Below the pieces are notes generated by a model. That model had not been told where the DNA came from. It saw only the letters and a list, made by a program, of their open reading frames with translations, and searched no databases. From Patescibacteria group bacterium (GTDB lineage: Bacteria > Patescibacteriota > Saccharimonadia > CAILAD01 > GCA-016700035): 43,717 nucleotides of DNA. Shown here one piece after another: positions 1-43,717 of the stretch (the first letter of the stretch is position 1; the number at the start of each line of letters is the position of its first letter). The position numbers and the translations under genes were made by a program. Location: positions 1 to 43,717 of the forward strand of contig JAUPVH010000001.1 in NCBI GenBank assembly GCA_030917125.1. Reading direction: 5' to 3'.

Positions 1-217
1 GGCGATATTGCGAATATGTTTGGCGTCGTGCATGAGTTTCTCTAAAGTTAGTTAGTATTGCGACAAAAAAAGAGCCCCAAGGGCTGTCTTGCTATGCATT
101 ATTATGCCACAGATATATAAAAAAGTCTAATCTTTATTGTTTTTAACTGATTTACAGGAGTATGATGACCTTAAGCATCTTAAGACTAGGTGCAGCACCA
201 AGAAAAAGGAGAGAAGG

Positions 218-631
218 ATGGCACTTATCAGGGCAACTTGCTCAGATTGTGGTGATATCGAGCTGCGGTCTCGAGACATTCTGATTCGGACGTGCGAAGA
301 ACGGGATGAGTCGACTTACGTATTTCGGTGTCCTGTGTGTCGAATGATCGAAGCGCGATATGCGGAGCCACACGTAGTAGATGTGTTGTTGGCAGCTGGT
401 TGCGACAGTGAGACATGGCGTTTGCCGTCGGAACTGAACGATCCACGCAGAAAGGATGGCTTGCGGGTAACGCACGATGATTTGCTGGATTTTCATTGGT
501 TCCTTGCAGACGCCACCACGGCCCAGGTCATCGAGACTGCACGTCCGGTGAGCGCCGAAGATCAGGAGAGGTTCTTCACGGAGCTGCAACACGCTGACAG
601 TGACACCATCGCGCGCGAGCTGAACATCTGA
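218..631 (+). CDS. hypothetical zinc-ribbon protein, 137 aa (GC-rich cassette)
   Basis: Track ORF 137..631 trimmed to ATG 218, which has AGGAG at 208-212. Contains CSDC...CPVC cysteine pairs. Third codon positions are G/C-biased, unlike the neighbours. A terminator hairpin follows. Confidence 0.55.
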   Translation: MALIRATCSDCGDIELRSRDILIRTCEERDESTYVFRCPVCRMIEARYAEPHVVDVLLAAGCDSETWRLPSELNDPRRKDGLRVTHDDLLDFHWFLADATTAQVIETARPVSAEDQERFFTELQHADSDTIARELNI

Positions 632-651
632 TCGGCGCCATCCTCCATTAA

Positions 652-693
652 AGGGCATGTACTTGCACTACCTGCAAGCCTGCCCTCTTTTCT
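652..693 (+). terminator. intrinsic terminator after cassette ORF
   Basis: Outer stem agggca/tgccct and inner stem cttgca/tgcaag, followed by cttttctt. Confidence 0.5.
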
Positions 694-716
694 TGCAGTG
701 AGACCAAGCCGCTTAA

Positions 717-745
717 GATTGACGTTTATACCTATAAACCGTATA
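717..745 (+). promoter_or_regulatory. sigma70-like promoter upstream of the rpf-like gene
   Basis: ttgacg (717-722), 17-nt spacer, tataat (740-745). About 150 nt of leader precede the first plausible start. Confidence 0.45.
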
Positions 746-893
746 ATTTGCCTCAGTAAAACAAACTGTTTTTGTACAAAATAGTGAGATGAGGTAACGG
801 AGTATACGTACTCAAAATACTGGCGCGGCTTTAAGGTGGCGTCAAAAAATTCAACTTGTTCAGCAGGAACTGATAACAAAACGAAATCGTTTT

Positions 894-2111
894 GTGGCTC
901 GGCGTATCCGGCCATTATTGTGGCATCCGCATACTTATGCTGTACGTCAGAAGGCTGAAATCGGCTTGTTTCATCTGGAGCGGGCTGGCATTCAGCGTTC
1001 GGTGGCTGCAATTGCTGCAGTCGTGACAGTATTGACACTGAGCTTGGTACTCACCGCCCAAACGAAGCATAGTTTTCGAGTGTTCGCCGACGAAAAACGT
1101 GTGGTGCAAATTTATGTGGATGGCGAGCAGCGCAATGTGGTTTCGAGCGCTTCGACCGTAAAGGATATATTGACCGAAAATGGCGTAGAAGTTCGCAAGG
1201 GTGATGTGGTTGAGCCGGAACTCGATACGGCTGTAGATCAGCCAAACTATAACGTGAATGTATATCGGGCTGCTCCAGCTGTTGTGGTGGATAGTGGTAA
1301 GTTTACACAAGTAGTAACTGGCTATCGGTCGGCGCGAAAGATTGCCGCTGCAGCTGGCGTTACGCTATATCCAGAAGATAAGGCCGAACTTGAGCAAGTG
1401 CAGGATTTCCAGCCGAGTCGTACCTTGGGTTATAAGGTTACGGTCGATCGAGCGGTGCCGGTGCAGCTGGTAGTTTCTGGAGAGTTGTATAATCTCCGCA
1501 CTCAATCTGCAACAGTAGGGGAGCTTTTACAGGAAAAGAAAATTGAGTATAGCCCCGAAGACCTCCAGGGGCTGACTGCAGAAACTGCTTTGACGCCAGG
1601 TGCGCGCGTAGTACTCTCTAAAATTGTGCAGGAAACGCAGGTAGTACTTGAGGACATTGCGCCAAATACGCAGACAATTTATGACGCCAACATGGAAGCT
1701 GGTAAGACTGAAACTCGCCGAGAGGGAGTTACCGGACGAAAACAGGTTACGTATTTGGTAGAAAAGACTCCAGGGCAACCAGATAAACGTAGCGTGCTCG
1801 ATGAAAAAGTGCTAGTGGGTTCAATTGACGCCATTGTGGTGCGGGGCACAAAAATCGTTACCCGCAGCGGTCAGCCTTCGCCTGAACAGTGGGCAAAACT
1901 TCGCTTCTGCGAAGCGGGTGGAAACTATGGCAATAAGCGTAACCCGCTCTATCGCGGTGCTTATCAATTTAATTACAGTACGTGGAATAACTATGGTGGA
2001 TACTATGACCCAGCCGACGCGCCACCAGAAGTCCAGGATGCGGCAGCTTTCGCGCTCTATGCTCGTCGTGGAGCACAGCCGTGGCCAGTCTGTGGACGCT
2101 ACCTCCGCTAA
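894..2111 (+). CDS. RpfB/YabE-like cell-wall protein (TM anchor, DUF348-like repeats, G5 domain, C-terminal resuscitation-promoting-factor transglycosylase domain)
   Basis: The C-terminus EQWAKLRFCEAGGNYGNKRNPLYRGAYQFNYSTWNNYGG...PWPVCG is the Rpf catalytic signature. The gene lies directly upstream of rsmA, as yabE/rpfB does in Firmicutes and Actinobacteria. The GTG start at 894 is uncertain. Confidence 0.8.
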   Translation: MARRIRPLLWHPHTYAVRQKAEIGLFHLERAGIQRSVAAIAAVVTVLTLSLVLTAQTKHSFRVFADEKRVVQIYVDGEQRNVVSSASTVKDILTENGVEVRKGDVVEPELDTAVDQPNYNVNVYRAAPAVVVDSGKFTQVVTGYRSARKIAAAAGVTLYPEDKAELEQVQDFQPSRTLGYKVTVDRAVPVQLVVSGELYNLRTQSATVGELLQEKKIEYSPEDLQGLTAETALTPGARVVLSKIVQETQVVLEDIAPNTQTIYDANMEAGKTETRREGVTGRKQVTYLVEKTPGQPDKRSVLDEKVLVGSIDAIVVRGTKIVTRSGQPSPEQWAKLRFCEAGGNYGNKRNPLYRGAYQFNYSTWNNYGGYYDPADAPPEVQDAAAFALYARRGAQPWPVCGRYLR

Positions 2112-2113
2112 GT

Positions 2114-2929
2114 ATGGATCAATCGCAGCTTAAGGCGCTCCTCGCTAAGTTTGAAATTCGCCCTAACAAAGGCTTGGGGCAGCATTTTTTGCATGACGAA
2201 ACAGTTATTGCCGATATGTTGGAAGCTGCAGATGTGCAATCTGGCGATACAATTTTAGAAGTAGGGCCAGGCCTCGGAGTATTAACCAGTGCGTTAGTGC
2301 AAAGGGCAGGGCAGGTTGTAGTTTACGAACTGGATGAAAAACTTGCCAGTTTGATTGAATCGCAACAGGCCGAGAATTTAACTGTGGTACGGGGTGACGC
2401 GCTGGAATTACCACTCCCCCCGCGGGGGACTACCCTTCCCTACAAAGTTGTAGCGAACATCCCCTACTCTATTACTGGCGCCCTCATTCGCCGACTCATC
2501 ACTTCCCCATCCGGTCCGAGTTCAATTACGCTCTTGGTACAAAAAGAGGTCGCCGAGCGGATGTGCGCCAAACCAGGGCAGATGAGTGTTTTATCGGTAG
2601 CCGTGCAGCTCCATGGCACAGCCCACATCGCACGACTGGTTCCACCCGAATGTTTTTGGCCAGCTCCAAAAGTTGATTCGGCGGTGGTGCATGTAGATTT
2701 GGCTGGCGGTTTGATGTTCGATGTAGAGGAACGAGATTTTATGCGCCTCGTAAAATTCGGGTTTGCGCAAAAACGGAAGCAACTCAAGAACACTATGGCG
2801 GCTGGCTTACGCATTGAACCAACTGAAGTAGAACGCTACTTAACGGCAGTCGGCTTAACCCCCACTGCTCGTGCGCAAGAGTTATCACTTGCCCAGTGGA
2901 AGCAGCTCTACGATCTCATTGAAAAATAA
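2114..2929 (+). CDS. rsmA: 16S rRNA (adenine1518/1519-N6)-dimethyltransferase RsmA/KsgA
   Basis: LGQHFL motif, SAM motif ILEVGPGLGVLT and VANIPYSIT motif. Track ORF 2081 trimmed to ATG 2114, just after the rpf-like stop. Confidence 0.92.
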   Translation: MDQSQLKALLAKFEIRPNKGLGQHFLHDETVIADMLEAADVQSGDTILEVGPGLGVLTSALVQRAGQVVVYELDEKLASLIESQQAENLTVVRGDALELPLPPRGTTLPYKVVANIPYSITGALIRRLITSPSGPSSITLLVQKEVAERMCAKPGQMSVLSVAVQLHGTAHIARLVPPECFWPAPKVDSAVVHVDLAGGLMFDVEERDFMRLVKFGFAQKRKQLKNTMAAGLRIEPTEVERYLTAVGLTPTARAQELSLAQWKQLYDLIEK

Positions 2930-2966
2930 GCTCATTTCCAGATAGCGGCTATGCTATTATGGGTGT

Positions 2967-4961
2967 ATGATAAAGCGTTTTCGCTGGTTGCCGTTTTTGG
3001 TTGTGGCTCTTTTTCTGGCTGCCGTGCTGGTTTTTGCCCGGCATTCGCAAGCGGCTACCGATTTTACGTATGATATTGCACTGAACTATAAGCTGCAGGA
3101 TTCCGGTACCACTACGGTAACTGCCAACTATAAAGTTACCTACAATCGTCCCGATAGAATTCTTGACCTTATCCGGATTGCTGCACCTACAAATGATGTG
3201 CAGAATCTAAAAGCGACGAGCGCATCTGGCGGAGCGATAGCAACGAGTCTGGAGCAGAAATCTAGCGAGGGCCTGGGCTATAACTATGACTATAAAGAGA
3301 TTACAGTCGATTTTACTGCACCGGACGCACGTGGTTCAGTTCTGGAGTTTACGGTAAGCTATGACACCAACGAACTTACAGATGTAAAGGGGTCATCGCG
3401 TACACTCTATGTACCGAGCCTGTCGCAAATTGGCGCTGATGAAAAATACACCGTGAGTGTTTCGGTACCGCAAGATTTTGGTAAATTATTTTCTACCGGC
3501 ATACTTCCCGAGCTCAATGGCGCAGATGGAAATTTGGTGCGCTATACATTTCCGAAAGCCGCTGACCTTAAGCGTTCTGTCTCGCTGATCTTTGGTGAAT
3601 CAACAATTTATGAAGCAAATTTTGCCTTTCCATTAGACAATACCAGCGGCCAAACCAAGCGCTTTACCATTGCGTTACCGCCAGACACGAGCTCGCAAAA
3701 AATCTTCATTAAAAAACTCACTCCAGAGCCAATCGCCACGCGTCTTGATCCCGACGGCAATATCTTGGCAGATTATGATGTGCCGGCGCGAACCAAAATT
3801 GTCGTGAATACGGATGTTGCCGCGCAAGTAAAATACTTGGAGTATGATCTCTCTACCAGCGGTAGCATGCAGGATATCCCCGCCGAAATTGCCAAGAAAT
3901 ATACCAAGCAAACTCAGTATTGGCAAAGCACCAGCCCAGAATTACAGGTAAAGGCAGCCCAGACGGTAGCTGGAACTGATAAGGTGATTGATAAGGTCCG
4001 GAATCTCTATAAGCTAACGGTTGATACGTTGAGCTATAACAATGAAAAAATTCAGTACAATATCCGCCAAGGGAGTGATAAGGCGCTCGCCAACCCCGAC
4101 AACGCAGTCTGTCTGGAATACTCCGATCTCCTCATTGCCTTATTGCGTAGCCAGAATATTCCAGCGCGTATGCCAGTAGGTTACGCGTATGCGGGGAACC
4201 TTAAACAGTCTAAGGCTGTTGCTGATTCGTTGCACAGTTGGGTTGAGGTATATGTTCCTGGCATTGGTTGGATGAATTTGGATCCGACATGGGGTGAGAA
4301 ATTCGATAATTTTGGCAAGAGCGATTTAGACCATTTTGCATTTGCAGTATGGGGAAGTGATGATGCTACACCGACAGCCGTGATGGTTGGCGATCAGGAT
4401 ATGAATTATCAATATGAAAATACCACCATTAGCTACGGGCAAGATTTTCCTAATGCCAACCGTGAAGGCAAAGCTGATGTGAGTTCCTATGTTGTCTTTC
4501 CGGGTTTTTCAATTTCCCGATATTCGGTGACTGCACCAGAGAATGTGGCGGGCGATAATTATGCTGCGCAAATTAAGCATGGCGAGAAAGTGGAAGATGT
4601 GAGCTTGGGGTCTTTGGCACCAAGGCAAGAGTTTAGTCAAAATGTTGCGATTTTGGGATCTAGTTATGGTAAGACCGCTGAGCTGTTATTCGTGCAGAAA
4701 ACAGACGGTAGCGATACGGTGTTGGCTGTTGCTACAGGTTCGGCAGAATGGTGGCCATTTATAGTGCTCTGCGTTTTTCTATCTGGAATAATTGGCTTAA
4801 TTCTGGTAGAATTGCGTCTTAGCAAACAGCGGAGTGCACAGGGTTCAGAGGAACTGTCTAAATCGACTAAGAAATCCCCCGAAAAACAGTCCCAAGATTA
4901 TATGCCCGCAGCTCAAGAAGCTCAGAAAGAAGAACAACATGGCAAATCAGAAGCAAAATAA
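2967..4961 (+). CDS. membrane-anchored transglutaminase-like protein
   Basis: N-terminal signal/TM segment. Cys-His-Asp transglutaminase core: CLEYSDLLIALLRSQNIPAR, HSWVEVY, NLDPTWG. C-terminal TM helix plus a K/E-rich tail. The -10 tattat (2955-2960) is 6 nt from the ATG. Confidence 0.8.
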   Translation: MIKRFRWLPFLVVALFLAAVLVFARHSQAATDFTYDIALNYKLQDSGTTTVTANYKVTYNRPDRILDLIRIAAPTNDVQNLKATSASGGAIATSLEQKSSEGLGYNYDYKEITVDFTAPDARGSVLEFTVSYDTNELTDVKGSSRTLYVPSLSQIGADEKYTVSVSVPQDFGKLFSTGILPELNGADGNLVRYTFPKAADLKRSVSLIFGESTIYEANFAFPLDNTSGQTKRFTIALPPDTSSQKIFIKKLTPEPIATRLDPDGNILADYDVPARTKIVVNTDVAAQVKYLEYDLSTSGSMQDIPAEIAKKYTKQTQYWQSTSPELQVKAAQTVAGTDKVIDKVRNLYKLTVDTLSYNNEKIQYNIRQGSDKALANPDNAVCLEYSDLLIALLRSQNIPARMPVGYAYAGNLKQSKAVADSLHSWVEVYVPGIGWMNLDPTWGEKFDNFGKSDLDHFAFAVWGSDDATPTAVMVGDQDMNYQYENTTISYGQDFPNANREGKADVSSYVVFPGFSISRYSVTAPENVAGDNYAAQIKHGEKVEDVSLGSLAPRQEFSQNVAILGSSYGKTAELLFVQKTDGSDTVLAVATGSAEWWPFIVLCVFLSGIIGLILVELRLSKQRSAQGSEELSKSTKKSPEKQSQDYMPAAQEAQKEEQHGKSEAK

Positions 4962-6387
4962 GTATTATCTGACAACTTCAATTCCGTATGCCAATGCTAA
5001 GCCGCATTTGGGTCATGCGATGGAGTTTATTCAAGCCGATACGCTTGCTCGTTGGCATCGACAGCGGGGCGAGGAGGTTTATTTTCAGATAGGAACCGAT
5101 GAACACGGTCAAAAGCTCTTTGAGGCCGCGGAACAAGCGGGTGCCGAGCCGTTGAGTTTTGTGAATGAGATGAGCGAAACCTTCGTACAGTTGGCGGGTG
5201 ACTTGAACGTTGATTATGACGCGTTTGTGCGTACCACTGATGCGCATCATAAAAAAGGTGCGCAAGCTTTGTGGCAAGCCTGCGAGAAAGATATATATAA
5301 AGGTACCTATACAGGTACCTACTGTGTAGCTTGTGAGTTATTTTATACTGCAAAAGATGCGGTTGAAGGAATGTGCCCGGTTCATCCAAATCGAGCGCTG
5401 GAAGATTTGGAGATTGAAAGTTACTTTTTGAAGCTGGCACCATATCAAGAAAAATTGATTGAGCTCATCGAAACGGATGCATACAAAATTTTTCCAGCCC
5501 TGCGCAAAAATGAAATTTTAAGTTTCCTTAAAAATAATCAGCTTGAAGATTTATCAGTTTCCCGACCGAAGACTCAGTTAGTATGGGGTGTTGAAGTTCC
5601 GGGCGACAACTCGCACGTGATGTACGTGTGGTTTGATGCGTTGGCGAATTATATAACTGGCGTGGGTTATCCTGATGAGCCGAATTTTGCAAAGTGGTGG
5701 CCGGCCGATTTGCATATTGTGGGTAAGGATATTAACCGTTTTCACTCAGTTTACTGGCCAATTATGTTGATGAGTGCTGGAGTAGAGCTTCCAAAGGCAC
5801 TGTATGTGCATGGGTTTATTAATGCAGCTGGTGGCGTAAAAATGAGTAAAAGCCTGGGCAATTCAGTTAGTCCTGAAGAAATTTTGCAGCGTTATGGTAC
5901 GGATGCTTTGCGGTATTACCTGCTCCGGTATATACCCCATGATGCTGATGGCGAGTTTGGCTTAGAGCGTTTTCATGCCGTGTATACAGCCGATCTTGTG
6001 AATAATTTAGGGAATTTGGTGCAGCGGGTTGCCAGTATGACGACAAAATATTGTGACGGTAAGTTTGAAATAGCGGTTACAGGAACCCCATCTCATCTTG
6101 ATGACTTAGAAGATGCTGCTTTTGATGATGCGCTACAAAAAATCTGGAAAGAGTTGGATGCTTTAAATGAAGCCATCGACAAAAACGAGCCGTGGAAACT
6201 CGCAAAAACCGATTTGCAAGCCACTCAAAAACTCTTATATGAATGGATTGGGGATATTCTTAAGCTATCGGCGGCTCTCGCACCATTTTTGCCATCGACT
6301 GCTGAAAAAATACACAATATATTTACGGATGGTCGTGTGGATATGCACGTTGGTATGTTGTTCCCGCGCATTGAAAAGGAAGACTAG
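4939..6387 (+). CDS. metG: methionyl-tRNA synthetase (minimal form, no C-terminal dimerisation domain)
   Basis: PYANAKPHLGH (HIGH) and KMSKSLGN (KMSKS) motifs, and a CVACELFY...CPVH knuckle. Track ORF 4834 trimmed to ATG 4939 (MANQKQNKYYLTT). Overlaps the end of the previous gene by 23 nt. Confidence 0.92.
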   Translation: MANQKQNKYYLTTSIPYANAKPHLGHAMEFIQADTLARWHRQRGEEVYFQIGTDEHGQKLFEAAEQAGAEPLSFVNEMSETFVQLAGDLNVDYDAFVRTTDAHHKKGAQALWQACEKDIYKGTYTGTYCVACELFYTAKDAVEGMCPVHPNRALEDLEIESYFLKLAPYQEKLIELIETDAYKIFPALRKNEILSFLKNNQLEDLSVSRPKTQLVWGVEVPGDNSHVMYVWFDALANYITGVGYPDEPNFAKWWPADLHIVGKDINRFHSVYWPIMLMSAGVELPKALYVHGFINAAGGVKMSKSLGNSVSPEEILQRYGTDALRYYLLRYIPHDADGEFGLERFHAVYTADLVNNLGNLVQRVASMTTKYCDGKFEIAVTGTPSHLDDLEDAAFDDALQKIWKELDALNEAIDKNEPWKLAKTDLQATQKLLYEWIGDILKLSAALAPFLPSTAEKIHNIFTDGRVDMHVGMLFPRIEKED

Positions 6388-6390
6388 CTG

Positions 6391-7173
6391 GTGATTGATA
6401 CGCATGCTCATCTTCATTTTACAGAGGCTTTTGATGACGCCGCCGAAGCGCTTGCACGGGCTAACGAAGCTGGCGTGGATACCATAATCAACGTTGGTGT
6501 AACACCAGAAGATAGTCGTACTGCGCTGGCATTTGCGCAGAAGCCAGAGTATGCGGTGCAAAAAACTGGGGTAAAATTATTTGCCACCGCTGGTCTGCAT
6601 CCGCACGAAGCTGCTAGGGGTGATGCAGCTCTTGATGGTATTGCTGACTTAGCCGAAGACGTCGTGGCAATTGGTGAGTGTGGATTAGATTATTATCGAA
6701 ATATTGCCACCAAGCAGCAGCAAGATCGTGCATTGCGAGCGCAGATAGAAATTGCGCTCGAGTATCATCTACCGTTGGTTTTTCACGTACGTGACGCGTG
6801 GGATGATTTTTTCACCGTACTACGCGATCATCCTAAGGCTCGAGGCGTTATTCATAGTTTTACCGGCCACCAATCTGAAGTTGAGCGAGCTCTTAGTCAT
6901 GATGGGAAGCTGTATTTTGGGTTAAACGGTATTATGACGTTTACCAAAGATGAGGCACAGCTTGAGGCCGCGCGTTTGATTCCGAATGATCGGTTGCTAC
7001 TTGAGACGGACTGCCCATACTTGGCGCCGGTGCCGTATCGTGGCAAGCGTAACGAGCCGGCGTACGTACCACAAATTGCTGATTTTCTGGCATTATTACG
7101 GGGTTCTCCTCGTGAGCAGTTAGCTCAAGAGACAACCCAGAGTGCTGAAACGTTATTTGGGCTAGAGCCGTGA
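6391..7173 (+). CDS. tatD: TatD-family metal-dependent hydrolase/DNase
   Basis: IDTHAHL, GECGLDY, VFHVRDA, IHSFTG and ETDCPYL motifs. The metG-tatD adjacency matches B. subtilis metS-yabD. Confidence 0.9.
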   Translation: MIDTHAHLHFTEAFDDAAEALARANEAGVDTIINVGVTPEDSRTALAFAQKPEYAVQKTGVKLFATAGLHPHEAARGDAALDGIADLAEDVVAIGECGLDYYRNIATKQQQDRALRAQIEIALEYHLPLVFHVRDAWDDFFTVLRDHPKARGVIHSFTGHQSEVERALSHDGKLYFGLNGIMTFTKDEAQLEAARLIPNDRLLLETDCPYLAPVPYRGKRNEPAYVPQIADFLALLRGSPREQLAQETTQSAETLFGLEP

Positions 7174-8327
7174 GTCGATACTACTTTGACTATGCCGCCG
7201 CCACGCCGATAGACGAGGATGTTGTTCGTGCTATGGAATCGGCTCGGACTACCTTTGCCAATCCAGCCAGCCTGTACGCAGAAGGGCGTGCAGCTCGTGA
7301 GTTGCTCGATGCTGCCCGTAAGCGTATTGCAGCTGTTTTAGGGGCGCAATCTCGGGAGATTGTGTTTACCAGCGGTGCCACGGAGTCTGACAATTTGGCA
7401 ATTCTTGGTGCTTTAACGGCTGCGGGCGAGCCTCAAGCCAGAGTTATTACTGCACCAACTGAGCACGCTGCGGTACGAGCATGTACCCAAGTGGCGCGGG
7501 CGAGTGGTTATGATGTGCAGGAAGTCGAAGTTGCAGAATCTGGCATGATTAATGTTGAGACGGTTCGAAAACGCGTAACCGATACGACAGTTTTATTGAC
7601 GCTGGCGATTGCTACGAGCGAAATCGGCACCTTTCAGCCAATCGGTGAAATTGGTCAGTTGGTGCGAGAGGTTAGGGTCGATCGACAAAAACGGGGTATC
7701 GCCACGCCAATTATTTTACATACCGATGCCTCGGCGGCGCTGGGCTATTTACCGCTACCCGTAGATCGGTTGGGAGTGGATTTGATGACGCTTTCGAGCA
7801 GTAAGACGTATGGGCCGGTAGGGATTGGTGCGCTTTATGTGCGTCGTGGTACGCCGTTAACACCATTGATTATTGGTGGACGACAGGAAGCGAGCTTACG
7901 TTCAGGTACACCGGCAGTTGAGTTGGCGGTTGGTTTTGCTACAGCTACGGAAAAAGCCGAAGCAATGCGTAAGCAAGAAGTTACGCGTCTTCAGGTGTTG
8001 CACGATGAACTTTGGATGGGTCTCAAAGCTATCTCGGGGATACAGCTGAATGGACATAAGAAGAAGCATTTGGCAGGAATGTTAAATGTTTCATTTGCGG
8101 GCTTTGATGGCGAAAATTTAGTTTTAGCGCTCGATGCGGCTGGCTTTGCAGTGGCAACCGGAGCCGCTTGCGCTGAATCAAGTGACGAGCCAAGTCATGT
8201 ACTCCTAGCTTTAGGCAGAACTCGCGCTGAAGCTCAGGGGAGTTTACGGATCTCATTAGGGCGCACCACAACTTCAGAAGAGGTTCAGGCTCTCATCAGC
8301 GCAATTCGCAAAATCGTCGTACAATAA
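7170..8327 (+). CDS. cysteine desulfurase (class V aminotransferase, NifS/IscS-like)
   Basis: FTSGATESDN, HTDA, SSSKTYGP (PLP lysine) and ATGAACAES (active-site Cys loop). The GTG start overlaps the tatD stop (GTGA). Confidence 0.85.
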   Translation: MSRYYFDYAAATPIDEDVVRAMESARTTFANPASLYAEGRAARELLDAARKRIAAVLGAQSREIVFTSGATESDNLAILGALTAAGEPQARVITAPTEHAAVRACTQVARASGYDVQEVEVAESGMINVETVRKRVTDTTVLLTLAIATSEIGTFQPIGEIGQLVREVRVDRQKRGIATPIILHTDASAALGYLPLPVDRLGVDLMTLSSSKTYGPVGIGALYVRRGTPLTPLIIGGRQEASLRSGTPAVELAVGFATATEKAEAMRKQEVTRLQVLHDELWMGLKAISGIQLNGHKKKHLAGMLNVSFAGFDGENLVLALDAAGFAVATGAACAESSDEPSHVLLALGRTRAEAQGSLRISLGRTTTSEEVQALISAIRKIVVQ

Positions 8328-8331
8328 ACGT

Positions 8332-8961
8332 ATGATTTTTCATCGCAAGAAAGAAAAGAAGCGCCGTAGTAGAACCAGAAAATTTATCGGTTTTTTGGTT
8401 GGGCTGTTTTTCCTACTAGGGCTGTTTGCAGCAGCAGTATTTGGCTCGGCTATTTATTTATCGCCGCAGGATTCTACCAGCCCCGCAGATGCCATCGTGG
8501 TGGTTTCCGGGGGGCAAACCCAAACCAGGGCCAAGCACGGTATTGAGCTCTACAAAAAAGATTTAGCACCGAAGATTGTTTTTTCGGGCGCGGCGCTTGA
8601 TGATGGTCCGTCCAATGCTCGAGAGATGGCGGCATTAGCCCGTCGTTCAGGGGTGCCCGAAGAGGCGATTGTAATTGATGAAGATGCAAAGACAACCTAT
8701 GAAAATGCGGTTAATACCAAACGTATATTAGAAGAAAGCAAAGCTAAATCGCTCATACTTGTGACATCACCCTATCATCAGCGTCGGGCATTTATTACGT
8801 TTACAAAAATTCTAGGTGATGGTTTTTCTATTGAGAATAGCTCTAGCTACGATAACGCTTGGAGTAAATCGGCTTGGTGGGCTACGCCATTCGGTGTATG
8901 GATTACTGGCTCTGAGCTAGCCAAAGTAGGTTATATTTATGCCACAGGAAATTATCAATAA
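8332..8961 (+). CDS. DUF218 / YdcF(ElyC/SanA)-family membrane protein
   Basis: N-terminal TM helix, then the VVVSGG...TSPYHQRRA signature of DUF218. Confidence 0.75.
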   Translation: MIFHRKKEKKRRSRTRKFIGFLVGLFFLLGLFAAAVFGSAIYLSPQDSTSPADAIVVVSGGQTQTRAKHGIELYKKDLAPKIVFSGAALDDGPSNAREMAALARRSGVPEEAIVIDEDAKTTYENAVNTKRILEESKAKSLILVTSPYHQRRAFITFTKILGDGFSIENSSSYDNAWSKSAWWATPFGVWITGSELAKVGYIYATGNYQ

Positions 8962-8964
8962 AGC

Positions 8965-8994
8965 TTGACGAATTGTGTAGGTCGGGCGTATTAT
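8965..8994 (+). promoter_or_regulatory. sigma70-like promoter with no ORF behind it
   Basis: ttgacg (8965-8970), 18-nt spacer, tattat (8989-8994). It faces the hairpin array. Confidence 0.4.
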
Positions 8995-8998
8995 CACC

Positions 8999-9305
8999 TC
9001 AACCTTGTAGAGGCTATGAAGTGGCCTCGAGGCAGTACCGGTTCTAGAATTCGTTCATAAAATCATGTGTGTCTCCGAACGGCAAATTCCAAAATCCATG
9101 ACGTGACACACACCTGACCTTCGGGTCAGTGAGGGTGACCTCTTTGTCAGGGGGTGAAGAGGTCACCCAATAAGTTCCCGCCCCCGCAGCGGGAATCTAC
9201 AGAGCGGACGGCGCGTCCCAGCCCGCCAGTTAACTCTGTAGTGCCGCACCCCAGATGCGGCTGGCCGGGTGGTCTCGAGAGAGATCACCCGGCCATAACT
9301 TTTAT
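8999..9305 (+). ncRNA. candidate structured RNA: tandem array of at least 8 stem-loops, class unknown
   Basis: Stems read directly from the sequence. 9066-9073/9105-9112. 9114-9119/9124-9129 with a UUCG loop. 9133-9144/9157-9168 (12 bp, perfect). 9175-9181/9189-9195 with loop ccccgca. 9197-9204/9234-9241. 9243-9248/9256-9261 with loop ccccaga. 9263-9271/9286-9294 followed by ataactttta. No credible ORF. The strand is inferred only from the promoter and the terminal T-rich tail. Confidence 0.35.
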
Positions 9306-9315
9306 TAATAGAAAT

Positions 9316-9339
9316 ACCCACCATCGCGAAATGGTGGGT
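9316..9339 (-). terminator. intrinsic terminator of 9347..9706
   Basis: Stem acccaccat/atggtgggt with a 6-nt loop. A T-rich run follows on the minus strand. Confidence 0.55.
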
Positions 9340-9346
9340 GGTAGAG

Positions 9347-9706
9347 CTAGGCCGTTTGGCTCATAGCCGAAAAGCGCTTGCTGACGGACTGGTAGCCGGG
9401 CTTGGTGCTGTCAGGGCACTCCTCCGGCTGCAGGTCATCTACTTCGATGTCGAGGTAAGCTGCGATGGCGTGACGTGGATCTTGTCTGGCCAGCTCGATG
9501 AGATGTTGTTCATCCTCAACATCTGGACTGAGCGTTCGCACAATCTGAGTGTTGTTGGGTGCCAGGATGTTCTTGGGGCTGCGGTGCCAGATGTCGAGCT
9601 GACCTCGATTGGTCTTGCACTGGAAGGCGCCGTCGATGCCTTCGGCAACGAAGAACGTTCGCGCGACGGCTTTGGGTAGCTGCAGCCAAGAGGCTTGGGT
9701 TGACAT
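9347..9706 (-). CDS. hypothetical protein, 119 aa (GC-rich cassette)
   Basis: Of the overlapping track ORFs, this frame has strongly G/C-biased third positions. GGAG lies upstream of the ATG. No motif recognised. Confidence 0.5.
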   Translation of the reverse strand: MSTQASWLQLPKAVARTFFVAEGIDGAFQCKTNRGQLDIWHRSPKNILAPNNTQIVRTLSPDVEDEQHLIELARQDPRHAIAAYLDIEVDDLQPEECPDSTKPGYQSVSKRFSAMSQTA

Positions 9707-9778
9707 GTGAGTTGGAACTCCATGGATAGGGTACGGTTAGCTTGTAAATAGTAAAATATTTCGATAAGATAGTCAACT

Positions 9779-10825
9779 ATGAAGAACGAGCAGCAGACAG
9801 TATATGTAGGGCTTTCTGGCGGGGTAGATTCAAGTGTTGCGGCAGCTTTGCTTATAGAGCAGGGCTATCGAGTTGTTGGCGCATATATGAAGAACTGGAC
9901 CCAAGACATCGCCGGTAATCCCTGCCCCTGGGAGGATGATTTGCGTTCAGCGAAAAGCGTGGCCGCTCATCTTGGCATTGAGCTGAAAATATTTGATCTC
10001 CAAACTCAGTATAAAGAACGTGTGGTTGATGCGATGGTGCAGGCGTATGCGGCCGGGCTCACGCCAAATCCTGATGTACTGTGTAATGAAGAAATTAAGT
10101 TTTCGCTGTTTTATGATTTGTGCCGCGAAGCGGGAGCAGATTTTGTGGCTACCGGGCACTATGCTCGAATTCTTGATGGTCGGCTTACGCAGGCGATAGA
10201 CAAGAAAAAAGATCAAACGTATTTCCTGTATCGAATGCCAATTGTATCGGCGCAGCGTGTATTGTTTCCGCTAGGTGAATACGAAAAGCCACAAGTCCGC
10301 GAGTTGGCTGCGGAGCGAAAACTGCCAACGGCTACACGGCGCGAAAGTATGGGTTTGTGTTTTGTAGGTAAAATTCCGCTTAAAGATTTTTTGGGTGAAT
10401 TTATGGAACTTGAGCCAGGTCCGATTTTTGATGAAGCAGGTAAAGAGCTCGGTCGACATGACGGCGCGGCGCTCTACACCGTGGGCCAGCGGCACGGCCT
10501 GGGCGTGGGTGGTGGTACACCGTTCTACGTACTCTCAAGGGATCTTAAAGCCAATAGTGTGACGGTAACCGCAGACCCGTCGCAACTTAAGAAAAGCCAT
10601 TATGATATTGGCGGCGCTACCTGGTGGATGCAGCCCGAGAATGATGCTTCTTATCAGGTTCGTATCCGTCACTTGGGTGAGCTCTTAAACTGTAAGCTAG
10701 AAGAAAAAGTCGAAGGAAACTGGCGCATCCATTTAATCGATGGAGCTCATAGAGGCGTGGCGGCTGGTCAACATGCGGTTATCTATGATGGCGATTTCGT
10801 ACTGGGTGGCGGGGTAATTCAATAA
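9779..10825 (+). CDS. mnmA: tRNA-specific 2-thiouridylase MnmA
   Basis: PP-loop VGLSGGVDSSVAA, conserved NPDVLCN and GHYAR motifs. Promoter ttgtaa-N17-taagat ends 8 nt before the ATG. Confidence 0.92.
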   Translation: MKNEQQTVYVGLSGGVDSSVAAALLIEQGYRVVGAYMKNWTQDIAGNPCPWEDDLRSAKSVAAHLGIELKIFDLQTQYKERVVDAMVQAYAAGLTPNPDVLCNEEIKFSLFYDLCREAGADFVATGHYARILDGRLTQAIDKKKDQTYFLYRMPIVSAQRVLFPLGEYEKPQVRELAAERKLPTATRRESMGLCFVGKIPLKDFLGEFMELEPGPIFDEAGKELGRHDGAALYTVGQRHGLGVGGGTPFYVLSRDLKANSVTVTADPSQLKKSHYDIGGATWWMQPENDASYQVRIRHLGELLNCKLEEKVEGNWRIHLIDGAHRGVAAGQHAVIYDGDFVLGGGVIQ

Positions 10826-10917
10826 TAAGCAATACATAAACTGCAGGAAATGCTCTGACTGTACCCGAGAAAGTCCTTATGCTACACTGCATAGTGAAAT
10901 AAGGAATCTCTAGCTCT

Positions 10918-11886
10918 ATGGCAACTCCCGATGACAAAATAAAACCAACTGGTCCAAGTATTGCTGATGGCTCGATGGCATATATGCCAAAGCCTGAAGG
11001 TGCAGAAGCAACAGAAGGTGAAGACGAAATTCGTCTTGATCACAATAAGAAGGAAGAAACCCAGACGATGGCCGACATCGCTGAAGAGCTTGGTGGCGAT
11101 AAAATTACCAATACCCCACAGGCCGATGGTGTAAAAGTTGCAGTTAATGATAAGCCCAAAAAAGCTGATATAAAGAAGCCAACTAAGCCTGAACCAGAAG
11201 TTACTCCAGAGATTATTGAGCCAGAAGTTATTGATGATGGCAATATACCGCCTGCCTACGAAGCTGAGCGATCGCATGAAAGTAAGGGCGGCGGTAAGGG
11301 ATTTCTCGTCTTTTTACTGATAGTGGCGCTCGTGGCAGCCGGTATATTTGGATATCTGTGGTGGACCGAAAAGCAGCAAGTCGCCACGCTGCAGTCGGAA
11401 GTTGACAAGCTTACGGAAGCAAACAAGGGGCTTTCAGGAGAAACTACTACTGCGGTTGCTACAAGCGACACCAGAACTATCCCCGAGCTTGGTTTAAGCT
11501 ATGCGTTTGGCGATGATGTTGCGGCTGTCACGTATCGTTTCCGTGAAACCACCGATGCAAACAAGCAGGCTCACAAGGTAATTACGTTTTCTTCCACTAA
11601 GGTGGTTGAAGCCGAGCGAAAAGTTAGTAATACGGCACCAAAGTGTACGGCTGAGTTTGGGCCGCTTGGCTCACTCACCAGCTATGCTACAGGGGATACC
11701 TATAAGGGCGGCAAAATTGAAGATGTAGAAGTCGATAACGAAACCGTGTTAAAGCTGGGCGATACGTATTTTGTATACGAAGCCGCACAGTCAGCCTGTT
11801 CTTCAGACGCTACGGTTCAGGAAGTTGTAACCGCGGAGAAAACTGCCGTACAAGCATTTGTGAAGTCATTAAAGGAGCAGCAATAG
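10918..11886 (+). CDS. hypothetical membrane-anchored protein (acidic/lysine-rich N-terminus, single TM, coiled coil)
   Basis: TM segment FLVFLLIVALVAAGIFGYLWW followed by a TEKQQVATLQ coiled coil. Paralogous architecture to the next gene. Confidence 0.6.
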   Translation: MATPDDKIKPTGPSIADGSMAYMPKPEGAEATEGEDEIRLDHNKKEETQTMADIAEELGGDKITNTPQADGVKVAVNDKPKKADIKKPTKPEPEVTPEIIEPEVIDDGNIPPAYEAERSHESKGGGKGFLVFLLIVALVAAGIFGYLWWTEKQQVATLQSEVDKLTEANKGLSGETTTAVATSDTRTIPELGLSYAFGDDVAAVTYRFRETTDANKQAHKVITFSSTKVVEAERKVSNTAPKCTAEFGPLGSLTSYATGDTYKGGKIEDVEVDNETVLKLGDTYFVYEAAQSACSSDATVQEVVTAEKTAVQAFVKSLKEQQ

Positions 11887-11887
11887 T

Positions 11888-12505
11888 ATGGACGAAAAAA
11901 TTCCAGAACCACTTTCAAAGCCAGTAGAACCAACCAAGCCAGGAGCGAATGTTCCTCCAGCTTCCGCCGCTCCAAGCTCAACAGTAAGTTCAACCCCAAT
12001 GGGTATGCCAGCTTCAAACGTTGGTAAGTCTGGTGGTGGGAAAAAAGTTCTTCTTACGTTATTGATTCTACTGTTGATTGGTACTGCTGGAGCCTTCGGG
12101 TACTTGTGGTGGCAGCAGAAGCAAACAGTGACTGCCGAAAAAGCTACGTTGCAAGCGGATAAGGAGGCAGCCGAAAAGAAGGCGACTGAAGCCGAAGCTA
12201 AGCTGAAGGAGGCTGAAGAAGCGCAAGCTGCTGAGACCGAAACTACTAAGACCGATGAGGAGCTCATTACAGAAGCGGCTCAAAATTATGTGGATGCAAT
12301 AGTCGACAGCTCGGGATCAAAGCTCGCTAAGCCCGAGATTTTCACAACAAATAAGAATTTTGCTGGAGTCAGTGTTTCGGATGGCAGTGTGGGTGGTGGC
12401 TACCAAGTTATTTTAAAGAAGGTAAATAACGGCTGGGTTGCGGTATATGCTGGTCAGGGAATAAATGAAAGTATTTACGCGACGTTTGGAATTCCGACAC
12501 AATAA
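11888..12505 (+). CDS. hypothetical membrane-anchored protein, paralog of 10918..11886
   Basis: Shares the GAFGYLWWQQKQTV TM/juxtamembrane motif and the K/E/A-rich coiled coil. Starts 1 nt after the previous stop. Confidence 0.6.
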   Translation: MDEKIPEPLSKPVEPTKPGANVPPASAAPSSTVSSTPMGMPASNVGKSGGGKKVLLTLLILLLIGTAGAFGYLWWQQKQTVTAEKATLQADKEAAEKKATEAEAKLKEAEEAQAAETETTKTDEELITEAAQNYVDAIVDSSGSKLAKPEIFTTNKNFAGVSVSDGSVGGGYQVILKKVNNGWVAVYAGQGINESIYATFGIPTQ

Positions 12506-12525
12506 TTAAATTTAAGTAAAAGATG

Positions 12526-12551
12526 AGGGGCGTCCCGTGTGGGACGCCCCT
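12526..12551. terminator. GC-rich hairpin shared by convergent genes (T-run only on the minus side)
   Basis: aggggcgtccc gtgt gggacgcccct: an 11-bp perfect stem. The minus strand continues catctttta. Confidence 0.6.
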
Positions 12552-12572
12552 GTGAGTGGGGTAGAAGCGAGG

Positions 12573-12959
12573 TCAGCCGGTGAAGCTGATGGCCGTACCT
12601 CCGCCTCCGTTGGTCTGGGTGACCGGCGGCGGGGGCATCGGTGCCACGTAGGGCGGGAGCTTGCGCTCCTCGAACGCGGGCGGGATGAGCTCGAACTCGG
12701 GCAGCTCCGGCACGGTGGTGGTGACCGGCACGGTGGTTGTGGTCGTCTCGGTGACGACGGTTGTCGTGGTCGGCTGGACCGTGGTGGTGGTCTCCTCGAC
12801 GTATTCGGTGGTCGTCGTGACCTCGCAGTCGCTGACGTAGCACTGGTGCTCGTCCTCGTAGTACGAGGTGGCCCCGGCGTTGCCGCCGAAGACAGCGATG
12901 CCGATGAGGATGGCAGCCGCGGCCAGGAGTGCGAAGATCGCGCGTCGCTTCGTTGTCAT
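12573..12959 (-). CDS. secreted/anchored threonine-rich protein, 128 aa (GC-rich cassette)
   Basis: N-terminal signal/TM KRRAIFALLAAAAILIGIAVFG, then repeated TTTT(V/E) tracts and a PPPP segment. The G/C third-position bias picks this frame over the overlapping track ORFs. Confidence 0.6.
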   Translation of the reverse strand: MTTKRRAIFALLAAAAILIGIAVFGGNAGATSYYEDEHQCYVSDCEVTTTTEYVEETTTTVQPTTTTVVTETTTTTVPVTTTVPELPEFELIPPAFEERKLPPYVAPMPPPPVTQTNGGGGTAISFTG

Positions 12960-13092
12960 GATGAGGTGCTCCCTGTAGTGGGTGGATGGAATCCAGCGGT
13001 TTGCTAGAACCTTACTATATTAGCACAAAATCTATAAAAAGTCAATATAAAAAGCTCCACAAAAACCCCTTCTTCAGGTATAATCTACAGAT

Positions 13093-15003
13093 ATGAACGC
13101 CCAAGAAGTCCGTAAAAAATACCTAGAATTCATGGCTCGCCAAGGTCATGTTATTGTGCCGCGCGCAAATATCGTTCCAGACGGAGATCCGACCACCCTT
13201 TTTACTGGCTCTGGCATGCAACCAATGGTGCCTTATCTATTGGGTGAGCCACATCCAGAGGGCAAGCGACTGACTGATTCGCAAACCTGTATTCGCGTGC
13301 AGGATATTGATGAGGTTGGCGACACGAGCCATACCACGTTTTTTGAAATGCTCGGTAACTGGTCTCTGGGTGATTACTTTAAAGAGCAGCAAATCCGTTG
13401 GTTTTGGGAATTTCTCACGTCAGAACTTCTGCTGGATCCACATAAAATATATGTGAGCTGCTTTGCTGGTGATGAGAAGCTTGGTATTCCGCGCGATGAA
13501 GAGGCTGCCGGTGTGTGGAAAGAATTGTTTGAAGCTGCTGGAGTTGATGCAAAAATTGTTGATGTTGGCGGCGCCGAAAATGGTGATAGAGATGGCATGC
13601 AGGGTGGACGAATTTTTTACTACGATGCGAAAGAAAATTGGTGGAGTCGAGCAGGCGTGCCAGAAAATATGCCAGTTGGTGAGCCAGGTGGTCCGGATAG
13701 TGAAGTGTTCTATGATTTTGGGGAAGCGCATCACGACGCTAGTTTTGGTCAGCCGCATCCAGCCAGTGACAGTCCTCGCTTTTTAGAAATTGGCAACTCG
13801 GTCTTTATGCAGTACATCAAAACGGAAACCGGGTTTGAAGAGCTGAGGCATAAAAATATCGACTTTGGTGGTGGCTTGGAGCGACTTGCATCCGCAGCAA
13901 TTGATTCGCCTGATGTATATCGTACGAGTCTCTTGTGGCCAATTGTTTCAAAGTTGGTTGAGCTTACAGACACAGCCTATGAAGGGAATGAGGCTGCCAT
14001 GCGAATTATCGCTGACCACGTGCGCGGTGCGACATTTATGGCGGTTGATGGTGTGCGGCCGAGCAATACCGCGCAGGGCTACGTGATGCGTCGCCTGGTG
14101 CGCCGGGCGATTCGTGGCGGGTTGGAGCTTGGCATCCAGACCGGGCTGATGGCTGCCGTGGTGCCGGTCGTGATTGATATTTATAAAGATGATTATTCTG
14201 AAGTGGTAGAGCAGGCTGAGGATGTGCTAGCGGTTTTGCATGCCGAAGAAGAGGCCTTCCGCAAGACCTTGGAGCGTGGCTTAAGAGAGTTTGAAAAGCG
14301 TACTTCGGAACTAGATTTTACGCAGCGACCACCAGTGCCGACTGGAAAGCGTACGGAGCTCACGGGTAAGTTGATTTTCCAGCTCTCAGACACTTTTGGA
14401 TTTCCGGCTGAGCTGAGCTTAGAAGAAGCCGAAAAAGAAGACGTGCCAGTTGCTCAAAATTGGCAGGAAGAATTCAATCGGCTTTTAGATGAGCAAAAAG
14501 ACCGTTCGCGCACCGCCACAGCCGGGCAATTTAAGGGTGGCTTGGCTGACCATTCGGCAAAGACCGTGCAGTATCATACCGCCACACACTTGATGTATCG
14601 CGCGTTGCGTAACGTACTGGGCGACCACGTAATGCAGCGGGGCAGCAATATTACGCCTGAGCGCTTACGCTTTGATTTCTCGCACACCGAAAAGATGACA
14701 CCAGAGCAAATTGCTGAAGTGGAGCGTATTGTAAATGATGTTATTGGCCGAGATTTAGAAGTGAGTTTTGTCGAGATGGGCAAGGATGAAGCATTTGAGG
14801 CTGGTGCGCTCGGGGCATTTGGGGAAAAGTATCCAGATATCGTGAAGGTCTATACGGTTGGTGACGGTGCTGGTGATTGGTATAGTCGCGAGATTTGCGG
14901 CGGTCCACATGTGCCACGTACCAATGAGCTTGGCAGATTCCGTATTACTAAGGAAGAAAGTTCCTCGGCGGGCGTTCGACGTATTAAGGCTGTTTTAGAA
15001 TAA
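13093..15003 (+). CDS. alaS: alanyl-tRNA synthetase, short form lacking the C-Ala domain
   Basis: FTGSGMQP and GNWSLGDYFK catalytic motifs. Editing-domain HTATHLMYRAL (HxxxH) and CGGPHV. The protein ends soon after RRIKAVLE. The -10 tataat (13079-13084) is 8 nt from the ATG. Confidence 0.92.
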   Translation: MNAQEVRKKYLEFMARQGHVIVPRANIVPDGDPTTLFTGSGMQPMVPYLLGEPHPEGKRLTDSQTCIRVQDIDEVGDTSHTTFFEMLGNWSLGDYFKEQQIRWFWEFLTSELLLDPHKIYVSCFAGDEKLGIPRDEEAAGVWKELFEAAGVDAKIVDVGGAENGDRDGMQGGRIFYYDAKENWWSRAGVPENMPVGEPGGPDSEVFYDFGEAHHDASFGQPHPASDSPRFLEIGNSVFMQYIKTETGFEELRHKNIDFGGGLERLASAAIDSPDVYRTSLLWPIVSKLVELTDTAYEGNEAAMRIIADHVRGATFMAVDGVRPSNTAQGYVMRRLVRRAIRGGLELGIQTGLMAAVVPVVIDIYKDDYSEVVEQAEDVLAVLHAEEEAFRKTLERGLREFEKRTSELDFTQRPPVPTGKRTELTGKLIFQLSDTFGFPAELSLEEAEKEDVPVAQNWQEEFNRLLDEQKDRSRTATAGQFKGGLADHSAKTVQYHTATHLMYRALRNVLGDHVMQRGSNITPERLRFDFSHTEKMTPEQIAEVERIVNDVIGRDLEVSFVEMGKDEAFEAGALGAFGEKYPDIVKVYTVGDGAGDWYSREICGGPHVPRTNELGRFRITKEESSSAGVRRIKAVLE

Positions 15004-15033
15004 AAAATACCCACACGATTGTATCGTATGGGT
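15002..15033 (-). terminator. intrinsic terminator of the minus-strand GC-rich operon
   Basis: Stem acccacacgat/atcgtatgggt (a G-U pair on the minus strand, a mismatch on the plus strand), followed on the minus strand by a T6 run. Confidence 0.55.
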
Positions 15034-15041
15034 TAAAGGCT

Positions 15042-15152
15042 TCAGTCGGTCTCCTCGTCCGGCATGTTGTTTGCGAGCCACCGAAGACCGGCATAGGCTG
15101 CACCGGCGAGCGCGGCTACACCGGCCAGAAATGCTACATAAGGACTCTTCAT
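15042..15152 (-). CDS. putative 36-aa single-TM peptide
   Basis: MKSPYVAFLAGVAALAGAAYAGLRWLANNMPDEETD. Last ORF of the operon, G/C-rich third positions. Called from the internal ATG of track ORF 15042..15242. Confidence 0.35.
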   Translation of the reverse strand: MKSPYVAFLAGVAALAGAAYAGLRWLANNMPDEETD

Positions 15153-15166
15153 GACCTGCCTGCTCT

Positions 15167-15292
15167 TTAGTAGCTGTCCCAGCTGCGTTCGCGCATATCG
15201 CGATCGATATCGTCCATCCACTTGATGAGTTCTCGGCAGCACAGGGCGATTCCGAGAAGCACACCAGTGGATATTGCAAGTTTCTTGGTCAT
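15167..15292 (-). CDS. putative 41-aa single-TM peptide
   Basis: MTKKLAISTGVLLGIALCCRELIKWMDDIDRDMRERSWDSY. Its ATG shares one nucleotide with the stop of the upstream ORF (TAATG), which suggests translational coupling. Confidence 0.4.
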   Translation of the reverse strand: MTKKLAISTGVLLGIALCCRELIKWMDDIDRDMRERSWDSY

Positions 15293-15597
15293 TACATCAC
15301 CTCTGTTCCAGTAGTATCGATGAAGGCAGATGATCTGCGCGCTCGCAATTCGGCATCTACTCGCGAGACCTGTCGTCTGAGTTGCTGACCGTGACCAAAT
15401 GTGATGGTCTGAACTTGTCCTTGATTCGCATCCTCGGTGATCTGCCGCATCGTGATGTCGACAGTGTGACGAGCTCTGAGTGAGCCTGGACGGGTTTGCT
15501 CCACAACATGATTGGCGCCATCGTGACAGATGACATCGCGCGCACGGATTGCGAGTGCGCTGCACCCGATGAAGATTTTCGGATCCTCAGTATTCAT
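15292..15597 (-). CDS. hypothetical protein, 101 aa
   Basis: Track ORF. Starts 9 nt after the stop of the phosphatidyltransferase gene. No motif recognised. Confidence 0.5.
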   Translation of the reverse strand: MNTEDPKIFIGCSALAIRARDVICHDGANHVVEQTRPGSLRARHTVDITMRQITEDANQGQVQTITFGHGQQLRRQVSRVDAELRARRSSAFIDTTGTEVM

Positions 15598-15606
15598 GTC
15601 TGCCCC

Positions 15607-16440
15607 CTATGCTGCTTGGTTATTTCGACGTGCCCAACGAGTGAGTTCTCTGACGGATCGCGTTTGGGGTACCTCGACACCACGCTTACGCGCAGTTGCC
15701 TGAAGCTTCCAGAGGTCGATCCGATGCAGGTGAAGACTCTTGTCTGCGAAAAAGCGTGCGATGATCAGCATGAAGGTGAGCCAGAGCGCACCTACCGATG
15801 AGTTCGGTGCCGCGATGAGCAAGATGTAGGCCAGGATGAATGAAAGCGACTGGATGGTGAATTTCACCTTGCCGAAAACATTCGCTCCAGGCAATTCGAC
15901 ATCTCCCAGCGCGTCGACGGCCATCTTGGTGTCACGGGCGATCAGAACGAGCTTGAGCTCAATCCAGATTACCCATGATAGTGCGCCGAGCAATGGGAGG
16001 AAGGCGAGTAGTCCTTGAAGGTGCCAAGTCAGCACCAAGTAGGCGATGGCGAGCACCAAAATCAAGGTCTTGTCGGCGGCTGGGTCGATGGCTTTGCCAA
16101 AATCTGAGACTGCATTGAGGCGTCTCGCCAGTGGCCCATCAAGTCCATCCATAATGATGAGTCCGGCAGCAATCCCGAGCCATAGCCAGGCATCACTGGT
16201 ATTTTCGCGCCAAATTGCAGCACCCAACATGTACGCAACGTAGGGTGACACGATAATACGTGCGACCGACATGGCGTTTGGTACGTTGTCGATTGCTCGA
16301 GCGCTACTTGGCCAGTAATGCTTGATCACTAGGAGCCACCAACCCAACAGCCAGAACGCTGCCTGGTCGAGTAGCCATTTCACTTCTCGCACAACGGGCG
16401 GATCTTCACCGGAGTGATAGTCATAGCTTATGCTGTGCAT
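15607..16440 (-). CDS. CDP-alcohol phosphatidyltransferase family protein (GC-rich cassette)
   Basis: The signature D(x2)DG(x2)AR(x8)G(x3)D(x3)D is present as DGLDGPLARRLNAVSDFGKAIDPAADK. Multi-TM protein. Promoter-like ttgaaa-N17-gataat lies upstream on the minus strand. Confidence 0.8.
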   Translation of the reverse strand: MHSISYDYHSGEDPPVVREVKWLLDQAAFWLLGWWLLVIKHYWPSSARAIDNVPNAMSVARIIVSPYVAYMLGAAIWRENTSDAWLWLGIAAGLIIMDGLDGPLARRLNAVSDFGKAIDPAADKTLILVLAIAYLVLTWHLQGLLAFLPLLGALSWVIWIELKLVLIARDTKMAVDALGDVELPGANVFGKVKFTIQSLSFILAYILLIAAPNSSVGALWLTFMLIIARFFADKSLHLHRIDLWKLQATARKRGVEVPQTRSVRELTRWARRNNQAA

Positions 16441-16540
16441 AGAGCAGATTCCCTTCGGTTAAGGTGCAAAACTGGCGCAATTATCTCCTATACATAGGGT
16501 TTTTTCAAGAAGAAACTTGGCATGGTAGAATAGAGCATAT

Positions 16541-17824
16541 ATGGCGCTTAAGCTACCAAAAATTCCTAAATTTGGAAAAAATACGAATCGTGGATCTGCC
16601 GCCAAGCAGGATCCTTACATCGTTTCGCTAGATATCGGCACAGAGTATGTAAAAGCTTTGGTTGGCGAAGTGAAGGGTGATCATGTTGAGATTATTGGTG
16701 CTGCTAAGCAGCGTCAACGTCTCACTGATATGGCCGGCGGGGCAGTAACCGATATCGCTGGCGTGGTTGATAATTGCGACAAAGCGCTGCGGGAAGCCGA
16801 GAAAATGTCTGGTGTAGTGGCTCGTAATACGGTCATCGGTATCGCCGGTGAGCTCGTGAAAGGCATGAGCACTACCGTAAGCTATCGTCGCGCCCGACCA
16901 GAAGTACAGATCGATATGGTGGAGCTCAAAGACATCATCGAGCGTGTGCAGCGTACGGCCTTCGATAAAGTGCGCGATCAACTTTCCTGGGAAACTGGCA
17001 GTAATGATATGCAGGTAAAACTTGTGAATGCAGCGGTGGTGGATGTAACAATCGATGGGTATCGCGTCACCAATCCAATTGGTTTTCAGGGTCAGGATGT
17101 TTCGATTGCGGTGTTTACCGCTTTTGCACCGATGGTACATTTGGGCGCACTCCAATCTGTTGCCCGTGACCTTGATTTGAACCTCATTAACATTGCGGCT
17201 GAGCCGTTTGCGGTCGCCAAGAGTGTTGGCGCTGATGATAGCACCGAGTTTTCGGCAATTTTTATTGATATTGGTGGTGGTACCTCAGACATCGCGGTAG
17301 TGAATAATGGCGGGGTGGTTGGCACCAAGATGTTTGCAATTGGTGGCCGTAGTTTCACCAAGCGTATTGCTCAGAGTTTAAGCGTGAGTTTTGAAGAAGC
17401 CGAAAAGCTGAAAATAAATCACTCGGCAGGAGCGCTCGCAAAGGCTGAAGAGTCGGCAGTTGCGGATGCGCTCGATACTGATGTTGAAGTGTGGCTCTCG
17501 GGTGTGGAGCTGTCGCTTTCAGAATTTGATGAACTCGACCATTTGCCAAATCGCATTTTATTGTGCGGCGGTGGCTCTGCATTGCCAGAAATTAAAAAAG
17601 CTTTGCAAACTGAGTGGTACAAAGATTTACCGTTTGCCCGCAAGCCCAAGATTGATTTTGTAGCGCCAGCCGATGTAAACCGAGTATTGGATCATACTGG
17701 CCGCCTGACGAGCCCTCAGGATATTACGCCAATGGGCCTGGCAAACCTGGCTTTGGACATCGTTGGAACTGAAGCAAAAGGCGAACAGCTTTTGCAGCGA
17801 TTAAGCCGCACTCTCTCGATATAA
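16541..17824 (+). CDS. ftsA: FtsA-like actin-family cell-division ATPase
   Basis: Phosphate-binding SLDIGTEYVKA and FIDIGGGTSDIAV motifs, and CGGGSALPEI. Size and layout fit FtsA (a PilM-like alternative is not excluded). Confidence 0.72.
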   Translation: MALKLPKIPKFGKNTNRGSAAKQDPYIVSLDIGTEYVKALVGEVKGDHVEIIGAAKQRQRLTDMAGGAVTDIAGVVDNCDKALREAEKMSGVVARNTVIGIAGELVKGMSTTVSYRRARPEVQIDMVELKDIIERVQRTAFDKVRDQLSWETGSNDMQVKLVNAAVVDVTIDGYRVTNPIGFQGQDVSIAVFTAFAPMVHLGALQSVARDLDLNLINIAAEPFAVAKSVGADDSTEFSAIFIDIGGGTSDIAVVNNGGVVGTKMFAIGGRSFTKRIAQSLSVSFEEAEKLKINHSAGALAKAEESAVADALDTDVEVWLSGVELSLSEFDELDHLPNRILLCGGGSALPEIKKALQTEWYKDLPFARKPKIDFVAPADVNRVLDHTGRLTSPQDITPMGLANLALDIVGTEAKGEQLLQRLSRTLSI

Positions 17825-17828
17825 ATAC

Positions 17829-17857
17829 TTGACAAAGCATAAGTATTTTGGTATAAT
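17829..17857 (+). promoter_or_regulatory. consensus promoter driving a GC-rich cassette
   Basis: ttgaca (17829-17834), 17-nt spacer, tataat (17852-17857). Confidence 0.55.
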
Positions 17858-17894
17858 ACTCTAGTTCGTTGATCCCTGACATTGGAGAAATTAG

Positions 17895-18203
17895 ATGAGT
17901 GATCAGTTTGCCGTGATTTTCGGCGTCATCGTGTCCATCGCGGCACTACTACTGCTGACGGCGCAGGCGCTCAAGAGCGAGCGGGGCAACTACATGACTT
18001 GGCCCTTCCTCTTGGCGCTTCTATGGGGAGGCTCGAATGCCGCGATCAGACTCTTCTTCATGAGGGAGTACATGTTCACGGTCATGTTGTTGACGCTACT
18101 CATTGCTGGGATCGTCAATCTCAGCCTGATGAACCTCGCATTGCCTTCGGCTACACCCAAGACCACCCCACCGAAGTCGGACGACGCCCAGGCTTCGGCC
18201 TGA
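17895..18203 (+). CDS. small multi-TM membrane protein, 102 aa (GC-rich cassette)
   Basis: GGAGAA Shine-Dalgarno 6 nt upstream. Three hydrophobic helices. G/C third-position bias. Confidence 0.55.
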   Translation: MSDQFAVIFGVIVSIAALLLLTAQALKSERGNYMTWPFLLALLWGGSNAAIRLFFMREYMFTVMLLTLLIAGIVNLSLMNLALPSATPKTTPPKSDDAQASA

Positions 18204-18230
18204 CCCTCTCCGACTCTGTCCTCGAACACC

Positions 18231-18262
18231 GCCCGGCCAACTTTGGCCGGGCATTACTTTTA
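18231..18262 (+). terminator. intrinsic terminator
   Basis: Stem gcccggcc/ggccgggc followed by attactttta. Confidence 0.6.
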
Positions 18263-18291
18263 TTGACTCAAATGCTATTTGATTGTAGTAT
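18263..18291 (+). promoter_or_regulatory. sigma70-like promoter
   Basis: ttgact-N17-tagtat, immediately after the previous terminator. Confidence 0.45.
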
Positions 18292-18320
18292 AGAATATCT
18301 TTCGTACCTCTGGAGGAGAT

Positions 18321-18728
18321 GTGAACGCAATTTTGTTCCTATGTCTGTTTGGCATCATCATCTTTACAACAATTCTCGAATCCATCCATAAGCATCGGAT
18401 GAATAAGTGGCTTAAAACGTCTTATCCGGATGCAAAGACCAGACCCACGATTGAGTCTCTTTGTGCACTCTACACTGTGCCTGCCTCTTTCTTTCGATTT
18501 AAGTTTTGGATTTACTACATGGCTGTGCTTAGTCTTGCTGTGATTGGGTACATTCATATGCATATTGTTCCGAGAGACTATGCGATGCTCTTGGGGCTTA
18601 TTGCTTATGTTATGCCGATGATTATCTTTACGCTTGGTGTACTTAGTGCTTACACCTACGTAAACGAGTATTCGCGCCGTGAAACCGAGCGTCAGGCTCG
18701 GGAAACTTCTACCTCTTCACGTGAGTGA
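18321..18728 (+). CDS. hypothetical multi-TM membrane protein, 135 aa (native GC)
   Basis: GTG start with a GGAGGAG Shine-Dalgarno. Several hydrophobic helices. Confidence 0.55.
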   Translation: MNAILFLCLFGIIIFTTILESIHKHRMNKWLKTSYPDAKTRPTIESLCALYTVPASFFRFKFWIYYMAVLSLAVIGYIHMHIVPRDYAMLLGLIAYVMPMIIFTLGVLSAYTYVNEYSRRETERQARETSTSSRE

Positions 18729-18781
18729 AGGGGTTTCTTTTTTATTCTGTAACTTCTTGTATAATGAAGCTATAACCGCTT

Positions 18782-20407
18782 ATGGCAGAAAAAGAAGACA
18801 GTATTATTTATCTCGAGCATGATGCCGAGATTACCGAAGCCATCGCCAAGCTCAAAAAAGCTGAGGCAGATACGGTGCGTATTGTTGTTCCACCACGTTC
18901 ACCTCTTTTACAGAGTGTGGTAAACCTGAAGCTCCTTAAAAAAGCTGCCACCTCAAAAAAGAAAGAACTTGTATTGGTAACTGGTGATAAGGCAGCCACT
19001 AATCTCGCCGGCAAAGTAGGTATTCCGGTAGCGAAAAACGTAAAGGCTGAGGCTGTCGTGCCGGATGCCGAGCCAGAGCCAAAGGCCGGTAAAGTTGCCG
19101 CTGCTGCAGCCACGGCTGCCGTGCTAACCTCGCCGCTTGCTGCCGATGCCGCTGAAGAAGAGGCGAGCAAGGCACGAGACGAAGAACTCCCTGTGCAACG
19201 GTTTGATGAGCCTGCAGATACTGGCAAAAAATCCAAGAAGTCGAAAAAGTCGAAATCTTCTGGCCGTGGTAAGGTGCCGAATTATACTAAATTCCAGAAG
19301 TGGATATGGATTGGTGCATCGGCTGTTGGTGTAATTTTACTGATTTGGCTCCTCTCGGCCTTTGTGCAAACTGCTACGGTTAATGTACAGGCCGCGGCCG
19401 ATCGGCGGGATGTAAATACACAGTTTACGCTGGTTACTGCTGGTACTACGAGCGGCACTACAGTCGCCGCCCAAACGCTAGAAATCTCAAAAGATCTTTC
19501 GCAAAGCGTTGAAGCTACCGGTGAAAAAGATGTTGGAGCTAAGGCTACCGGTACGGTTGCACTCAAGAACTGTGAAGACTCAAATGCTCGTACGCTCGCA
19601 GCTGGAACAAAAGTCACCACATCGGGTAAAACGTTTGTGACGAATGCTGCTGCAACTCTACCAGAAGGAGAATTTTCTGGTGGTGGTACGGTGTGTAACT
19701 CGAAATCTGTTTCGGTGGCAATTACTGCTGCTGCGAATGGCGATGAGTATAACTTCTCGAATGCGTCGTTTACGGTGGTCGGGTTGTCATCTCGTATTTC
19801 TGGAACAGGTACAACCAGCGGCGGTGTGTCCAAGACAATTAAGGTTGTCTCTCAAGCTGATGTTGACGCTGCAGTTAAGGCCTTGCTGGAGGGCTCCAAG
19901 GCTGAAGCTCTAACCGAACTTAAGCAGGAAGCTGGCGAAGATCAAAAAGTATTTGACGACACCCTGACTGCCACTGCGACCACGCAATCTTCGAATCCGC
20001 CCGTTGGTACGGAGGCTTCGAATGCAACCGTAAATGTAAAAGCAAAATATACCGTGCTCGCCGCGAGTGAAGAGGATTTAACGCAAGTAGTAGAAACGGC
20101 TTTATCCTCAGACCTTAAGGGTGGCTCAAAAGTATTGGATGCCGGGCTTGATCAAGCGAAACTTACTCCGAAGGGCCAAAACAAAACCGGCTTTAGTTAC
20201 GCGATGGCCACGGTCGCCTACATTGGTCAGCCAATTGATGCGGAAGCGTTGAAGAAAGAAGTTGCTGGTAAGGCGAAAAAAGAAGTGCCAGACATCGCTA
20301 AGCAATATCCGAATGTAACTGGAGCTACGGTTGATGGCTGGCCGTTGGTGCCAAATATGCCAATCCCGACGGGCAATATCAAGGTAGAAATATCGGTAAC
20401 AAAATGA
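18782..20407 (+). CDS. hypothetical membrane protein with a large extracytoplasmic Thr/Ala/Val-rich domain
   Basis: 541-aa track ORF. Cytoplasmic N-domain, lysine-rich linker, one TM helix (WIWIGASAVGVILLIWLLSAF). Its stop overlaps the ruvX start (ATGA). Confidence 0.65.
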   Translation: MAEKEDSIIYLEHDAEITEAIAKLKKAEADTVRIVVPPRSPLLQSVVNLKLLKKAATSKKKELVLVTGDKAATNLAGKVGIPVAKNVKAEAVVPDAEPEPKAGKVAAAAATAAVLTSPLAADAAEEEASKARDEELPVQRFDEPADTGKKSKKSKKSKSSGRGKVPNYTKFQKWIWIGASAVGVILLIWLLSAFVQTATVNVQAAADRRDVNTQFTLVTAGTTSGTTVAAQTLEISKDLSQSVEATGEKDVGAKATGTVALKNCEDSNARTLAAGTKVTTSGKTFVTNAAATLPEGEFSGGGTVCNSKSVSVAITAAANGDEYNFSNASFTVVGLSSRISGTGTTSGGVSKTIKVVSQADVDAAVKALLEGSKAEALTELKQEAGEDQKVFDDTLTATATTQSSNPPVGTEASNATVNVKAKYTVLAASEEDLTQVVETALSSDLKGGSKVLDAGLDQAKLTPKGQNKTGFSYAMATVAYIGQPIDAEALKKEVAGKAKKEVPDIAKQYPNVTGATVDGWPLVPNMPIPTGNIKVEISVTK

Positions 20408-20847
20408 GTGACATGGGGGGAGAGCACATCGAGGCGGCCATTCATGAGCCACTCTTGGGGGTAGATACAGGTGATGTGCGGATTGGTATTGCCATTAAGT
20501 CTGCTGACGTAACCCGAGCTGAGCCGGTGTGTGTCATTAAAAACGAAACTGGAGTACTGGCTCGAATTGCGGAAATGGCACAAAAAAATAAGATCGAAAC
20601 CGTGGTAGTAGGATTGCCGCGTGATATTAACGGGAATGAGACCGCACAAACTCGTAAGGCACGTAGTTTTGCCGGCGAATTGGCTGACGAATCTGGGCTG
20701 CATATTATTTTGCATGACGAGTTTGCAACTTCGGAGCGGGCACGAGAGCGGCTCGGTAACCTCAGTCGCGAAGAAGAGAAGGCTCAGCTCGATGCCATGG
20801 CGGCAGCGATTCTCTTGGATGACTATATGGAAAGTATGGTCGAATAA
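20404..20847 (+). CDS. ruvX: YqgF/RuvX putative pre-16S rRNA nuclease (Holliday junction resolvase-like)
   Basis: LLGVDTGDVRIGIAI and VVVGLPRDINGNETAQT motifs. A later start (ATG 20413) is possible. Confidence 0.85.
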   Translation: MSDMGGEHIEAAIHEPLLGVDTGDVRIGIAIKSADVTRAEPVCVIKNETGVLARIAEMAQKNKIETVVVGLPRDINGNETAQTRKARSFAGELADESGLHIILHDEFATSERARERLGNLSREEEKAQLDAMAAAILLDDYMESMVE

Positions 20848-20850
20848 TTG

Positions 20851-21954
20851 ATGCCTCCAAAAAAATCAGGCCAAAATCTTGGCTCAAGTCATGCCATCCA
20901 TACGGTTAAGCGGCAGCCGGCCCATCGAAAGATTGCCAAGTCATTGGTGATTGCGATTTCGGCTGGCGTATTAGTAATTATTATCACGTTGGGGTGGGCG
21001 ATTTACGCCATTAATACACCGGCAGGTACCGGCAAACCACAACTTATCACCATACAAGAGGGTAGCTCAATTGACTCTATCGCCACCCAGCTTGCGCAAG
21101 CCAAAGTAATTTCAAATGATCAACTCTTCAAGTTGTATGCCAGGCTGGGGCCTGCTCGTGGACAGTTACGTCCGGGTCCCTACATGTTATCTCCAGGCAT
21201 GACTATGGTAGAAATTGTGGACTACCTCGCCTCTGGGAAGATTGCTGCGCGCCAGGTAACGATAGCCGAAGGGAAGACGATCAAGCAAATAGCAGCCGTT
21301 TTAGAAGAAGATACAGATTTTAAAGGCCAAGGTTTTGAGTCGGTCGCAAAATCTCAGCCCGAAGCTCAGCAACTCCTGCGCGAGCTCAACTCGCCCGCTG
21401 GCAACACAAATCCTGAAGGTGTGTATTTTCCTAATACCTATGAAGTCTTAAAAACCCAAGACGTCAGTGCTTTGGCCCAGAAAATGCTTGCTGGCTTTCG
21501 TTCAGAAGCATTGTTATATTTAGTAAATCCTCAGCCAGAAGAGGGCAAGGAAGTTCACCCATATGTGGCTCAATTAACGCCTTATCAGCGCCTGATTGTG
21601 GCGTCGATGGTAGAAAAAGAGGCGGCCAAAAGTGATGATCGAGCGAAAATCGCGGGTGTTTTTTATAATCGCTTGTCTCAAGGTATGCGCCTGGAAAGTG
21701 ATCCAACCATTAACTATGTAACTGGCAAAGTGGTGCCTTCTGCAGCGGACCTGACAATAAACTCACCATATAACACCTATCGTACCCGAGGCTTGCCGCC
21801 AACTCCGATATGTAACCCAAGTTTGGATTCCATTAAGGCCACCATATACGCTACGCCCAACGACTTTTTATTCTTTATTGGTAAGGATCGCAAAGTGTAT
21901 TTTGCCGAGACTTATGCCGAGCATCAGGCAAACATAGAGAAATACCTGAAGTAA
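20851..21954 (+). CDS. mltG: endolytic murein transglycosylase MltG (YceG family)
   Basis: N-terminal TM helix, LESDPTINY and YNTYRTRGLPPTPICNPS motifs. The ruvX-mltG pairing is widely conserved. ATG 20851 preferred over the TTG at 20848. Confidence 0.9.
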   Translation: MPPKKSGQNLGSSHAIHTVKRQPAHRKIAKSLVIAISAGVLVIIITLGWAIYAINTPAGTGKPQLITIQEGSSIDSIATQLAQAKVISNDQLFKLYARLGPARGQLRPGPYMLSPGMTMVEIVDYLASGKIAARQVTIAEGKTIKQIAAVLEEDTDFKGQGFESVAKSQPEAQQLLRELNSPAGNTNPEGVYFPNTYEVLKTQDVSALAQKMLAGFRSEALLYLVNPQPEEGKEVHPYVAQLTPYQRLIVASMVEKEAAKSDDRAKIAGVFYNRLSQGMRLESDPTINYVTGKVVPSAADLTINSPYNTYRTRGLPPTPICNPSLDSIKATIYATPNDFLFFIGKDRKVYFAETYAEHQANIEKYLK

Positions 21955-22049
21955 TACGATATTTTTCATAAAGTTGTGGATGAGTGACTCTTTGAATTAA
22001 CAGGTAGAAACTCCTCAAAAGAGGCATTTTACAGATGGGGAGTAGCTCA

Positions 22050-22078
22050 TTGACACGCTTCTAGGGCTTTGCTAGTAT
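22050..22078 (+). promoter_or_regulatory. sigma70-like promoter far upstream of the LysM-CHAP gene
   Basis: ttgaca (22050-22055), 17-nt spacer, tagtat (22073-22078). Confidence 0.4.
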
Positions 22079-22084
22079 AACGGA

Positions 22085-22503
22085 CGTAGCTTTTTGAGAG
22101 CCTGTGGTGGAGTTGTAAGCCTTTTTCTGGTGTCCCTCCGCTTTACTCCACAGTCCGCATCTCAAAAACTCCTGTCAGTCCAATCTGATACGGCACACGA
22201 ATACAATTAATAAGGTCGATTGTGTGCTTGTCCACCTTGGTGGAGACCGATTGTGATGACAGTTAACATAGCTTGATAACAGCGGGTTACTTTTTACACA
22301 AAATCTAAAAGTGAAACCGACAGCTGCAAGCAACGGAGTGCTGTATTCGTAGAATAAGCCCAAGCATAGCTTCCCCAGTAAATCCCGTAGGGAATGCACT
22401 GAATGAAGCCGCGAAGACTTCTTCTCACACAAACACCTCTCATTTGGAAGAGGATGGAAATCAACGCTCGCCCCGCCTGACGTTAAAAGGGCATGGGGCC
22501 AAA
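22085..22503 (+). promoter_or_regulatory. long (~420 nt) structured 5' leader or independent sRNA upstream of a cell-wall hydrolase
   Basis: No credible ORF. Hairpins include ctgtgg(tgg)agt...actccacag, gcacac...gtgtgc, tccac cttg gtgga and cctct...agagg. Unusual where most promoters abut the start codon. Confidence 0.3.
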
Positions 22504-23544
22504 ATGAAAAAATCAATAGCACACGGCGGCGCCTGGCGTCTTGCCTCTCACGTACTGGTTATAGCTGGTGCAATCTTTGTGGTTGCCGCAGGTAAGATTC
22601 AGGCGGAGAGTATCACTGGCCTGAAGGGCGGCGGTCGTGGAGCAACATCAACCGAAGATCAGTCCACGATGCTGGCTGCTGGCGCAATCTTGGCTGAGCA
22701 GAGTCAGTCGCTCATAGCGGCAGATGTAAAAGAGCGAGCGGTTACGGTTGCAGGGCAAGCAAAACTCGCCACAACCGGTGAATCATTCCTCACTAAGCGT
22801 GCACCGATAGCTAGTGGTGGTGTAGCTAATCGAACAGTAAGTATGCACACGGTTACGGCTGGCGAAACCGTTTCAACAATTGCACAGAAGTATGGCGTTA
22901 CCAGTGACACGGTTCTTTGGGCCAACGATTTGGCGGCCGATGCTGTCTTAAAGCCAGGTACTCAGCTTACTATCTTGCCAGTAAATGGCTTGCTCTACAG
23001 CGTAACCGGTACGGAAACGCTTGAGGAGCTTGCATCAAAGTATCAGGCCAGTGCTAACCTTATCGATAGCTTTAACCAGTTGGAAGGTAAACCGTTAGCT
23101 GCAGGGCAGAAACTCATCATCCCTGACGGTGTAAAGCCAGCACCAGCTCAGCCTGATCCGGCTCCAGTTGCTCGTCTTGCGAGTGTTGCTGCCAAGCCTG
23201 CTCCTTCAATTGCCAGCTTTAAGCCGACCTTCAGTGGTGGCAACAGCTATACTCGTGGTTATTGCACGTACTACGTAGCAAGTCGTCGTGGAGTGCCTGG
23301 AAACTGGGGTAATGCCAGTCAGTGGTATTACAACGCGATTGCCTCAGGCTATGGAGTTGGCTCAGCGCCACGTCCTGGTGCTATTGCGCAGACTTCCGGT
23401 GGTTGGGGTGGTTATGGCCACGTAGCCTACGTAGAAAGCGTGAATGGCGGTATGGTGACTGTCTCAGAGATGAACTACAATGGCGGCTGGAACCGCGTGA
23501 GTTCCCGTACCGTGCCGGCAAGTACGTTCCGCTACATCTACTAG
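22504..23544 (+). CDS. secreted peptidoglycan hydrolase with 2 LysM domains and a C-terminal CHAP domain
   Basis: Signal/TM segment. LysM repeats HTVTAGETVSTIAQKYGV and YSVTGTETLEELASKYQA. CHAP motifs YTRGYCTYYVASRRG and GYGHVAYVESV. Track ORF 22444 trimmed to ATG 22504. Confidence 0.85.
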   Translation: MKKSIAHGGAWRLASHVLVIAGAIFVVAAGKIQAESITGLKGGGRGATSTEDQSTMLAAGAILAEQSQSLIAADVKERAVTVAGQAKLATTGESFLTKRAPIASGGVANRTVSMHTVTAGETVSTIAQKYGVTSDTVLWANDLAADAVLKPGTQLTILPVNGLLYSVTGTETLEELASKYQASANLIDSFNQLEGKPLAAGQKLIIPDGVKPAPAQPDPAPVARLASVAAKPAPSIASFKPTFSGGNSYTRGYCTYYVASRRGVPGNWGNASQWYYNAIASGYGVGSAPRPGAIAQTSGGWGGYGHVAYVESVNGGMVTVSEMNYNGGWNRVSSRTVPASTFRYIY

Positions 23545-23596
23545 TAAATTTGAGAACATAAAAAAGACCGACCTCGTGTAATCGGGGTCGGTTTTG

Positions 23597-23869
23597 TTAT
23601 GTGAGACTGGCGATTGTAATCACGAGTCCGCAGATTGCCAGGAAAGAGGTGATGCATACCACAACCAGCCAGCCGGTTGCAGTTTCCTTATGTGCAACGA
23701 AGTCTTGATCGGAATCTAGGTCGGCATTGGGTTTCTCTACACTGATACGACTCATATCGAGAAGAATGAGATCGTTCATGTTGTTGTACTTGCGCCAACT
23801 GTACCGCGCACCGTAGATTCCGGCGATGAACAGTATGGCACCAATTACTACTCCTGTAGCAGAGTTCAT
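23597..23869 (-). CDS. hypothetical 2-TM membrane protein, 90 aa
   Basis: Track ORF with hydrophobic N- and C-terminal helices. Its ATG overlaps the stop of the upstream small ORF (ATGA). Confidence 0.5.
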   Translation of the reverse strand: MNSATGVVIGAILFIAGIYGARYSWRKYNNMNDLILLDMSRISVEKPNADLDSDQDFVAHKETATGWLVVVCITSFLAICGLVITIASLT

Positions 23870-24030
23870 GGCTGGTTCTGCTTTTCACGCTTGGCACGGC
23901 GATCGTCCGAACGAATAATGATGCTCTCGAGGGTGATCAAGGCCATGATGGCTACGATGACTGCAGCTCCGACAGCCATGCCGACAATGATGATTGCTTC
24001 AGTAAACCACACCGGAATGATGGGTTGCAT
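23866..24030 (-). CDS. putative 54-aa single-TM protein (below the ORF-track cutoff)
   Basis: Hand translation MQPIIPVWFTEAIIIVGMAVGAAVIVAIMALITLESIIIRSDDRRAKREKQNQP. A GGGGGAAA Shine-Dalgarno lies upstream, and ttgaca-N17-ttatat lies upstream on the minus strand. Confidence 0.4.
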   Translation of the reverse strand: MQPIIPVWFTEAIIIVGMAVGAAVIVAIMALITLESIIIRSDDRRAKREKQNQP

Positions 24031-24130
24031 GCTTCTCACGTTTCCCCCTTGTTCGAAGGTACTAAACTAGTGCAATATAACCATAAATCTGTTATACTGT
24101 CAAAGTTTTACGAGATTTTCTTTACCAGCA

Positions 24131-25393
24131 ATGTTTCTAGATTACACAACAGTTCAAGTTCAAGCAGGACGCGGCGGTGATGGCCGGGTCTCGTTTCTTC
24201 GTAATCGCCATAATCCACGCGGTGGTCCAGATGGCGGCGATGGCGGACGCGGCGGTGACGTGATTGTGCAAGCCAGCCATAATAGCTCGACGCTCTCGAA
24301 ATATCGCGTTAAAAAAGTTTGGAAGGCCGAGATGGGTGTGGCGGGTGGTCCAAACAAATGCTCTGGTAAAAATGGGCAGGATCTCATTATTATCGTCCCA
24401 CCGGGAACGATCGTGCGGCGTGGTGATGATGTGATTGCTGATTTAACAGAAGATGGCCAGTCGGCCGTCGTAGCCCGTGGTGGTAATGGTGGGCGCGGAA
24501 ACACGCATTTTGTGAGTTCTACCTACCAGGCGCCAAAGTTCGCGGAGCTTGGTTTGCCAGGTGATGCGGCCGAATTAGTCTTCGAGCTCAAACTCATTGC
24601 CGATGTTGGCTTAGTCGGCTTGCCAAATGCCGGAAAATCTACCTTACTTTCAGTGGTTTCATCGGCTCGCCCAAAGATTGCCGACTATGCTTTCACGACC
24701 CTCACCCCAAATCTCGGCATGGTGCGCTACCACGATAACGAGCTTATTTTTGCTGATATTCCCGGCCTCATCGAAGGCGCTTCAGAAGGTAAAGGCCTGG
24801 GTGATGAATTCCTTCGCCATGTTGAACGTACCCGAGCGTTGGTTCACCTCGTGGATGCTACAGATGAAGACGTTGCAAAAAGTTTTACGACCGTGCGCAA
24901 GGAGCTGGCAGGCTATTCGGAAAAGCTCGCCCATAAGCCAAGCGTGGTTGTCCTCTCAAAGTCGAGCTATCTCTTAGAAGACGAGCTTAAACTCAAGCGC
25001 AAGCAATTGGCGCGCGCTGCCAAAATTAAGATGGCTGAAGTTGTACTTATTTCAGCACAGGAACATATGGGCATTGATGAGCTACTCGCCGTGACCACAC
25101 GCGTGATTGCCGAGGCGCCGGTGTACGAAGCCGCTGAAGATGAGCAAATTATTGATGTGCCGGTAGAGTCGGTGGTGGATTGGTATTTGGAGCCAGAAGC
25201 TGATAATCGGTTTGTACTCAAGGGCAACGTTGCCGATCGCTGGGGCGGTCGCACCAACTTCCAGCAGGATCAGGCCGTGGAGCGCTTGCGTCGAGCGATG
25301 AGTCGGGCGGGGGTATTTCGTCGGCTCAAACAGCTGGGTGCTCCAGAAGGCAAGACAACCATCATCGTTGGAGGACATGAGCTTACATGGTAA
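24131..25393 (+). CDS. obg: GTPase Obg/CgtA
   Basis: Glycine-rich Obg fold (GRGGDGRVSFLR, GGDGGRGGDV). G-domain motifs GLPNAGKST, DIPGLIEGA and LSKSS. Confidence 0.93.
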   Translation: MFLDYTTVQVQAGRGGDGRVSFLRNRHNPRGGPDGGDGGRGGDVIVQASHNSSTLSKYRVKKVWKAEMGVAGGPNKCSGKNGQDLIIIVPPGTIVRRGDDVIADLTEDGQSAVVARGGNGGRGNTHFVSSTYQAPKFAELGLPGDAAELVFELKLIADVGLVGLPNAGKSTLLSVVSSARPKIADYAFTTLTPNLGMVRYHDNELIFADIPGLIEGASEGKGLGDEFLRHVERTRALVHLVDATDEDVAKSFTTVRKELAGYSEKLAHKPSVVVLSKSSYLLEDELKLKRKQLARAAKIKMAEVVLISAQEHMGIDELLAVTTRVIAEAPVYEAAEDEQIIDVPVESVVDWYLEPEADNRFVLKGNVADRWGGRTNFQQDQAVERLRRAMSRAGVFRRLKQLGAPEGKTTIIVGGHELTW

Positions 25394-25929
25394 GTTTTGA
25401 GGTTGGCGGCAAAAAGATTGAGTGTGAAACTCGACCAGACTTATTTAGTCCCAAAGATTTAGATCGCGGTACCAGACTTTTATTGGAGCAGGTGCAGGAT
25501 GCGAACTACAATCATGCACTCGATTGGGGCTGTGGCTGGGGAGCGATGGCGTTGTGGCTAGCTGCAAATAATCCAAAGGCCGGTGTAATCGGGCTGGATA
25601 GCGATATTGGAGCAATTAAAGTAGCTCAGAGCAATGTGGAACGCAACGCACTCAATAATGTTGAGATTGTTGCGAGTCATTGCTTTGAAGATGTCGATGC
25701 TCGAGAGCTCGACCTCATTGTAAGCAATCCACCAACACATCGAGGCAGAGAAGTTGTTGAGAATATGATTGCCGAGAGTCGTGAGCGGCTAGTGCAGGGT
25801 GGAAAATTAATGATTGTAGTTGAAGCCCGGCTTAAGCCTTGGGTACAACGAGCCTGTACAGAAGTTTTTGGCGAGTGTGAAGTGAAAGCCCGCACTAACA
25901 AGCATGTTGTAATTGAAGCCGCGAAGTAA
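25387..25929 (+). CDS. RsmC/RsmD-like methyltransferase (methyltransferase small domain)
   Basis: FETRPDLFSPKDLDRGTRLLL, LDWGCGWGAMALWLA (SAM motif I) and SNPPTH (N-methylation motif IV). Overlaps the obg stop by 7 nt. Confidence 0.8.
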   Translation: MVSFEVGGKKIECETRPDLFSPKDLDRGTRLLLEQVQDANYNHALDWGCGWGAMALWLAANNPKAGVIGLDSDIGAIKVAQSNVERNALNNVEIVASHCFEDVDARELDLIVSNPPTHRGREVVENMIAESRERLVQGGKLMIVVEARLKPWVQRACTEVFGECEVKARTNKHVVIEAAK

Positions 25930-25944
25930 AAACCGCCCTCCTTT

Positions 25945-26469
25945 TTAGGAAGACGGATTGTCGGCATCGAGTACCGCTAGAAAGCTCGCGCCAGCTCGCC
26001 ACGTAGCGCTATAGGAGCGCATGCTCAGTCGCGCCACTTCACCCCAGCGGTGAGCAAATGTGACATAGCTTACTGGTGTGCGGTGCTGGGTACCGTCCTG
26101 CAGGATAGTGCCGTAGGCCACAACATCGCCAAAGCCTTCAGCTCGTTCGATATGCTGCTCTCGCCAAGTACAGAGTTCAGACAAGGTGCCTGCTCGTGCG
26201 TGATTGTCGTGCAGCCAGTCGTTTGCATTGCTGCAAGTGAAGCCATCGGCCGGGCTGACGATGGTGATGGTGAGTTCGGTCGGTTCGCACGTAGCTTCCG
26301 CTGCAAAATCCGTGTGATCTACGGCTGGCTGTACGGCGTAGTCGACCATGTTGTCGAAAGTTTCAGCACAGAACTCCAGCATGTCGGGGATCGGATGGAG
26401 CTTGATGGTGTATTTACTGAGGACAGGGGGCTGCACAATTCCTCCAGATGGTAAAGGTACCAGGGGCAT
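25945..26469 (-). CDS. hypothetical protein, 174 aa (GC-rich cassette)
   Basis: Track ORF whose frame has G/C-biased third positions. No motif recognised. Confidence 0.5.
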   Translation of the reverse strand: MPLVPLPSGGIVQPPVLSKYTIKLHPIPDMLEFCAETFDNMVDYAVQPAVDHTDFAAEATCEPTELTITIVSPADGFTCSNANDWLHDNHARAGTLSELCTWREQHIERAEGFGDVVAYGTILQDGTQHRTPVSYVTFAHRWGEVARLSMRSYSATWRAGASFLAVLDADNPSS

Positions 26470-26503
26470 GATAGCAAAAGCTGTGTAGAAGATAAAGAAA
26501 TTA

Positions 26504-26532
26504 TTGACAAATTATTGTTTAAGTTGTAATAT
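26504..26532 (+). promoter_or_regulatory. sigma70-like promoter driving a GC-rich cassette
   Basis: ttgaca (26504-26509), 17-nt spacer, taatat (26527-26532). Confidence 0.45.
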
Positions 26533-26564
26533 GTACGCGTCATTGTACCCTTACCGAAAGTGGA

Positions 26565-26951
26565 ATGTTGCACAGACCACCCAACCCCAATGTCCCTGGC
26601 TGTACGGTTGTCGCCTTGCCAGGCGGCCAGTACACCTTTCGTGAAGTGCGTCGCGATGCCGACCGGTGCTCGTACTGCAAGTCCCGCAAGAAGCGGGTGT
26701 ACTACGACTACGAGAACATGGAAGGTCGCCCAGCGTTCTGCAACATGCAGTGCTGGTTCGGCTACATCCTCCGGGATCACTTGCGGCGTAAGCCTTCGCC
26801 GCAGTACCGCGAGCCGCAAGCCAAGGGCAAGGCCAACCCCAAGAAGGCCGACCCGAAGAAGCCCAAGCGTCGTCCGGCAACGACCCGGAGGCCCAGGGAA
26901 GTTGCTCGGCGTTCTCGACGTCAGCCGGTGGCCAGTACCACCATAACGTAG
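26565..26951 (+). CDS. hypothetical zinc-ribbon protein with a highly basic tail, 128 aa (GC-rich cassette)
   Basis: CSYC...FCNMQC, a TRASH/FCS-like arrangement of cysteine pairs, then a K/R/P-rich tail. This frame is chosen over 26560..26946 and the antisense ORFs by third-position G/C bias. Confidence 0.55.
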   Translation: MLHRPPNPNVPGCTVVALPGGQYTFREVRRDADRCSYCKSRKKRVYYDYENMEGRPAFCNMQCWFGYILRDHLRRKPSPQYREPQAKGKANPKKADPKKPKRRPATTRRPREVARRSRRQPVASTTIT

Positions 26952-26967
26952 AGCTTCGGTTCTACCG

Positions 26968-27002
26968 CCCCACCTCCGCTTGGAGGTGGGGCACATCTTT
27001 TT
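26968..27002 (+). terminator. intrinsic terminator
   Basis: ccccacctcc gctt ggaggtgggg (10-bp perfect stem), then cacatcttttt. Confidence 0.55.
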
Positions 27003-27082
27003 ACTTGAAAAAATCTGTGATATCTGGCAAAATAAAGCAGTTCTTTTAATAAATAACCAAATCAAAACGATACTTTTAACGA

Positions 27083-27159
<77 letters not shown>

Positions 27160-27178
27160 GGATTTAATGAACATGTTA

Positions 27179-27209
27179 AACAGGCACTCTATTATGGGTG
27201 TCTGTTTTT
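27179..27209 (+). terminator. intrinsic terminator after tRNA-Ala
   Basis: Stem aacaggcac/gtgtctgtt followed by ttt(g). Confidence 0.55.
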
Positions 27210-27349
27210 GTCCTCGTAGTTAGAGCTCAGGCTGTCAATAGGCGGCGCCTGAAGAAGTCGATGCATGTCAAAAGGTCATGGACAATTACTCATAAATATG
27301 CTAATCTCATTGCACTTATTGTCGCACCTACTATTTGAAGGGGTACACC

Positions 27350-28408
27350 ATGTACGATCCATGGTTGAATGAACGGCAAGCAACTTCAAGCCGCGTTGAG
27401 GCAGAGGCTGCCCACGCGGCGCGCCAAGCGGCTAGCGTCCTAGGTCAGGAACAAGTCAGTCAGCAACTTGCTGAAGCACGAGCGATGGGCGAGCGACAAG
27501 CAATCGAAGCGGCACAGCGGCTTGAGGCTGAAGCTCACCATGTCCAACACATGCACTACTTGCAGGCGACCGGTCAAATCGGCGGTCATGCACCTGTAGC
27601 TGGTGTGAGTGGTATTTCTTCACCGTCTCAGGGCCTGCCAACACGGCCACCTCCTTACGTATCTCCTGACGAGAAAGCCGCCCGAGACCAAGCCATACTT
27701 GAACAGCAGCATGCTCATGCCCAAGCCAGGCTTGAAATGCAGCGCGCTCAAGCCGAGAGAGACGAGGCGGAAAGAATCCGACCTTTTCGAAGGAACCAGA
27801 AGCGAGCCCTGGCCGCAATACGTGAAAATGGTCCGGACCACTTGACTGGTGCCGAGATCATTCAGGCGGCAGTTTTGTTCCTGTCTACTGCATCTACTGC
27901 CTATCTGGGTATCAGCTTGTCGGTATTGCTTGTCACTGGTTCTTGGAGCGGTGGCTTCAGCTGGATGTGGATGTGTGCTCTGGTGGTTGCGCTGGTCATT
28001 CCAGTCACTCCTATAGTGCCGGGCTGGTTTGATTTCTCGGAAGGGCTGTGGCTCGTGTTTATTCCGATTCTGATCAGCACCCTGCATCACCAAGAAGAAT
28101 ATACCTTCTGGGGGATCGCGCCATTGTTGATTGTCGTCACTTTGCTCTACGTGGCTGTCTGGGTGATGAACCTGTTCGCCTGGCAAATCTGGGAGAAAAG
28201 TTGCCGCAGGGAGCGGAACCTACTTAGACAGAATCTGCCATGCGACTATTGCGGACGACCAGCAAAACACATTGTAATCACTGAGTCTTGTTTTGAAGGT
28301 GGCAGAATCACCGTTGTGGCTTGCTGGAAACATGGGTACTCGACTCCGTGGACTGAAGAACTCGAGGTTGCGCTCCTCGATAAAACTCTTCCGCCAAACG
28401 GACAGTGA
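27350..28408 (+). CDS. hypothetical membrane protein: Q/A-rich coiled N-domain, multi-TM core, C-terminal zinc ribbon
   Basis: ATG 27350 with a GAAGGGG Shine-Dalgarno. Hydrophobic block from about aa 170 to 280. C-terminal cysteine cluster in CDYCGRPAKHIVITESCFEGGRITVVACWKHG. Confidence 0.55.
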   Translation: MYDPWLNERQATSSRVEAEAAHAARQAASVLGQEQVSQQLAEARAMGERQAIEAAQRLEAEAHHVQHMHYLQATGQIGGHAPVAGVSGISSPSQGLPTRPPPYVSPDEKAARDQAILEQQHAHAQARLEMQRAQAERDEAERIRPFRRNQKRALAAIRENGPDHLTGAEIIQAAVLFLSTASTAYLGISLSVLLVTGSWSGGFSWMWMCALVVALVIPVTPIVPGWFDFSEGLWLVFIPILISTLHHQEEYTFWGIAPLLIVVTLLYVAVWVMNLFAWQIWEKSCRRERNLLRQNLPCDYCGRPAKHIVITESCFEGGRITVVACWKHGYSTPWTEELEVALLDKTLPPNGQ

Positions 28409-28413
28409 ACTCA

Positions 28414-28441
28414 CCGGGGGCTTTCTTAGGAGAGCCCCCGG
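28414..28441 (+). terminator. GC-rich terminator hairpin
   Basis: Stem ccgggggct/agcccccgg, then aatttgtta. Confidence 0.5.
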
Positions 28442-28485
28442 AATTTGTTACTGGAGTAATCTGTAGCTCGTATCTCTATAGGAAA

Positions 28486-28513
28486 AACGTGCATTTGGCA
28501 CGTTCTTTTTTTT
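28486..28513 (+). terminator. second intrinsic terminator (AT-rich, native style)
   Basis: Stem aacgtgc/gcacgtt followed by a T8 run. Confidence 0.6.
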
Positions 28514-28569
28514 CATTAATTTAAACTTATTAAACAGAGTGTATGATTTTGCGTGCTAAAATTAAGATT

Positions 28570-30021
28570 ATGAAAAAGCTTTTGCTCCGCTCACTCACGA
28601 TTGCGGGCTTAATCTCTGCCTTCACGCTTCTTTCTAGTCAACAAGCTTCGGCGGCAACCGTAACCCTTAATGGCGGTTGCAGTATTGATAATGCAATTCT
28701 TTCTGCAAATAACGACGCAGATACTGGTGGCTGTACAGGTTCCGGCATTTATGGCGATGATGAAATTATTGTCCCAACTGGCACATGGAATGTTGGTGCG
28801 AGTGTGCAAAGTGAAGGGAATCTTACTGTAACTGGCGCTGGTATGGGCGATAGTATTATTGATGCTGGGGATAACTACGCAGGGATCCAATGTAACAACA
28901 CAGGCGTTGGGCTATTGAACTTGGATGTAAATGGTCTAACTATTCGTAATACAGTAAGTAGTAGTGGAGCCTTTCCGCTCGCTGCCGGCAATTGCAATTT
29001 GAGTGTCTCGGATGTTGAAATTACAGATAGCCAGGAAGACGCGAATATTTATTTTAATCTAGAGCAAGATGGGGTGACGGCTCAGTTGAATATTTCTAAT
29101 GTATATATTCATGACACATTAGGTGCTGGAGTGACGGTATTAGTAGCTGGTGAAGGAGTAACCAATCAAGCAGATGTTCAGATAGATAACCTCACCGTAG
29201 CGCAGGCCAATAATAATAGTAAAGTCTTGGGGGGTGTTGCAATAAGCGCTGGCGACGACAATATTGCATCAAATCACACCGCCAATGTTCTGATACGCAA
29301 TAGCACTTTTACAGATAACGGTACAAATGACTCATATGGTGTGTTTGGGGTGGCGCAGTCGGGGATAGGCGGTGGCGTAGATACGGTTGATATTGCACTA
29401 GACAATATTACGATCGTAAATCATAAGGTGGATGGTAGCTTTCCAGCTTCTGGAATTTTGGCTGCTGCTTCTACTCCCACAGGAGGCACGGCAAATGTTT
29501 CAATTACCGCGACAAACGTGTTGCTGGCTAACAACACAGCTAACTCGGCACAAGCTAATTGTGCAGCCTTAGGATTTGGTTCAGGTGGTACAGAAACGGC
29601 AATAATTACTTCTTTAGGAAATAATATTACGGACGATACGAGTTGTGGCTTTACGAGCTCTGGCGACCAGCAAAACGTAACAAATATCCTCTCAACCCTC
29701 GGTCCATTGCAGGATAACGGTGGAAGTGTGCCCACTATGGCGCTACTCACAGGTTCACCGGCGATTGATGGAGGGGCGGTAGTGAGCGGCATCACAGCAG
29801 ATCAGCGAGGCGTAGCTCGTCCACAGTGTGCAGCCTTTGATGTTGGTGCTTATGAATACGATGGAGTATGTCCGACTTTAGTGAGTGCACCTTCTAATCC
29901 TAGTGAATCAGACTCTATGCAAAATACGTTGGCTGAAACGGGAGATAATTATTTGTCATATTTTGCAGGGTTCATCTTGCTCATAGCTACAGGTTTTGGG
30001 ATTTTAAGGAGAATAGTTTAA
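28570..30021 (+). CDS. sortase-anchored surface protein with a probable right-handed beta-helix
   Basis: Signal peptide MKKLLLRSLTIAGLISAFTLLSSQQASA. Repetitive N/G/T-rich body with a DQRGVARPQ...FDVGAYEY segment. C-terminal sorting signal LAETG plus hydrophobic helix plus RRIV. Confidence 0.75.
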   Translation: MKKLLLRSLTIAGLISAFTLLSSQQASAATVTLNGGCSIDNAILSANNDADTGGCTGSGIYGDDEIIVPTGTWNVGASVQSEGNLTVTGAGMGDSIIDAGDNYAGIQCNNTGVGLLNLDVNGLTIRNTVSSSGAFPLAAGNCNLSVSDVEITDSQEDANIYFNLEQDGVTAQLNISNVYIHDTLGAGVTVLVAGEGVTNQADVQIDNLTVAQANNNSKVLGGVAISAGDDNIASNHTANVLIRNSTFTDNGTNDSYGVFGVAQSGIGGGVDTVDIALDNITIVNHKVDGSFPASGILAAASTPTGGTANVSITATNVLLANNTANSAQANCAALGFGSGGTETAIITSLGNNITDDTSCGFTSSGDQQNVTNILSTLGPLQDNGGSVPTMALLTGSPAIDGGAVVSGITADQRGVARPQCAAFDVGAYEYDGVCPTLVSAPSNPSESDSMQNTLAETGDNYLSYFAGFILLIATGFGILRRIV

Positions 30022-30022
30022 T

Positions 30023-30047
30023 AAAAACCCCTCCAACGAGTGGAGGG
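30023..30047 (-). terminator. intrinsic terminator of the minus-strand methyltransferase (shared convergent site)
   Basis: Stem ccctcca/tggaggg. A T-run follows on the minus strand only. Confidence 0.5.
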
Positions 30048-30054
30048 AAGGGTG

Positions 30055-30810
30055 CTAGCGCTTTTCGGCGACGAAAAAGATGTCGCCACGCAGCAGATTG
30101 AGCTGAGGGCCGTAGTGGATCATCATCCGCAAGTAGTGCGTGATGATCTGGAGGTTGCGCCCGAGAGAACGGTGCGGAACGTCGTGGGTGGCCGCATCCA
30201 TTTCGCTCCGGAAACGTTGCCGTTGCCAGGGCCATGGCGAACCAGCAGCTACCACCGTGAAGCCGATGTGCTGAGTCAGCTGGTACAAGAGCGGCAGTGG
30301 CATGGGTCGCTTGTGGTCAGTGTCGAGCCAGAAGTTTTCGGCAGCCACGATGGGGTTGCGCATATTCGGCGTGACGATGACCATGCGACCACCTGAAGGC
30401 AGGTAGTCGTAGATGAGCTGGAGCAACTCGACCTGCTCATCGGCCTGGAAGTGCTCGATGAGGTGAGAGGCCACGATGGCATCGTACTCACCCGGATTGG
30501 CTTCGATGTGACCTTCCAGGAAGTCGAAGACCTCCCAATAGAGCACATCCAACTTTTGCTCGTCGAGCTTACGCACTTGTTCGGAGTTGTTGTCGATCCC
30601 GGTAACGCGTGTTCCGGCAGCCTCGAGTTCCTGCATGAGAAAGCCCTGGCCGCAGCCGAGGTCGAGCACGTGACTACGACCGCGCAGGTATGGAAAGATC
30701 ATGGCGATGTAGCTCATCGCGCCATCGCGGCCGCCGCTGAAGGCGTACGGATCTTGCTGTTTGCGGACGCCAACAGATTGCTGGCGCCTGATCTTCTCGG
30801 CGATTGACAT
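30055..30810 (-). CDS. class I SAM-dependent methyltransferase (GC-rich cassette)
   Basis: Motif I VLDLGCGQGF, then GIDNN, IVASHLIEH and GGRMVIVTP. Promoter-like ttgtct-N17-tatagt and a GGGGGA Shine-Dalgarno lie upstream. Confidence 0.75.
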   Translation of the reverse strand: MSIAEKIRRQQSVGVRKQQDPYAFSGGRDGAMSYIAMIFPYLRGRSHVLDLGCGQGFLMQELEAAGTRVTGIDNNSEQVRKLDEQKLDVLYWEVFDFLEGHIEANPGEYDAIVASHLIEHFQADEQVELLQLIYDYLPSGGRMVIVTPNMRNPIVAAENFWLDTDHKRPMPLPLLYQLTQHIGFTVVAAGSPWPWQRQRFRSEMDAATHDVPHRSLGRNLQIITHYLRMMIHYGPQLNLLRGDIFFVAEKR

Positions 30811-30900
30811 GGTGGTTCCCCCAGGGGTTCAAGGTGCGGATGAGTAGAAACTATACCATGCAGATAGCTCCAAGACAAGGAAAAGCGGTATACTAATGGT

Positions 30901-31269
30901 ATGCAACGTTGGCTTAAAAATTATCTCTCTACGTTTGGTCCACAATTTGTGCGCGGTATTGGCGTGCTGGCGACCGAAGCGCAGTTTGAGCGCAAAAAGT
31001 TTTTGGCCGCTACACATCCTTTACCAAATTTTTTTGAGACCACTAAACGGTTCGATAAAACTGATAAGTTAGCAGCACGTCTTCGTTTGGCGGTGTGGGC
31101 AAGTATTGCGCTAGCGTGGATGTTCTCGATTACGGTCTTAGCATTTTTGCGCTTGAACGCCACGCAAATCATTGCACTTATTCTCATCGTGAGTCTTCCG
31201 GCCCCATATATCTTGCTCAGAATCGCCGCTTGGTGTTTGCCAAAACGCCCGAAGGCTAGTCGCAACTAA
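30901..31269 (+). CDS. hypothetical 2-TM membrane protein, 122 aa
   Basis: Track ORF. The -10 tatact (30889-30894) is 6 nt from the ATG. Confidence 0.5.
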   Translation: MQRWLKNYLSTFGPQFVRGIGVLATEAQFERKKFLAATHPLPNFFETTKRFDKTDKLAARLRLAVWASIALAWMFSITVLAFLRLNATQIIALILIVSLPAPYILLRIAAWCLPKRPKASRN

Positions 31270-31293
31270 TTCACACCAGGTATACTGACAACT

Positions 31294-32331
31294 ATGCAAA
31301 CAGGGGTGAGATTAGGAATTTTAATTGGGGGGCCATCTCCCGAATATGAGGTCTCGCGTGCTTCGGCAGATAATATTTTGGCTGCGGTTGAGCAGCTGGG
31401 GTATGCCACCAAGCCAATATTAGTTACACCCGACCATAGTTGGTACGTGTATTCTGATCGCTCTGCGTATCTGGCAAATGAGTATGAGGAAGCGTTTGGA
31501 GTTCGGGATGCGGTGGAGAAGTTGCCCTATCTGATTGATGCGGCGCTGATTGCCATGCACGGGGTGTTTGGTGAAGACGGCGGTGTGCAGCGGCTGCTCG
31601 ACCGGGCGGGGTTGCCGTATCAGGGGAGTGGTGTGCGCGCCAGTCGGCTGGCGTTTGATAAACATGCTGCCAGCCAAGTGCTGCGTCGTGCAGGCTTTGC
31701 TGTGCCGGATTACACGTTATTAGAGCGAGCCAAGTGGGTGGTGGCGCGACCGCGGATTATTCGTCAGGCGGTGGCGGCGTATGGTTTGCCGGTGGTGGTG
31801 AAGCCGAATGCTAGTGGAAGTTCAATTGGCGTGACAATCGCGCGCGATACTTCTGAGTTGACCGAGGCGCTTGAGCTAACCAGCGCACAGCACGGGCAGG
31901 TGATTGTGCAGCGCTTTATGCGTGGCCACGAGGTTACCTGTGGGATTTTAGAGCAAGCCGGTGAGGTTTTTGCTTTGCCGCCGACATTAATCCAGCCGGT
32001 TGGGCAGCACTTTTTTGACTACAAGGCAAAATATACGGCTGGGGCGACGGAAGAAATTACGCCGGCACCGTTCTCTGAAGCGACAAATGCCGCTATTGGG
32101 AGAACTGCGCTAGGGGTGCATCGGGCGCTAAAGTTGCAGGGCTACAGTCGGGTGGATATGATCTTGGCTCAACGTCGGTTGTGGGTGCTGGAGGCTAACA
32201 CGCTGCCGGGGATGACCAACACAAGTTTGTTGCCTCAAGCTGCCGCCGCCATCGGGATAGATTTTGTTGGCCTGGTTGGCGAGCTGGTGCAACACGCACT
32301 GACACGCCCAGAAGTGGTAGAATTATCATAA
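31294..32331 (+). CDS. ddl: D-alanine--D-alanine ligase
   Basis: ATP-grasp layout: GGPSPEYEVS, HGVFGEDGGVQ, PVVVKPNASGSSIG and EANTLPGMT. Confidence 0.92.
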   Translation: MQTGVRLGILIGGPSPEYEVSRASADNILAAVEQLGYATKPILVTPDHSWYVYSDRSAYLANEYEEAFGVRDAVEKLPYLIDAALIAMHGVFGEDGGVQRLLDRAGLPYQGSGVRASRLAFDKHAASQVLRRAGFAVPDYTLLERAKWVVARPRIIRQAVAAYGLPVVVKPNASGSSIGVTIARDTSELTEALELTSAQHGQVIVQRFMRGHEVTCGILEQAGEVFALPPTLIQPVGQHFFDYKAKYTAGATEEITPAPFSEATNAAIGRTALGVHRALKLQGYSRVDMILAQRRLWVLEANTLPGMTNTSLLPQAAAAIGIDFVGLVGELVQHALTRPEVVELS

Positions 32332-33617
32332 TGATAAAAAGATTTGCCGGTAAAATTGTAGTGCGTCAGCTGCGACGCTATGTGCAGCGTTTGCTCTCGG
32401 TGCATGACATTACGGTAGTAATGGTGACGGGTACGGTTGGTAAAACCAGCACGAAGATGGCGATTGGTCGCACGCTTGAGGCTGGCGGTCACAAGGTGTG
32501 CTATTCCGAGGATAGTTATAATACTGAGTTTGGTGTGCCGTTGGCATTGTTTGGCTTGAAGGCGCCAGATAGAATCTCGAGCCCGGCGGCTTGGCGAGCT
32601 GTATTTAAGCAAATGTCTGACATGATTGATGGCTATCCGTATGACTTAGTCGTACTCGAGATTGCCGAGGATGAACGCGCTATGATGACGCCGTGGGTGC
32701 GACTGATGCAGCCTAAGATTGGTGTACTTACCAGTGTGAGCCCGGCACATATGGAGCGCTTTAGTTCGCTCGAAAAATTACGGGATGATGCGATTGCGTT
32801 AGTGGGTGAATCGGAGCAAGTCTTTTATAACGCCGATTTTGATGATGTCCGCGAAGTGATGGAACGTCGCAAAGGCGCGGTCGCATATGGTGTTGGGCGT
32901 GGAGTAATCCGTTTTGAAAATATCATGCGCGGCAAGAATGGCCGACTGGCAGCTGATCTTTATTTAGGTAAGGAACATCAGGTAGTGCGTACCCAACTTA
33001 TTGCCCAGCATGGCTTGAGCGCGTTACTTGGTGCGGCCTGTGTGGCGCGAGATCTTGGCATGAGTGGTGAAAAAATCGCGACTGCTTTAGCAAAAATTCC
33101 GTCTCCAGTTGGGCGAATGCGTTTGCTTGATGGGGCAAACGGCGCAACGTTGATTGATGATACGTATAACTCGAGCCCGGCAGCGGTAAAGGCTGGTCTA
33201 GATACGCTGATGGAGATTCCGGGCCGAGGTCATATTGCGGTTTTGGGGAGCATGAATGAGCTTGGTGTTGCGGCCGCGGATCTGCATCGAGAAGTTGGTG
33301 AGTACGCAGCAACGAAAAACCTGGATATGCTCGTAACGGTTGGTAAGGTTGCTGGGCAGTATATTGGACCGGCGGCTGAGGATGCGGGCATGGAGCGGAT
33401 TCGCATTAAACAGTTCCGCACGCCGTACGAAGCTGGTCATTATCTTAAAAAGCACGTTGCAAAAGGTGATGTGGTGTTTATAAAAGGCTCGCAAAATGGT
33501 GTATTCACTGAAGAGACGAGCCGTATATTATTAGCACCCGGCTTGCAGCCAGCGCGCGAATTAGTCCGACAGTCTAAAACCTGGAAACGTAAAAAGAAAA
33601 AGAGCTTTGGCCTGTGA
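32331..33617 (+). CDS. murF: UDP-N-acetylmuramoyl-tripeptide--D-alanyl-D-alanine ligase MurF
   Basis: Mur ligase P-loop VTGTVGKTSTK, DDTYNSSP and the ddl-murF pairing. The start overlaps the ddl stop (TAATG). Confidence 0.88.
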   Translation: MIKRFAGKIVVRQLRRYVQRLLSVHDITVVMVTGTVGKTSTKMAIGRTLEAGGHKVCYSEDSYNTEFGVPLALFGLKAPDRISSPAAWRAVFKQMSDMIDGYPYDLVVLEIAEDERAMMTPWVRLMQPKIGVLTSVSPAHMERFSSLEKLRDDAIALVGESEQVFYNADFDDVREVMERRKGAVAYGVGRGVIRFENIMRGKNGRLAADLYLGKEHQVVRTQLIAQHGLSALLGAACVARDLGMSGEKIATALAKIPSPVGRMRLLDGANGATLIDDTYNSSPAAVKAGLDTLMEIPGRGHIAVLGSMNELGVAAADLHREVGEYAATKNLDMLVTVGKVAGQYIGPAAEDAGMERIRIKQFRTPYEAGHYLKKHVAKGDVVFIKGSQNGVFTEETSRILLAPGLQPARELVRQSKTWKRKKKKSFGL

Positions 33618-34234
33618 GTGATGTAAAAATAGCTATTCATCATAGTTGGCAGGAGAATCCCGAGCTATTGCACGTCCAGCTCATGGAGCCACGGCAACGC
33701 TGTGGCTTGGCTTGTTTAGAGATGATTATTGAGTCTCAACTTGGGCATCACGTGCAAGCTTCGGAAATTTTTCGTCGGGCTGAAAGTTACGGCGCGATTA
33801 ATGACCACAATGACTGGTGGCATCCAGGTCAAGTTCGCGTTCTCACAAGTTACGGCCTGGTAGCCTGGCGGCGAAATTGGACTGCCCCTTCTCAAGATCC
33901 GGAATTTTTTGAAGAGAATGAGGGCTATGATACGGCACAGATGTCAGCGGTGAAATATCAAATTAGTTTAGAGGCAGATAGGCGTTCGCTTGCCGATAAA
34001 TTTTTACTCTCGCTGCATGATTCATTGGAGCTCGGTAATCCGGTAATCGTGAGTGTAAAATCTGGGTTTTCGGATAATAAAGAAAATCATCAAGTGGTAA
34101 TTTCTGGGTATCGGGCTGAAGACAGGATGTTCTTCGTACATGATCCCGTGCAGCAGTCTGGTCCCACAGTCGTGCCCGAACACTATTTGGTAGAGTACGC
34201 AAACTATTGGGCATTATTTAGCTACCATGCCTAG
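33614..34234 (+). CDS. stand-alone C39-like papain-fold cysteine peptidase
   Basis: QRCGLACLEMII matches the C39 catalytic Cys motif (Q..CG.ACL.MI). NHQVVISGY...FFVHDP matches the catalytic His/Asp region. The GTG start overlaps the murF stop. Confidence 0.65.
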   Translation: MSDVKIAIHHSWQENPELLHVQLMEPRQRCGLACLEMIIESQLGHHVQASEIFRRAESYGAINDHNDWWHPGQVRVLTSYGLVAWRRNWTAPSQDPEFFEENEGYDTAQMSAVKYQISLEADRRSLADKFLLSLHDSLELGNPVIVSVKSGFSDNKENHQVVISGYRAEDRMFFVHDPVQQSGPTVVPEHYLVEYANYWALFSYHA

Positions 34235-34242
34235 GGGAATTC

Positions 34243-34914
34243 ATGACTGAAAAATATAATTGGCGTGAATATTACGAACATCACAAAAATCGTGAGCCTC
34301 GCGAGGAATTAACTCAGCTGTTGGATGTAATGCGTCGGGAGCGAGGGTCTTTTGAGGATATGTCGGCTTTAGAAATTGGTGCCGGCAATATGATTGAGAC
34401 TAAAGCTTTGTTAGACGCTGGTTTTGGTCACGTCACCGCAACCGATATTACAGACTTGGCAGAGAATATGGCTGCATCATTACAAATGGATGTGAACGAT
34501 TTTGCGAATGATGTGGAGCGGCTGGAGTTTCTGAAGGTTAGTCATGAAGAGCTACCGGACCATTTGCAAGCCGAGTCTTTGGATCTTGTCGTGGCGTACT
34601 TAAGCTTACAGTTTGTGAATCCTGAAGGTTTTCAGCGCTTGTGGCAATCGTTAGTGCAGGCTGTAAAGCCAGGTGGGAGAATTACGCTGGATTTAATTGG
34701 TGATCACGACGGCTGGGCAAAAGAAACTCTCGCTGATGAATCTGTCAGATATAAAGATATGAACTTTCATAGCAGGGAAGAAGTTGAGCGGTTATTAGCT
34801 GGCTTTGAGCAAGTGCAGGTAATTGAAGACGATAGTGACGGAAAAACTTCAGATGGCGTAGCTAAGCATTGGCATATTTTTCATATTCAAGCCCAAAAGC
34901 CAACAGACGCCTAA
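34243..34914 (+). CDS. class I SAM-dependent methyltransferase
   Basis: Motif I ALEIGAGNMIE, then ATDI, VVAYLSLQF and PGGRITLD. Confidence 0.75.
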   Translation: MTEKYNWREYYEHHKNREPREELTQLLDVMRRERGSFEDMSALEIGAGNMIETKALLDAGFGHVTATDITDLAENMAASLQMDVNDFANDVERLEFLKVSHEELPDHLQAESLDLVVAYLSLQFVNPEGFQRLWQSLVQAVKPGGRITLDLIGDHDGWAKETLADESVRYKDMNFHSREEVERLLAGFEQVQVIEDDSDGKTSDGVAKHWHIFHIQAQKPTDA

Positions 34915-34953
34915 GCCTCGATTTACTCCTGATAATCAGGTATAATTGCGCGC

Positions 34954-37149
34954 ATGAGTAAGGCCAATTACGATCCCTCGGCAACCGAGGCCAAATGGCG
35001 TGCGGTTTGGGATAAGTCGAAAATATACGCGACGCCAGAAAATCCCAAGCGCCCATATTATAATCTCGTGATGTTCCCATATCCATCGGGCAACTTGCAT
35101 GTTGGGCATTGGTATAATTTTGCGCCAGCCGATACACTCGGACGGTTTGAGCGGATGCGTGGCAAAGATGTATTGCAACCACTCGGCTATGACGCCTTCG
35201 GTTTGCCGGCTGAGAATGCGGCAATTAAAAATGGTATTCCAGCGGATGAGTGGACCGATAAAAATACTGTCAGTTTTTATGAGCAGTACAAAACGCTGGG
35301 TGGGATGTATGACTTAGGTCGCTTGGTAAATACCTCCAAACCAGAGTATTACAGGTGGACGCAATGGTTGTTCTTGCAGCTGTATCATGCCGGTAAAGCG
35401 GTGCGCCGCGATGGCACGGTCAACTGGTGCCCGAGTTGTCAGACCGTGCTCGCCAACGAGCAGGTTGTACATGGTGAGTGCGAACGCTGTGGCACAACAG
35501 TCGAGCGTAAAAATCTCAAGCAATGGTATTTTACGATTACCGATTACGCCGATCGTTTGCTCGATGATTTAGATGGGCTCGATTGGCCGGAACGAGTTAA
35601 GCAACAACAGCGCAACTGGATTAGTCGTAGCGAAGGTGCACGCATCGAGTTTACATTGTATGGCAAAGACGAAACGCTCGAGGTATTTACTACTCGTCCG
35701 GATACCATTTTTGGCGCCACCTTTATGGTCGTCGCACCTGAACATCCTTTGGTTGCAGAGCTCACTACTGACAAGCAGCGCGCTGAAGTTGAGCAGTACC
35801 AGCAGTGGGCTGGCGCTCGTACCGATGTTGATCGTATGGAGGCCAAAGAAAAAACTGGCGTGTTTACTGGCGGCTACGTAGTGAACCCGGCAAATGCCGA
35901 AAAAATCCCGGTGTGGGTGGCAGACTATGTGCTGATGGGCTACGGCACTGGTGCCATTATGGCTGTACCAGCCCATGATGAGCGCGACCATGCTTTCGCG
36001 AAGAAATACAATCTACCGATCATTGAGGTTATTGAGCCGGTAACAGGTAAGCATCAGGATAATCCTGAGCACCGTAAGAGTATTGTGGCCTTGGTGCATA
36101 ATCCGCGTACCGACGAAGTTTTAGTGATTAACTGGGGCGCCAAGCAGGGTGGTCATCTTTTGGTGGGTGGTGGTCGTGAGGCGGATGAAGACATTACCGC
36201 TTGTGCAACTCGAGAAGTGATCGAAGAAACAGGCTATACTGGCCTGAAATATATTGGTCAGACCGGCAAAATCCACCATCATTACTTTGCGCACTCTAAG
36301 GGTAAAGCTCGGCACATCGAAGCTGTTGGAGTGCATTTTGAACTCGTTGATAATGAGAAAATCGAAACCAAACTAGAGCGAGATGAGGTTGGGAAGTTTA
36401 GTGTGGAATGGAAGCCAGCCCGCGAAGTTGAAACGATGCTGCAGGATGAGCTGCATAAATACGTGTTTGATGCGTTCTTGCGACAAAATATTCATGCCGG
36501 CACGGGTGTGATGATTAACTCTGGTAAGTTTGATGGCCTGAAAAGTACCGAGGCAAAAAGCCAGATAGTTGCCTGGCTGCATAAAGGTGGTTTTGGTAAA
36601 GCCACCACCAACTACCGGCTGCGTGATTGGCTGATTTCTCGCCAGCGTTACTGGGGCGCGCCAATTCCGATGATTTACTGCGAAGAATGTGGCGTAGTGC
36701 CGGTACCAGAAAAAGATCTGCCGGTTGTTCTACCAGTTGGGCAGGAGTTCGATAAGACTGGCCGCTCACCATTGCACACGCATCCGGATTACGCAAAAGT
36801 TGACTGTCCGCAGTGCGGCAATGCCGATGCTCGCCGCGAGACGGATACCATGGATACATTCGTAGATTCCAGCTGGTACTTTTTGCGCTACCCAAATCCG
36901 AACTATGACAAGGCGGCGTTTGATCCAGAAGCTGTTAAGAAGTGGCTGCCCGTCGATCGTTACATGGGTGGTGTGGAGCACGCTATTTTACATCTTTTGT
37001 ACTCGCGTTTTATTACTAAGTTCTTGCATGATCAAAAGCTCGTAGCTTTTGATGAGCCATTCACCAAGCTAATTAATCAGGGAATGATTCTTGGCCCAGA
37101 TGGTAATAAAATGAGTAAGTCTAAGGGTAACGTTATTGACCCGCTGTAG
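34954..37149 (+). CDS. leuS: leucyl-tRNA synthetase, N-terminal 731-aa fragment (Rossmann fold, CP1 editing domain with inserted Nudix domain, KMSKS), ending at an in-frame TAG
   Basis: [11 protein letters not shown] (HIGH), [31 protein letters not shown] and KMSKSKGN. The -10 tataat (34941-34946) is 7 nt from the ATG. Confidence 0.9.
   Translation: [731 protein letters not shown]
36034..36504 (+). other. Nudix-hydrolase domain inserted inside the LeuRS editing (CP1) domain
   Basis: About 157 residues lie between LPIIEVI and [12 protein letters not shown], where E. coli and B. subtilis (from memory) have about 13-20. A perfect Nudix box [23 protein letters not shown] (Gx5Ex7REVxEExGY) lies at 36169-36237. 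Confidence 0.8.
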
Positions 37150-37152
37150 TAT

Positions 37153-37815
37153 GTGGAGAAATACGGCGCCGACGCGGTACGTTTGTATCTGATGTTTATG
37201 GGGCCGTGGGAAGATGGTGGTCCGTGGGATCCACAGCGCTTTGAAGGTACGTATCGCTTCTTGCAAAAAGTCTATGCCACGATTTCTGCCGCGTATGAAG
37301 TTCAGGAAATTGATGCTGCTGCCGAAACTACGCTGGATTCTGCACTGCACAAACTGGTTAAGAAAGTTACTGAAGATCTGGAAAACACCCGCTTTAACAC
37401 AGCGATTGCTGCCATGATGGAGTACATTACATTGCTTGGAAAAAGCCAACGCGCTGGTGATGTGTCGGTAGAGTTGTGGCGTGAACACGTACAGACCTTC
37501 GTGCGCCTGATTGCTCCATTTGCACCGTTTTTAGCTGAAGAATTGTGGCAAGAACTTGGCGAACAAGAGAGCGTGCATCTGGAAGCTTGGCCAACGTTTG
37601 ATGAAACAAAAGCACGTGATGAGCTCGCAACGATTGCCGTTCAGGTAAATGGTAAGCTGCGCGGTGAGTTTGTCATGGAGGCCGGCAAGTTGCCAGGCGC
37701 AATCGAAGAGCAGGCTCGTGGCTTGAATGCCGAACACAATTGGACACGCGGTGCACAAGTGGTGAAGGTGATTGTGGTACCAGACCGGCTCGTCAACTTT
37801 GTCGTCGCTCGGTAG
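37153..37815 (+). CDS. leuS: leucyl-tRNA synthetase, C-terminal 220-aa fragment (anticodon-binding and C-terminal domains), same frame as the N-fragment
   Basis: [15 protein letters not shown] follows KMSKS exactly as in intact LeuRS. The GTG at 37153 is one codon after the TAG at 37147-37149. Confidence 0.85.
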   Translation: [220 protein letters not shown]

Positions 37816-37835
37816 AGTGGGTGTGTTAACCCGCA

Positions 37836-37864
37836 TTGACAAAAAACTTATTCTTTGCTATAAA
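37836..37864 (+). promoter_or_regulatory. sigma70-like promoter driving a GC-rich cassette
   Basis: ttgaca (37836-37841), 17-nt spacer, tataaa (37859-37864). Confidence 0.5.
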
Positions 37865-37924
37865 TAGCGGGTTATTGCATCTCGCAGTATCCGCACCCCA
37901 TACGAGACCCTTAGGAGGTCCACC

Positions 37925-38467
37925 ATGTCCGTCACGGACGAACCCCGAACCGAGAAGCAGAAGGCGGTCAAGTCACCGCCCCAGCCGATCGACGAGGACA
38001 AGAAGAAGAACAAGGACGTCGTTGTGATCTCCGCAGCTGTCGTCTTCATCTTTGCGTTCTTGGCGTTGGTAGTCTTCCTCAGCAACGTCATCAACATCTC
38101 GCCGGAGGTCAACTCCGCCGAGGACATCGCCACGGTCTACGACCACGCGATCGTCTTGCAGGCTCGAGAGGGCGACACCCTCGAGACCGCCTCGCTGGCA
38201 GTGTTCCCGAACACGCTCATCGAGCAGCGGGTCCGCGAGGACAAGCTCTCCGATGAGGCCAAGGCCCTGGAGTTGGCTCGGTACCAGGCCGAGTGGCTGC
38301 GCTTGTCGCGTCTACTCACCGGCACCACCGGCACCACGCTCACGGCCGGCGAGTTCTTCGCCGTTCCGGCCAAGCCGGACGAACCGGGTGCGATCGATGT
38401 CGATCGAGCACCCACGGAGATCCGTCGGCTCACCGAAGAGGCCCAGCAGGCTTCCTCAGGCGGCTGA
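37925..38467 (+). CDS. hypothetical single-pass membrane protein, 180 aa (GC-rich cassette)
   Basis: AGGAGG Shine-Dalgarno before the ATG. K/D-rich N-terminus, then TM helix VVISAAVVFIFAFLALVVFL. Very strong G/C third-position bias selects this frame over four overlapping track ORFs. Confidence 0.6.
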   Translation: MSVTDEPRTEKQKAVKSPPQPIDEDKKKNKDVVVISAAVVFIFAFLALVVFLSNVINISPEVNSAEDIATVYDHAIVLQAREGDTLETASLAVFPNTLIEQRVREDKLSDEAKALELARYQAEWLRLSRLLTGTTGTTLTAGEFFAVPAKPDEPGAIDVDRAPTEIRRLTEEAQQASSGG

Positions 38468-38485
38468 CCCTCGGGTCGGCAATCA

Positions 38486-38534
38486 GCCCGCGTGCTTTCC
38501 TCCCCCAGGAGAGAGCACGCGGGCATTCTTTTTT
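38486..38534 (+). terminator. intrinsic terminator
   Basis: Stem gcccgcgtgct/agcacgcgggc (11 bp) with an inner tcct/agga extension, followed by attctttttt. Confidence 0.7.
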
Positions 38535-38553
38535 CTTAGACACTTTCAATATG

Positions 38554-38582
38554 TTGACAAAAACTGACAACTAAAGTATAAT
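38554..38582 (+). promoter_or_regulatory. consensus promoter of a leaderless mRNA
   Basis: ttgaca-N17-tataat. The -10 ends 6 nt before ATG 38589, so the predicted start site falls on or next to the A of the ATG. Confidence 0.6.
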
Positions 38583-38588
38583 AAGCGC

Positions 38589-39350
38589 ATGCAAATCGCA
38601 AATCTTGCCAAAAAACTCGAAGCCGTAGGTCTCACTGAAAAGCAGGCCAAAGTGTATGTTGCCGCTCTATTCTTGGGGCCGGCAGCGGTTCAGCGTATTG
38701 CCGAACAAGCTGAGGTTAACCGAGCTACAACCTACGTAATTTTGGCAGAACTTGCGGATATGGGTCTGGTTTCTGAAACTACCGAAGGTAAAAAGACGGT
38801 ATTTGTGGCTGAACCACCAGATGCAATTGATCGTTATCTCGGAGCAATGGAGAAGGAAATTGACGACCGTAAAGTCCAGCTAAAAGGTGTGATGAAAGAA
38901 CTAAATGAAGTGAATCGCTCTGAAATAGCAGGTGATGCGCCAGTTGTAAGGTTTTTTAAGGGGCCTGAAGCAATACTTGCACTTAGCTCATATCTCAAGC
39001 GTAAGGCGAAGCCAAACGAAGTAGTTTATGGTATGACAAATCTTGATGAACTCGACAAGATGGCACCTGGTTATACCGAAACGAATGCGTTGAAACGCAA
39101 GAAAAAGAAAATTGCTGGTAAGGGTTTTTATTCAGGGTCCAGAGAATTAGTTAGTGACCCAGAGTCGTTACGCGAGACTATCAAGCTTACGGAAGATGTT
39201 AGGGCGGACCTCAATCTATACGAGGAAAGAGCAAGTATAGTTACTTACTCTGGCGATCAGCCAGTAGGTATTGTGATTGAGGGTAAAGAACTCGTATCGG
39301 TTTTACGTCAGTTATTCGACCTGGCGTGGAAAAATCACAAGAAGAAGTAG
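38589..39350 (+). CDS. TrmB-family transcriptional regulator
   Basis: N-terminal winged-helix LEAVGLTEKQAKVYVAALFLGPAAVQRIAEQAEVNRATTYVILAELADMGLV, typical of TrmB. C-terminal effector-like domain. Confidence 0.75.
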   Translation: MQIANLAKKLEAVGLTEKQAKVYVAALFLGPAAVQRIAEQAEVNRATTYVILAELADMGLVSETTEGKKTVFVAEPPDAIDRYLGAMEKEIDDRKVQLKGVMKELNEVNRSEIAGDAPVVRFFKGPEAILALSSYLKRKAKPNEVVYGMTNLDELDKMAPGYTETNALKRKKKKIAGKGFYSGSRELVSDPESLRETIKLTEDVRADLNLYEERASIVTYSGDQPVGIVIEGKELVSVLRQLFDLAWKNHKKK

Positions 39351-39362
39351 TGTTAGTTATTA

Positions 39363-39391
39363 TTGACAAATAAGTAATGCTTGTGTATAAT
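39363..39391 (+). promoter_or_regulatory. consensus promoter with no ORF behind it
   Basis: ttgaca (39363-39368), 17-nt spacer, tataat (39386-39391). Confidence 0.55.
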
Positions 39392-39397
39392 TCGAGC

Positions 39398-39805
39398 GTT
39401 GCTAGCAAAAGCAAGAGGTAAGCCAGTCTTCCTCTGGCTGAGCTGAGACTGGGAGGAAGTTACTTCCAGCCTGCCTAACGGCACAACATGACCCGAAAGG
39501 GGTATTGTGATGGGCGAGTTCACCTGAGCTTCCATCCGAACGTCGGCAACGACATCCAGAGGCTTCGCTCGAAAGCCGAACCTGATCTAGCGTAGAACGC
39601 CGGATCGAAGCATGACCCAAACTGCCAGGTGGCGCAAAAAAGTTGGGCGCGCTTGCTCGACATCCTTGAATTAAGCAGCAAATAACGCAAAAAAGACAGG
39701 AAGAAGAGCATCAAATCGAGCATCGGGGTGACCCCGTAACACGCGGGGTCACCCCTAAACATCTCTATTAAGAACTTATGCAAGACCTTAAACGGGTCTT
39801 TTTTT
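39398..39805 (+). ncRNA. candidate ~400-nt structured RNA of unknown class, bounded by its own promoter and terminator
   Basis: No credible ORF; only antisense low-complexity track ORFs. GNRA-capped hairpins (ccc GAAA ggg, gtcg GCAA cgac). ggaag tta cttcc. A 12-bp perfect hairpin 39725-39736/39744-39755. Terminator aagacc/ggtctt plus a T7 run at 39782-39805. Confidence 0.45.
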
Positions 39806-39946
39806 GTGTGTAATGACGGAAAATAATCTAGGTTACTCATAGTCAGCAAATTGTTGCTGATAGAGTTTATCAACAAATAGGCACTATTTTGCGGAATATA
39901 TGAAACTGTACTGATTGAGAGATAGGAGAAAAAATGCAAATAATAA

Positions 39947-39975
39947 TTGACAATAAGGTATGATATTGCTATAAT
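39947..39975 (+). promoter_or_regulatory. consensus promoter of the GC-rich three-gene operon
   Basis: ttgaca (39947-39952), 17-nt spacer, tataat (39970-39975). Confidence 0.55.
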
Positions 39976-40066
39976 CTCATAGATCTGTCAACCCCGCTTA
40001 GCGCGGGTGTAGATGGATGCAACTTCGCAAATCCAATCCCAATTCCACCCATCAAGGAGTCCCAAC

Positions 40067-40768
40067 GTGTCCAACGACACCAGCAACGAGACCAGCCTGG
40101 CAGTTCCCGCACCATCGCGTCGCGCGCTCGCGCTCGTCGAGATGACCGAGACTGTCCAGGAGCTCATCGACACCCACGGCGTCGAGCTCGACATCCCTGT
40201 CGAGCAGGTCGCCAGCATGGCGGTGGAGCGCAAGCTCTCCGTCGAAGAGGTCGACGCTTTGCTCCTGGCTCGCCAGGACTACGCCGCCCGCTTCCCGGTG
40301 ATGGATCTGCTGCTTCGCAGCGGCTTCACCACCGATCAGATCCATGCGGCCTACGCCTTCGTGGATCAGCATGACCTCGAGCAGGATCGCAAGATCGAGG
40401 CTGCGCCCATCTCGGGCGTGGTCGAGGAGCCCGAGAGTCTGGCCGACCTGGTGCGTCGTTCGACCACCGAGCCGGCCCGTGCCCGCGAGCATGAGGGTGC
40501 GACCGAGATGGACGTGAATCGTCGTCACAAGTACGTGGCGATGATCGCAACCTGGTTCGCAACCTTCGACGTCTTCGACGACCTCGCTGAGGATCTCGAT
40601 GGCGCCATCAGTCTGTTGACCGACCTCGCCGCCAAGGCGCGCGAGGCGCGTTTCGTCAAGGCCGAGATGAACGACCTCGATGTACTCACGAGACTGCTGG
40701 TTCGAGTTCAGGGCCAGGGTATCGAGACGTACGACGGGGTCCTCCGACTCTTCGCCGAAAGGAGCTGA
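40067..40768 (+). CDS. hypothetical acidic protein (GC-rich operon, gene 1)
   Basis: GTG 40067 has an AAGGAG Shine-Dalgarno at 40054-40059 (the track start ATG 40013 is possible but lacks one). Third-position G/C bias selects this frame over the antisense and alternative ORFs. No motif recognised. Confidence 0.5.
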   Translation: MSNDTSNETSLAVPAPSRRALALVEMTETVQELIDTHGVELDIPVEQVASMAVERKLSVEEVDALLLARQDYAARFPVMDLLLRSGFTTDQIHAAYAFVDQHDLEQDRKIEAAPISGVVEEPESLADLVRRSTTEPARAREHEGATEMDVNRRHKYVAMIATWFATFDVFDDLAEDLDGAISLLTDLAAKAREARFVKAEMNDLDVLTRLLVRVQGQGIETYDGVLRLFAERS

Positions 40769-40773
40769 AGAAC

Positions 40774-41874
40774 ATGACGGGAATCAACCCGTTTCTGGTG
40801 CTCGGTCTGAACGTGACGGTGCTGGGGGGATTGTCCGATGAGGACATCCTCCAGCTCGCCAAGAGTCAGTACCGAGCACTCTCGCAGATCCATCACCCCG
40901 ATCGCGGTGGTGATGCCGATCTGTTCGCACTCCTCTCGGATGCCTACGAGTCCCTCCAGGACTCACGGGCCCGTCAGGAGAAGCTCGAGGAGTACCGCAC
41001 CTCTCGTTTGGACCAGCTCACGCTGGTCCAGCAGGAGCTCACGGATCTCGAGCGTCAACGTCGACGAGATAATCGTCGACTTCGCCGACATACCGCCGAC
41101 TTCATGGCGGACTTCGTGCGGTCACAGCACACCGAGACGGCCCAGCCGCTCAACGTGCACGATCTCACGCTGGTCGTGCAGGATCGGCACTCCGACTTCA
41201 TGTCGGGGGCTCTGTCGACCGACGCTGAGCGGAACAAGGCGGAGTTCATCGAGCACTACACTACGCATGGCTTCAAGGTCGTGCGGCGCGTTGGTGGTCA
41301 CGTTTCGGTGGCAGACTTGCAGGTAATGCAGGTGATGCCATCGAGCGACTTCACGCCGGCCCGCTTCAAGCAGTTTGCTGCCGAGTTCACCCACGTCGGT
41401 GCCCGTAAGAAGGCGCCGTACCCCAGCTACAACAGCTGGTACCGGGTGGACCTTGAGTCGACTGAGGCTTACGAGAATCAGTTGCGACAGCTTGAGATTG
41501 AGGCAGAAGCCGAGGGTCGTACCCTCGAGGATGCCCCAATCGATCCGACGTCAGCGCTCTACTGCTACGAAGAGCAGTCGACAGAAGCGACCGACTGGGC
41601 GCTGATTGGCACACTGTCAGACGGCCTCATCGGAACCGACGCCAGGGGCGACGCTGCTCCTGGTGCAGCCATGGAGCGCATGCTCGAGTCGGCTGCCGTG
41701 CCGAATCTCCGCGAGGAGCTCGAGCGCGGTTATAGCTTCGAGCGGTTCCAGTACTACCTGGACCAGCTCGAAGCTGAATTCTCCGAAGATGGTTACCTTG
41801 TGGCCGCGCGCCTTGAGGACGACCAAATTCGGTTCATGCTGGTGGGGAAGATCGTCCCTCATCAGGAACTCTGA
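40774..41874 (+). CDS. J-domain (DnaJ-like) protein with an uncharacterised ~290-aa C-terminal region (GC-rich operon, gene 2)
   Basis: N-terminal INPFLVLGL...LAKSQYRALSQIHHPDRGGDADLFALLSDAYESL carries the HPD tripeptide in a J-domain helix II/III context. No Gly/Phe or zinc-finger DnaJ regions. AAAGGAG Shine-Dalgarno. Starts 5 nt after the gene 1 stop. Confidence 0.75.
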   Translation: MTGINPFLVLGLNVTVLGGLSDEDILQLAKSQYRALSQIHHPDRGGDADLFALLSDAYESLQDSRARQEKLEEYRTSRLDQLTLVQQELTDLERQRRRDNRRLRRHTADFMADFVRSQHTETAQPLNVHDLTLVVQDRHSDFMSGALSTDAERNKAEFIEHYTTHGFKVVRRVGGHVSVADLQVMQVMPSSDFTPARFKQFAAEFTHVGARKKAPYPSYNSWYRVDLESTEAYENQLRQLEIEAEAEGRTLEDAPIDPTSALYCYEEQSTEATDWALIGTLSDGLIGTDARGDAAPGAAMERMLESAAVPNLREELERGYSFERFQYYLDQLEAEFSEDGYLVAARLEDDQIRFMLVGKIVPHQEL

Positions 41875-41894
41875 GACACAACAAGGAGGACCAA

Positions 41895-42182
41895 GTGGGA
41901 CGAACCCCGCGACGCACCCCCACAAAGGAGGAGCTCGACAAGTGGGAGCAGCTGCTGGCCGGCGACGGCCTGGCAGCAATCCCCGACGAGCACCCTGATG
42001 AAGGGGAACCACCAACCGAGTTCGAAGTCGGTCTCGGCTCCGCGTCAGCTCCCCCTGACGATGAGGAGTCCGAGGCTCTCGAACTGGGTGCGGATCTGCC
42101 CGATGGCATGGACGGTGAGGACGAACTCGTGGATGAACACGAGGGAGACCTCCACGCCTACATCATCGTGGACGAGGGCTGA
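41895..42182 (+). CDS. hypothetical highly acidic protein, 95 aa (GC-rich operon, gene 3)
   Basis: GTG start with an AAGGAGG Shine-Dalgarno at 41883-41889. D/E-rich sequence. The terminator follows. Confidence 0.5.
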   Translation: MGRTPRRTPTKEELDKWEQLLAGDGLAAIPDEHPDEGEPPTEFEVGLGSASAPPDDEESEALELGADLPDGMDGEDELVDEHEGDLHAYIIVDEG

Positions 42183-42205
42183 GCTTTCGAGTTCGGCTTC
42201 TCAAG

Positions 42206-42236
42206 CGGCCAGCGCATGCGCTGGCCGTTACTTTTT
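42206..42236 (+). terminator. intrinsic terminator of the three-gene operon
   Basis: cggccagcg catg cgctggccg (9-bp stem) followed by ttacttttt. Confidence 0.7.
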
Positions 42237-42409
42237 ACTGACGTACTCTGACGCATAATTAAGCTATCGATAATAAAATCTGACAAATAAATGCACTTTT
42301 TCATGCTGAAATTCAGTTTATTTATAGTTAAAATAACAGTTTTTATACGAAAATCTACAGATACATAGCTAGTTTTCAGCAAAAAATCATAATAAATTGA
42401 CAATAAGTA

Positions 42410-42438
42410 TTGACAAAAAATATAGCATATGCTACTAT
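42410..42438 (+). promoter_or_regulatory. promoter with an operator-like perfect palindrome in the spacer
   Basis: ttgaca (42410-42415; a second ttgaca at 42397-42402), 17-nt spacer, tactat (42433-42438). The 12-bp palindrome tagcatatgcta lies at 42423-42434. Confidence 0.45.
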
Positions 42439-42467
42439 ATCATCATTGTGAATTTCGTCAGGAGTTC

Positions 42468-42524
42468 ATGACAAAAAAGAACCTTTACTTTAGCTGGCTG
42501 GTGGTCATATTTTTGTGCGAGTAA
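42468..42524 (+). CDS. 18-codon upstream ORF / leader peptide MTKKNLYFSWLVVIFLCE
   Basis: AGGAG at 42460-42464, 3 nt before the ATG. The ORF runs through the 5' arm of the start-codon-sequestering hairpin. Hydrophobic peptide. Confidence 0.35.
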   Translation: MTKKNLYFSWLVVIFLCE

Positions 42525-42551
42525 CATATATCGCCTAAAAATATGACCACC
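42500..42551 (+). promoter_or_regulatory. 15-bp perfect hairpin sequestering the start codon of ORF 42543..42776
   Basis: ggtggtcatattttt (42500-42514) pairs with aaaaatatgaccacc (42537-42551). The ATG at 42543-42545 lies inside the 3' arm, and no Shine-Dalgarno precedes it. Confidence 0.55.
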
Positions 42552-42776
42552 ACATGCAACAGCATCACCCATGTCCATCCCCGGGCCCACCAGCCCCTCA
42601 ACAGGTACTGTGTCCACTGCGGTCGTCTCGGCCGAGCTCCGGAGTGCGCGAGCTGCCGTGAGGCCGCAACAGAGCCGAAGGAGGTGGACGACTACACGGG
42701 CTTCATCATCACCGACGACGGCGACGAGATCGGCCTGATCTCCGACCCGTACCGAGAGTGCATGGAGTTGGTGTAG
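42543..42776 (+). CDS. hypothetical small zinc-ribbon protein, 77 aa (GC-rich cassette)
   Basis: CVHC...CASC cysteine pairs, acidic C-terminus, G/C third-position bias. Confidence 0.5.
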   Translation: MTTTCNSITHVHPRAHQPLNRYCVHCGRLGRAPECASCREAATEPKEVDDYTGFIITDDGDEIGLISDPYRECMELV

Positions 42777-43717
42777 TCACTATCGAATAAGATTCGGGGT
42801 ACTTTGGTAGTGCCTGGCAACAGAAGTTGATCGGAGAGAAAAAGAATCCGTGACACATTAACCCGTCAGTGAAGACGTAAACCCCGAGCCAGTGAGATGT
42901 GGCTTTCAAGCGCGATTCCCGTGCAGCTCATACCCCTTCTTGGGGCAGATTACCTGCTCCAAGAAGGAGCAGTCCGAGGATAGTTATCCTCGCTGATGAG
43001 TCCTGATAGGACGAAACTGCTTTGAAAACTTAGGTAATCCCACGCTGGCTGTTATGCCACACGAGCGTATGTGCGCATTGCCTATCAATATTTTTCAAAC
43101 ACCACACATCAGTTTTTAGTTCTTTTAAACCTGGAAGCCTATACTTCCAGCGCGGCGTAGGCGGCGTTGTTCCTCGAGGGCAGTGCTCGCTCGCGTCGCG
43201 CCGGGAGTATAGCTTCCAAAGTACAAGGGCATCGAAAGCCATTCCTCTCTCCTCTCCAGGTGAGTAGGTGTCCTGCTGGGTCGAGTTCGTCTCGACCCAG
43301 CGAATTCGCTAACCGTTGACCCGCGTACGAATGCGGGGGCCTTTTGAAGCGAGAGCTACGCAGTTGCGTCCTCGAGTGAAACAGGCTGAGCCCATGCGTG
43401 TGGGCTTGCTGGGAGATAAAATTGGTAAAACTGCGCCTGCGTCGGTAACGACGACACCCCAAAGGGTGACCACGAAAGTGGTGGGAAGTAAACAAAGGTA
43501 GAAAAGGGGACCCCAACGGTTATAATGCGGTATTGTCTTCCCCTTTGGTCAGACCTTGAAAAAGTCTGGTTCTATGAAAGGACGATGCCGAGCTCGCGCG
43601 ACTTCCACACCCTTCACCCTTCCTCTTCGTGGAGGTCGCTGCGCGCCGGGAGTGCCGCTTGTGGTTTCTAAGGCTTCGGTCTTGATCACTTGCGTCCACA
43701 CTGTGGGGTAATAGCAC
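42777..43717 (+). other. ORF-poor, hairpin-dense GC-rich region (candidate large structured RNA or RNAs), truncated by the window end
   Basis: The only track ORFs here are low-complexity and Arg/Ser/Pro-rich. Long-range pair tcggggt (42793-42799) with accccga (42880-42886). Hairpins at 43021-43099, 43133-43217, 43276-43300, 43320-43345 (terminator-like) and about 43591-43650. CU-rich tracts at 43243-43257 and 43607-43628. Confidence 0.4.
42969..43020 (+). ncRNA. type III hammerhead self-cleaving ribozyme
   Basis: gcagUC / cgaggat-aguu-auccucg (stem I) / CUGAUGA / gucc-ugaua-ggac (stem II) / GAAA / cugc (stem III, open). All invariant core positions are present. The predicted cleavage site is after C42974. 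Confidence 0.8.

What the first reader, a model, noticed from the sequence alone, without database searches (positions are those of the whole stretch)
1..43717. Housekeeping backbone peppered with about a dozen GC-rich single-gene or small-operon cassettes wired to native-style promoters
By eye the backbone genes sit near 40-50% GC: a 60-nt metG sample counted 38%. Blocks at about 200-700, 9100-9730, 12525-12965, 15005-16445, 17880-18262, 25940-27000, 27335-28450, 30020-30830, 37880-38535, 39985-42240 and 42543-end jump to roughly 55-70% GC, and a 60-nt sample at 40081-40140 counted 70%. These blocks also show strong G/C third-position bias. Each block sits exactly at an operon boundary and carries its own strong Shine-Dalgarno site, whereas native genes are often leaderless. 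Each ends in a GC-rich terminator hairpin yet is preceded by an AT-rich TTGACA-N17-TATAAT promoter like the native ones. I recognised no integrase, transposase or flanking direct repeats. The pattern suggests repeated acquisition and domestication of genes from a high-GC donor. If this is an epibiotic Saccharibacteria-like organism, the Actinomycetota host or its phages are the obvious candidates. The products are enriched in small membrane, zinc-ribbon and surface proteins.
Basis: partly seen in the sequence, partly recalled or inferred. Interest (0 to 1): 0.75.

Follow-up and report, generated by a model that had tools for sequence, protein, structure and literature searches.

The report
Stable GC-rich codon dialect in Saccharibacteria cassettes
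In this Saccharibacteria genome piece, small self-contained genes wedged between housekeeping operons use a markedly GC-rich codon style, but relatives show this is a long-standing property of those genes, not a trace of recent gene theft from the high-GC host.

Summary
The compositional contrast is real. DNA outside the eleven blocks is 47.9% GC and the blocks are 54-67%. Nine ORFs have GC3 of 0.70-0.90 against a backbone of 0.435 ± 0.044 (z = 5-11 each). They are autonomous units with a consensus sigma-70 promoter, usually an SD leader, and an intrinsic terminator. They sit between largely leaderless housekeeping operons of a Saccharibacteria (CPR) chromosome.

The proposed origin, recent import from Actinomycetota or their phages, is not supported.
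- Seven of the eleven blocks (2, 3, 4, 6, 8, 9, 11) have orthologues at the same loci in relatives whose synonymous sites are saturated.
- Those orthologues stay above their own backbone GC3, by 8 to about 35 points, whether that backbone is 0.35 or 0.55.
- The three cassette proteins searched have homologues only in related Saccharibacteria or unnamed contigs. None is in phage, plasmid or viral collections.
- Independent assemblies reproduce the junctions.

Genuine gene turnover exists for blocks 5, 7, 10 and part of 6. Block 7's homologue lies between tRNA-Ala direct repeats in one relative.

The best reading is a stationary, gene-class-specific codon dialect, probably maintained by selection on synonymous sites. 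The cause is unproven.

Side finds include a conserved type III hammerhead ribozyme and an unclassified ~410-nt structured RNA.

The parts
218..631 (+). Block 1: 137-aa acidic protein with two CxxC motifs (zinc-ribbon-like) and a strong SD. GC3 is 0.57, a moderate excess.
   Evidence: (z=3.6). No family hit. Its region is not covered by the diverged relatives.
9347..9706 (-). Block 2: 119-aa ORF on the minus strand, GC3 0.68-0.69, followed by a terminator.
   Evidence: (z=5.5). The minus frame is conserved in L093/L094 (47% identity, E=2e-27), against 39% and E=1e-8 for the plus frame. The slot is empty or short in L095/L096.
12573..12959 (-). Block 3: 128-aa protein with a signal/TM segment and a Thr-rich region, GC3 0.90. 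Terminator at about 12517-12551 (minus strand).
   Evidence: (z=10.3). A 95-aa orthologue sits in the same slot in L093/L094 with GC3 0.79 against a backbone of 0.40. Absent in L095/L096.
15607..16440 (-). Block 4: CDP-alcohol phosphatidyltransferase. This is a core gene with a persistent GC3 excess.
   Evidence: Pfam PF01066 E=3e-20. It occupies the same locus in L093-L096, with GC3 0.59/0.60/0.74/0.88 against backbones of 0.40/0.40/0.54/0.52. It evolves fast: 72% aa identity to L093/L094 where FtsA is 94%.
17829..18262 (+). Block 5: perfect TTGACA-17-TATAAT promoter (17829-17857), 102-aa two-TM protein (17895-18203, GC3 0.77) and terminator.
   Evidence: (z=6.1). Window 17826-18734 (908 bp, together with the ORF at 18321-18728) corresponds to only 87 bp in L093/L094. 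No homologue is present in L093-L096.
18321..18728 (+). 135-aa three-TM ORF that came in with block 5. Its GC3 is backbone-like (0.47).
25945..26469 (-). Block 6a: 174-aa acidic ORF, GC3 0.58, with a terminator at 25956-25933.
   Evidence: (z=4.0). No homologue in L093-L096.
26504..26992 (+). Block 6b: promoter (26504-26532), 128-aa basic zinc-ribbon protein (26565-26951, GC3 0.76) and terminator (26967-26992).
   Evidence: (z=7.1). Orthologues lie upstream of tRNA-Ala in L093, L094 and L095, with GC3 0.62 and 0.69 in L093 and L095.
27083..27159 (+). tRNA-Ala(GGC), the anchor between blocks 6 and 7.
   Evidence: Conserved in L093-L096.
27350..28441 (+). Block 7: 352-aa protein with a coiled N-terminal part, TM segments and a C-terminal CxxC (GC3 0.51-0.53), plus terminator 28414-28441. 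This is a mobile-looking cassette.
   Evidence: Present in L094 but absent from L093, although both carry the identical FtsA protein. In L094 it lies between 86-nt direct repeats of the tRNA-Ala 3' half. The tRNA plus the 5' part is 87.5% nt identical against about 72% for the backbone. The first ~108 aa are about 97% identical and the rest is much more diverged.
30028..30878 (-). Block 8: SAM-dependent methyltransferase (30055-30810, GC3 0.75), terminator 30048-30028, promoter-like site 30878-30850.
   Evidence: Pfam Methyltransf_23 E=1e-18. z=10.0.. Same locus and orientation in L010, L091 and L092 (79/71/46% aa identity). Orthologue GC3 is 0.72/0.51/0.83.
37836..38535 (+). Block 9: promoter (37836-37864), strong SD, 180-aa single-TM protein (37925-38467, GC3 0.85) and terminator.
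   Evidence: (z=11.4). It sits between LeuRS and TrmB in L009, L091 and L092, with GC3 0.88/0.69/0.90. The family has only 10 representatives among 1.84 billion, and some are on Saccharibacteria chromosomes.
39363..39810 (+). Unclassified structured RNA gene of about 410 nt: perfect promoter at 39363-39391 and two terminator hairpins.
   Evidence: 113 predicted pairs, 24 with compensatory changes. No Rfam match at E<=1 in the window or E<=10 in L009.
39947..42229 (+). Block 10: perfect promoter (39947-39975) and a three-gene operon. The genes are 40013-40768 (251 aa, acidic), 40774-41874 (366 aa, J-domain with an invariant HPD motif) and 41895-42182 (95 aa, very acidic). Terminator at 42204-42229. 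GC3 is 0.70-0.79.
   Evidence: (z=5.3-11.5). Only 3 protein clusters exist among 5.8 billion. It always lies just downstream of TrmB plus the RNA in L090 and in a JGI contig, where it is also GC3-rich (0.62-0.65 against 0.35). Absent in L009 and L091.
42410..42776 (+). Block 11: promoter (42410-42438) and 77-aa zinc-ribbon protein (42543-42776, GC3 0.85). A 22-nt inverted repeat covers the start codon.
   Evidence: (z=7.6). Orthologues in L009 (3675-3902) and L091.
42967..43022 (+). Type III hammerhead ribozyme.
   Evidence: Rfam RF00008, 51.3 bits against a gathering score of 48.5, with an intact catalytic core. Also in L002 and L091 (50.4 bits). Stem II shows a compensatory change.
42860..43717 (+). 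GC-rich stretch with no convincing ORF around and after the ribozyme.
   Evidence: No convincing ORF. 81-90% nt identity to L091/L009 against 72-80% for the coding backbone. Internal 25-nt repeat at 43191 and 43636. No Rfam match.

Best explanation
The window is a highly syntenic Saccharibacteria chromosome segment. Conserved housekeeping operons are mostly leaderless or translationally coupled. The 'slots' between them hold small autonomous transcription units: a consensus sigma-70 promoter, usually an SD-containing leader, one to three short lineage-specific ORFs and an intrinsic terminator. These units use a second, GC3-rich codon dialect. Third-position T is replaced by C, and AAA by AAG.

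Shown:
- the contrast is statistically real;
- most units are old residents of their loci;
- their orthologues keep a GC3 excess over backbones of 0.35-0.55, although synonymous sites between these genomes are saturated;
- no donor outside the lineage was found for the cassette proteins searched.
The composition is therefore a stationary property of this gene class, not un-ameliorated foreign DNA.

Inferred: the dialect is maintained by selection acting on the sense strand at synonymous sites. That selection would be tied to how these genes are expressed, namely as strongly promoted, SD-dependent, monocistronic mRNAs that prefer NNC and AAG codons.

Superimposed on this is real gene turnover in the slots. 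Blocks 5, 7 and 10 and part of block 6 come and go between close relatives. Block 7 behaves like a small tRNA-Ala-associated insertion.
For: Reality of the contrast.
- Per-gene z = 5.3-11.5 for nine ORFs. AAG is 98% vs 49% in the backbone, TAC 96 vs 34, ATC 91 vs 22, TTC 86 vs 21.

Age and persistence.
- Blk8 and blk9 sit at identical positions in L010/L009, L091 and L092. CDP-OH transferase, blk2, blk3 and blk6b do so in L093-L096.
- In the ORF-extended tabulation of 25 orthologue instances, all but one lie above the local backbone mean. The exception, the over-extended L094 blk2 ORF, equals it, and the smallest excess is +0.08 for blk11 in L009.
- Backbone four-fold sites are 27-43% identical against 23-31% expected by chance. 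NG86 dS is 1.3 to undefined. YN00 dS of the cassette genes (1.5-2.4) is like the backbone (1.1-2.5).

Sense-strand specificity.
- Third-position (G-C)/(G+C) is at or below about zero in the strongly biased genes (-0.32 to +0.04) on either chromosomal strand. It is mostly +0.1 to +0.38 in the backbone.
- The change is mainly T3 to C3. This argues against a strand-symmetric process.

Expression signals.
- Two of the four perfect 12/12 promoters in the window drive cassettes (blk5, blk10), and blk9 has 11/12.
- SD motifs and strong terminators are present.

Lineage restriction.
- Only 3, 10 and 10 protein clusters are related to blk10b, blk8 and blk9. Named ones are Saccharibacteria, Patescibacteria or 'bacterium'.

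Turnover.
-.

Not chimeric.
-.
Against: - The link to expression level is untested. No ribosomal-protein or EF-Tu genes of this lineage were reachable.
- The housekeeping genes available show no bias: aaRSs, Obg, BipA and a partial pyrophosphatase have GC3 0.44-0.51. In a distant relative, S20 and S15 have backbone-like GC3.
- The cassette genes evolve 3-5 times faster at the protein level than their neighbours (dN 0.13-0.29 vs 0.03-0.08). This is unlike typical highly expressed genes.
- ENC of the class is 41.8. That is about as far below the GC3-only expectation (47.2) as the backbone is (52.7 vs 59.5). Most of the bias is therefore a plain compositional shift.
- TrmB has a perfect promoter but the lowest GC3 (0.37).
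- Strong translational selection is not expected in a small, slow-growing CPR genome (my own background knowledge).
- Blocks 1 and 5 could not be traced in relatives.
Confidence: 0.55

Rival explanations
1. One reading: genes were repeatedly acquired from a high-GC donor (the Actinomycetota host or its phages). They were then domesticated under native promoters and are still un-ameliorated.
For: - The codon usage of the class resembles that of a ~62-65% GC organism (C3 0.44, G3 0.34, AAG 98%, TAC 96%).
- The units are ORFans at operon boundaries, and some are presence/absence polymorphisms.
- Saccharibacteria are described as parasites dependent on a bacterial host, and HGT into them has been reported (PMC7427843). 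That their cultured hosts are Actinomycetota is my own background knowledge.
Against: - Seven blocks are syntenic in relatives at synonymous saturation, with the GC3 excess retained or even larger. For example, CDP-OH transferase is 0.88 in L096 and blk9 is 0.90 in L092.
- Neutral amelioration should have erased the signal.
- No homologue outside the lineage appears in 5.8 billion or 1.84 billion proteins for blk8, blk9 and blk10b.
- Nothing was found in PHROGs, PADLOC, phage, plasmid or IMG/VR collections.
- No integrase or transposase is present.
Confidence: 0.1
2. GC-biased gene conversion: the slots are recombination hot-spots (natural transformation, gene turnover). Biased repair of heteroduplexes keeps weakly constrained sites GC-rich.
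For: - The identity patterns are mosaic. TrmB is 64% identical to the sister genome but 92% to L091. The 5' part of blk7 is 87.5% nt identical against 72% for the backbone.
- Gene turnover occurs in the slots.
- The bias is largely compositional (ENC).
- The genes evolve fast.
Against: - The shift is sense-strand specific (C3 over G3, T3 to C3) whatever the chromosomal strand.
- NNG codons in four-fold families barely rise. A strand-symmetric process predicts otherwise.
- A 30-45 point GC3 gap is far larger than the differences I recall being reported within bacterial genomes (my own knowledge).
- Other fast-evolving or accessory genes have backbone or lower GC3: the 492-aa surface protein 0.36, p205 0.40, the 135-aa ORF 0.47.
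Confidence: 0.13
3. A lineage-specific mobile gene pool (an unrecognised Saccharibacteria plasmid, phage or satellite with higher GC) feeds the slots. It repeatedly overwrites the resident copies by recombination, so the genes always look 'foreign'.
For: - The blk7 homologue is flanked by 86-nt tRNA-Ala repeats in L094 and absent from L093, which carries the identical FtsA protein.
- Blk10 is patchy but always at the same insertion point.
- The promoter-ORF-terminator layout resembles phage morons.
- Raw four-fold identity in blk9, blk8 and blk7 is higher than in the backbone.
Against: - No mobility gene was found, and there is no match in IMG/VR, INPHARED or PLSDB.
- Identities of the methyltransferase and the CDP-OH transferase fall in step with the backbone, which looks vertical.
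- After correction for codon bias, dS of the cassette genes equals the backbone (YN00).
- Blk7, the most mobile-looking unit, has one of the weakest GC3 shifts (0.51-0.53).
Confidence: 0.15
4. Assembly or binning artefact: the GC-rich pieces are chimeric joins from a co-assembled high-GC organism.
For: The window is a MAG contig. It carries one probable error or strain-specific mutation, an in-frame TAG in LeuRS that is absent from three other assemblies.
Against: - The same junctions occur in at least 8 independently assembled contigs from different runs and a JGI metagenome at 97.9-100% identity.
- They also occur in a 48,987-bp Logan contig.
- Orthologous arrangements are found in a complete 916-kb chromosome and other long contigs.
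Confidence: 0.01

Closest known systems
Classical horizontally acquired genomic islands or islets (atypical GC, tRNA-linked, integrase-bearing)
   Same: They share atypical composition, location between conserved operons and ORFan content. Some units are presence/absence polymorphisms. One unit (blk7) lies next to a tRNA gene, and its L094 homologue has flanking direct repeats.
   Different: There are no integrase, transposase or repeats in the window. Most units are syntenic across deeply diverged relatives. No donor homologues were found. The compositional offset does not decay with time.
Phage 'morons' (single genes with their own promoter and terminator and deviant GC, inserted between conserved phage genes)
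   Same: The promoter-ORF-terminator architecture, the insertion between conserved co-linear gene blocks and the deviant nucleotide composition are the same.
   Different: These units sit in a cellular chromosome among housekeeping operons, not in a prophage. There are no phage genes nearby and no PHROG or viral matches.
Codon-usage class of highly expressed genes under translational selection (as in E. coli or Bacillus)
   Same: The gene-specific codon bias is conserved in orthologues. C is preferred over U in TTY, TAY, ATY and AAY codons. The bias is sense-strand specific, and promoter and SD signals are strong.
   Different: The members are fast-evolving lineage-specific small proteins rather than ribosomal or core proteins. 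The bias is mostly a bulk GC3 shift. Expression is unknown, and the effect is unusually large for a reduced genome.
Type III hammerhead ribozymes in bacterial intergenic regions (Rfam RF00008)
   Same: The catalytic core (CUGAUGA...GAAA, GUC cleavage triplet) is conserved, the three-stem topology is present and the score is above the Rfam gathering threshold.
   Different: It is embedded in a longer conserved non-coding region downstream of a zinc-ribbon ORF in a CPR genome. In the sister genome L009 a tmRNA gene follows the homologous region. The function there is unknown.

Membership tests
Recently acquired genomic island from a high-GC donor | Composition deviates from the host genome | tested here: met
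   Block GC is 0.54-0.67 against 0.479 outside. GC3s is 0.70-0.90 against 0.435.
Recently acquired genomic island from a high-GC donor | Absent from the same locus in close relatives | tested here: not met
   Not met for blocks 2, 3, 4, 6b, 8, 9 and 11, which are syntenic in L009/L010 and L091-L096. Met only for blocks 5, 6a, 7 and 10.
Recently acquired genomic island from a high-GC donor | Homologues in the proposed donor clade (Actinomycetota or their phages) | tested here: not met
   Blk8, blk9 and blk10b have only 2-10 related clusters, none labelled Actinomycetota. No PHROG, phage, plasmid or IMG/VR hits. The other cassette proteins were not searched against the large databases.
Recently acquired genomic island from a high-GC donor | The compositional offset decays with residence time (amelioration) | tested here: not met
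   The offset persists or grows in orthologues at dS > 1.
Recently acquired genomic island from a high-GC donor | Mobility machinery or flanking repeats | tested here: not met
   No integrase or transposase domains. No direct repeats around blocks 6-7 or block 10 in the window. Only the blk7 homologue in L094 has 86-nt tRNA repeats.
Integron gene cassettes | attC recombination sites and an IntI integrase with attI/Pc | tested here: not met
   No integrase domain. No shared imperfect inverted-repeat element at cassette ends. Each unit has its own promoter.
Moron-like autonomous units | Own promoter and own terminator flanking one or a few ORFs | tested here: met
Moron-like autonomous units | Resident in a prophage or phage genome | tested here: not met
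   The neighbours are aaRS, FtsA, Obg, Ddl, MurF and similar genes. No phage families were hit.
Translationally selected (highly expressed) codon class | Bias conserved in orthologues and specific to the sense strand | tested here: met
Translationally selected (highly expressed) codon class | Same dialect in ribosomal proteins, EF-Tu and chaperonins of the same genome | not testable with these tools
   No such genes of this lineage were reachable. The aaRSs, BipA and a partial Ppa are unbiased. S20 and S15 of a distant relative are unbiased.
Translationally selected (highly expressed) codon class | Codon-specific bias beyond what GC3 alone predicts | tested here: inconclusive
   ENC is 41.8 against 47.2 expected, a gap similar to the backbone's (52.7 vs 59.5). 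WWY codons are far more C-biased than SSN codons.
Translationally selected (highly expressed) codon class | High expression | not testable with these tools
   The only evidence is indirect: consensus promoters, SD motifs and terminators.
Hammerhead ribozyme type III (RF00008) | Conserved catalytic core and three-stem topology above the Rfam gathering score | tested here: met
   51.3 bits against 48.5. CUGAUGAG, CGAAAC and GUC are intact. Homologues score 51.0 and 50.4 bits.
Hammerhead ribozyme type III (RF00008) | Covariation in the stems | tested here: met
   Stem II changes from GUCC/GGAC to GUUC/GAAC in L091. Only three sequences are available, two of them near-identical.
Hammerhead ribozyme type III (RF00008) | Self-cleavage | not testable with these tools
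   Needs an in-vitro transcription and cleavage assay.

The most novel reading that the evidence does not exclude
The two codon dialects could be a built-in translational switch. Leaderless or coupled housekeeping genes use U/A-ending codons. A regulon of SD-led, strongly promoted small surface, membrane and zinc-ribbon genes uses C/G-ending codons. The output of the second set would then depend on the state of the tRNA pool or of wobble modifications (for example position-34 modifications reading NAY and AAR/GAR/CAR codons). That state could in turn track attachment to, and nucleotide supply from, the high-GC host. The dialect would be a conserved regulatory feature of the epibiotic lifestyle rather than a historical scar.
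Probability: 0.1. Interest if true: 0.8.

Novelty: new variant of a known kind. Interest (0 to 1): 0.45.

Why it matters
GC and GC3 deviation is routinely read as evidence of horizontal transfer. For CPR epibionts the host is the obvious suspected donor. Here that inference fails: the deviant composition is inherited with the genes over distances at which silent sites have turned over completely.

If this holds genome-wide, composition-based HGT calls in Saccharibacteria would need revision. It would also define a compact, recognisable class of lineage-specific genes. These have their own strong promoter, usually an SD leader, a terminator and a C-ending codon dialect, and they mostly encode small membrane, secreted or zinc-ribbon proteins. 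Such genes are natural candidates for host-interaction functions and for expression studies.

The work also gives a case for asking how a reduced genome maintains two codon equilibria.

Tried and rejected
- Family searches. Pfam, PHROGs, PADLOC and NCBIfam gave nothing for the cassette proteins beyond a generic SAM-methyltransferase, a CDP-alcohol phosphatidyltransferase and a sub-threshold J-domain.
- Phage, plasmid and viral searches. tblastn and blastn against INPHARED phages and PLSDB plasmids gave no real match. IMG/VR scans with blk7, blk10b and the ribozyme pattern found nothing.
- Metagenome scans. The scan with blk7 found nothing. The second scan, with TrmB, returned only five loci, all distant or short.
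- Structure. An AlphaFold model of blk10b from a 3-sequence alignment had mean pLDDT 58. Only the J-domain and a long helix were confident, so no fold search was run.
- RNA families. Rfam at permissive thresholds gave nothing for the GC-rich non-coding stretches or for the RNA at 39392-39810. I considered RNase P, 6S and SRP RNA and dropped them for lack of any hit.
- Target-site duplication around block 10. The only repeat is the AT-rich promoter context (ATAATAATTGACAATAAG) at 39931 and 42381, which I read as promoter consensus rather than an att site.
- GC1/GC2 against GC3 regression, to separate a foreign proteome from a silent-site shift. Cassette GC1 and GC2 (0.644/0.427) lie between native values and those expected for a donor, so the test is inconclusive.
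- Lower NG86 dS in cassette genes first suggested more recent exchange. It disappears with the codon-frequency-corrected YN00 estimate.
- Literature searches found no description of within-genome GC3 bimodality in Saccharibacteria.

Full report
WHAT THE WINDOW IS

The 43.7-kb window is a whole MAG contig; it is the longest contig recorded for several of its proteins. NCBI labels its proteins 'Patescibacteria group bacterium'. The closest species-level genome in GTDB is an 'uncultured Candidatus Saccharibacteria bacterium', with LeuRS 91-95% identical.

Pfam annotation gives a typical CPR housekeeping backbone. It includes:
- an RpfB-like protein, KsgA, a transglutaminase, MetRS, TatD, cysteine desulfurase, DUF218 and MnmA;
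- AlaRS, an FtsA-like protein, RuvX, YceG, a LysM-CHAP protein, Obg and a small-domain methyltransferase;
- Ddl, a Mur ligase, a C39-like peptidase, LeuRS and a TrmB-family regulator.

The same gene order is found in a complete 916-kb chromosome (CP064998.1) and in other long contigs whose FtsA is 94, 82 and 75% identical.

CHECKING THE OBSERVATION

Overall GC is 50.3%. DNA outside the eleven listed blocks is 47.9% GC and DNA inside them is 57.9%. Individual blocks run from 0.54 to 0.67. Against same-sized windows outside the blocks, five blocks reach z >= 3, five reach z = 2.2-2.9, and the first block reaches only 1.6. The 38% metG sample is unrepresentative, because metG averages 44%.

At the codon level the signal is much sharper.
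- Twenty-eight backbone genes have GC3s of 0.435 ± 0.044.
- Nine ORFs have 0.70-0.90: 12573-12959(-), 17895-18203, 26565-26951, 30055-30810(-), 37925-38467, 40013-40768, 40774-41874, 41895-42182 and 42543-42776.
- Each of the nine is 5.3-11.5 standard deviations above what backbone codon usage predicts for its amino-acid content.
- Five further ORFs are moderately shifted (z = 2.5-5.5).
- AAG is 98% of Lys codons against 49% in the backbone, TAC 96 vs 34, ATC 91 vs 22 and TTC 86 vs 21.

Two corrections are needed. The real genes of blocks 2 and 3 are on the minus strand. The stretches 15005-15600 and 42860-43717 hold no convincing ORF.

The architectural description holds up.
- TTGACA-N17-TATAAT promoters precede blocks 5, 6, 9, 10 and 11. 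Those of blocks 5 and 10 are perfect 12/12 matches.
- Most cassette genes have GGAG/AGGAGG motifs.
- All but the last block end in GC-rich hairpins followed by T-runs.
- Operon-first native genes (AlaRS, FtsA, Ddl, the Mur ligase, LeuRS, TrmB and others) have a -10 box 6-8 nt upstream of the ATG, so they are leaderless.
- No integrase, transposase or flanking repeats occur in the window.

The junctions are not chimeric. The stretch from 28.6 to 43.7 kb is reproduced in eight independently assembled contigs at 97.9-100% identity. The left part of the window lies on a 48,987-bp contig from another assembly.

TESTING THE HGT INTERPRETATION

(a) Synteny

- The sister genome (L010/L009) is collinear with window 30067-39769 at about 80% nt identity. 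This includes block 8 (the methyltransferase) and block 9 (a 180-aa single-TM protein).
- Two more distant relatives have the same order around these genes: methyltransferase, then a 118-122-aa ORF, Ddl, the Mur ligase, the C39 peptidase, LeuRS, the block-9 homologue and TrmB. L092 also keeps the second methyltransferase between C39 and LeuRS, and L091 lacks it. Their block-8 methyltransferase is 71% (L091) and 46% (L092) identical to the window's.
- The CDP-alcohol phosphatidyltransferase of block 4 is at the same locus in all four FtsA-anchored relatives.
- Blocks 2 and 3 are present in the 94% relatives.
- The zinc-ribbon gene of block 6 lies upstream of tRNA-Ala in three relatives.
- The zinc-ribbon gene of block 11 is present in L009 and L091.

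(b) Composition of the orthologues

- Block 9 has GC3 of 0.85, 0.88, 0.69 and 0.90 in four genomes whose backbones are about 0.44, 0.46, 0.40 and 0.55.
- CDP-OH transferase has 0.62, 0.59, 0.60, 0.74 and 0.88 against backbones of 0.44, 0.40, 0.40, 0.54 and 0.52.
- Across the 25 orthologue instances tabulated with ORF extension, all but one lie above the local backbone. The exception, an over-extended ORF, equals it.

(c) Time

- Between the window and even its closest relatives, backbone four-fold sites are 27-43% identical. Chance would give 23-31%. NG86 dS is 1.3 to undefined.
- With the codon-frequency-corrected YN00 estimator, the cassette genes have dS of 1.5-2.4, the same as the backbone.
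- Silent sites have therefore turned over completely, and the GC3 excess remains. It is an equilibrium property, not a remnant.

(d) Donors

- A search of 5.8 billion proteins finds only two other clusters for the J-domain protein of block 10 and nine for the methyltransferase.
- An exhaustive HMMER scan of 1.84 billion representatives finds ten for block 9.
- The few members that carry a name are labelled Saccharibacteria, 'bacterium' or Patescibacteria. Several lie on the same long Saccharibacteria contigs used above.
- PHROGs, PADLOC, INPHARED, PLSDB and IMG/VR give nothing.

That is what is found for seven of the eleven blocks.

WHAT REMAINS OF 'ACQUISITION'

The slots do turn over.
- Block 5 plus the adjacent 135-aa ORF (908 bp) corresponds to 87 bp in L093/L094 and has no homologue in any relative.
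- The 174-aa ORF of block 6 is unique to the window lineage.
- The three-gene block 10 is absent from L009 and L091. It is present, always immediately downstream of TrmB and a conserved RNA gene, in L090, L089 and a JGI contig. The proteins there are only 39-49% identical, and the operon is again GC3-rich (0.62-0.65 against 0.35).
- Block 7 is the most mobile-looking unit. It is present in L094 but not in L093, although the two carry the identical FtsA protein. In L094 it lies between 86-nt direct repeats (90% identical) made of the 3' half of tRNA-Ala plus 60 nt. The tRNA and the first ~600 nt are 87.5% identical to the window against about 72% for the backbone. The first ~108 residues are about 97% identical and the rest is far more diverged.
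- TrmB is also mosaic: 64% identical to the sister genome but 92% to L091.

Exchange therefore occurs, but as far as can be seen it occurs within the lineage.

WHAT MAINTAINS THE DIALECT

- The shift is specific to the sense strand. Third-position (G-C)/(G+C) is at or below about zero in the strongly biased genes on either chromosomal strand. It is mostly +0.1 to +0.38 in backbone genes. The change is mainly T3 to C3 (0.33 to 0.13 and 0.19 to 0.44), and NNG codons in four-fold families are almost unchanged. This speaks against a strand-symmetric process such as biased gene conversion. It points to a force acting through the mRNA or its translation.
- The preference is strongest in codons with weak first two bases (TTY, TAY, ATY, AAR) and weakest in GGN, CGN and GCN.
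- The units carry the best promoters in the window.

Several observations cut the other way.
- ENC of the class (41.8) is no further below the GC3-only expectation (47.2) than the backbone is (52.7 vs 59.5).
- The genes evolve 3-5 times faster than their neighbours at the protein level.
- The housekeeping genes available, including a partial pyrophosphatase and BipA just upstream of the window, are unbiased.
- TrmB, with a perfect promoter, has the lowest GC3.
- S20 and S15 in a distant relative are unbiased.

I therefore hold 'not recent Actinomycetota HGT' with high confidence, about 0.85. I hold 'selection on synonymous sites linked to expression mode' only as the leading candidate, about 0.4. 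Biased gene conversion and an unseen lineage-specific mobile pool remain live rivals. The decisive test is whether ribosomal-protein and EF-Tu genes of the lineage share the dialect.

FUNCTIONS

Only two cassette products have a clear family: a SAM-dependent methyltransferase (block 8) and a CDP-alcohol phosphatidyltransferase (block 4). The other cassette products are as follows.
- The 366-aa protein of block 10 has an N-terminal J-domain with an invariant HPD motif, followed by a long helix. The rest could not be modelled (pLDDT 58).
- Block 3 has a signal/TM segment and a Thr-rich region.
- Blocks 5, 7 and 9 have TM segments.
- Blocks 1, 6, 7 and 11 have CxxC motifs.

OTHER FEATURES

- A type III hammerhead ribozyme sits at 42967-43022. 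It scores 51.3 bits, has an intact core, is conserved in L002 and L091, and shows a compensatory change in stem II.
- The ribozyme lies within a conserved non-coding stretch. In the sister genome the homologous region is followed by a tmRNA gene.
- A ~410-nt RNA gene at 39392-39810 has a perfect promoter and terminators. It is conserved downstream of TrmB in five lineages, has compensatory pairs and matches no Rfam family.
- LeuRS carries an inserted NUDIX domain. In this contig only, it has a CAG-to-TAG change at 37147.

VERDICT

The proposed origin is not supported. What is there is a stable second codon dialect, attached to a class of autonomous, lineage-specific small genes in the inter-operon slots of a Saccharibacteria chromosome, with some within-lineage turnover. 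It is a new variant of known intragenomic codon heterogeneity. It is of moderate interest, chiefly as a warning against composition-based HGT calls in CPR genomes and as a handle on candidate host-interaction genes.

Noticed in passing
window 42967-43022 (+); L002 7313-7369; L091 1363-1417 (-): A type III hammerhead ribozyme with an intact catalytic core lies about 190 nt downstream of the zinc-ribbon ORF. It is conserved in a relative about 81% identical in this region, with a compensatory change in stem II. It is absent from the sister genome L009. The predicted cleavage site is after GUC, at 42974/42975.
   Followed up: partly
window 42860-43717 and beyond (L002 8068-8704; L009 3914-4390; L091 about 690-890): This GC-rich stretch has no convincing ORF and is more conserved (81-90% nt) than the coding backbone. 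It has an internal 25-nt repeat (43191 and 43636) and matches no Rfam family. In L009 the homologous region is followed by a 115-aa GC3-rich ORF and a tmRNA gene (4751-5112).
   Followed up: partly
window 39363-39810 (+): A ~410-nt structured RNA gene has a perfect sigma-70 promoter and two terminator hairpins. It is conserved directly downstream of TrmB in five lineages. RNAalifold on three sequences predicts 113 pairs, 24 with compensatory changes. There is no Rfam match at E<=1 in the window or E<=10 in L009, so it is not recognisable as RNase P, 6S or SRP RNA.
   Followed up: partly
window 34954-37815 (+), codon 37147-37149: LeuRS carries an inserted NUDIX domain, which is also present in L092 but absent from L091. 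In this contig it is interrupted by an in-frame TAG. Three near-identical assemblies have CAG (Gln) there and an intact 953-aa ORF, so this is a strain-specific nonsense mutation or a consensus error.
   Followed up: yes
L094 19181-19266 and 20584-20669: An 86-nt direct repeat (90% identical) consists of the 3' half of tRNA-Ala plus 60 nt. The two copies flank the 351-aa homologue of block 7. The insertion is missing from L093, which has the identical FtsA protein. No integrase is nearby.
   Followed up: partly
window 38589-39350 (+): The TrmB-family regulator is leaderless behind a perfect promoter. It is phylogenetically mosaic: 64% identical to the sister genome (where LeuRS is 91-95%) but 92% identical to the more distant L091.
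   Followed up: partly
window: starts at 2967, 13093, 16541, 30901, 31294, 32331, 34954, 38589: Leaderless gene starts are pervasive. A TAnAAT-like -10 box ends 6-8 nt upstream of the ATG of operon-first housekeeping genes.
   Followed up: partly
window 42499-42552: A 22-nt inverted repeat (91% complementary) pairs across the start codon of the zinc-ribbon ORF 42543-42776. It could occlude translation initiation.
   Followed up: no
L097 1435-4698 (about 2.3-5.6 kb upstream of the window start): A UvrD/PcrA-type helicase gene carries intein (Hint/Intein_splicing) domains in a near-identical strain.
   Followed up: no
L091 12568-14907 (-): In a relative, a ribonucleotide reductase gene has GC3 of 0.69 against a backbone of 0.40. 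The GC3-rich class is therefore not limited to small ORFans in every genome.
   Followed up: no
window 15005-15600: About 600 bp between AlaRS and the CDP-OH transferase has flat GC across codon positions and no convincing ORF. At most it holds a ~36-aa TM peptide within 15042-15242 (-). The slot content differs in every relative.
   Followed up: no

Follow-up and report, generated by a model that had tools for sequence, protein, structure and literature searches.

The leuS gene and its in-frame TAG

The window, by which we mean the whole stretch of 43,717 nucleotides that was analysed, carries on its forward strand a leuS gene for a bacterial-type leucyl-tRNA synthetase (LeuRS) at 34954..37815, comprising 953 codons plus the stop if codon 732 is counted as sense. 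The closest named relatives of this DNA are MAGs labeled Patescibacteria, Candidatus Saccharibacteria or Saccharimonadales. From the ATG at 34954 to the stop at 37813-37815, straight translation gives 731 residues, a TAG and 221 further residues. The product matches the Pfam families tRNA-synt_1, LeuRS editing domain and Anticodon_1 (PF00133, PF13603, PF08264), and aligns over its full length to the LeuRS structures of T. thermophilus and E. coli, with E-values from 1e-200 to 1e-252 (8e-252 for PDB entry 1h3n). By Pfam and by structure-sequence match it has the make-up of a class Ia bacterial LeuRS, namely a catalytic domain with its KMSKS motif, the CP1 editing domain and the anticodon-binding parts. 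The KMSKS catalytic loop is encoded at 37108..37122 on the forward strand (residues 719-723), as read from the translation and from the alignment to MSKSK 638-642 of the T. thermophilus enzyme. According to the same kind of alignment the leucine-specific domain is absent, and a short linker, GPDGN (residues 714-718), precedes KMSKS in its place.

A separate feature of this gene is a Nudix-domain insertion within the CP1 editing domain (36040..36495, forward strand), which spans 152 residues (363-514), includes a complete Nudix box and is matched by Pfam PF00293 at residues 373-497 with an E-value of 2.2e-12. T. thermophilus LeuRS has 13 residues where the window enzyme has this insert. Among distant leuS loci of Saccharibacteria- or Patescibacteria-like type, at least 15 have a homologous insert, and a literature search for a LeuRS-Nudix fusion in Saccharibacteria returned no paper describing it. 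The insertion is independent of the TAG discussed below, and this conserved addition to the editing domain is the more interesting biology of the gene.

Upstream of leuS, a TATAAT box resembling a -10 element lies at 34941..34946 on the forward strand and ends 7 nt before the ATG; judging from the position of this box, the leuS transcript is possibly leaderless. For about one third of the gene starts in the window, among them that of leuS, a -10-like hexamer lies 6-9 nt ahead of the start codon, against a background of 7.6%; leaderless transcripts may be possible in the window more generally.

The in-frame TAG occupies 37147..37149 on the forward strand, at codon 732, where all other assemblies carry CAG (Gln). 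By Pfam and alignment it lies eight residues past the last serine of KMSKS, at the boundary with the anticodon-binding domain. In a full-length product the peptide across the junction would be GNVIDPLQYVEK; as separate products, the 731-residue piece would end in GNVIDPL and the downstream piece would begin (M/V)EKYGADAVR. The first-pass annotation had described this TAG as interrupting a continuous leuS after KMSKS with nothing missing relative to an intact LeuRS. Both statements hold: the translation is continuous on either side of the stop, and the junction aligns gap-free to the structure sequence of T. thermophilus LeuRS, in which Pro650 is the counterpart of the TAG. One codon past the TAG is an in-frame GTG (Val734; 37153..37155, forward strand), which the intact allele has as well and which serves as the start of the annotated 220-residue protein. 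As had been noted earlier, no Shine-Dalgarno-like match precedes it (none 3-14 nt upstream); about one third of the window's genes lack one too. Overlapping the GTG is an ATG at 37151 in another frame. In the deposited record leuS is accordingly entered as two proteins of 731 and 220 residues, and both are in NCBI nr.

Further pairs of ORFs that share a frame were considered as split genes and set aside. The pairs metG/tatD and ruvX/yceG are distinct genes by Pfam. The pair 30040/30451 has no Pfam match, and in the pair 30901/31294 the first ORF is without a Pfam match and the second is ddl. Apart from leuS, no gene of the window is broken by an in-frame stop.

Codon 732 in independent assemblies and in relatives

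Flanking proteins (a TrmB-like protein, a methyltransferase, an aminotransferase and a protein of 541 residues) were used as exact-sequence queries and retrieved 27 loci, nearly all of them in Logan assemblies made independently from SRA runs. Together these loci cover positions 1-27128 and 29243-43717 of the window and leave a stretch of about 2.1 kb (27129-29242) uncovered. Over positions 1-41261, minus the uncovered stretch (about 39 kb), there is one position at which the window departs from every covering contig, 37147, the first base of the TAG. This private single-nucleotide difference on the forward strand is a T in the window and a C in every independent contig covering the site (six of six covering loci). 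The T at 37147 is therefore private to the deposited record.

Codon 732 is CAG in at least seven runs (SRR24011150, 148, 146, 144, 139, 145 and SRR17318432). Five of them (SRR24011150, 146, 144, 139 and 145) contain complete leuS copies, in which 37147 is the only one of 2,862 nt that differs from the window; SRR24011148 likewise has CAG at this codon. The strain in SRR17318432 is more divergent (98.8% identity) and still carries CAG. In the Logan assemblies leuS is called as one gene of 953 residues, the protein being that of the window except for Gln732. This intact protein occurs on nine contigs and the 731- and 220-residue fragments on one, the window itself. An exact look-up of the two fragments in the contig index gave no matches, and the cluster look-up gave the window's contig only. 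None of the contig ends among the compared loci falls within about 31 nt of 37147, so the compared runs give no hint of a variant bubble there.

The end of the contig behaves differently from the rest. In the hypervariable stretch from 41.3 to 43.7 kb the window contig has a genotype of its own, and it therefore stems from a sample or population slightly different from that of the retrieved Logan contigs.

Close relatives agree with the independent assemblies. The 90%-identity protein cluster contains 18 members, of which 15 were listed; these include at least 10 distinct variants of 953 residues, with a group identity of 93%. Among these 15, every member that covers the site has Gln732 and is intact there. 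The next relative, a JGI contig with 87% amino acid identity, has CAG at codon 732. Since near-identical assemblies and close relatives all carry CAG, the ancestral codon is CAG as judged by sequence comparison, and what turned Gln732 into TAG is a C-to-T transition at 37147. The first-pass annotation had proposed a GAG-to-TAG change from the glutamate of B. subtilis, which these sequences do not bear out. Its question of whether related genomes have the same TAG is answered in the negative by the same-population assemblies, by the listed cluster members that cover the site and by the 87% relative. It had also regarded a sense codon in read data as the mark of an error; such a codon is now seen by proxy, through independent read assemblies of other runs.

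Protein-guided scans of genome_contigs and metagenome_contigs retrieved relatives of at most 60% identity, which served for base rates. The scans gave about 160 more distant leuS loci from genome and metagenome collections, with a single internal stop among them, a TGA that lies 56 nt away from the end of its contig. This TGA (locus L001) replaces a conserved glycine (GMIL-G-PDG) and would need at least two base changes; it was treated as an end artefact. Two short relatives that start at the KMSKS methionine (P0006 and P0018, of 233 and 235 residues) were considered as independent splits and rejected, as both abut contig ends and are truncations. The residue at codon 732 is variable in the distant homologues (E in 68, D in 41, A in 14, P in 8 and Q in 5).

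Explanations for the TAG

The TAG is probably a consensus or assembly error, or else a low-frequency variant kept by the assembler in this contig. Three reasons make it most likely that the T reflects an artefact or a minority allele and not the dominant allele of a living population. It is a singleton base, at odds with independent assemblies of this population, in a 39-kb block that shows no other difference. If leuS, an essential gene, is present once, as presumed, a nonsense allele is a priori very unlikely to become dominant. Finally, uncurated MAG contigs carry local errors that place wrong protein sequences in databases (Chen et al., 2020, PMC7111523). Under this explanation the real leuS of the organism would be an uninterrupted gene encoding a single LeuRS of 953 residues, with no special mechanism involved, and the two database proteins would be annotation by-products. 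Two observations weigh on the other side. The window contig is otherwise error-free over 39 kb, i.e., its general error rate is low, and its distinct genotype at 41.3-43.7 kb means that its population could carry a real private SNP.

The wild-type codon lies in a CTGCAG site, a PstI-type palindrome, and methylation-linked base-calling error or restriction-site avoidance were considered as specific causes. Both were rejected, as the window has 17 intact sites where 10.6 are expected.

Alternatively, the TAG could be a very recent, non-adaptive nonsense mutation that became dominant in the sampled sub-population, with the cells surviving transiently or at reduced fitness. We regard this as doubtful. 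The variability of the site among distant homologues and its location just past KMSKS, at the boundary of the anticodon-binding domain, speak for it, as does the contig's own genotype in its variable end. Function could then be retained in one of two ways. Near-cognate readthrough of the UAG would typically insert Gln, which is the wild-type residue. Otherwise, translation would terminate at the TAG and re-initiate at the GTG 4 nt downstream, yielding a catalytic and editing piece of 731 residues and an anticodon-binding and C-terminal piece of 220 residues, for which non-covalent association is proposed. The latter is helped by the many window genes that lack a Shine-Dalgarno site and by the existence of tight stop-start junctions, such as the TAG-ctg-GTG between metG and tatD. 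A workable two-piece LeuRS is known from Aquifex (PMC3643597). Because the break falls at a domain boundary and at a variable position, both routes, readthrough on the one hand and re-initiation with assembly on the other, would be plausible, though only in principle.

Several points count against a dominant nonsense allele. It was found in no other assembly, and its dominance in what is presumably the only copy of an essential gene would be a priori very improbable. The GTG is shared with the intact allele, so nothing has evolved for re-initiation, and the out-of-frame ATG overlaps it. In E. coli, a T directly after TAG makes for strong termination. That the T allele is both real and dominant, in a Patescibacteria-type cell with one leuS that makes LeuRS as two pieces or by Gln-inserting readthrough, is highly unlikely. 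If it were, the window would offer a snapshot of the first step toward a split synthetase; an essential synthetase would here put up with a newly arisen nonsense codon at a domain boundary, of which natural cases are rare.

Programmed recoding, in which TAG would be read as Gln by a suppressor tRNA(CUA) or under an alternative genetic code, is barely credible. It would fit the wild-type residue, and Gln is the amino acid inserted in known TAG reassignments. Nevertheless, the stop codons of the likely genes of the window are TAA in 18 cases, TGA in 12 and TAG in 11. Besides the two leuS pieces, TAG terminates 10 ordinary likely genes, including metG (which ends at 6387), with Pfam-complete products where these were scanned; the earlier view of TAG as a genuine stop elsewhere in the window, based on metG, is thus upheld and extended to nine other genes. 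No further in-frame TAG was found among the approximately 40 likely genes of the window, and relatives carry CAG, not TAG, at codon 732. The only tRNA gene in the window is tRNA-Ala(GGC).

A dying pseudogene beside an intact second copy of leuS at another place in the genome is equally hard to credit, and nothing in the window speaks for it. Over its 2,862 nt the copy has no further lesion and no other substitution when set against the intact allele, and the 222 codons downstream of the stop are under strong constraint across the clade (pN 0.07 vs. pS 0.82, against the 87% relative). In addition, small genomes of the Patescibacteria type rarely have duplicate synthetases.

A naturally split, heterodimeric LeuRS similar to the alpha-beta enzyme of Aquifex, with a new split site, is effectively refuted because the gene is intact in near-identical genomes. 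The one thing that speaks for it is the layout, a pair of ORFs that share a frame and have lost no residues, and this layout is found in one record only. The split is not conserved even in genomes that are 100% identical elsewhere, nor in the cluster relatives, nor in the 87% relative. Moreover, the downstream piece appears to lack a ribosome-binding site of its own, extra terminal residues are absent, and the leucine-specific domain in which the Aquifex split sits is missing from the window enzyme. Of the options listed by the first-pass annotation, an error of sequencing or assembly and a nonsense mutation of recent date thus keep their support, whereas a natural split, termination-reinitiation and programmed readthrough are left unsupported, the TAG being absent from the other assemblies of the population, from the listed cluster members that cover the site and from the 87% relative.

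Implications and comparison with known systems

The LeuRS of this lineage is an ordinary single chain, and there is no sign of a new split synthetase or of a recoding event. The practical value of the comparison is one of curation. The fragments of 731 and 220 residues in NCBI nr stem from one questionable base, and the intact sequence of 953 residues with Gln732 should be used in their place.

Three known situations are useful to place the locus. The first is the alpha-beta LeuRS of Aquifex aeolicus, which the window would resemble, if its record were taken at face value, in consisting of two chains, the second of which carries the C-terminal part that binds tRNA. The Aquifex split lies inside the large leucine-specific domain, upstream of KMSKS (PMC3643597), and is a feature of its lineage. 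In contrast, the break in the window lies past KMSKS, in an enzyme without a leucine-specific domain, and is absent from all relatives.

The second comparison is with LeuRS of the Mycoplasma mobile and B. subtilis type, in which the leucine-specific domain is likewise lacking; the GPDGN of the window enzyme resembles the GKDG linker of M. mobile. The window enzyme differs from them in retaining the full CP1 editing domain together with the Nudix insertion.

The third, and the closest to our preferred explanation of an artefact or minority variant, is the class of consensus and SNV errors described in MAGs (Chen et al., 2020, PMC7111523). As in those cases, a single base breaks a conserved gene into two annotated proteins, and independent assemblies of the same population contradict the base in the record. 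Errors of this class are defined by read-level support for the consensus base; the present discrepancy is seen by comparison of assemblies. Unlike the typical case, the rest of the window contig is error-free over 39 kb.

Gene junctions and gene starts

The break in the LeuRS gene leuS, an in-frame TAG (37147-37149) followed one codon later by GTG (37153-37155), has a close counterpart within the window. At 6385-6393, tatD begins with a GTG that lies one codon past the metG TAG and in the same frame, so that the spacing between stop codon and GTG is equal at the two sites. This shows that the layout seen in leuS is common at ordinary gene junctions in the window.

A Shine-Dalgarno match is absent from many genes of the window. 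At 10 of 29 gene starts (for example at 34941-34946, 13079-13084, 38577-38582 and 31281-31286), a TANNNT hexamer resembling a -10 box, often in the form gGTATAAT, ends 6-9 nt upstream of the start codon. The corresponding rate at random positions is 7.6%, which suggests that many transcripts in the window, including that of leuS, are leaderless.

Contig ends and a related leuS

Apart from position 37147, the first 41 kb of the window do not differ from near-identical Logan contigs, which are independent assemblies of SRA runs. In contrast, dozens of SNPs as well as indels separate them from the window at 41262-43717, marking a strain-hypervariable contig end. The 40-42 kb stretch has a GC content of 62%, compared to about 49% elsewhere in the window, and contains a weak DnaJ-like ORF of 366 aa and unannotated sequence. 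Just beyond the other, upstream edge, the window is adjoined by a UvrD/PcrA-type helicase (locus L186, 1-495; Logan contig SRR24011150_28047), in which precomputed Pfam matches to intein splicing and Hint domains indicate that it may contain an intein, in a small genome.

In the leuS of a relative with 72% amino acid identity (locus L001; GCA_964504625.1, contig CAZDEK010000029.1), the codon for the conserved Gly in GMIL-G-PDG is replaced by a TGA (55-57). The contig ends 56 nt away, and the TGA is probably an artefact of that position.

Domain architecture of LeuRS

The CP1 editing domain is interrupted at aa 363-514 by a Nudix hydrolase domain (36040-36495, plus strand; Pfam PF00293, E 2e-12), in which the Nudix box G-x5-E-x7-REVIEETGY is present in full. 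A homologous insert occupies the same site in at least 15 distant Saccharibacteria- or Patescibacteria-like leuS loci (42-50% identity), such as the retrieved loci L084-L092, L100 and L006. Our literature search found no account of a Nudix insert in LeuRS; hydrolysis of Ap4A or of an adenylate would be only a guess at its activity. T. thermophilus LeuRS has a 13-aa loop at this position.

The window LeuRS also lacks the leucine-specific domain, and has instead a short GPDGN linker directly before KMSKS (37093-37107, plus strand; aa 714-718). Residues 580-637 stand in its place in the T. thermophilus enzyme. Mycoplasma mobile LeuRS has a similar linker, GKDG.

What the first reader, a model, noticed from the sequence alone, without database searches (positions are those of the whole stretch)
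42969..43020. Complete type III hammerhead ribozyme in a bacterial chromosome, downstream of the regulated small ORF
The + strand reads 5'-gcagUC|cgaggat aguu auccucg CUGAUGA gucc ugaua ggac GAAA cugc-3'. Stem I is 42975-42992 (7 bp, closed by loop AGUU). The core C3-A9 CUGAUGA is 42993-42999. Stem II is 43000-43012 (4 bp, G10.1:C11.1 present, loop UGAUA). G12A13A14 plus A15.1 are 43013-43016. Stem III is gcag(u)/(a)cugc, extendable to agcagu/acugcu plus G-U pairs, and is open-ended. The cleavage nucleotide C17 is 42974. Every invariant nucleotide and all three helices are in the canonical order, which is very unlikely by chance in 87 kb of two-strand sequence. Cleavage would sever the mRNA of ORF 42543..42776 from the downstream hairpin-rich RNA and give that RNA a defined 5'-OH end at 42975. 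Bacterial hammerheads are known mainly from phage or mobile contexts. This one sits in a GC-rich, apparently acquired segment next to core genes of a putative CPR organism, so it may mark an RNA-processing-dependent element of unknown function.
Basis: seen in the sequence. Interest (0 to 1): 0.85.

Follow-up and report, generated by a model that had tools for sequence, protein, structure and literature searches.

The report
Hammerhead ribozyme upstream of tmRNA gene
This is a genuine, evolutionarily conserved self-cleaving hammerhead ribozyme in a Patescibacteria (CPR) chromosome; it sits inside a long composite transcript that ends in the tmRNA gene, and most likely cuts a small-protein mRNA away from the structured RNAs downstream.

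Summary
Window 42967-43022 (+) matches Rfam Hammerhead_3 over the full model, at 51.3 bits against a gathering score of 48.5 (E = 1.4e-8).

Twelve sequence-distinct copies from related Patescibacteria/Saccharimonadales contigs keep the catalytic core invariant. Thirteen of 18 stem pairs show compensatory changes.

The ribozyme is not a stray. It lies in one predicted transcription unit, in this order:
- a sigma-70 promoter (42410-42438)
- a leader with a hairpin that sequesters the start codon
- a 77-aa ORF
- a conserved 3' UTR and a 14-bp hairpin
- the hammerhead
- conserved hairpins and a large structured RNA with no Rfam family

The contig ends inside that RNA. A 99.8%-identical contig shows the unit continuing through two small ORFs into ssrA (tmRNA). 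In two distant relatives the ribozyme lies only 92 and 164 nt upstream of tmRNA, with no ORF between.

Its architecture matches type III hammerheads that are common, often in several copies, in phage contigs.

Best reading: a co-transcriptional processing site that separates the mRNA from the ncRNA/tmRNA precursor. Cleavage itself is untested. It is a new member of a known class in a context I could not find described.

The parts
42410..42438 (+). Predicted sigma-70 promoter of the unit (TTGACA, 17 nt, TACTAT, with a TG extension)
   Evidence: L003 3539-3567; L003 is 99.8% identical to the window, offset 38871. It is the strongest + strand promoter-like site between the upstream terminator and tmRNA; two weaker + strand matches exist, one at window 43499-43526. 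Equivalent promoters occur in L036, L075 and L026.
42468..42524 (+). 18-codon leader ORF that overlaps the 5' arm of the start-codon hairpin
   Evidence: Read from the sequence. AGGAG lies 4 nt upstream of the ATG. Comparable short leader ORFs are seen in L011 and L033. Translation is not shown.
42499..42552 (+). 22-bp hairpin that sequesters the ATG of the 77-aa ORF
   Evidence: inverted repeat I2 (91% complementary). An analogous ATG-sequestering hairpin is present in L011, L026, L033 and L074.
42543..42776 (+). 77-aa ORF with a CxxC...CxxC pattern (zinc-ribbon-like) and 63% GC
   Evidence: 64% identity to the L033 66-aa ORF. The family is tiny: 3 representatives among 1.84 billion proteins. 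No Pfam, PHROG, NCBIfam or PADLOC match.
42777..42934 (+). Conserved 3' UTR ('RNA-U'), including the motif GGCAACAGAAG (42816-42826) and the hairpin 42886-42906
   Evidence: Alignment of 8 lineages. Among all fetched loci the 11-mer occurs only here and in tmRNA.
42935..42967 (+). 14-bp hairpin P0, which abuts stem III directly
   Evidence: inverted repeat I12. It is part of the minimum-free-energy fold of 42930-43025. RNAalifold on 8 lineages recovers it, with 5 pairs changed on both sides.
42967..43022 (+). Type III hammerhead ribozyme; predicted cleavage between C42974 and C42975
   Evidence: Rfam RF00008, 51.3 bits against a gathering score of 48.5. Covariation in 12 variants. The own covariance model R1 scores it at 75.6 bits.
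43033..43082 (+). Conserved hairpin D1, just downstream of the ribozyme
   Evidence: RNAalifold on 7 lineages, with compensatory pairs. Also present in L033, L036 and L074.
43132..43218 (+). Long bulged stem. In L036 this stem abuts the tmRNA 5' end directly.
43219..43717 (+). Remainder of a large structured RNA, cut off by the contig end. In L003 it runs about 220 nt further.
   Evidence: The fold of 42975-43717 has z = -7.39. Hairpins are swapped with compensatory sequence in L002. The 3' domain is conserved. No Rfam family even at E <= 10.

Best explanation
The feature is a cis-acting, self-cleaving type III hammerhead ribozyme. It serves as an internal processing site of a long composite transcript.

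Proposed sequence of events:
1. Transcription starts at the promoter at 42410-42438.
2. It runs through a leader, the 77-aa ORF, a conserved 3' UTR and hairpin P0.
3. It then crosses the ribozyme and continues into conserved hairpins and a large structured RNA.
4. In complete copies of the locus it continues through two small ORFs into ssrA (tmRNA) and a terminator.
5. Once the 3' strand of stem III (43016-43022) has been made, the ribozyme folds and cleaves between C42974 and C42975 by internal transesterification.

Products:
- The upstream mRNA ends in a 2',3'-cyclic phosphate, 7 nt after the 14-bp P0 hairpin. That end should resist 3' exonucleases.
- The downstream RNA starts with a 5'-OH and the compact ribozyme body. 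That end is a poor substrate for 5'-end-dependent decay.

Cleavage thereby uncouples the translation, decay and folding of the mRNA from those of the ncRNA/tmRNA precursor. RNase P would then free the tmRNA 5' end.

Shown computationally: ribozyme identity, conservation and covariation; the order of modules; promoter and terminator predictions.
Inferred: cleavage in vivo, the nature of the ends, and the consequences for stability.
For: Identity:
- Rfam full-length hit above the gathering score.
- The minimum-free-energy fold is the hammerhead, with P0 stacked on stem III.

Selection:
- Twelve distinct variants keep C3-A9, G12-A14, A15.1:U16.1 and C17 invariant.
- 94.9% of stem cells are paired.
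- Thirteen of 18 pairs changed on both sides.
- 0 of 500 shuffles reach the observed values, and slid controls give only 30-42% pairing.

One transcription unit:
- In L003 the strongest + strand promoter-like site (10 of 12, TG-extended) lies upstream of the 77-aa ORF, and there is no + strand terminator between it and tmRNA. Two weaker + strand matches exist, including L003 4628-4655 (see evidence against).
- In L026 the next strong + strand terminator lies directly after tmRNA.
- The last ORF stops 9-10 nt before the tmRNA 5' end in L003, L011, L026, L029 and L035.

Link to tmRNA:
- tmRNA follows the ribozyme on the same strand in L003, L011, L012, L026, L029/L030, L035, L036 and L075.
- In L036 and L075 the gap is only 164 and 92 nt, with no ORF between.

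Precedent:
- Bacterial and phage hammerheads lie between genes of polycistronic RNAs and cleave in vitro (PMC3088659).
- The same 55-nt architecture occurs in 36 IMG/VR contigs, often 3-5 times per contig.
- A second copy in L036 sits between a GC-rich 73-aa ORF and the ATG of an ABC-transporter gene. This is the same 'small ORF | ribozyme | downstream gene' logic.
Against: - No experimental or transcriptomic evidence of cleavage was available.
- In the window copy both loops differ from the family norm (L1 AGUU and L2 UGAUA, against UGUGU and AAAA in most relatives and phage copies). The loop-loop contact needed for fast cleavage could therefore be weakened.
- L033/L034 and L037 have the ribozyme but no tmRNA within the fetched span. 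The tmRNA link is therefore frequent but not obligatory.
- A promoter-like site (TAGAAA, 16 nt, TATAAT) inside the large RNA (L003 4628-4655, equal to window 43499-43526) could drive the downstream ORFs and tmRNA independently in this lineage.
- Promoter and terminator calls are simple consensus scans.
Confidence: 0.62

Rival explanations
1. The cut exists mainly for the upstream product. The ribozyme replaces a terminator and gives the small-ORF mRNA plus its conserved 3' UTR (RNA-U) a defined, hairpin-capped 3' end. What lies downstream is incidental.
For: P0 abuts the cleavage site and is conserved with 5 compensatory pairs. RNA-U is conserved from the window to L036 and L074. In L033 almost nothing functional follows the ribozyme: about 130 nt, then the next gene's promoter. 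There is no intrinsic terminator between the ORF and the ribozyme.
Against: D1 and the long stem immediately downstream are equally conserved. In L075 no ORF precedes the ribozyme, only a long non-coding stretch, yet tmRNA follows at 92 nt. This reading overlaps with the best explanation rather than excluding it.
Confidence: 0.15
2. It is a decaying relic of a phage-derived cassette: a hammerhead of the phage type that no longer has a role for the cell.
For: The architecture is the same as in many IMG/VR phage contigs. Neighbouring ORFs are GC-rich (62-63% against 50% for the window) and vary between lineages. The ORF next to ssrA belongs to phage family PHROG 30542 and is Crn4-like. The window copy has atypical loops.
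Against: The core is invariant and 13 of 18 stem pairs show compensatory change. This holds across lineages whose flanking TrmB protein has diverged to 54% identity, which indicates purifying selection on the fold. The position is syntenic rather than scattered.
Confidence: 0.1
3. It is a conditional switch. The 3' arm of P0 (CUGCUC) can pair with the 5' strand of stem III (GAGCAG) instead. Formation of the active ribozyme, and hence expression of what lies downstream, would then be regulated.
For: Stem III (GCAGU/ACUGC) and the top of P0 are invariant in the syntenic window-type variants, while stem I covaries freely. When only the upstream part is folded, RNAalifold chooses the alternative hairpin.
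Against: With the full ribozyme present, P0 plus the hammerhead is both the minimum-free-energy and the centroid structure. In L075 and L036 stem III has a different sequence and the P0-like hairpin carries no matching duplicate. No ligand-binding domain is evident.
Confidence: 0.08
4. The ribozyme belongs to an excised, possibly circularised RNA, like a retrozyme or viroid-like RNA.
For: In L037 two hammerheads in the same orientation flank a structured RNA of about 780 nt. That arrangement would yield 5'-OH and 2',3'-cyclic-phosphate ends, which an RtcB-type ligase could join (established enzymology).
Against: The window and its close relatives have only one hammerhead per locus, and no other self-cleaving ribozyme family is found. 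An RNase P cut at tmRNA would leave a 3'-OH, which is not ligatable to a 5'-OH. There is no reverse transcriptase, no direct repeats and no multicopy distribution in the window.
Confidence: 0.05

Closest known systems
Rfam RF00008, hammerhead ribozyme type III
   Same: Full-length match above the curated threshold. Canonical core, a C17 cleavage site, an open stem III, and stems I and II closed by loops.
   Different: It is chromosomal, in a Patescibacteria genome, and single-copy in the window. It sits between an mRNA and structured RNAs rather than in a viroid or satellite replicon.
Hammerheads between genes of phage and prophage polycistronic transcripts (Perreault et al. 2011, PMC3088659)
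   Same: It lies between cistrons of one predicted transcript. It shares the compact 55-nt type III architecture (stem I of 6-7 bp with a UGUGU-like loop; stem II GUCC-AAAA-GGAC) found 65 times in 36 IMG/VR contigs. Neighbouring ORFs have phage affinities.
   Different: No prophage backbone is evident in the window or in the fetched relatives; an integrase was not specifically searched for. The position is fixed and syntenic across divergent genomes. What it separates is an mRNA from non-coding RNAs and tmRNA, not two phage genes.
tmRNA precursor maturation by RNase P and 3' exonucleases (established knowledge from E. coli; from memory)
   Same: Here too tmRNA must be released from a longer precursor. 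An RNase P-type cut is required at its 5' end.
   Different: The precursor is predicted to be kilobases long and to carry ORFs and a self-cleaving ribozyme upstream. I know of no described tmRNA precursor with a ribozyme, and the literature searches found none.
HDV-like 'theta' ribozymes next to phage tRNAs
   Same: A small self-cleaving ribozyme placed next to a tRNA-like RNA, thought to help define its end.
   Different: A different ribozyme class, on the other side of the RNA (3' of tRNAs), and in phage genomes.
Retrozymes and viroid-like circular RNAs with hammerheads
   Same: Type III hammerhead. The relative L037 has two copies flanking an RNA.
   Different: The window has one copy, no repeats and no evidence of circles. 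See the rival explanation.

Membership tests
Hammerhead ribozyme, type III (RF00008) | Catalytic core C3-U4-G5-A6-N7-G8-A9 between stems I and II | tested here: met
   CUGAUGA at 42993-42999. Invariant in 12 variants.
Hammerhead ribozyme, type III (RF00008) | G12-A13-A14, the A15.1:U16.1 pair, and a non-G nucleotide 17 at the cleavage site | tested here: met
   GAA at 43013-43015. A43016 pairs with U42973. C17 is at 42974. All are invariant in the homologues.
Hammerhead ribozyme, type III (RF00008) | Three helices in type III topology: stem III open, stems I and II capped by loops | tested here: met
   The minimum-free-energy fold of the 56-mer. The Rfam alignment. RNAalifold recovers all three helices.
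Hammerhead ribozyme, type III (RF00008) | Covariance-model score at or above the curated gathering score | tested here: met
   51.3 bits against 48.5. Relatives score 49.1-51.3. The copies in L026 and L033/L034 fall below the threshold but are clear with model R1. L036, L074 and L075 were found only with R1 and were never scanned against Rfam.
Hammerhead ribozyme, type III (RF00008) | Helices maintained by compensatory substitutions in homologues | tested here: met
   13 of 18 pairs changed on both sides, 94.9% paired, 0 of 500 shuffles.
Hammerhead ribozyme, type III (RF00008) | Loop I - loop II tertiary contact that gives fast cleavage at physiological Mg2+ | tested here: inconclusive
   Most relatives and phage copies have L1 UGUGU or UGAGU with L2 AAAA. 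The window has L1 AGUU and L2 UGAUA. Whether these still dock cannot be judged from sequence.
Hammerhead ribozyme, type III (RF00008) | Site-specific self-cleavage giving 2',3'-cyclic-phosphate and 5'-OH ends | not testable with these tools
   Needs in vitro transcription or end-specific RNA sequencing.
Phage-type tandem hammerheads in polycistronic RNAs | Several ribozymes flanking genes, in a prophage context near an integrase | tested here: not met
   Only one ribozyme in the window and in each close relative. The gene tables of the fetched loci list no integrase family near the locus; no dedicated integrase search was run. The ribozyme architecture itself does match.
Retrozyme or viroid-like circular RNA | Two ribozymes in direct orientation bounding a unit-length RNA | tested here: not met
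   One copy in the window. The feature is met only in the distant relative L037.

The most novel reading that the evidence does not exclude
In this Saccharimonadales-related clade a hammerhead ribozyme would be a conserved, functional component of ssrA (tmRNA) biogenesis. The tmRNA gene has no promoter of its own and is made as the tail of a long chimeric transcript. The ribozyme defines the 5' boundary of the tmRNA-precursor leader. In the window lineage that leader has grown into an undescribed ornate RNA of about 0.9 kb. This would be the first case of a small self-cleaving ribozyme wired into the maturation of a universal housekeeping RNA in bacteria. It would also give a concrete cellular role to a bacterial hammerhead.
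Probability: 0.3. Interest if true: 0.78.

Novelty: new member of a known kind. Interest (0 to 1): 0.55.

Why it matters
Hundreds of hammerheads are known in bacteria and phages, but their biological roles remain largely unclear (PMC3088659). Here the ribozyme is under clear purifying selection at a fixed chromosomal position, upstream of the tmRNA gene, in reduced-genome CPR bacteria.

This gives a well-defined system for asking what a bacterial hammerhead does. The candidate roles are insulating an mRNA from a structured RNA, defining RNA ends, or helping tmRNA maturation.

The finding also draws attention to an RNA-dense locus: RNA-T, RNA-U, D1 with the long stem, and a large structured RNA. 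None of these matches an Rfam family.

Tried and rejected
- **Rfam at E <= 10.** I searched window 41500-43717 and L003 3500-5800 to identify the downstream RNA. Nothing beyond the hammerhead and tmRNA was found.
- **Phage genome search.** blastn of 42400-43717 against INPHARED phages gave no match.
- **Exact-pattern scans for the ribozyme flank and two conserved blocks of the large RNA.**
  - IMG/VR gave 0 hits.
  - GTDB genomes gave 7 hits. Six are a coding coincidence in DnaE (the motif NKSHAACY). One is genuine: L019, a 1.9-kb contig binned as 'Gammaproteobacteria', which is probably a misbinning.
  - JGI metagenomes gave 0 hits, then 6 unrelated hits.
- **Protein anchors.** The 77-aa and 88-aa ORFs have only 1-3 relatives. 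I therefore reached the homologous loci through the TrmB-like neighbour.
- **RNA-U as a tmRNA fragment.** I tested this because of a shared 11-mer. nhmmer with a tmRNA profile finds no significant similarity there, so I dropped the idea and kept only the 11-mer as an observation.
- **Large non-coding stretches upstream of the ribozyme in L075 and L037.** I tested whether they are homologous to the window's large RNA. nhmmer does not support this.
- **ARAGORN.** It missed most of these tmRNAs. I used Rfam and nhmmer instead.
- **Defence or toxin-antitoxin reading of the neighbouring ORFs.** PADLOC and NCBIfam gave nothing, apart from the Crn4-like protein next to ssrA.

Full report
**1. The observation**

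- Rfam 15 finds two families in the 43.7-kb window: one tRNA, and Hammerhead_3 (RF00008) at 42967-43022 on the + strand.
- The hammerhead hit scores 51.3 bits against a gathering score of 48.5, with E = 1.4e-8, and covers the full model (again).
- The 56-mer folds into the hammerhead as its minimum-free-energy and centroid structure (z = -3.96).
- The core letters alone would occur about 0.6 times by chance in the window. The weight of evidence therefore lies in the complete model and in the homologues.

**2. Where the window comes from, and what lies beyond its end**

- The TrmB-like protein at 38589-39350 is identical to an NCBI protein from a Patescibacteria MAG. The longest contig carrying that protein is 43,717 nt, so the window is the whole contig. 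More distant relatives are labelled Candidatus Saccharimonadales.
- An exact-protein look-up with the 366-aa ORF (40774-41874) returned ten contigs.
- One of them, L003, is 99.8% identical to the window over 4,846 nt, up to the window's last base, and extends 1,257 nt further.
- L003 shows that the hairpin-rich RNA continues about 220 nt past the window end. It is followed by an 88-aa ORF, then a 121-aa ORF, and then tmRNA, only 10 nt after the second ORF's stop codon. The tmRNA hit is RF00023, 110 bits.

**3. Conservation of the ribozyme**

I reached syntenic loci through the 88-aa ORF and through TrmB homologues of 92% down to 52% identity. These are L011, L012, L019, L026, L029-L037, L074 and L075.

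- A hammerhead is present in every lineage examined, downstream of the TrmB-like gene.
- Rfam scores the closer relatives at 49.1-51.3 bits. L026 and L033/L034 returned no hit at the gathering score.
- My own covariance model R1 scores all copies at 41-82 bits.

In an alignment of 12 distinct copies:

| Measure | Result |
|---|---|
| Core and cleavage-site nucleotides | invariant |
| Stem cells forming standard pairs | 94.9% |
| Pairs changed on both sides | 13 of 18 |
| Shuffles reaching the observed values | 0 of 500 |
| Pairing when the 3' partners are slid | 30-42% |

Examples of compensatory change:
- Stem I reads CGAGGAU/AUCCUCG, CUGGAGU/ACUCCAG or CCAGGA/UCCUGG.
- Stem II reads GUCC/GGAC, GUUC/GAAC or GUCU/AGAC.
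- Stem III reads GAUAGU/ACUAUC in L075.

This is the signature of selection on the fold, so the ribozyme is real and maintained.

**4. Anatomy of the unit in the window**

The elements occur in this order:

1. **Upstream terminator.** A terminator at 42206-42227 ends the preceding GC-rich three-gene cassette.
2. **Promoter.** An AT-rich spacer carries the strongest + strand promoter-like site before tmRNA: TTGACA, 17 nt, TACTAT with a TG extension, at 42410-42438. Two weaker + strand matches exist; the one inside the large RNA is discussed in section 7.
3. **Leader.** An 18-codon leader ORF is followed by a 22-bp hairpin that buries the ATG of the 77-aa ORF. The same device is seen in L011, L026, L033 and L074.
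4. **77-aa ORF.** It is a real gene, 64% identical to its L033 homologue, but belongs to a tiny family.
5. **3' UTR ('RNA-U', 42777-42934).** It is conserved across lineages.
6. **Hairpin P0 (42935-42967).** This 14-bp hairpin abuts stem III. It is part of the minimum-free-energy fold and has five pairs changed on both sides among eight lineages.
7. **The hammerhead.**
8. **Downstream structured RNA.**
   - RNAalifold recovers the conserved hairpin D1 (43033-43082) and a long bulged stem (43132-43218).
   - The rest is a large RNA (fold z = -7.4 for 42975-43717).
   - Its middle domain differs between lineages, partly by hairpins swapped for other hairpins.
   - Its 3' domain is highly conserved.
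   - It matches no Rfam family.

**5. The link to tmRNA**

- tmRNA follows the ribozyme on the same strand in eight sets of loci: L003, L011, L012, L026, L029/L030, L035, L036 and L075.
- In the window-type lineages 1.6-2.0 kb lies between them. That interval holds the large RNA and two or three small ORFs that differ between lineages.
- The last ORF always stops 9-10 nt before the tmRNA 5' end. That leaves no intergenic room for a promoter, and the scan finds none inside the last ORF.
- In L026 the next strong + strand terminator lies directly after tmRNA.
- In L036 (TrmB 63% identical) only D1 and the long stem separate ribozyme and tmRNA, a gap of 164 nt. The long stem abuts the tmRNA 5' end.
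- In L075 (TrmB 54% identical) the gap is 92 nt.
- No + strand terminator intervenes in L075. In L036 only one weak match, inside the upstream ORF, does.
- The association is not universal. L033/L034 and L037 have the ribozyme but no tmRNA within the fetched span. L074 has only a tmRNA remnant reduced to the acceptor and T arms.

**6. Relationship to known hammerheads**

- The string CUGAUGAGUCCAAAAGGACGAAA, which is the core plus stem II of most relatives, occurs in 36 IMG/VR viral contigs.
- Model R1 finds 65 copies there, often 3-5 per contig. They share the same 55-nt type III design, with a UGUGU or UGAGU loop I and an AAAA loop II.
- This is the arrangement Perreault et al. described for prophage polycistronic RNAs and showed to cleave in vitro (PMC3088659).
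- The window copy is a slightly derived member, with loops AGUU and UGAUA.
- A second copy in L036 lies between a GC-rich 73-aa membrane ORF and the ATG of an ABC-transporter gene.
- L037 has two copies with an extended stem II, flanking an RNA of about 780 nt.
- The ribozyme is therefore a reusable 'cut here' module in these genomes.

**7. Mechanism proposed**

Co-transcriptional self-cleavage between C42974 and C42975 would have two effects.

- The small-ORF mRNA and RNA-U would end in P0, a 7-nt tail and a 2',3'-cyclic phosphate.
- The downstream RNA would start with a 5'-OH and the folded ribozyme body.

This would uncouple the two halves in decay, translation and folding. RNase P would complete tmRNA 5' maturation.

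The chemistry and the expected resistance of such ends follow from established knowledge of hammerheads and bacterial RNases. Neither was measured here.

Two points weaken the account for this particular lineage: the atypical loops, and a promoter-like site inside the large RNA at window 43499-43526.

**8. Rivals**

- **A relic of a phage cassette.** This is contradicted by the covariation.
- **A P0/stem III conformational switch.** It is not supported by the minimum-free-energy fold or by L036 and L075.
- **RNA excision and circularisation.** This is conceivable only where two copies exist (L037).
- **A role centred on the upstream product.** This overlaps with the main explanation.

**9. Novelty**

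The ribozyme class and its placement between cistrons are known. Not found in the searchable literature are:

- a hammerhead in Patescibacteria or Saccharibacteria;
- its conserved position in the transcription unit of ssrA;
- the accompanying set of unclassified structured RNAs.

I file it as a new member of a known kind, with a context that deserves follow-up.

**10. Verdict**

| Question | Result |
|---|---|
| Observation | confirmed |
| Confidence in ribozyme identity | about 0.95 |
| Confidence in the processing-site mechanism | about 0.6 |
| Interest | 0.55 |

Noticed in passing
window 39364-39806 (+): A structured RNA of about 400 nt lies directly after the TrmB-like gene. It has its own perfect sigma-70 promoter (TTGACA, 17 nt, TATAAT) and an intrinsic terminator. 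Counterparts with the same placement are visible in L026, L033, L036, L037, L074 and L075. No Rfam family matches at the gathering score.
   Followed up: partly
window 43023-43717, continuing in L003 4152-4935: A large structured RNA (about 0.9 kb including the ribozyme) with conserved 5' and 3' domains and an exchangeable middle domain. It matches no Rfam family even at E <= 10. It may be an undescribed ornate RNA of this clade.
   Followed up: partly
window 37147-37149: An in-frame TAG splits the leucyl-tRNA synthetase gene (34954-37815), which also carries a NUDIX-domain insertion. The near-identical contig L001 has CAG at this codon. The cause is either an assembly or sequencing error or a nonsense variant.
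   Followed up: partly
window 39947-42227: A three-gene cassette at 62% GC (251 aa, a 366-aa protein with a weak J-domain match, and 95 aa) has its own promoter and terminator. It is present only in the window lineage and is absent from the syntenic position in L011, L026, L029, L033 and L035. The 13-mer AATTGACAATAAG is repeated at 39945 and 42395, at both borders.
   Followed up: partly
L003 5356-5721 (beyond the window end): The 121-aa ORF that ends 10 nt before tmRNA is a homologue of the CRISPR ring nuclease Crn4b (PDB 9r7b, E = 3.7e-7; PADLOC Unk_01, E = 8.9e-22; PHROG 30542). Relatives occur in Paenibacillus, Bacillus and Microcystis phages and in archaeal viruses.
   Followed up: partly
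window 42816-42826 and the tmRNA genes of L003, L011, L026, L029, L030, L035 and L036 (the partial tmRNA of L012 also carries it): Among all fetched loci (about 330 kb of related sequence) the 11-mer GGCAACAGAAG occurs only in the conserved 3' UTR upstream of the ribozyme and inside tmRNA. Profile search finds no wider similarity between the two RNAs.
   Followed up: partly
L037 8286-8369 and 9146-9228: Two hammerheads, each with stem II extended by about 33 nt, flank a structured RNA of about 780 nt in a distant relative. This arrangement could release an RNA with ligatable ends.
   Followed up: no
L074 4226-4275: A tmRNA-like element reduced to the acceptor stem and T arm (GGGGCCGAUUGGUAUCACGAGGGGGGGUUCGAUUCCCCCCGGCUCCACCA) sits where other lineages have full-length tmRNA.
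   Followed up: no
L036 600-654 (-): A second hammerhead in the same genome lies between a GC-rich 73-aa membrane ORF, which has its own strong promoter, and the start codon of an ABC-transporter gene.
   Followed up: partly

Follow-up and report, generated by a model that had tools for sequence, protein, structure and literature searches.

A candidate large, pseudoknotted non-coding RNA linked to a hammerhead ribozyme near ssrA in Saccharimonadia

The 43,717-nt stretch of Saccharimonadia DNA analysed here (the window) ends in a large structured element that directly follows a type III hammerhead ribozyme and lies on the plus strand. Its fold is kept by compensatory changes in relatives, which bears out the central claim of the initial annotation, that a large non-coding structured RNA is physically linked to the ribozyme. 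We hold, with slightly better than even confidence, that this is a genuine structured ncRNA of ~0.8 kb (42975 to ~43775) and an autonomous module in a mobile-element-like, ribozyme-punctuated cassette region beside ssrA. Several independent, terminated RNA genes had also been envisaged; what we find instead is one multi-domain RNA, apparently embedded in a longer transcription unit.

Coding potential, strand and conservation

After the stop codon at 42776 no reading frame is conserved, as the sequence had first suggested, with 4 to 14 stops per frame. The longest ORF, of 125 aa on the minus strand (43139-43516), and the plus-strand ORFs of 48-61 aa are all broken in the homologous loci L023 and L024 by indels of 1-2 nt and by large replacements. 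We therefore rejected a protein-coding reading of 42777-43717, since homologue indels disrupt all ORFs. The description of the region as GC-rich was overstated, its GC content being 52.9% against 50.3% in the window.

The 941 nt of the region fold at -378.7 kcal/mol on the plus strand (z -6.3 versus shuffles) and at -343.4 kcal/mol on the minus strand (z -5.0), so that the minimum free energy (MFE) is 35 kcal/mol lower on the plus strand. In a hand count over the pair table of the 3' domain, G-U and U-G make up ~11% of the paired cells, and some of these pairs are invariant. We assign the RNA to the plus strand on two grounds: G-U pairs, which the complementary strand would render as A-C mismatches, are abundant, and the MFE of the plus strand is the lower one.

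The comparison drew on five copies from about three lineages, four of them close (the window, L002, L023 and L024) and one distant (L014). Identity to L023/L024 is 89-93% in domain D1 and 91-94% in the 3' domain, compared with 81.6% for leuS and 82% for the tmRNA in the same genomes. Much of the 3' domain is invariant across the copies, and such positions say nothing on pairing. Over the four close sequences, 97.4% of the cells in the 3' domain are paired, and 11 pairs have changed on both sides versus 5.1 in shuffled alignments (reached in 0 of 500); slid controls gave 0-3.

A covariance model, R1, was built only from the four close copies (window 43466-43601). It identified the core in L014 at 8770-8891 with 40.2 bits and an E value of 1.1e-6, the next match scoring 14 bits. 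By sequence alone the same core is found with an E value of 0.57, and structure contributes ~30 bits. When L014 is included (alignment A12, fitted to the model structure except for helix Pb), 99.4% of cells are paired and 16 of 32 pairs are double-changed, versus 3.6 in shuffled alignments (0/500) and 0-4 in slid ones. Pb, which had been left out of the model, is paired in every scorable cell (one L014 cell is a gap) and shows 3 double changes. In a manual alignment, helix Pa is replaced in L014 by AGACACU/AGUGUCU. Across these five sequences, compensatory changes stand above the controls and no reading frame is conserved, which marks the element as a conserved structured ncRNA.

Anatomy of the large RNA

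All features below are given on the plus strand. Domain D1 (43023-43132), as drawn by RNAalifold from four sequences, consists of a small branched fold (43034-43083) and an invariant U-rich stretch (~43100-43132, ACACAUCAGUUUUUAGUUCUUU.AAACC) that is predicted to be single-stranded. An 80-nt hairpin had been proposed at 43021-43099; as a whole it folds no better than shuffles (z -0.15), nor does D1 taken by itself, and only its inner part, 43034-43083, is retained in the consensus. The stem at 43133-43217 is real, but with ~38 bp (-57.7 kcal/mol, z -7.1) it is longer than the ~20 bp first read. Its basal 21 bp are conserved and its apex is variable, L023 and L024 having a shorter apex and one covarying pair. 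This hairpin carries the first copy of the repeat GCGCCGGGAGT.

A lineage-specific variable segment follows (43218-43305, alignment A3), in place of which L023 and L024 have ~330 nt of other sequence; the segment itself has no blastn match in these two loci. The 10-bp perfect hairpin noted earlier at 43276-43300 is present and sits in this segment. The CU tract at 43242-43257 is likewise there, but it is not conserved, being within the part that is replaced in L023/L024.

Next comes a multi-hairpin domain (43306-43526; RNAalifold and pair counts on alignment A4), which is closed by the long-range helix Pa (43310-43318 with 43514-43522). It holds the hairpin 43320-43337, other covarying hairpins and a GNRA hairpin, Ph (43469-43473 with 43478-43482). 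The sequence at 43320-43345 had been described as terminator-like. Its hairpin is real and covarying, but the terminator scan does not report it and it lies inside the Pa-closed domain. The tail, CCUUUUG, contains only 4 U and reads GAGUUG in L024, where the U-run is gone.

The pseudoknotted core spans 43503-43590, as defined by R1 and A12. The pseudoknot helix Pb (43503-43510 with 43539-43546) crosses both Pa and the core helix Pc (43528-43538 with 43580-43590), and a further core helix, Pd (43547-43554 with 43564-43573), presents the loop CUUGAAAAA. The consensus scan placed a promoter-like TAGAAA-16-TATAAT inside the invariant core (43499-43526); given this internal site, part of the sequence conservation of the core could be DNA-level.

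Downstream of the core, the long hairpin seen by the initial annotation was located at 43595-43643, with 14 bp and a 20-nt CU-rich loop that reads exactly ACCCUUCACCCUUCCUCUUC. In RNAalifold and the pair counts on A4 this helix (helix 14) is 100% paired, with two pairs varying on one side. Its loop retains CCUUCCUCU in the four close copies, so the suggestion of anti-Shine-Dalgarno CU tracts survives for this loop; it fails for the equivalent loop of L014, which differs and is not CU-rich, and for the second, unconserved tract. The repeat GCGCCGGGAGT does occur twice, at 43198-43208 and 43643-43653 (1-2 nt off the earlier coordinates; 0.02 expected by chance), and its second copy begins at the 3' edge of this hairpin.

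The last domain is a three-way junction, of which the 5' part and both inner arms lie at 43645-43717 (RNAalifold on A4, helices 15-20) and whose closing helix, 43645-43655 with ~43714-43724, leaves the window. The junction hardly varies between genomes whose leuS genes differ by 18%. The element had been thought to run off the window, and indeed in locus L003 the RNA extends ~60-90 nt beyond the window, with a small hairpin followed by a UUCG hairpin, to ~43775 (window-equivalent). The next ORF downstream starts at window-equivalent 43805 in L003.

Ribozyme, proposed transcription unit and neighbouring genes

The hammerhead at 42967-43022 matches Rfam RF00008 (type III) over model positions 1-54 of 54, scoring 51.3 bits where the gathering threshold is 48.5, in agreement with its first identification. 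It has the core CUGAUGAG ... CGAAAC and a GUC cleavage triplet, and self-cleavage is predicted after the GUC (C42974), between 42974 and 42975. A covarying hammerhead was found at every related locus (L002, L016, L019, L023, L024 and, in two copies, L014), with compensatory changes in all three stems. Stem I reads CGAGG/CCUCG, CCAGG/CCUGG or CUGCUGA/UCAGCA, stem II reads UCC/GGA or UCU/AGA, and stem III varies with its pairing kept. These related hammerheads score 49.5-53.3 bits, apart from the two L014 copies (42.3 and 37.8 bits, under the gathering score), which bracket a 4-kb block containing the ring-nuclease gene, the RNA and a J-domain gene set. In the window itself, an Rfam search of 37000-42200 at E<=10 found no second hammerhead upstream. 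A competitor hairpin blocking stem III, proposed by RNAalifold, was dropped: in a 101-nt fold the upstream hairpin and the active ribozyme coexist.

Upstream of the ribozyme, the consensus scan identified a promoter-like site, P3 (TTGACA-17-TACTAT with TG, 42410-42438, plus strand), which is the likely start of the unit. Across 39300-43717 the scan found 12 promoter-like sites versus 2.1 expected, and in L016 and L019 the AT-rich sequence 5' of the homologous small ORF contains similar TTGACA sites. A leader hairpin of ~25 bp (42490-42560, plus strand), found through weak miRNA-model matches, includes in its 3' arm the ATG (42543) of a 77-aa ORF. Judged by eye, this start-codon pairing seems to recur in L016/L019. 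The ORF (42543-42776, plus strand) has a zinc-ribbon-like CxxC...CxxC pattern and homologous ORFs in L019 and L016; it had no match in Pfam, PHROG or PADLOC.

Between this ORF and the ribozyme lies a plus-strand spacer (42777-42966), in which 42805-42881 is conserved in L023, L024, L016 and L019 by blastn and nhmmer, and a 14-bp hairpin (42935-42967, from the fold) abuts ribozyme stem III. The helix tcggggt/accccga, said to close a multibranch domain at 42793-42886, could not be upheld: it is missing from the MFE fold, and its 3' strand is unconserved in the same four loci. Around the large RNA, the terminator and promoter scan found neither a promoter nor a terminator of its own, so the RNA may never exist as a separate molecule.

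These features suggest a mechanism in which a long transcription unit would begin at the promoter-like 42410-42438 and carry the hammerhead, the large RNA and the downstream genes. The hammerhead would cut after C42974 and split off the upstream mRNA, leaving the large RNA with a 5'-OH end and beginning with the ribozyme body. The RNA might then act as a stable folded RNA, or as an RNA-protein particle, of the accessory cassette region.

The proposed unit runs from the zinc-ribbon-like ORF and the spacer through the type III hammerhead and the large RNA to a small variable ORF, and then to a Crn4b-like gene and the tmRNA. The order from the hammerhead to the Crn4-like gene and the tmRNA holds in L003, L016/17, L019/20, L023 and L024, and at every locus seen the tmRNA lies 10 nt after the stop of the Crn4-like gene. 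In L003 the tmRNA (5732-6079, 110 bits in Rfam) is 2 kb downstream of the region. ARAGORN missed tmRNAs that Rfam detected. The ORF directly 3' of the RNA differs per genome, encoding 103 aa, 144 aa or a 117-aa lipoprotein.

The 121-aa product of the Crn4-like gene (L003 5356-5721) matches 9r7b_A with an hmmsearch E value of 2.4e-18, and its structural model (pLDDT 93.6) gave a Foldseek E value of 3e-10 and TM scores of 0.67-0.73; PADLOC labels it Unk_01. By homology of sequence and predicted fold, it is a Crn4-like putative ring nuclease. Across 14 homologues T14, H16 and R106 do not vary, and R116 and R120 are invariant or nearly so. These conserved Thr, His and Arg residues are taken as counterparts of the Crn4a catalytic residues T13/H15/R112, the matching Arg being ambiguous among the candidates. 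Crn4b on phages and plasmids is a putative anti-CRISPR (Chi et al. 2025, PMC12830947; PDB 9r7b). At the present locus it is the neighbouring gene, not the RNA, that matches the Crn4b profile and predicted fold, and here it always sits just 5' of the tmRNA. In the scanned part of the window we noticed no sign of type III CRISPR or of a CARF effector.

The large RNA is present in the window, L002, L023 and L024 and absent from the close relatives L016 and L019, where a spacer of ~230-250 nt takes its place; it is thus dispensable in these relatives. In L014 the core is relocated: it follows the ring-nuclease gene and precedes a separate promoter. Because L014 keeps the core elsewhere and L016 and L019 lack the RNA, we regard it as an autonomous module and not a mere leader. 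In the multi-hairpin domain, strain L002 has swapped hairpin alleles with pairing retained, and strains whose leuS genes are 99.95% identical show mosaic alleles. To either side of ssrA, variable cassette ORFs are preceded by a repeated leader element.

The locus occupies a conserved chromosomal position (TrmB-like gene ... ssrA) and is not an obvious prophage, with no integrase in the flanks of the related loci examined. Public phage and plasmid records gave no blastn match to the region, and exact and degenerate conserved-core patterns gave 0 matches in viral contigs. We attributed 87 viral-contig matches to a 15-mer to chance, as none fits the nhmmer profile of the region (E<=0.01). The hammerhead-core pattern retrieved one unrelated hammerhead only from the viral contigs (L115). 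The J-domain and 77-aa proteins, when used as anchors, led to few relatives, and the best contig for the P0003 relative, of 16 kb in JGI 3300059473, has a correctly placed 993-nt gap.

Alternative explanations and comparison with known RNAs

Visual resemblances had raised the prospect that the region is a known RNA (a divergent RNase P, a tmRNA fragment, a minus-strand CsrB/RsmZ sponge, ROOL, GOLLD, HEARO or OLE) or hides a protein gene, such as the 125-aa minus-strand ORF. We consider this very improbable. A cmscan of both strands of 42100-43717 against 4227 families at E<=10 returned the hammerhead alone, and Rfam 15 assigned no known family to the large RNA at the related loci L003, L002, L014, L023 and L024. 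Over the whole window at the gathering threshold, and over 37000-42200 at E<=10, only the hammerhead and a tRNA-Ala were found. With the frames broken in homologues as well, no housekeeping RNA family or coding frame accounts for the region.

The supposed minus-strand likeness to RNase P CR-II/III has no RNase P match on either strand at E<=10, nor in L003, L002, L023 or L024. The GGA-rich sponge of CsrB/RsmZ type has no Rfam match, and its main tract (43242-43257) is unconserved. Both of these minus-strand readings were rejected because the G-U pairs and the MFE favour the plus strand. A tmRNA identity was discarded, the only such signal within the region in the E<=10 scan being an 8.6-bit noise match to alpha_tmRNA, and so was a tmRNA-derived origin, since the sole blastn-short similarity to the neighbouring tmRNA, which is the real one, stops at the 12-mer TGGCAACAGAAG (42815-42826). 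RNAduplex energies between the large RNA and the tmRNA are no better than with shuffled tmRNA. ROOL, GOLLD, OLE, HEARO and raiA were rejected in the same way, with no match at E<=10 under permissive filters and none at the homologous loci.

An explanation at the DNA level would make the region a set of recombination or insertion sites, for example a MITE-like insertion or attachment sites of a gene-cassette array beside ssrA, with conservation reflecting DNA function or recent horizontal spread. The presence and absence of the element in relatives, its relocation in L014, the mosaic alleles of near-identical strains, the long near-perfect inverted repeats, the repeated leader element before cassette ORFs and the promoter-like site within the invariant core would all fit. 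However, the strand asymmetry in MFE and G-U pairs, invariant ones included, is not expected of double-stranded DNA sites, and the pseudoknot and long-range helices covary. Moreover, the nearby proteins scanned include no integrase or transposase, and a non-exhaustive look noticed no bounding terminal inverted or direct repeats. We regard this explanation as improbable.

A more serious, though still rather unlikely, alternative is a cis-acting leader, in which the region is a long 5' UTR or intercistronic segment with no role as a free RNA. After cleavage it would protect the RNA of the downstream cassette, the ring nuclease and the pre-tmRNA, or control translation, for instance through CU-rich loops sequestering Shine-Dalgarno sequences. 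Such a role would suit an RNA that lies inside a transcription unit without its own promoter or terminator, that keeps CCUUCCUCU in the loop of 43595-43643 in four copies, and that belongs to a conserved hammerhead-to-gene arrangement in which the short-type loci have their ~230-250-nt leader in the same place. Hammerheads of prophage operons, too, are thought to divide long transcripts into gene-length pieces (PMC3088659). Against this, the L014 core lies 3' of the ring-nuclease gene and 5' of a separate promoter, so that it is not that gene's leader, and L014 does not keep the CU-rich loop. The immediately downstream ORF varies by genome, making a gene-specific regulator unlikely, and the pseudoknotted core outdoes leuS and the tmRNA in conservation, which is beyond what a stabiliser needs.

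Large, intricately folded bacterial RNAs are rare, and RNase P, OLE, ROOL and GOLLD each revealed unexpected biology. We know of none of such type described from Saccharimonadia, epibiotic bacteria with tiny genomes in which each retained element is likely to matter. Work by Weinberg and colleagues from 2009 and 2017 reportedly found ROOL and GOLLD in prophages, next to tRNA genes. The present RNA resembles ROOL, GOLLD, OLE and raiA in being several hundred nucleotides long, multi-domain, pseudoknotted, non-coding and patchily distributed, and, by analogy, appears comparable in kind to ROOL and GOLLD. Its place in a mobile-element-like region by the tRNA-like ssrA recalls their tRNA neighbours. 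Unlike them, it appears to be embedded in an mRNA-containing transcript, has a hammerhead as its 5' boundary and has so far been seen only in Saccharimonadia. Three-dimensional structures of large ornate bacterial RNAs (ROOL and GOLLD; also OLE and raiA) have been described (PMC12286853).

Bacterial hammerheads flank genes of prophage operons, for example the anti-restriction gene ardA in Agrobacterium tumefaciens (Perreault et al. 2011, PMC3088659). Here, similarly, a canonical hammerhead separates genes of a polycistronic unit that has something of a mobile element about it, and it precedes a Crn4b-like putative anti-defence gene where those of A. tumefaciens flank ardA. In contrast to the prophage operons, ~0.8 kb of conserved structured RNA, not coding sequence, directly follows the ribozyme.

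Regulatory RNAs such as RoxS and FsrA of Bacillus and RsaE of Staphylococcus, whose C-rich or CU-rich loops pair with Shine-Dalgarno sequences, are 100-200 nt long and each have a promoter and a terminator of their own. The CU-rich 20-nt loop on the stable hairpin 43595-43643, with CCUUCCUCU in its four copies, is similar, but it is a single element in a much larger fold and is not retained in L014.

Returning to the autonomous ncRNA that we favour, a bolder proposal, which we put forward tentatively and consider unlikely as a whole, is that it is the first of a new class of large pseudoknotted 'ornate' RNAs in candidate-phyla-radiation bacteria. Such an RNA would have its 5' end made by a hammerhead and would work with a Crn4-type ring nuclease in an ssrA-anchored, ribozyme-punctuated accessory or anti-defence cassette array; in L014-like relatives, excision would give the RNA 5'-OH and 2',3'-cyclic phosphate ends, and it could even be circularised. 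Crn4-type ring nucleases destroy cyclic-oligoadenylate immune signals. If the RNA belongs to the ring-nuclease function, it would connect a new RNA fold with ribozyme processing and with anti-defence biology. The RNA exceeds leuS and the tmRNA in conservation between species, yet near-identical strains swap its hairpin alleles, a pattern typical of conflict loci. The covariance model for 43466-43601 can now be used for metagenome searches.

The non-coding stretch upstream of ssrA

The window comes from the chromosome of a Candidatus Saccharimonadia bacterium. Among its genes are ddl, murF and a leuS that contains a NUDIX insert, and a Saccharimonadia MAG holds a relative of one neighbouring gene. 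A 77-aa zinc-ribbon-like ORF with a CxxC...CxxC pattern (42543-42776) ends with the stop at 42776. From 42777 onwards, open stretches in any frame reach 126 codons at most, and every frame carries 4-14 stops. To extend the contig, exact matches to the 366-aa J-domain protein were looked up, which gave ten contigs of the same locus. L003, 99.8% identical to the window, extends 1257 nt further, and L002 is a second strain of the locus. The non-coding stretch runs on to ~43804 (window-equivalent, L003) and is followed by ORFs of 103 and 121 aa and then by the tmRNA gene (L003 5732-6079; 110 bits), which starts 10 nt past the stop of the 121-aa ORF. The L003 extension therefore defines a ~1.03-kb gap between two small ORFs, upstream of ssrA.

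Rfam searches of both strands, even at E<=10, gave nothing besides a type III hammerhead, which occupies 42967-43022, scores 51.3 bits (gathering threshold 48.5) and is predicted to cleave at 42974/42975. For the 941-nt region, the computed folding energy is -378.7 kcal/mol (z -6.3) for the plus strand and -343.4 kcal/mol (z -5.0) for the minus strand. Behind the hammerhead, D1 (43023-43132) is a small branched fold followed by an invariant U-rich stretch, predicted single-stranded. A 38-bp hairpin (43133-43217; z -7.1) has a conserved base and a variable apex, and the adjoining lineage-specific segment (43218-43305), with a CU tract and a 10-bp hairpin, is replaced in the relatives L023 and L024. 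Helix Pa (43310-43318 with 43514-43522) closes a multi-hairpin domain. The core comprises Ph (43469-73 with 43478-82), Pb (43503-10 with 43539-46), Pc (43528-38 with 43580-90) and Pd (43547-54 with 43564-73). A hairpin with a 20-nt CU-rich loop (43595-43643), a three-way junction from 43645 that closes slightly past the window end, and a UUCG hairpin at ~43750-43775 in L003 complete the RNA.

Several features proposed in the initial annotation have to be revised. The label "GC-rich" was overstated (52.9% GC, against 50.3% in the window), the closing helix within 42793-42886 is unconserved, and the 43021-43099 hairpin is not significant alone. What was taken for a terminator (43320-43345) is a covarying hairpin internal to the RNA; the terminator scan does not call it, and its U-run is gone in L024. 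Minus-strand resemblances to RNase P and CsrB find no model support and are contradicted by the strand evidence. The duplication of GCGCCGGGAGT holds, with two copies versus 0.02 expected, located in different helices.

Two observations concern the flanking genes. In the window, leuS has an in-frame TAG at 37147-37149, a codon that reads CAG in L023, L024 and L001, the last from the same species. The 953-aa gene is thereby divided into ORFs of 731 and 220 aa, through either a sequencing error or a nonsense mutation in an essential gene. For the 77-aa ORF, which has no evident Shine-Dalgarno, the start codon at 42543 lies in the 3' arm of a ~25-bp hairpin (42490-42560); by eye, a paired start codon seemingly recurs in L016 and L019.

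Evidence for a structured RNA on the plus strand

Four lines of evidence indicate that the region is a structured RNA on the plus strand. Between the window and L002 (leuS identity 99.95%), the coding sequence flanking the gap differs at two positions only, both in the 95-aa ORF, against ~90 positions within the gap. Entire hairpins are exchanged with pairing preserved, for example CCAC-GAAA-GUGG to CCCC-GAGA-GGGG and GCGUCGguaaCGACG to UGCGGaaauuCCGCA.

In L023 and L024, identity to the window is 81.6% for leuS and 82% for tmRNA, compared with 89-93% for D1 and 91-94% for the 3' domain; 1-2-nt loop indels and the replaced central segment interrupt all ORFs. Pair counting on an RNAalifold consensus of the 3' domain gave 144 pairs with 97.4% of cells paired, and both-side changes in 11 pairs versus 5.1 in shuffled alignments (0/500) and 0-3 with slid partners, much of the domain being invariant and uninformative on pairing. 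G-U pairs make up ~11% of paired cells by hand count, which points to the plus strand only.

R1, a covariance model of the core (43466-43601), was trained on four close copies only, with the distant contig L014 left out. It matched L014 at full length (8770-8891; 40.2 bits, E 1.1e-6, 660 kb searched), and the next match, unrelated, scored 14 bits. A sequence-only profile reached 9.9 bits (E 0.57) on L014; the signal is therefore carried by structure. In the core alignment of five copies from about three lineages, with L014 fitted to the model except at Pb, 99.4% of cells pair and 16 of the 32 pairs show double changes (3.6 when shuffled, 0/500; 0-4 when slid). Pb, which crosses Pa and Pc, was left out of R1 and is an independent test of the pseudoknot: all its scorable cells pair and three pairs are doubly changed. 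By manual alignment, Pa changes from UAACCGUUG/CAACGGUUA to AGACACU/AGUGUCU in L014.

A promoter-like TATAAT lies within the invariant core (43499-43526). Several independent assemblies end inside the RNA (L001 and L006 at 43031, L010 at 43144, L008 at 43278), starting where strain alleles begin to diverge (first difference 43032), a pattern consistent with RNA alleles that co-exist in the populations sampled.

A predicted ring-nuclease neighbour in a modular locus

Profile and structure comparisons assign the 121-aa protein to the Crn4b-type ring nucleases. It matches PDB 9r7b (E 2.4e-18) and the PADLOC model "Unk_01" (E 9e-22), its AlphaFold model (pLDDT 93.6) aligns with Crn4 structures at Foldseek TM 0.67-0.73, and the types of residue implicated in catalysis (Thr, His and Arg) are conserved. 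The gene (L003 5356-5721) lies, together with the tmRNA gene, ~1.6-2.4 kb past the window end, and the two are also adjacent in L016/17, L019/20, L023 and L024. Crn4b genes are also found on plasmids and in phages, where they are putative anti-CRISPRs (PMC12830947); in the part of the window scanned, no type III CRISPR genes were seen. In L027, a twister-P1-like match at 9152-9206, downstream of another Crn4-like gene, scores 47.2 bits (E 2e-7) against a gathering threshold of 67.2, so a second self-cleaving ribozyme class may accompany this protein family.

Relatives were found with the 121-aa protein as anchor, and collections were scanned with a J-domain protein alignment. The TrmB-to-ssrA region is modular. 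L019/L020 and L016/L017 share the order TrmB-like regulator ... small zinc-ribbon ORF, hammerhead ... 121-aa gene, tmRNA; L023 and L024 lack a homologue of the zinc-ribbon ORF and have other small ORFs in its place. The ORF directly before the ring-nuclease gene is different in each genome. The window has a three-gene J-domain block that L019, L023 and L024 lack and that occupies another place in L014. The large RNA likewise behaves as a module: the window, L002, L023 and L024 have it, a ~230-250-nt spacer takes its place in L016 and L019, and in L014 it follows the ring-nuclease gene.

The J-domain block (40013-42182; 62% GC versus 50% for the genome) encodes a 251-aa protein, a 366-aa protein with a weak J domain and an acidic 95-aa protein, without family matches beyond the weak DnaJ hit, and has its own perfect promoter (39947-39975) and terminator (42204-42229). 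In L014, two near-identical type III hammerheads in the same orientation, 4054 nt apart (7419-7474 and 11473-11524, the second with a stem III of only 3 bp), enclose the Crn4-like gene, RNA core and J-domain gene block; no tmRNA was detected at this locus. On both sides of ssrA, small variable cassette ORFs, among them lipoproteins and acidic proteins, are preceded by a recurrent leader element that spans ~60-110 nt and includes a UUCG hairpin and CCAACCAGAG... (L003 4876-4975, window-equivalent 43747-43846; L016 3303-3417, 3808-3900 and 4255-4349; L024 7890-7945), a layout that looks like a gene-cassette array. The 12-mer TGGCAACAGAAG is common to the pre-hammerhead spacer (42815-42826; kept in L023/L024) and tmRNA nt 157-168 (L003 5888-5899), which may be chance (E 0.03, small search).

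Transcription, possible role and a second candidate RNA

A strong promoter-like site lies at 42410-42438, the preceding J-domain unit is closed by its terminator, and a scan from 42438 to the window end found no terminator. These features suggest that one transcript would carry the zinc-ribbon ORF, hammerhead, large RNA, cassette ORF, ring nuclease and possibly pre-tmRNA. Cleavage by the hammerhead would release the mRNA upstream of it and give the large RNA a 5'-OH end.

We favour an autonomous module over a gene-specific leader because the core recurs elsewhere in L014, the downstream ORF varies from genome to genome, and the core is more conserved than leuS and tmRNA. The main rival is a cis-acting role, stabilising or translational. 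In kind, the large ornate RNAs ROOL and GOLLD come nearest, together with the prophage operons of Perreault et al. that are punctuated by hammerheads, which there flank the anti-restriction gene ardA (PMC3088659); we claim membership in neither, because no models match.

Immediately past the TrmB-like gene lies a perfect TTGACA-17-TATAAT promoter (39363-39391), and behind it come ~400 nt without an ORF. The stretch is strongly structured (39363-39800; z -6.3) and has no Rfam match. At its end are two hairpins that resemble terminators, one at 39724-39755 and one at 39782-39800 with a T-run. Conservation in L023/L024 is 77-81%, and the stretch is a second ncRNA candidate.
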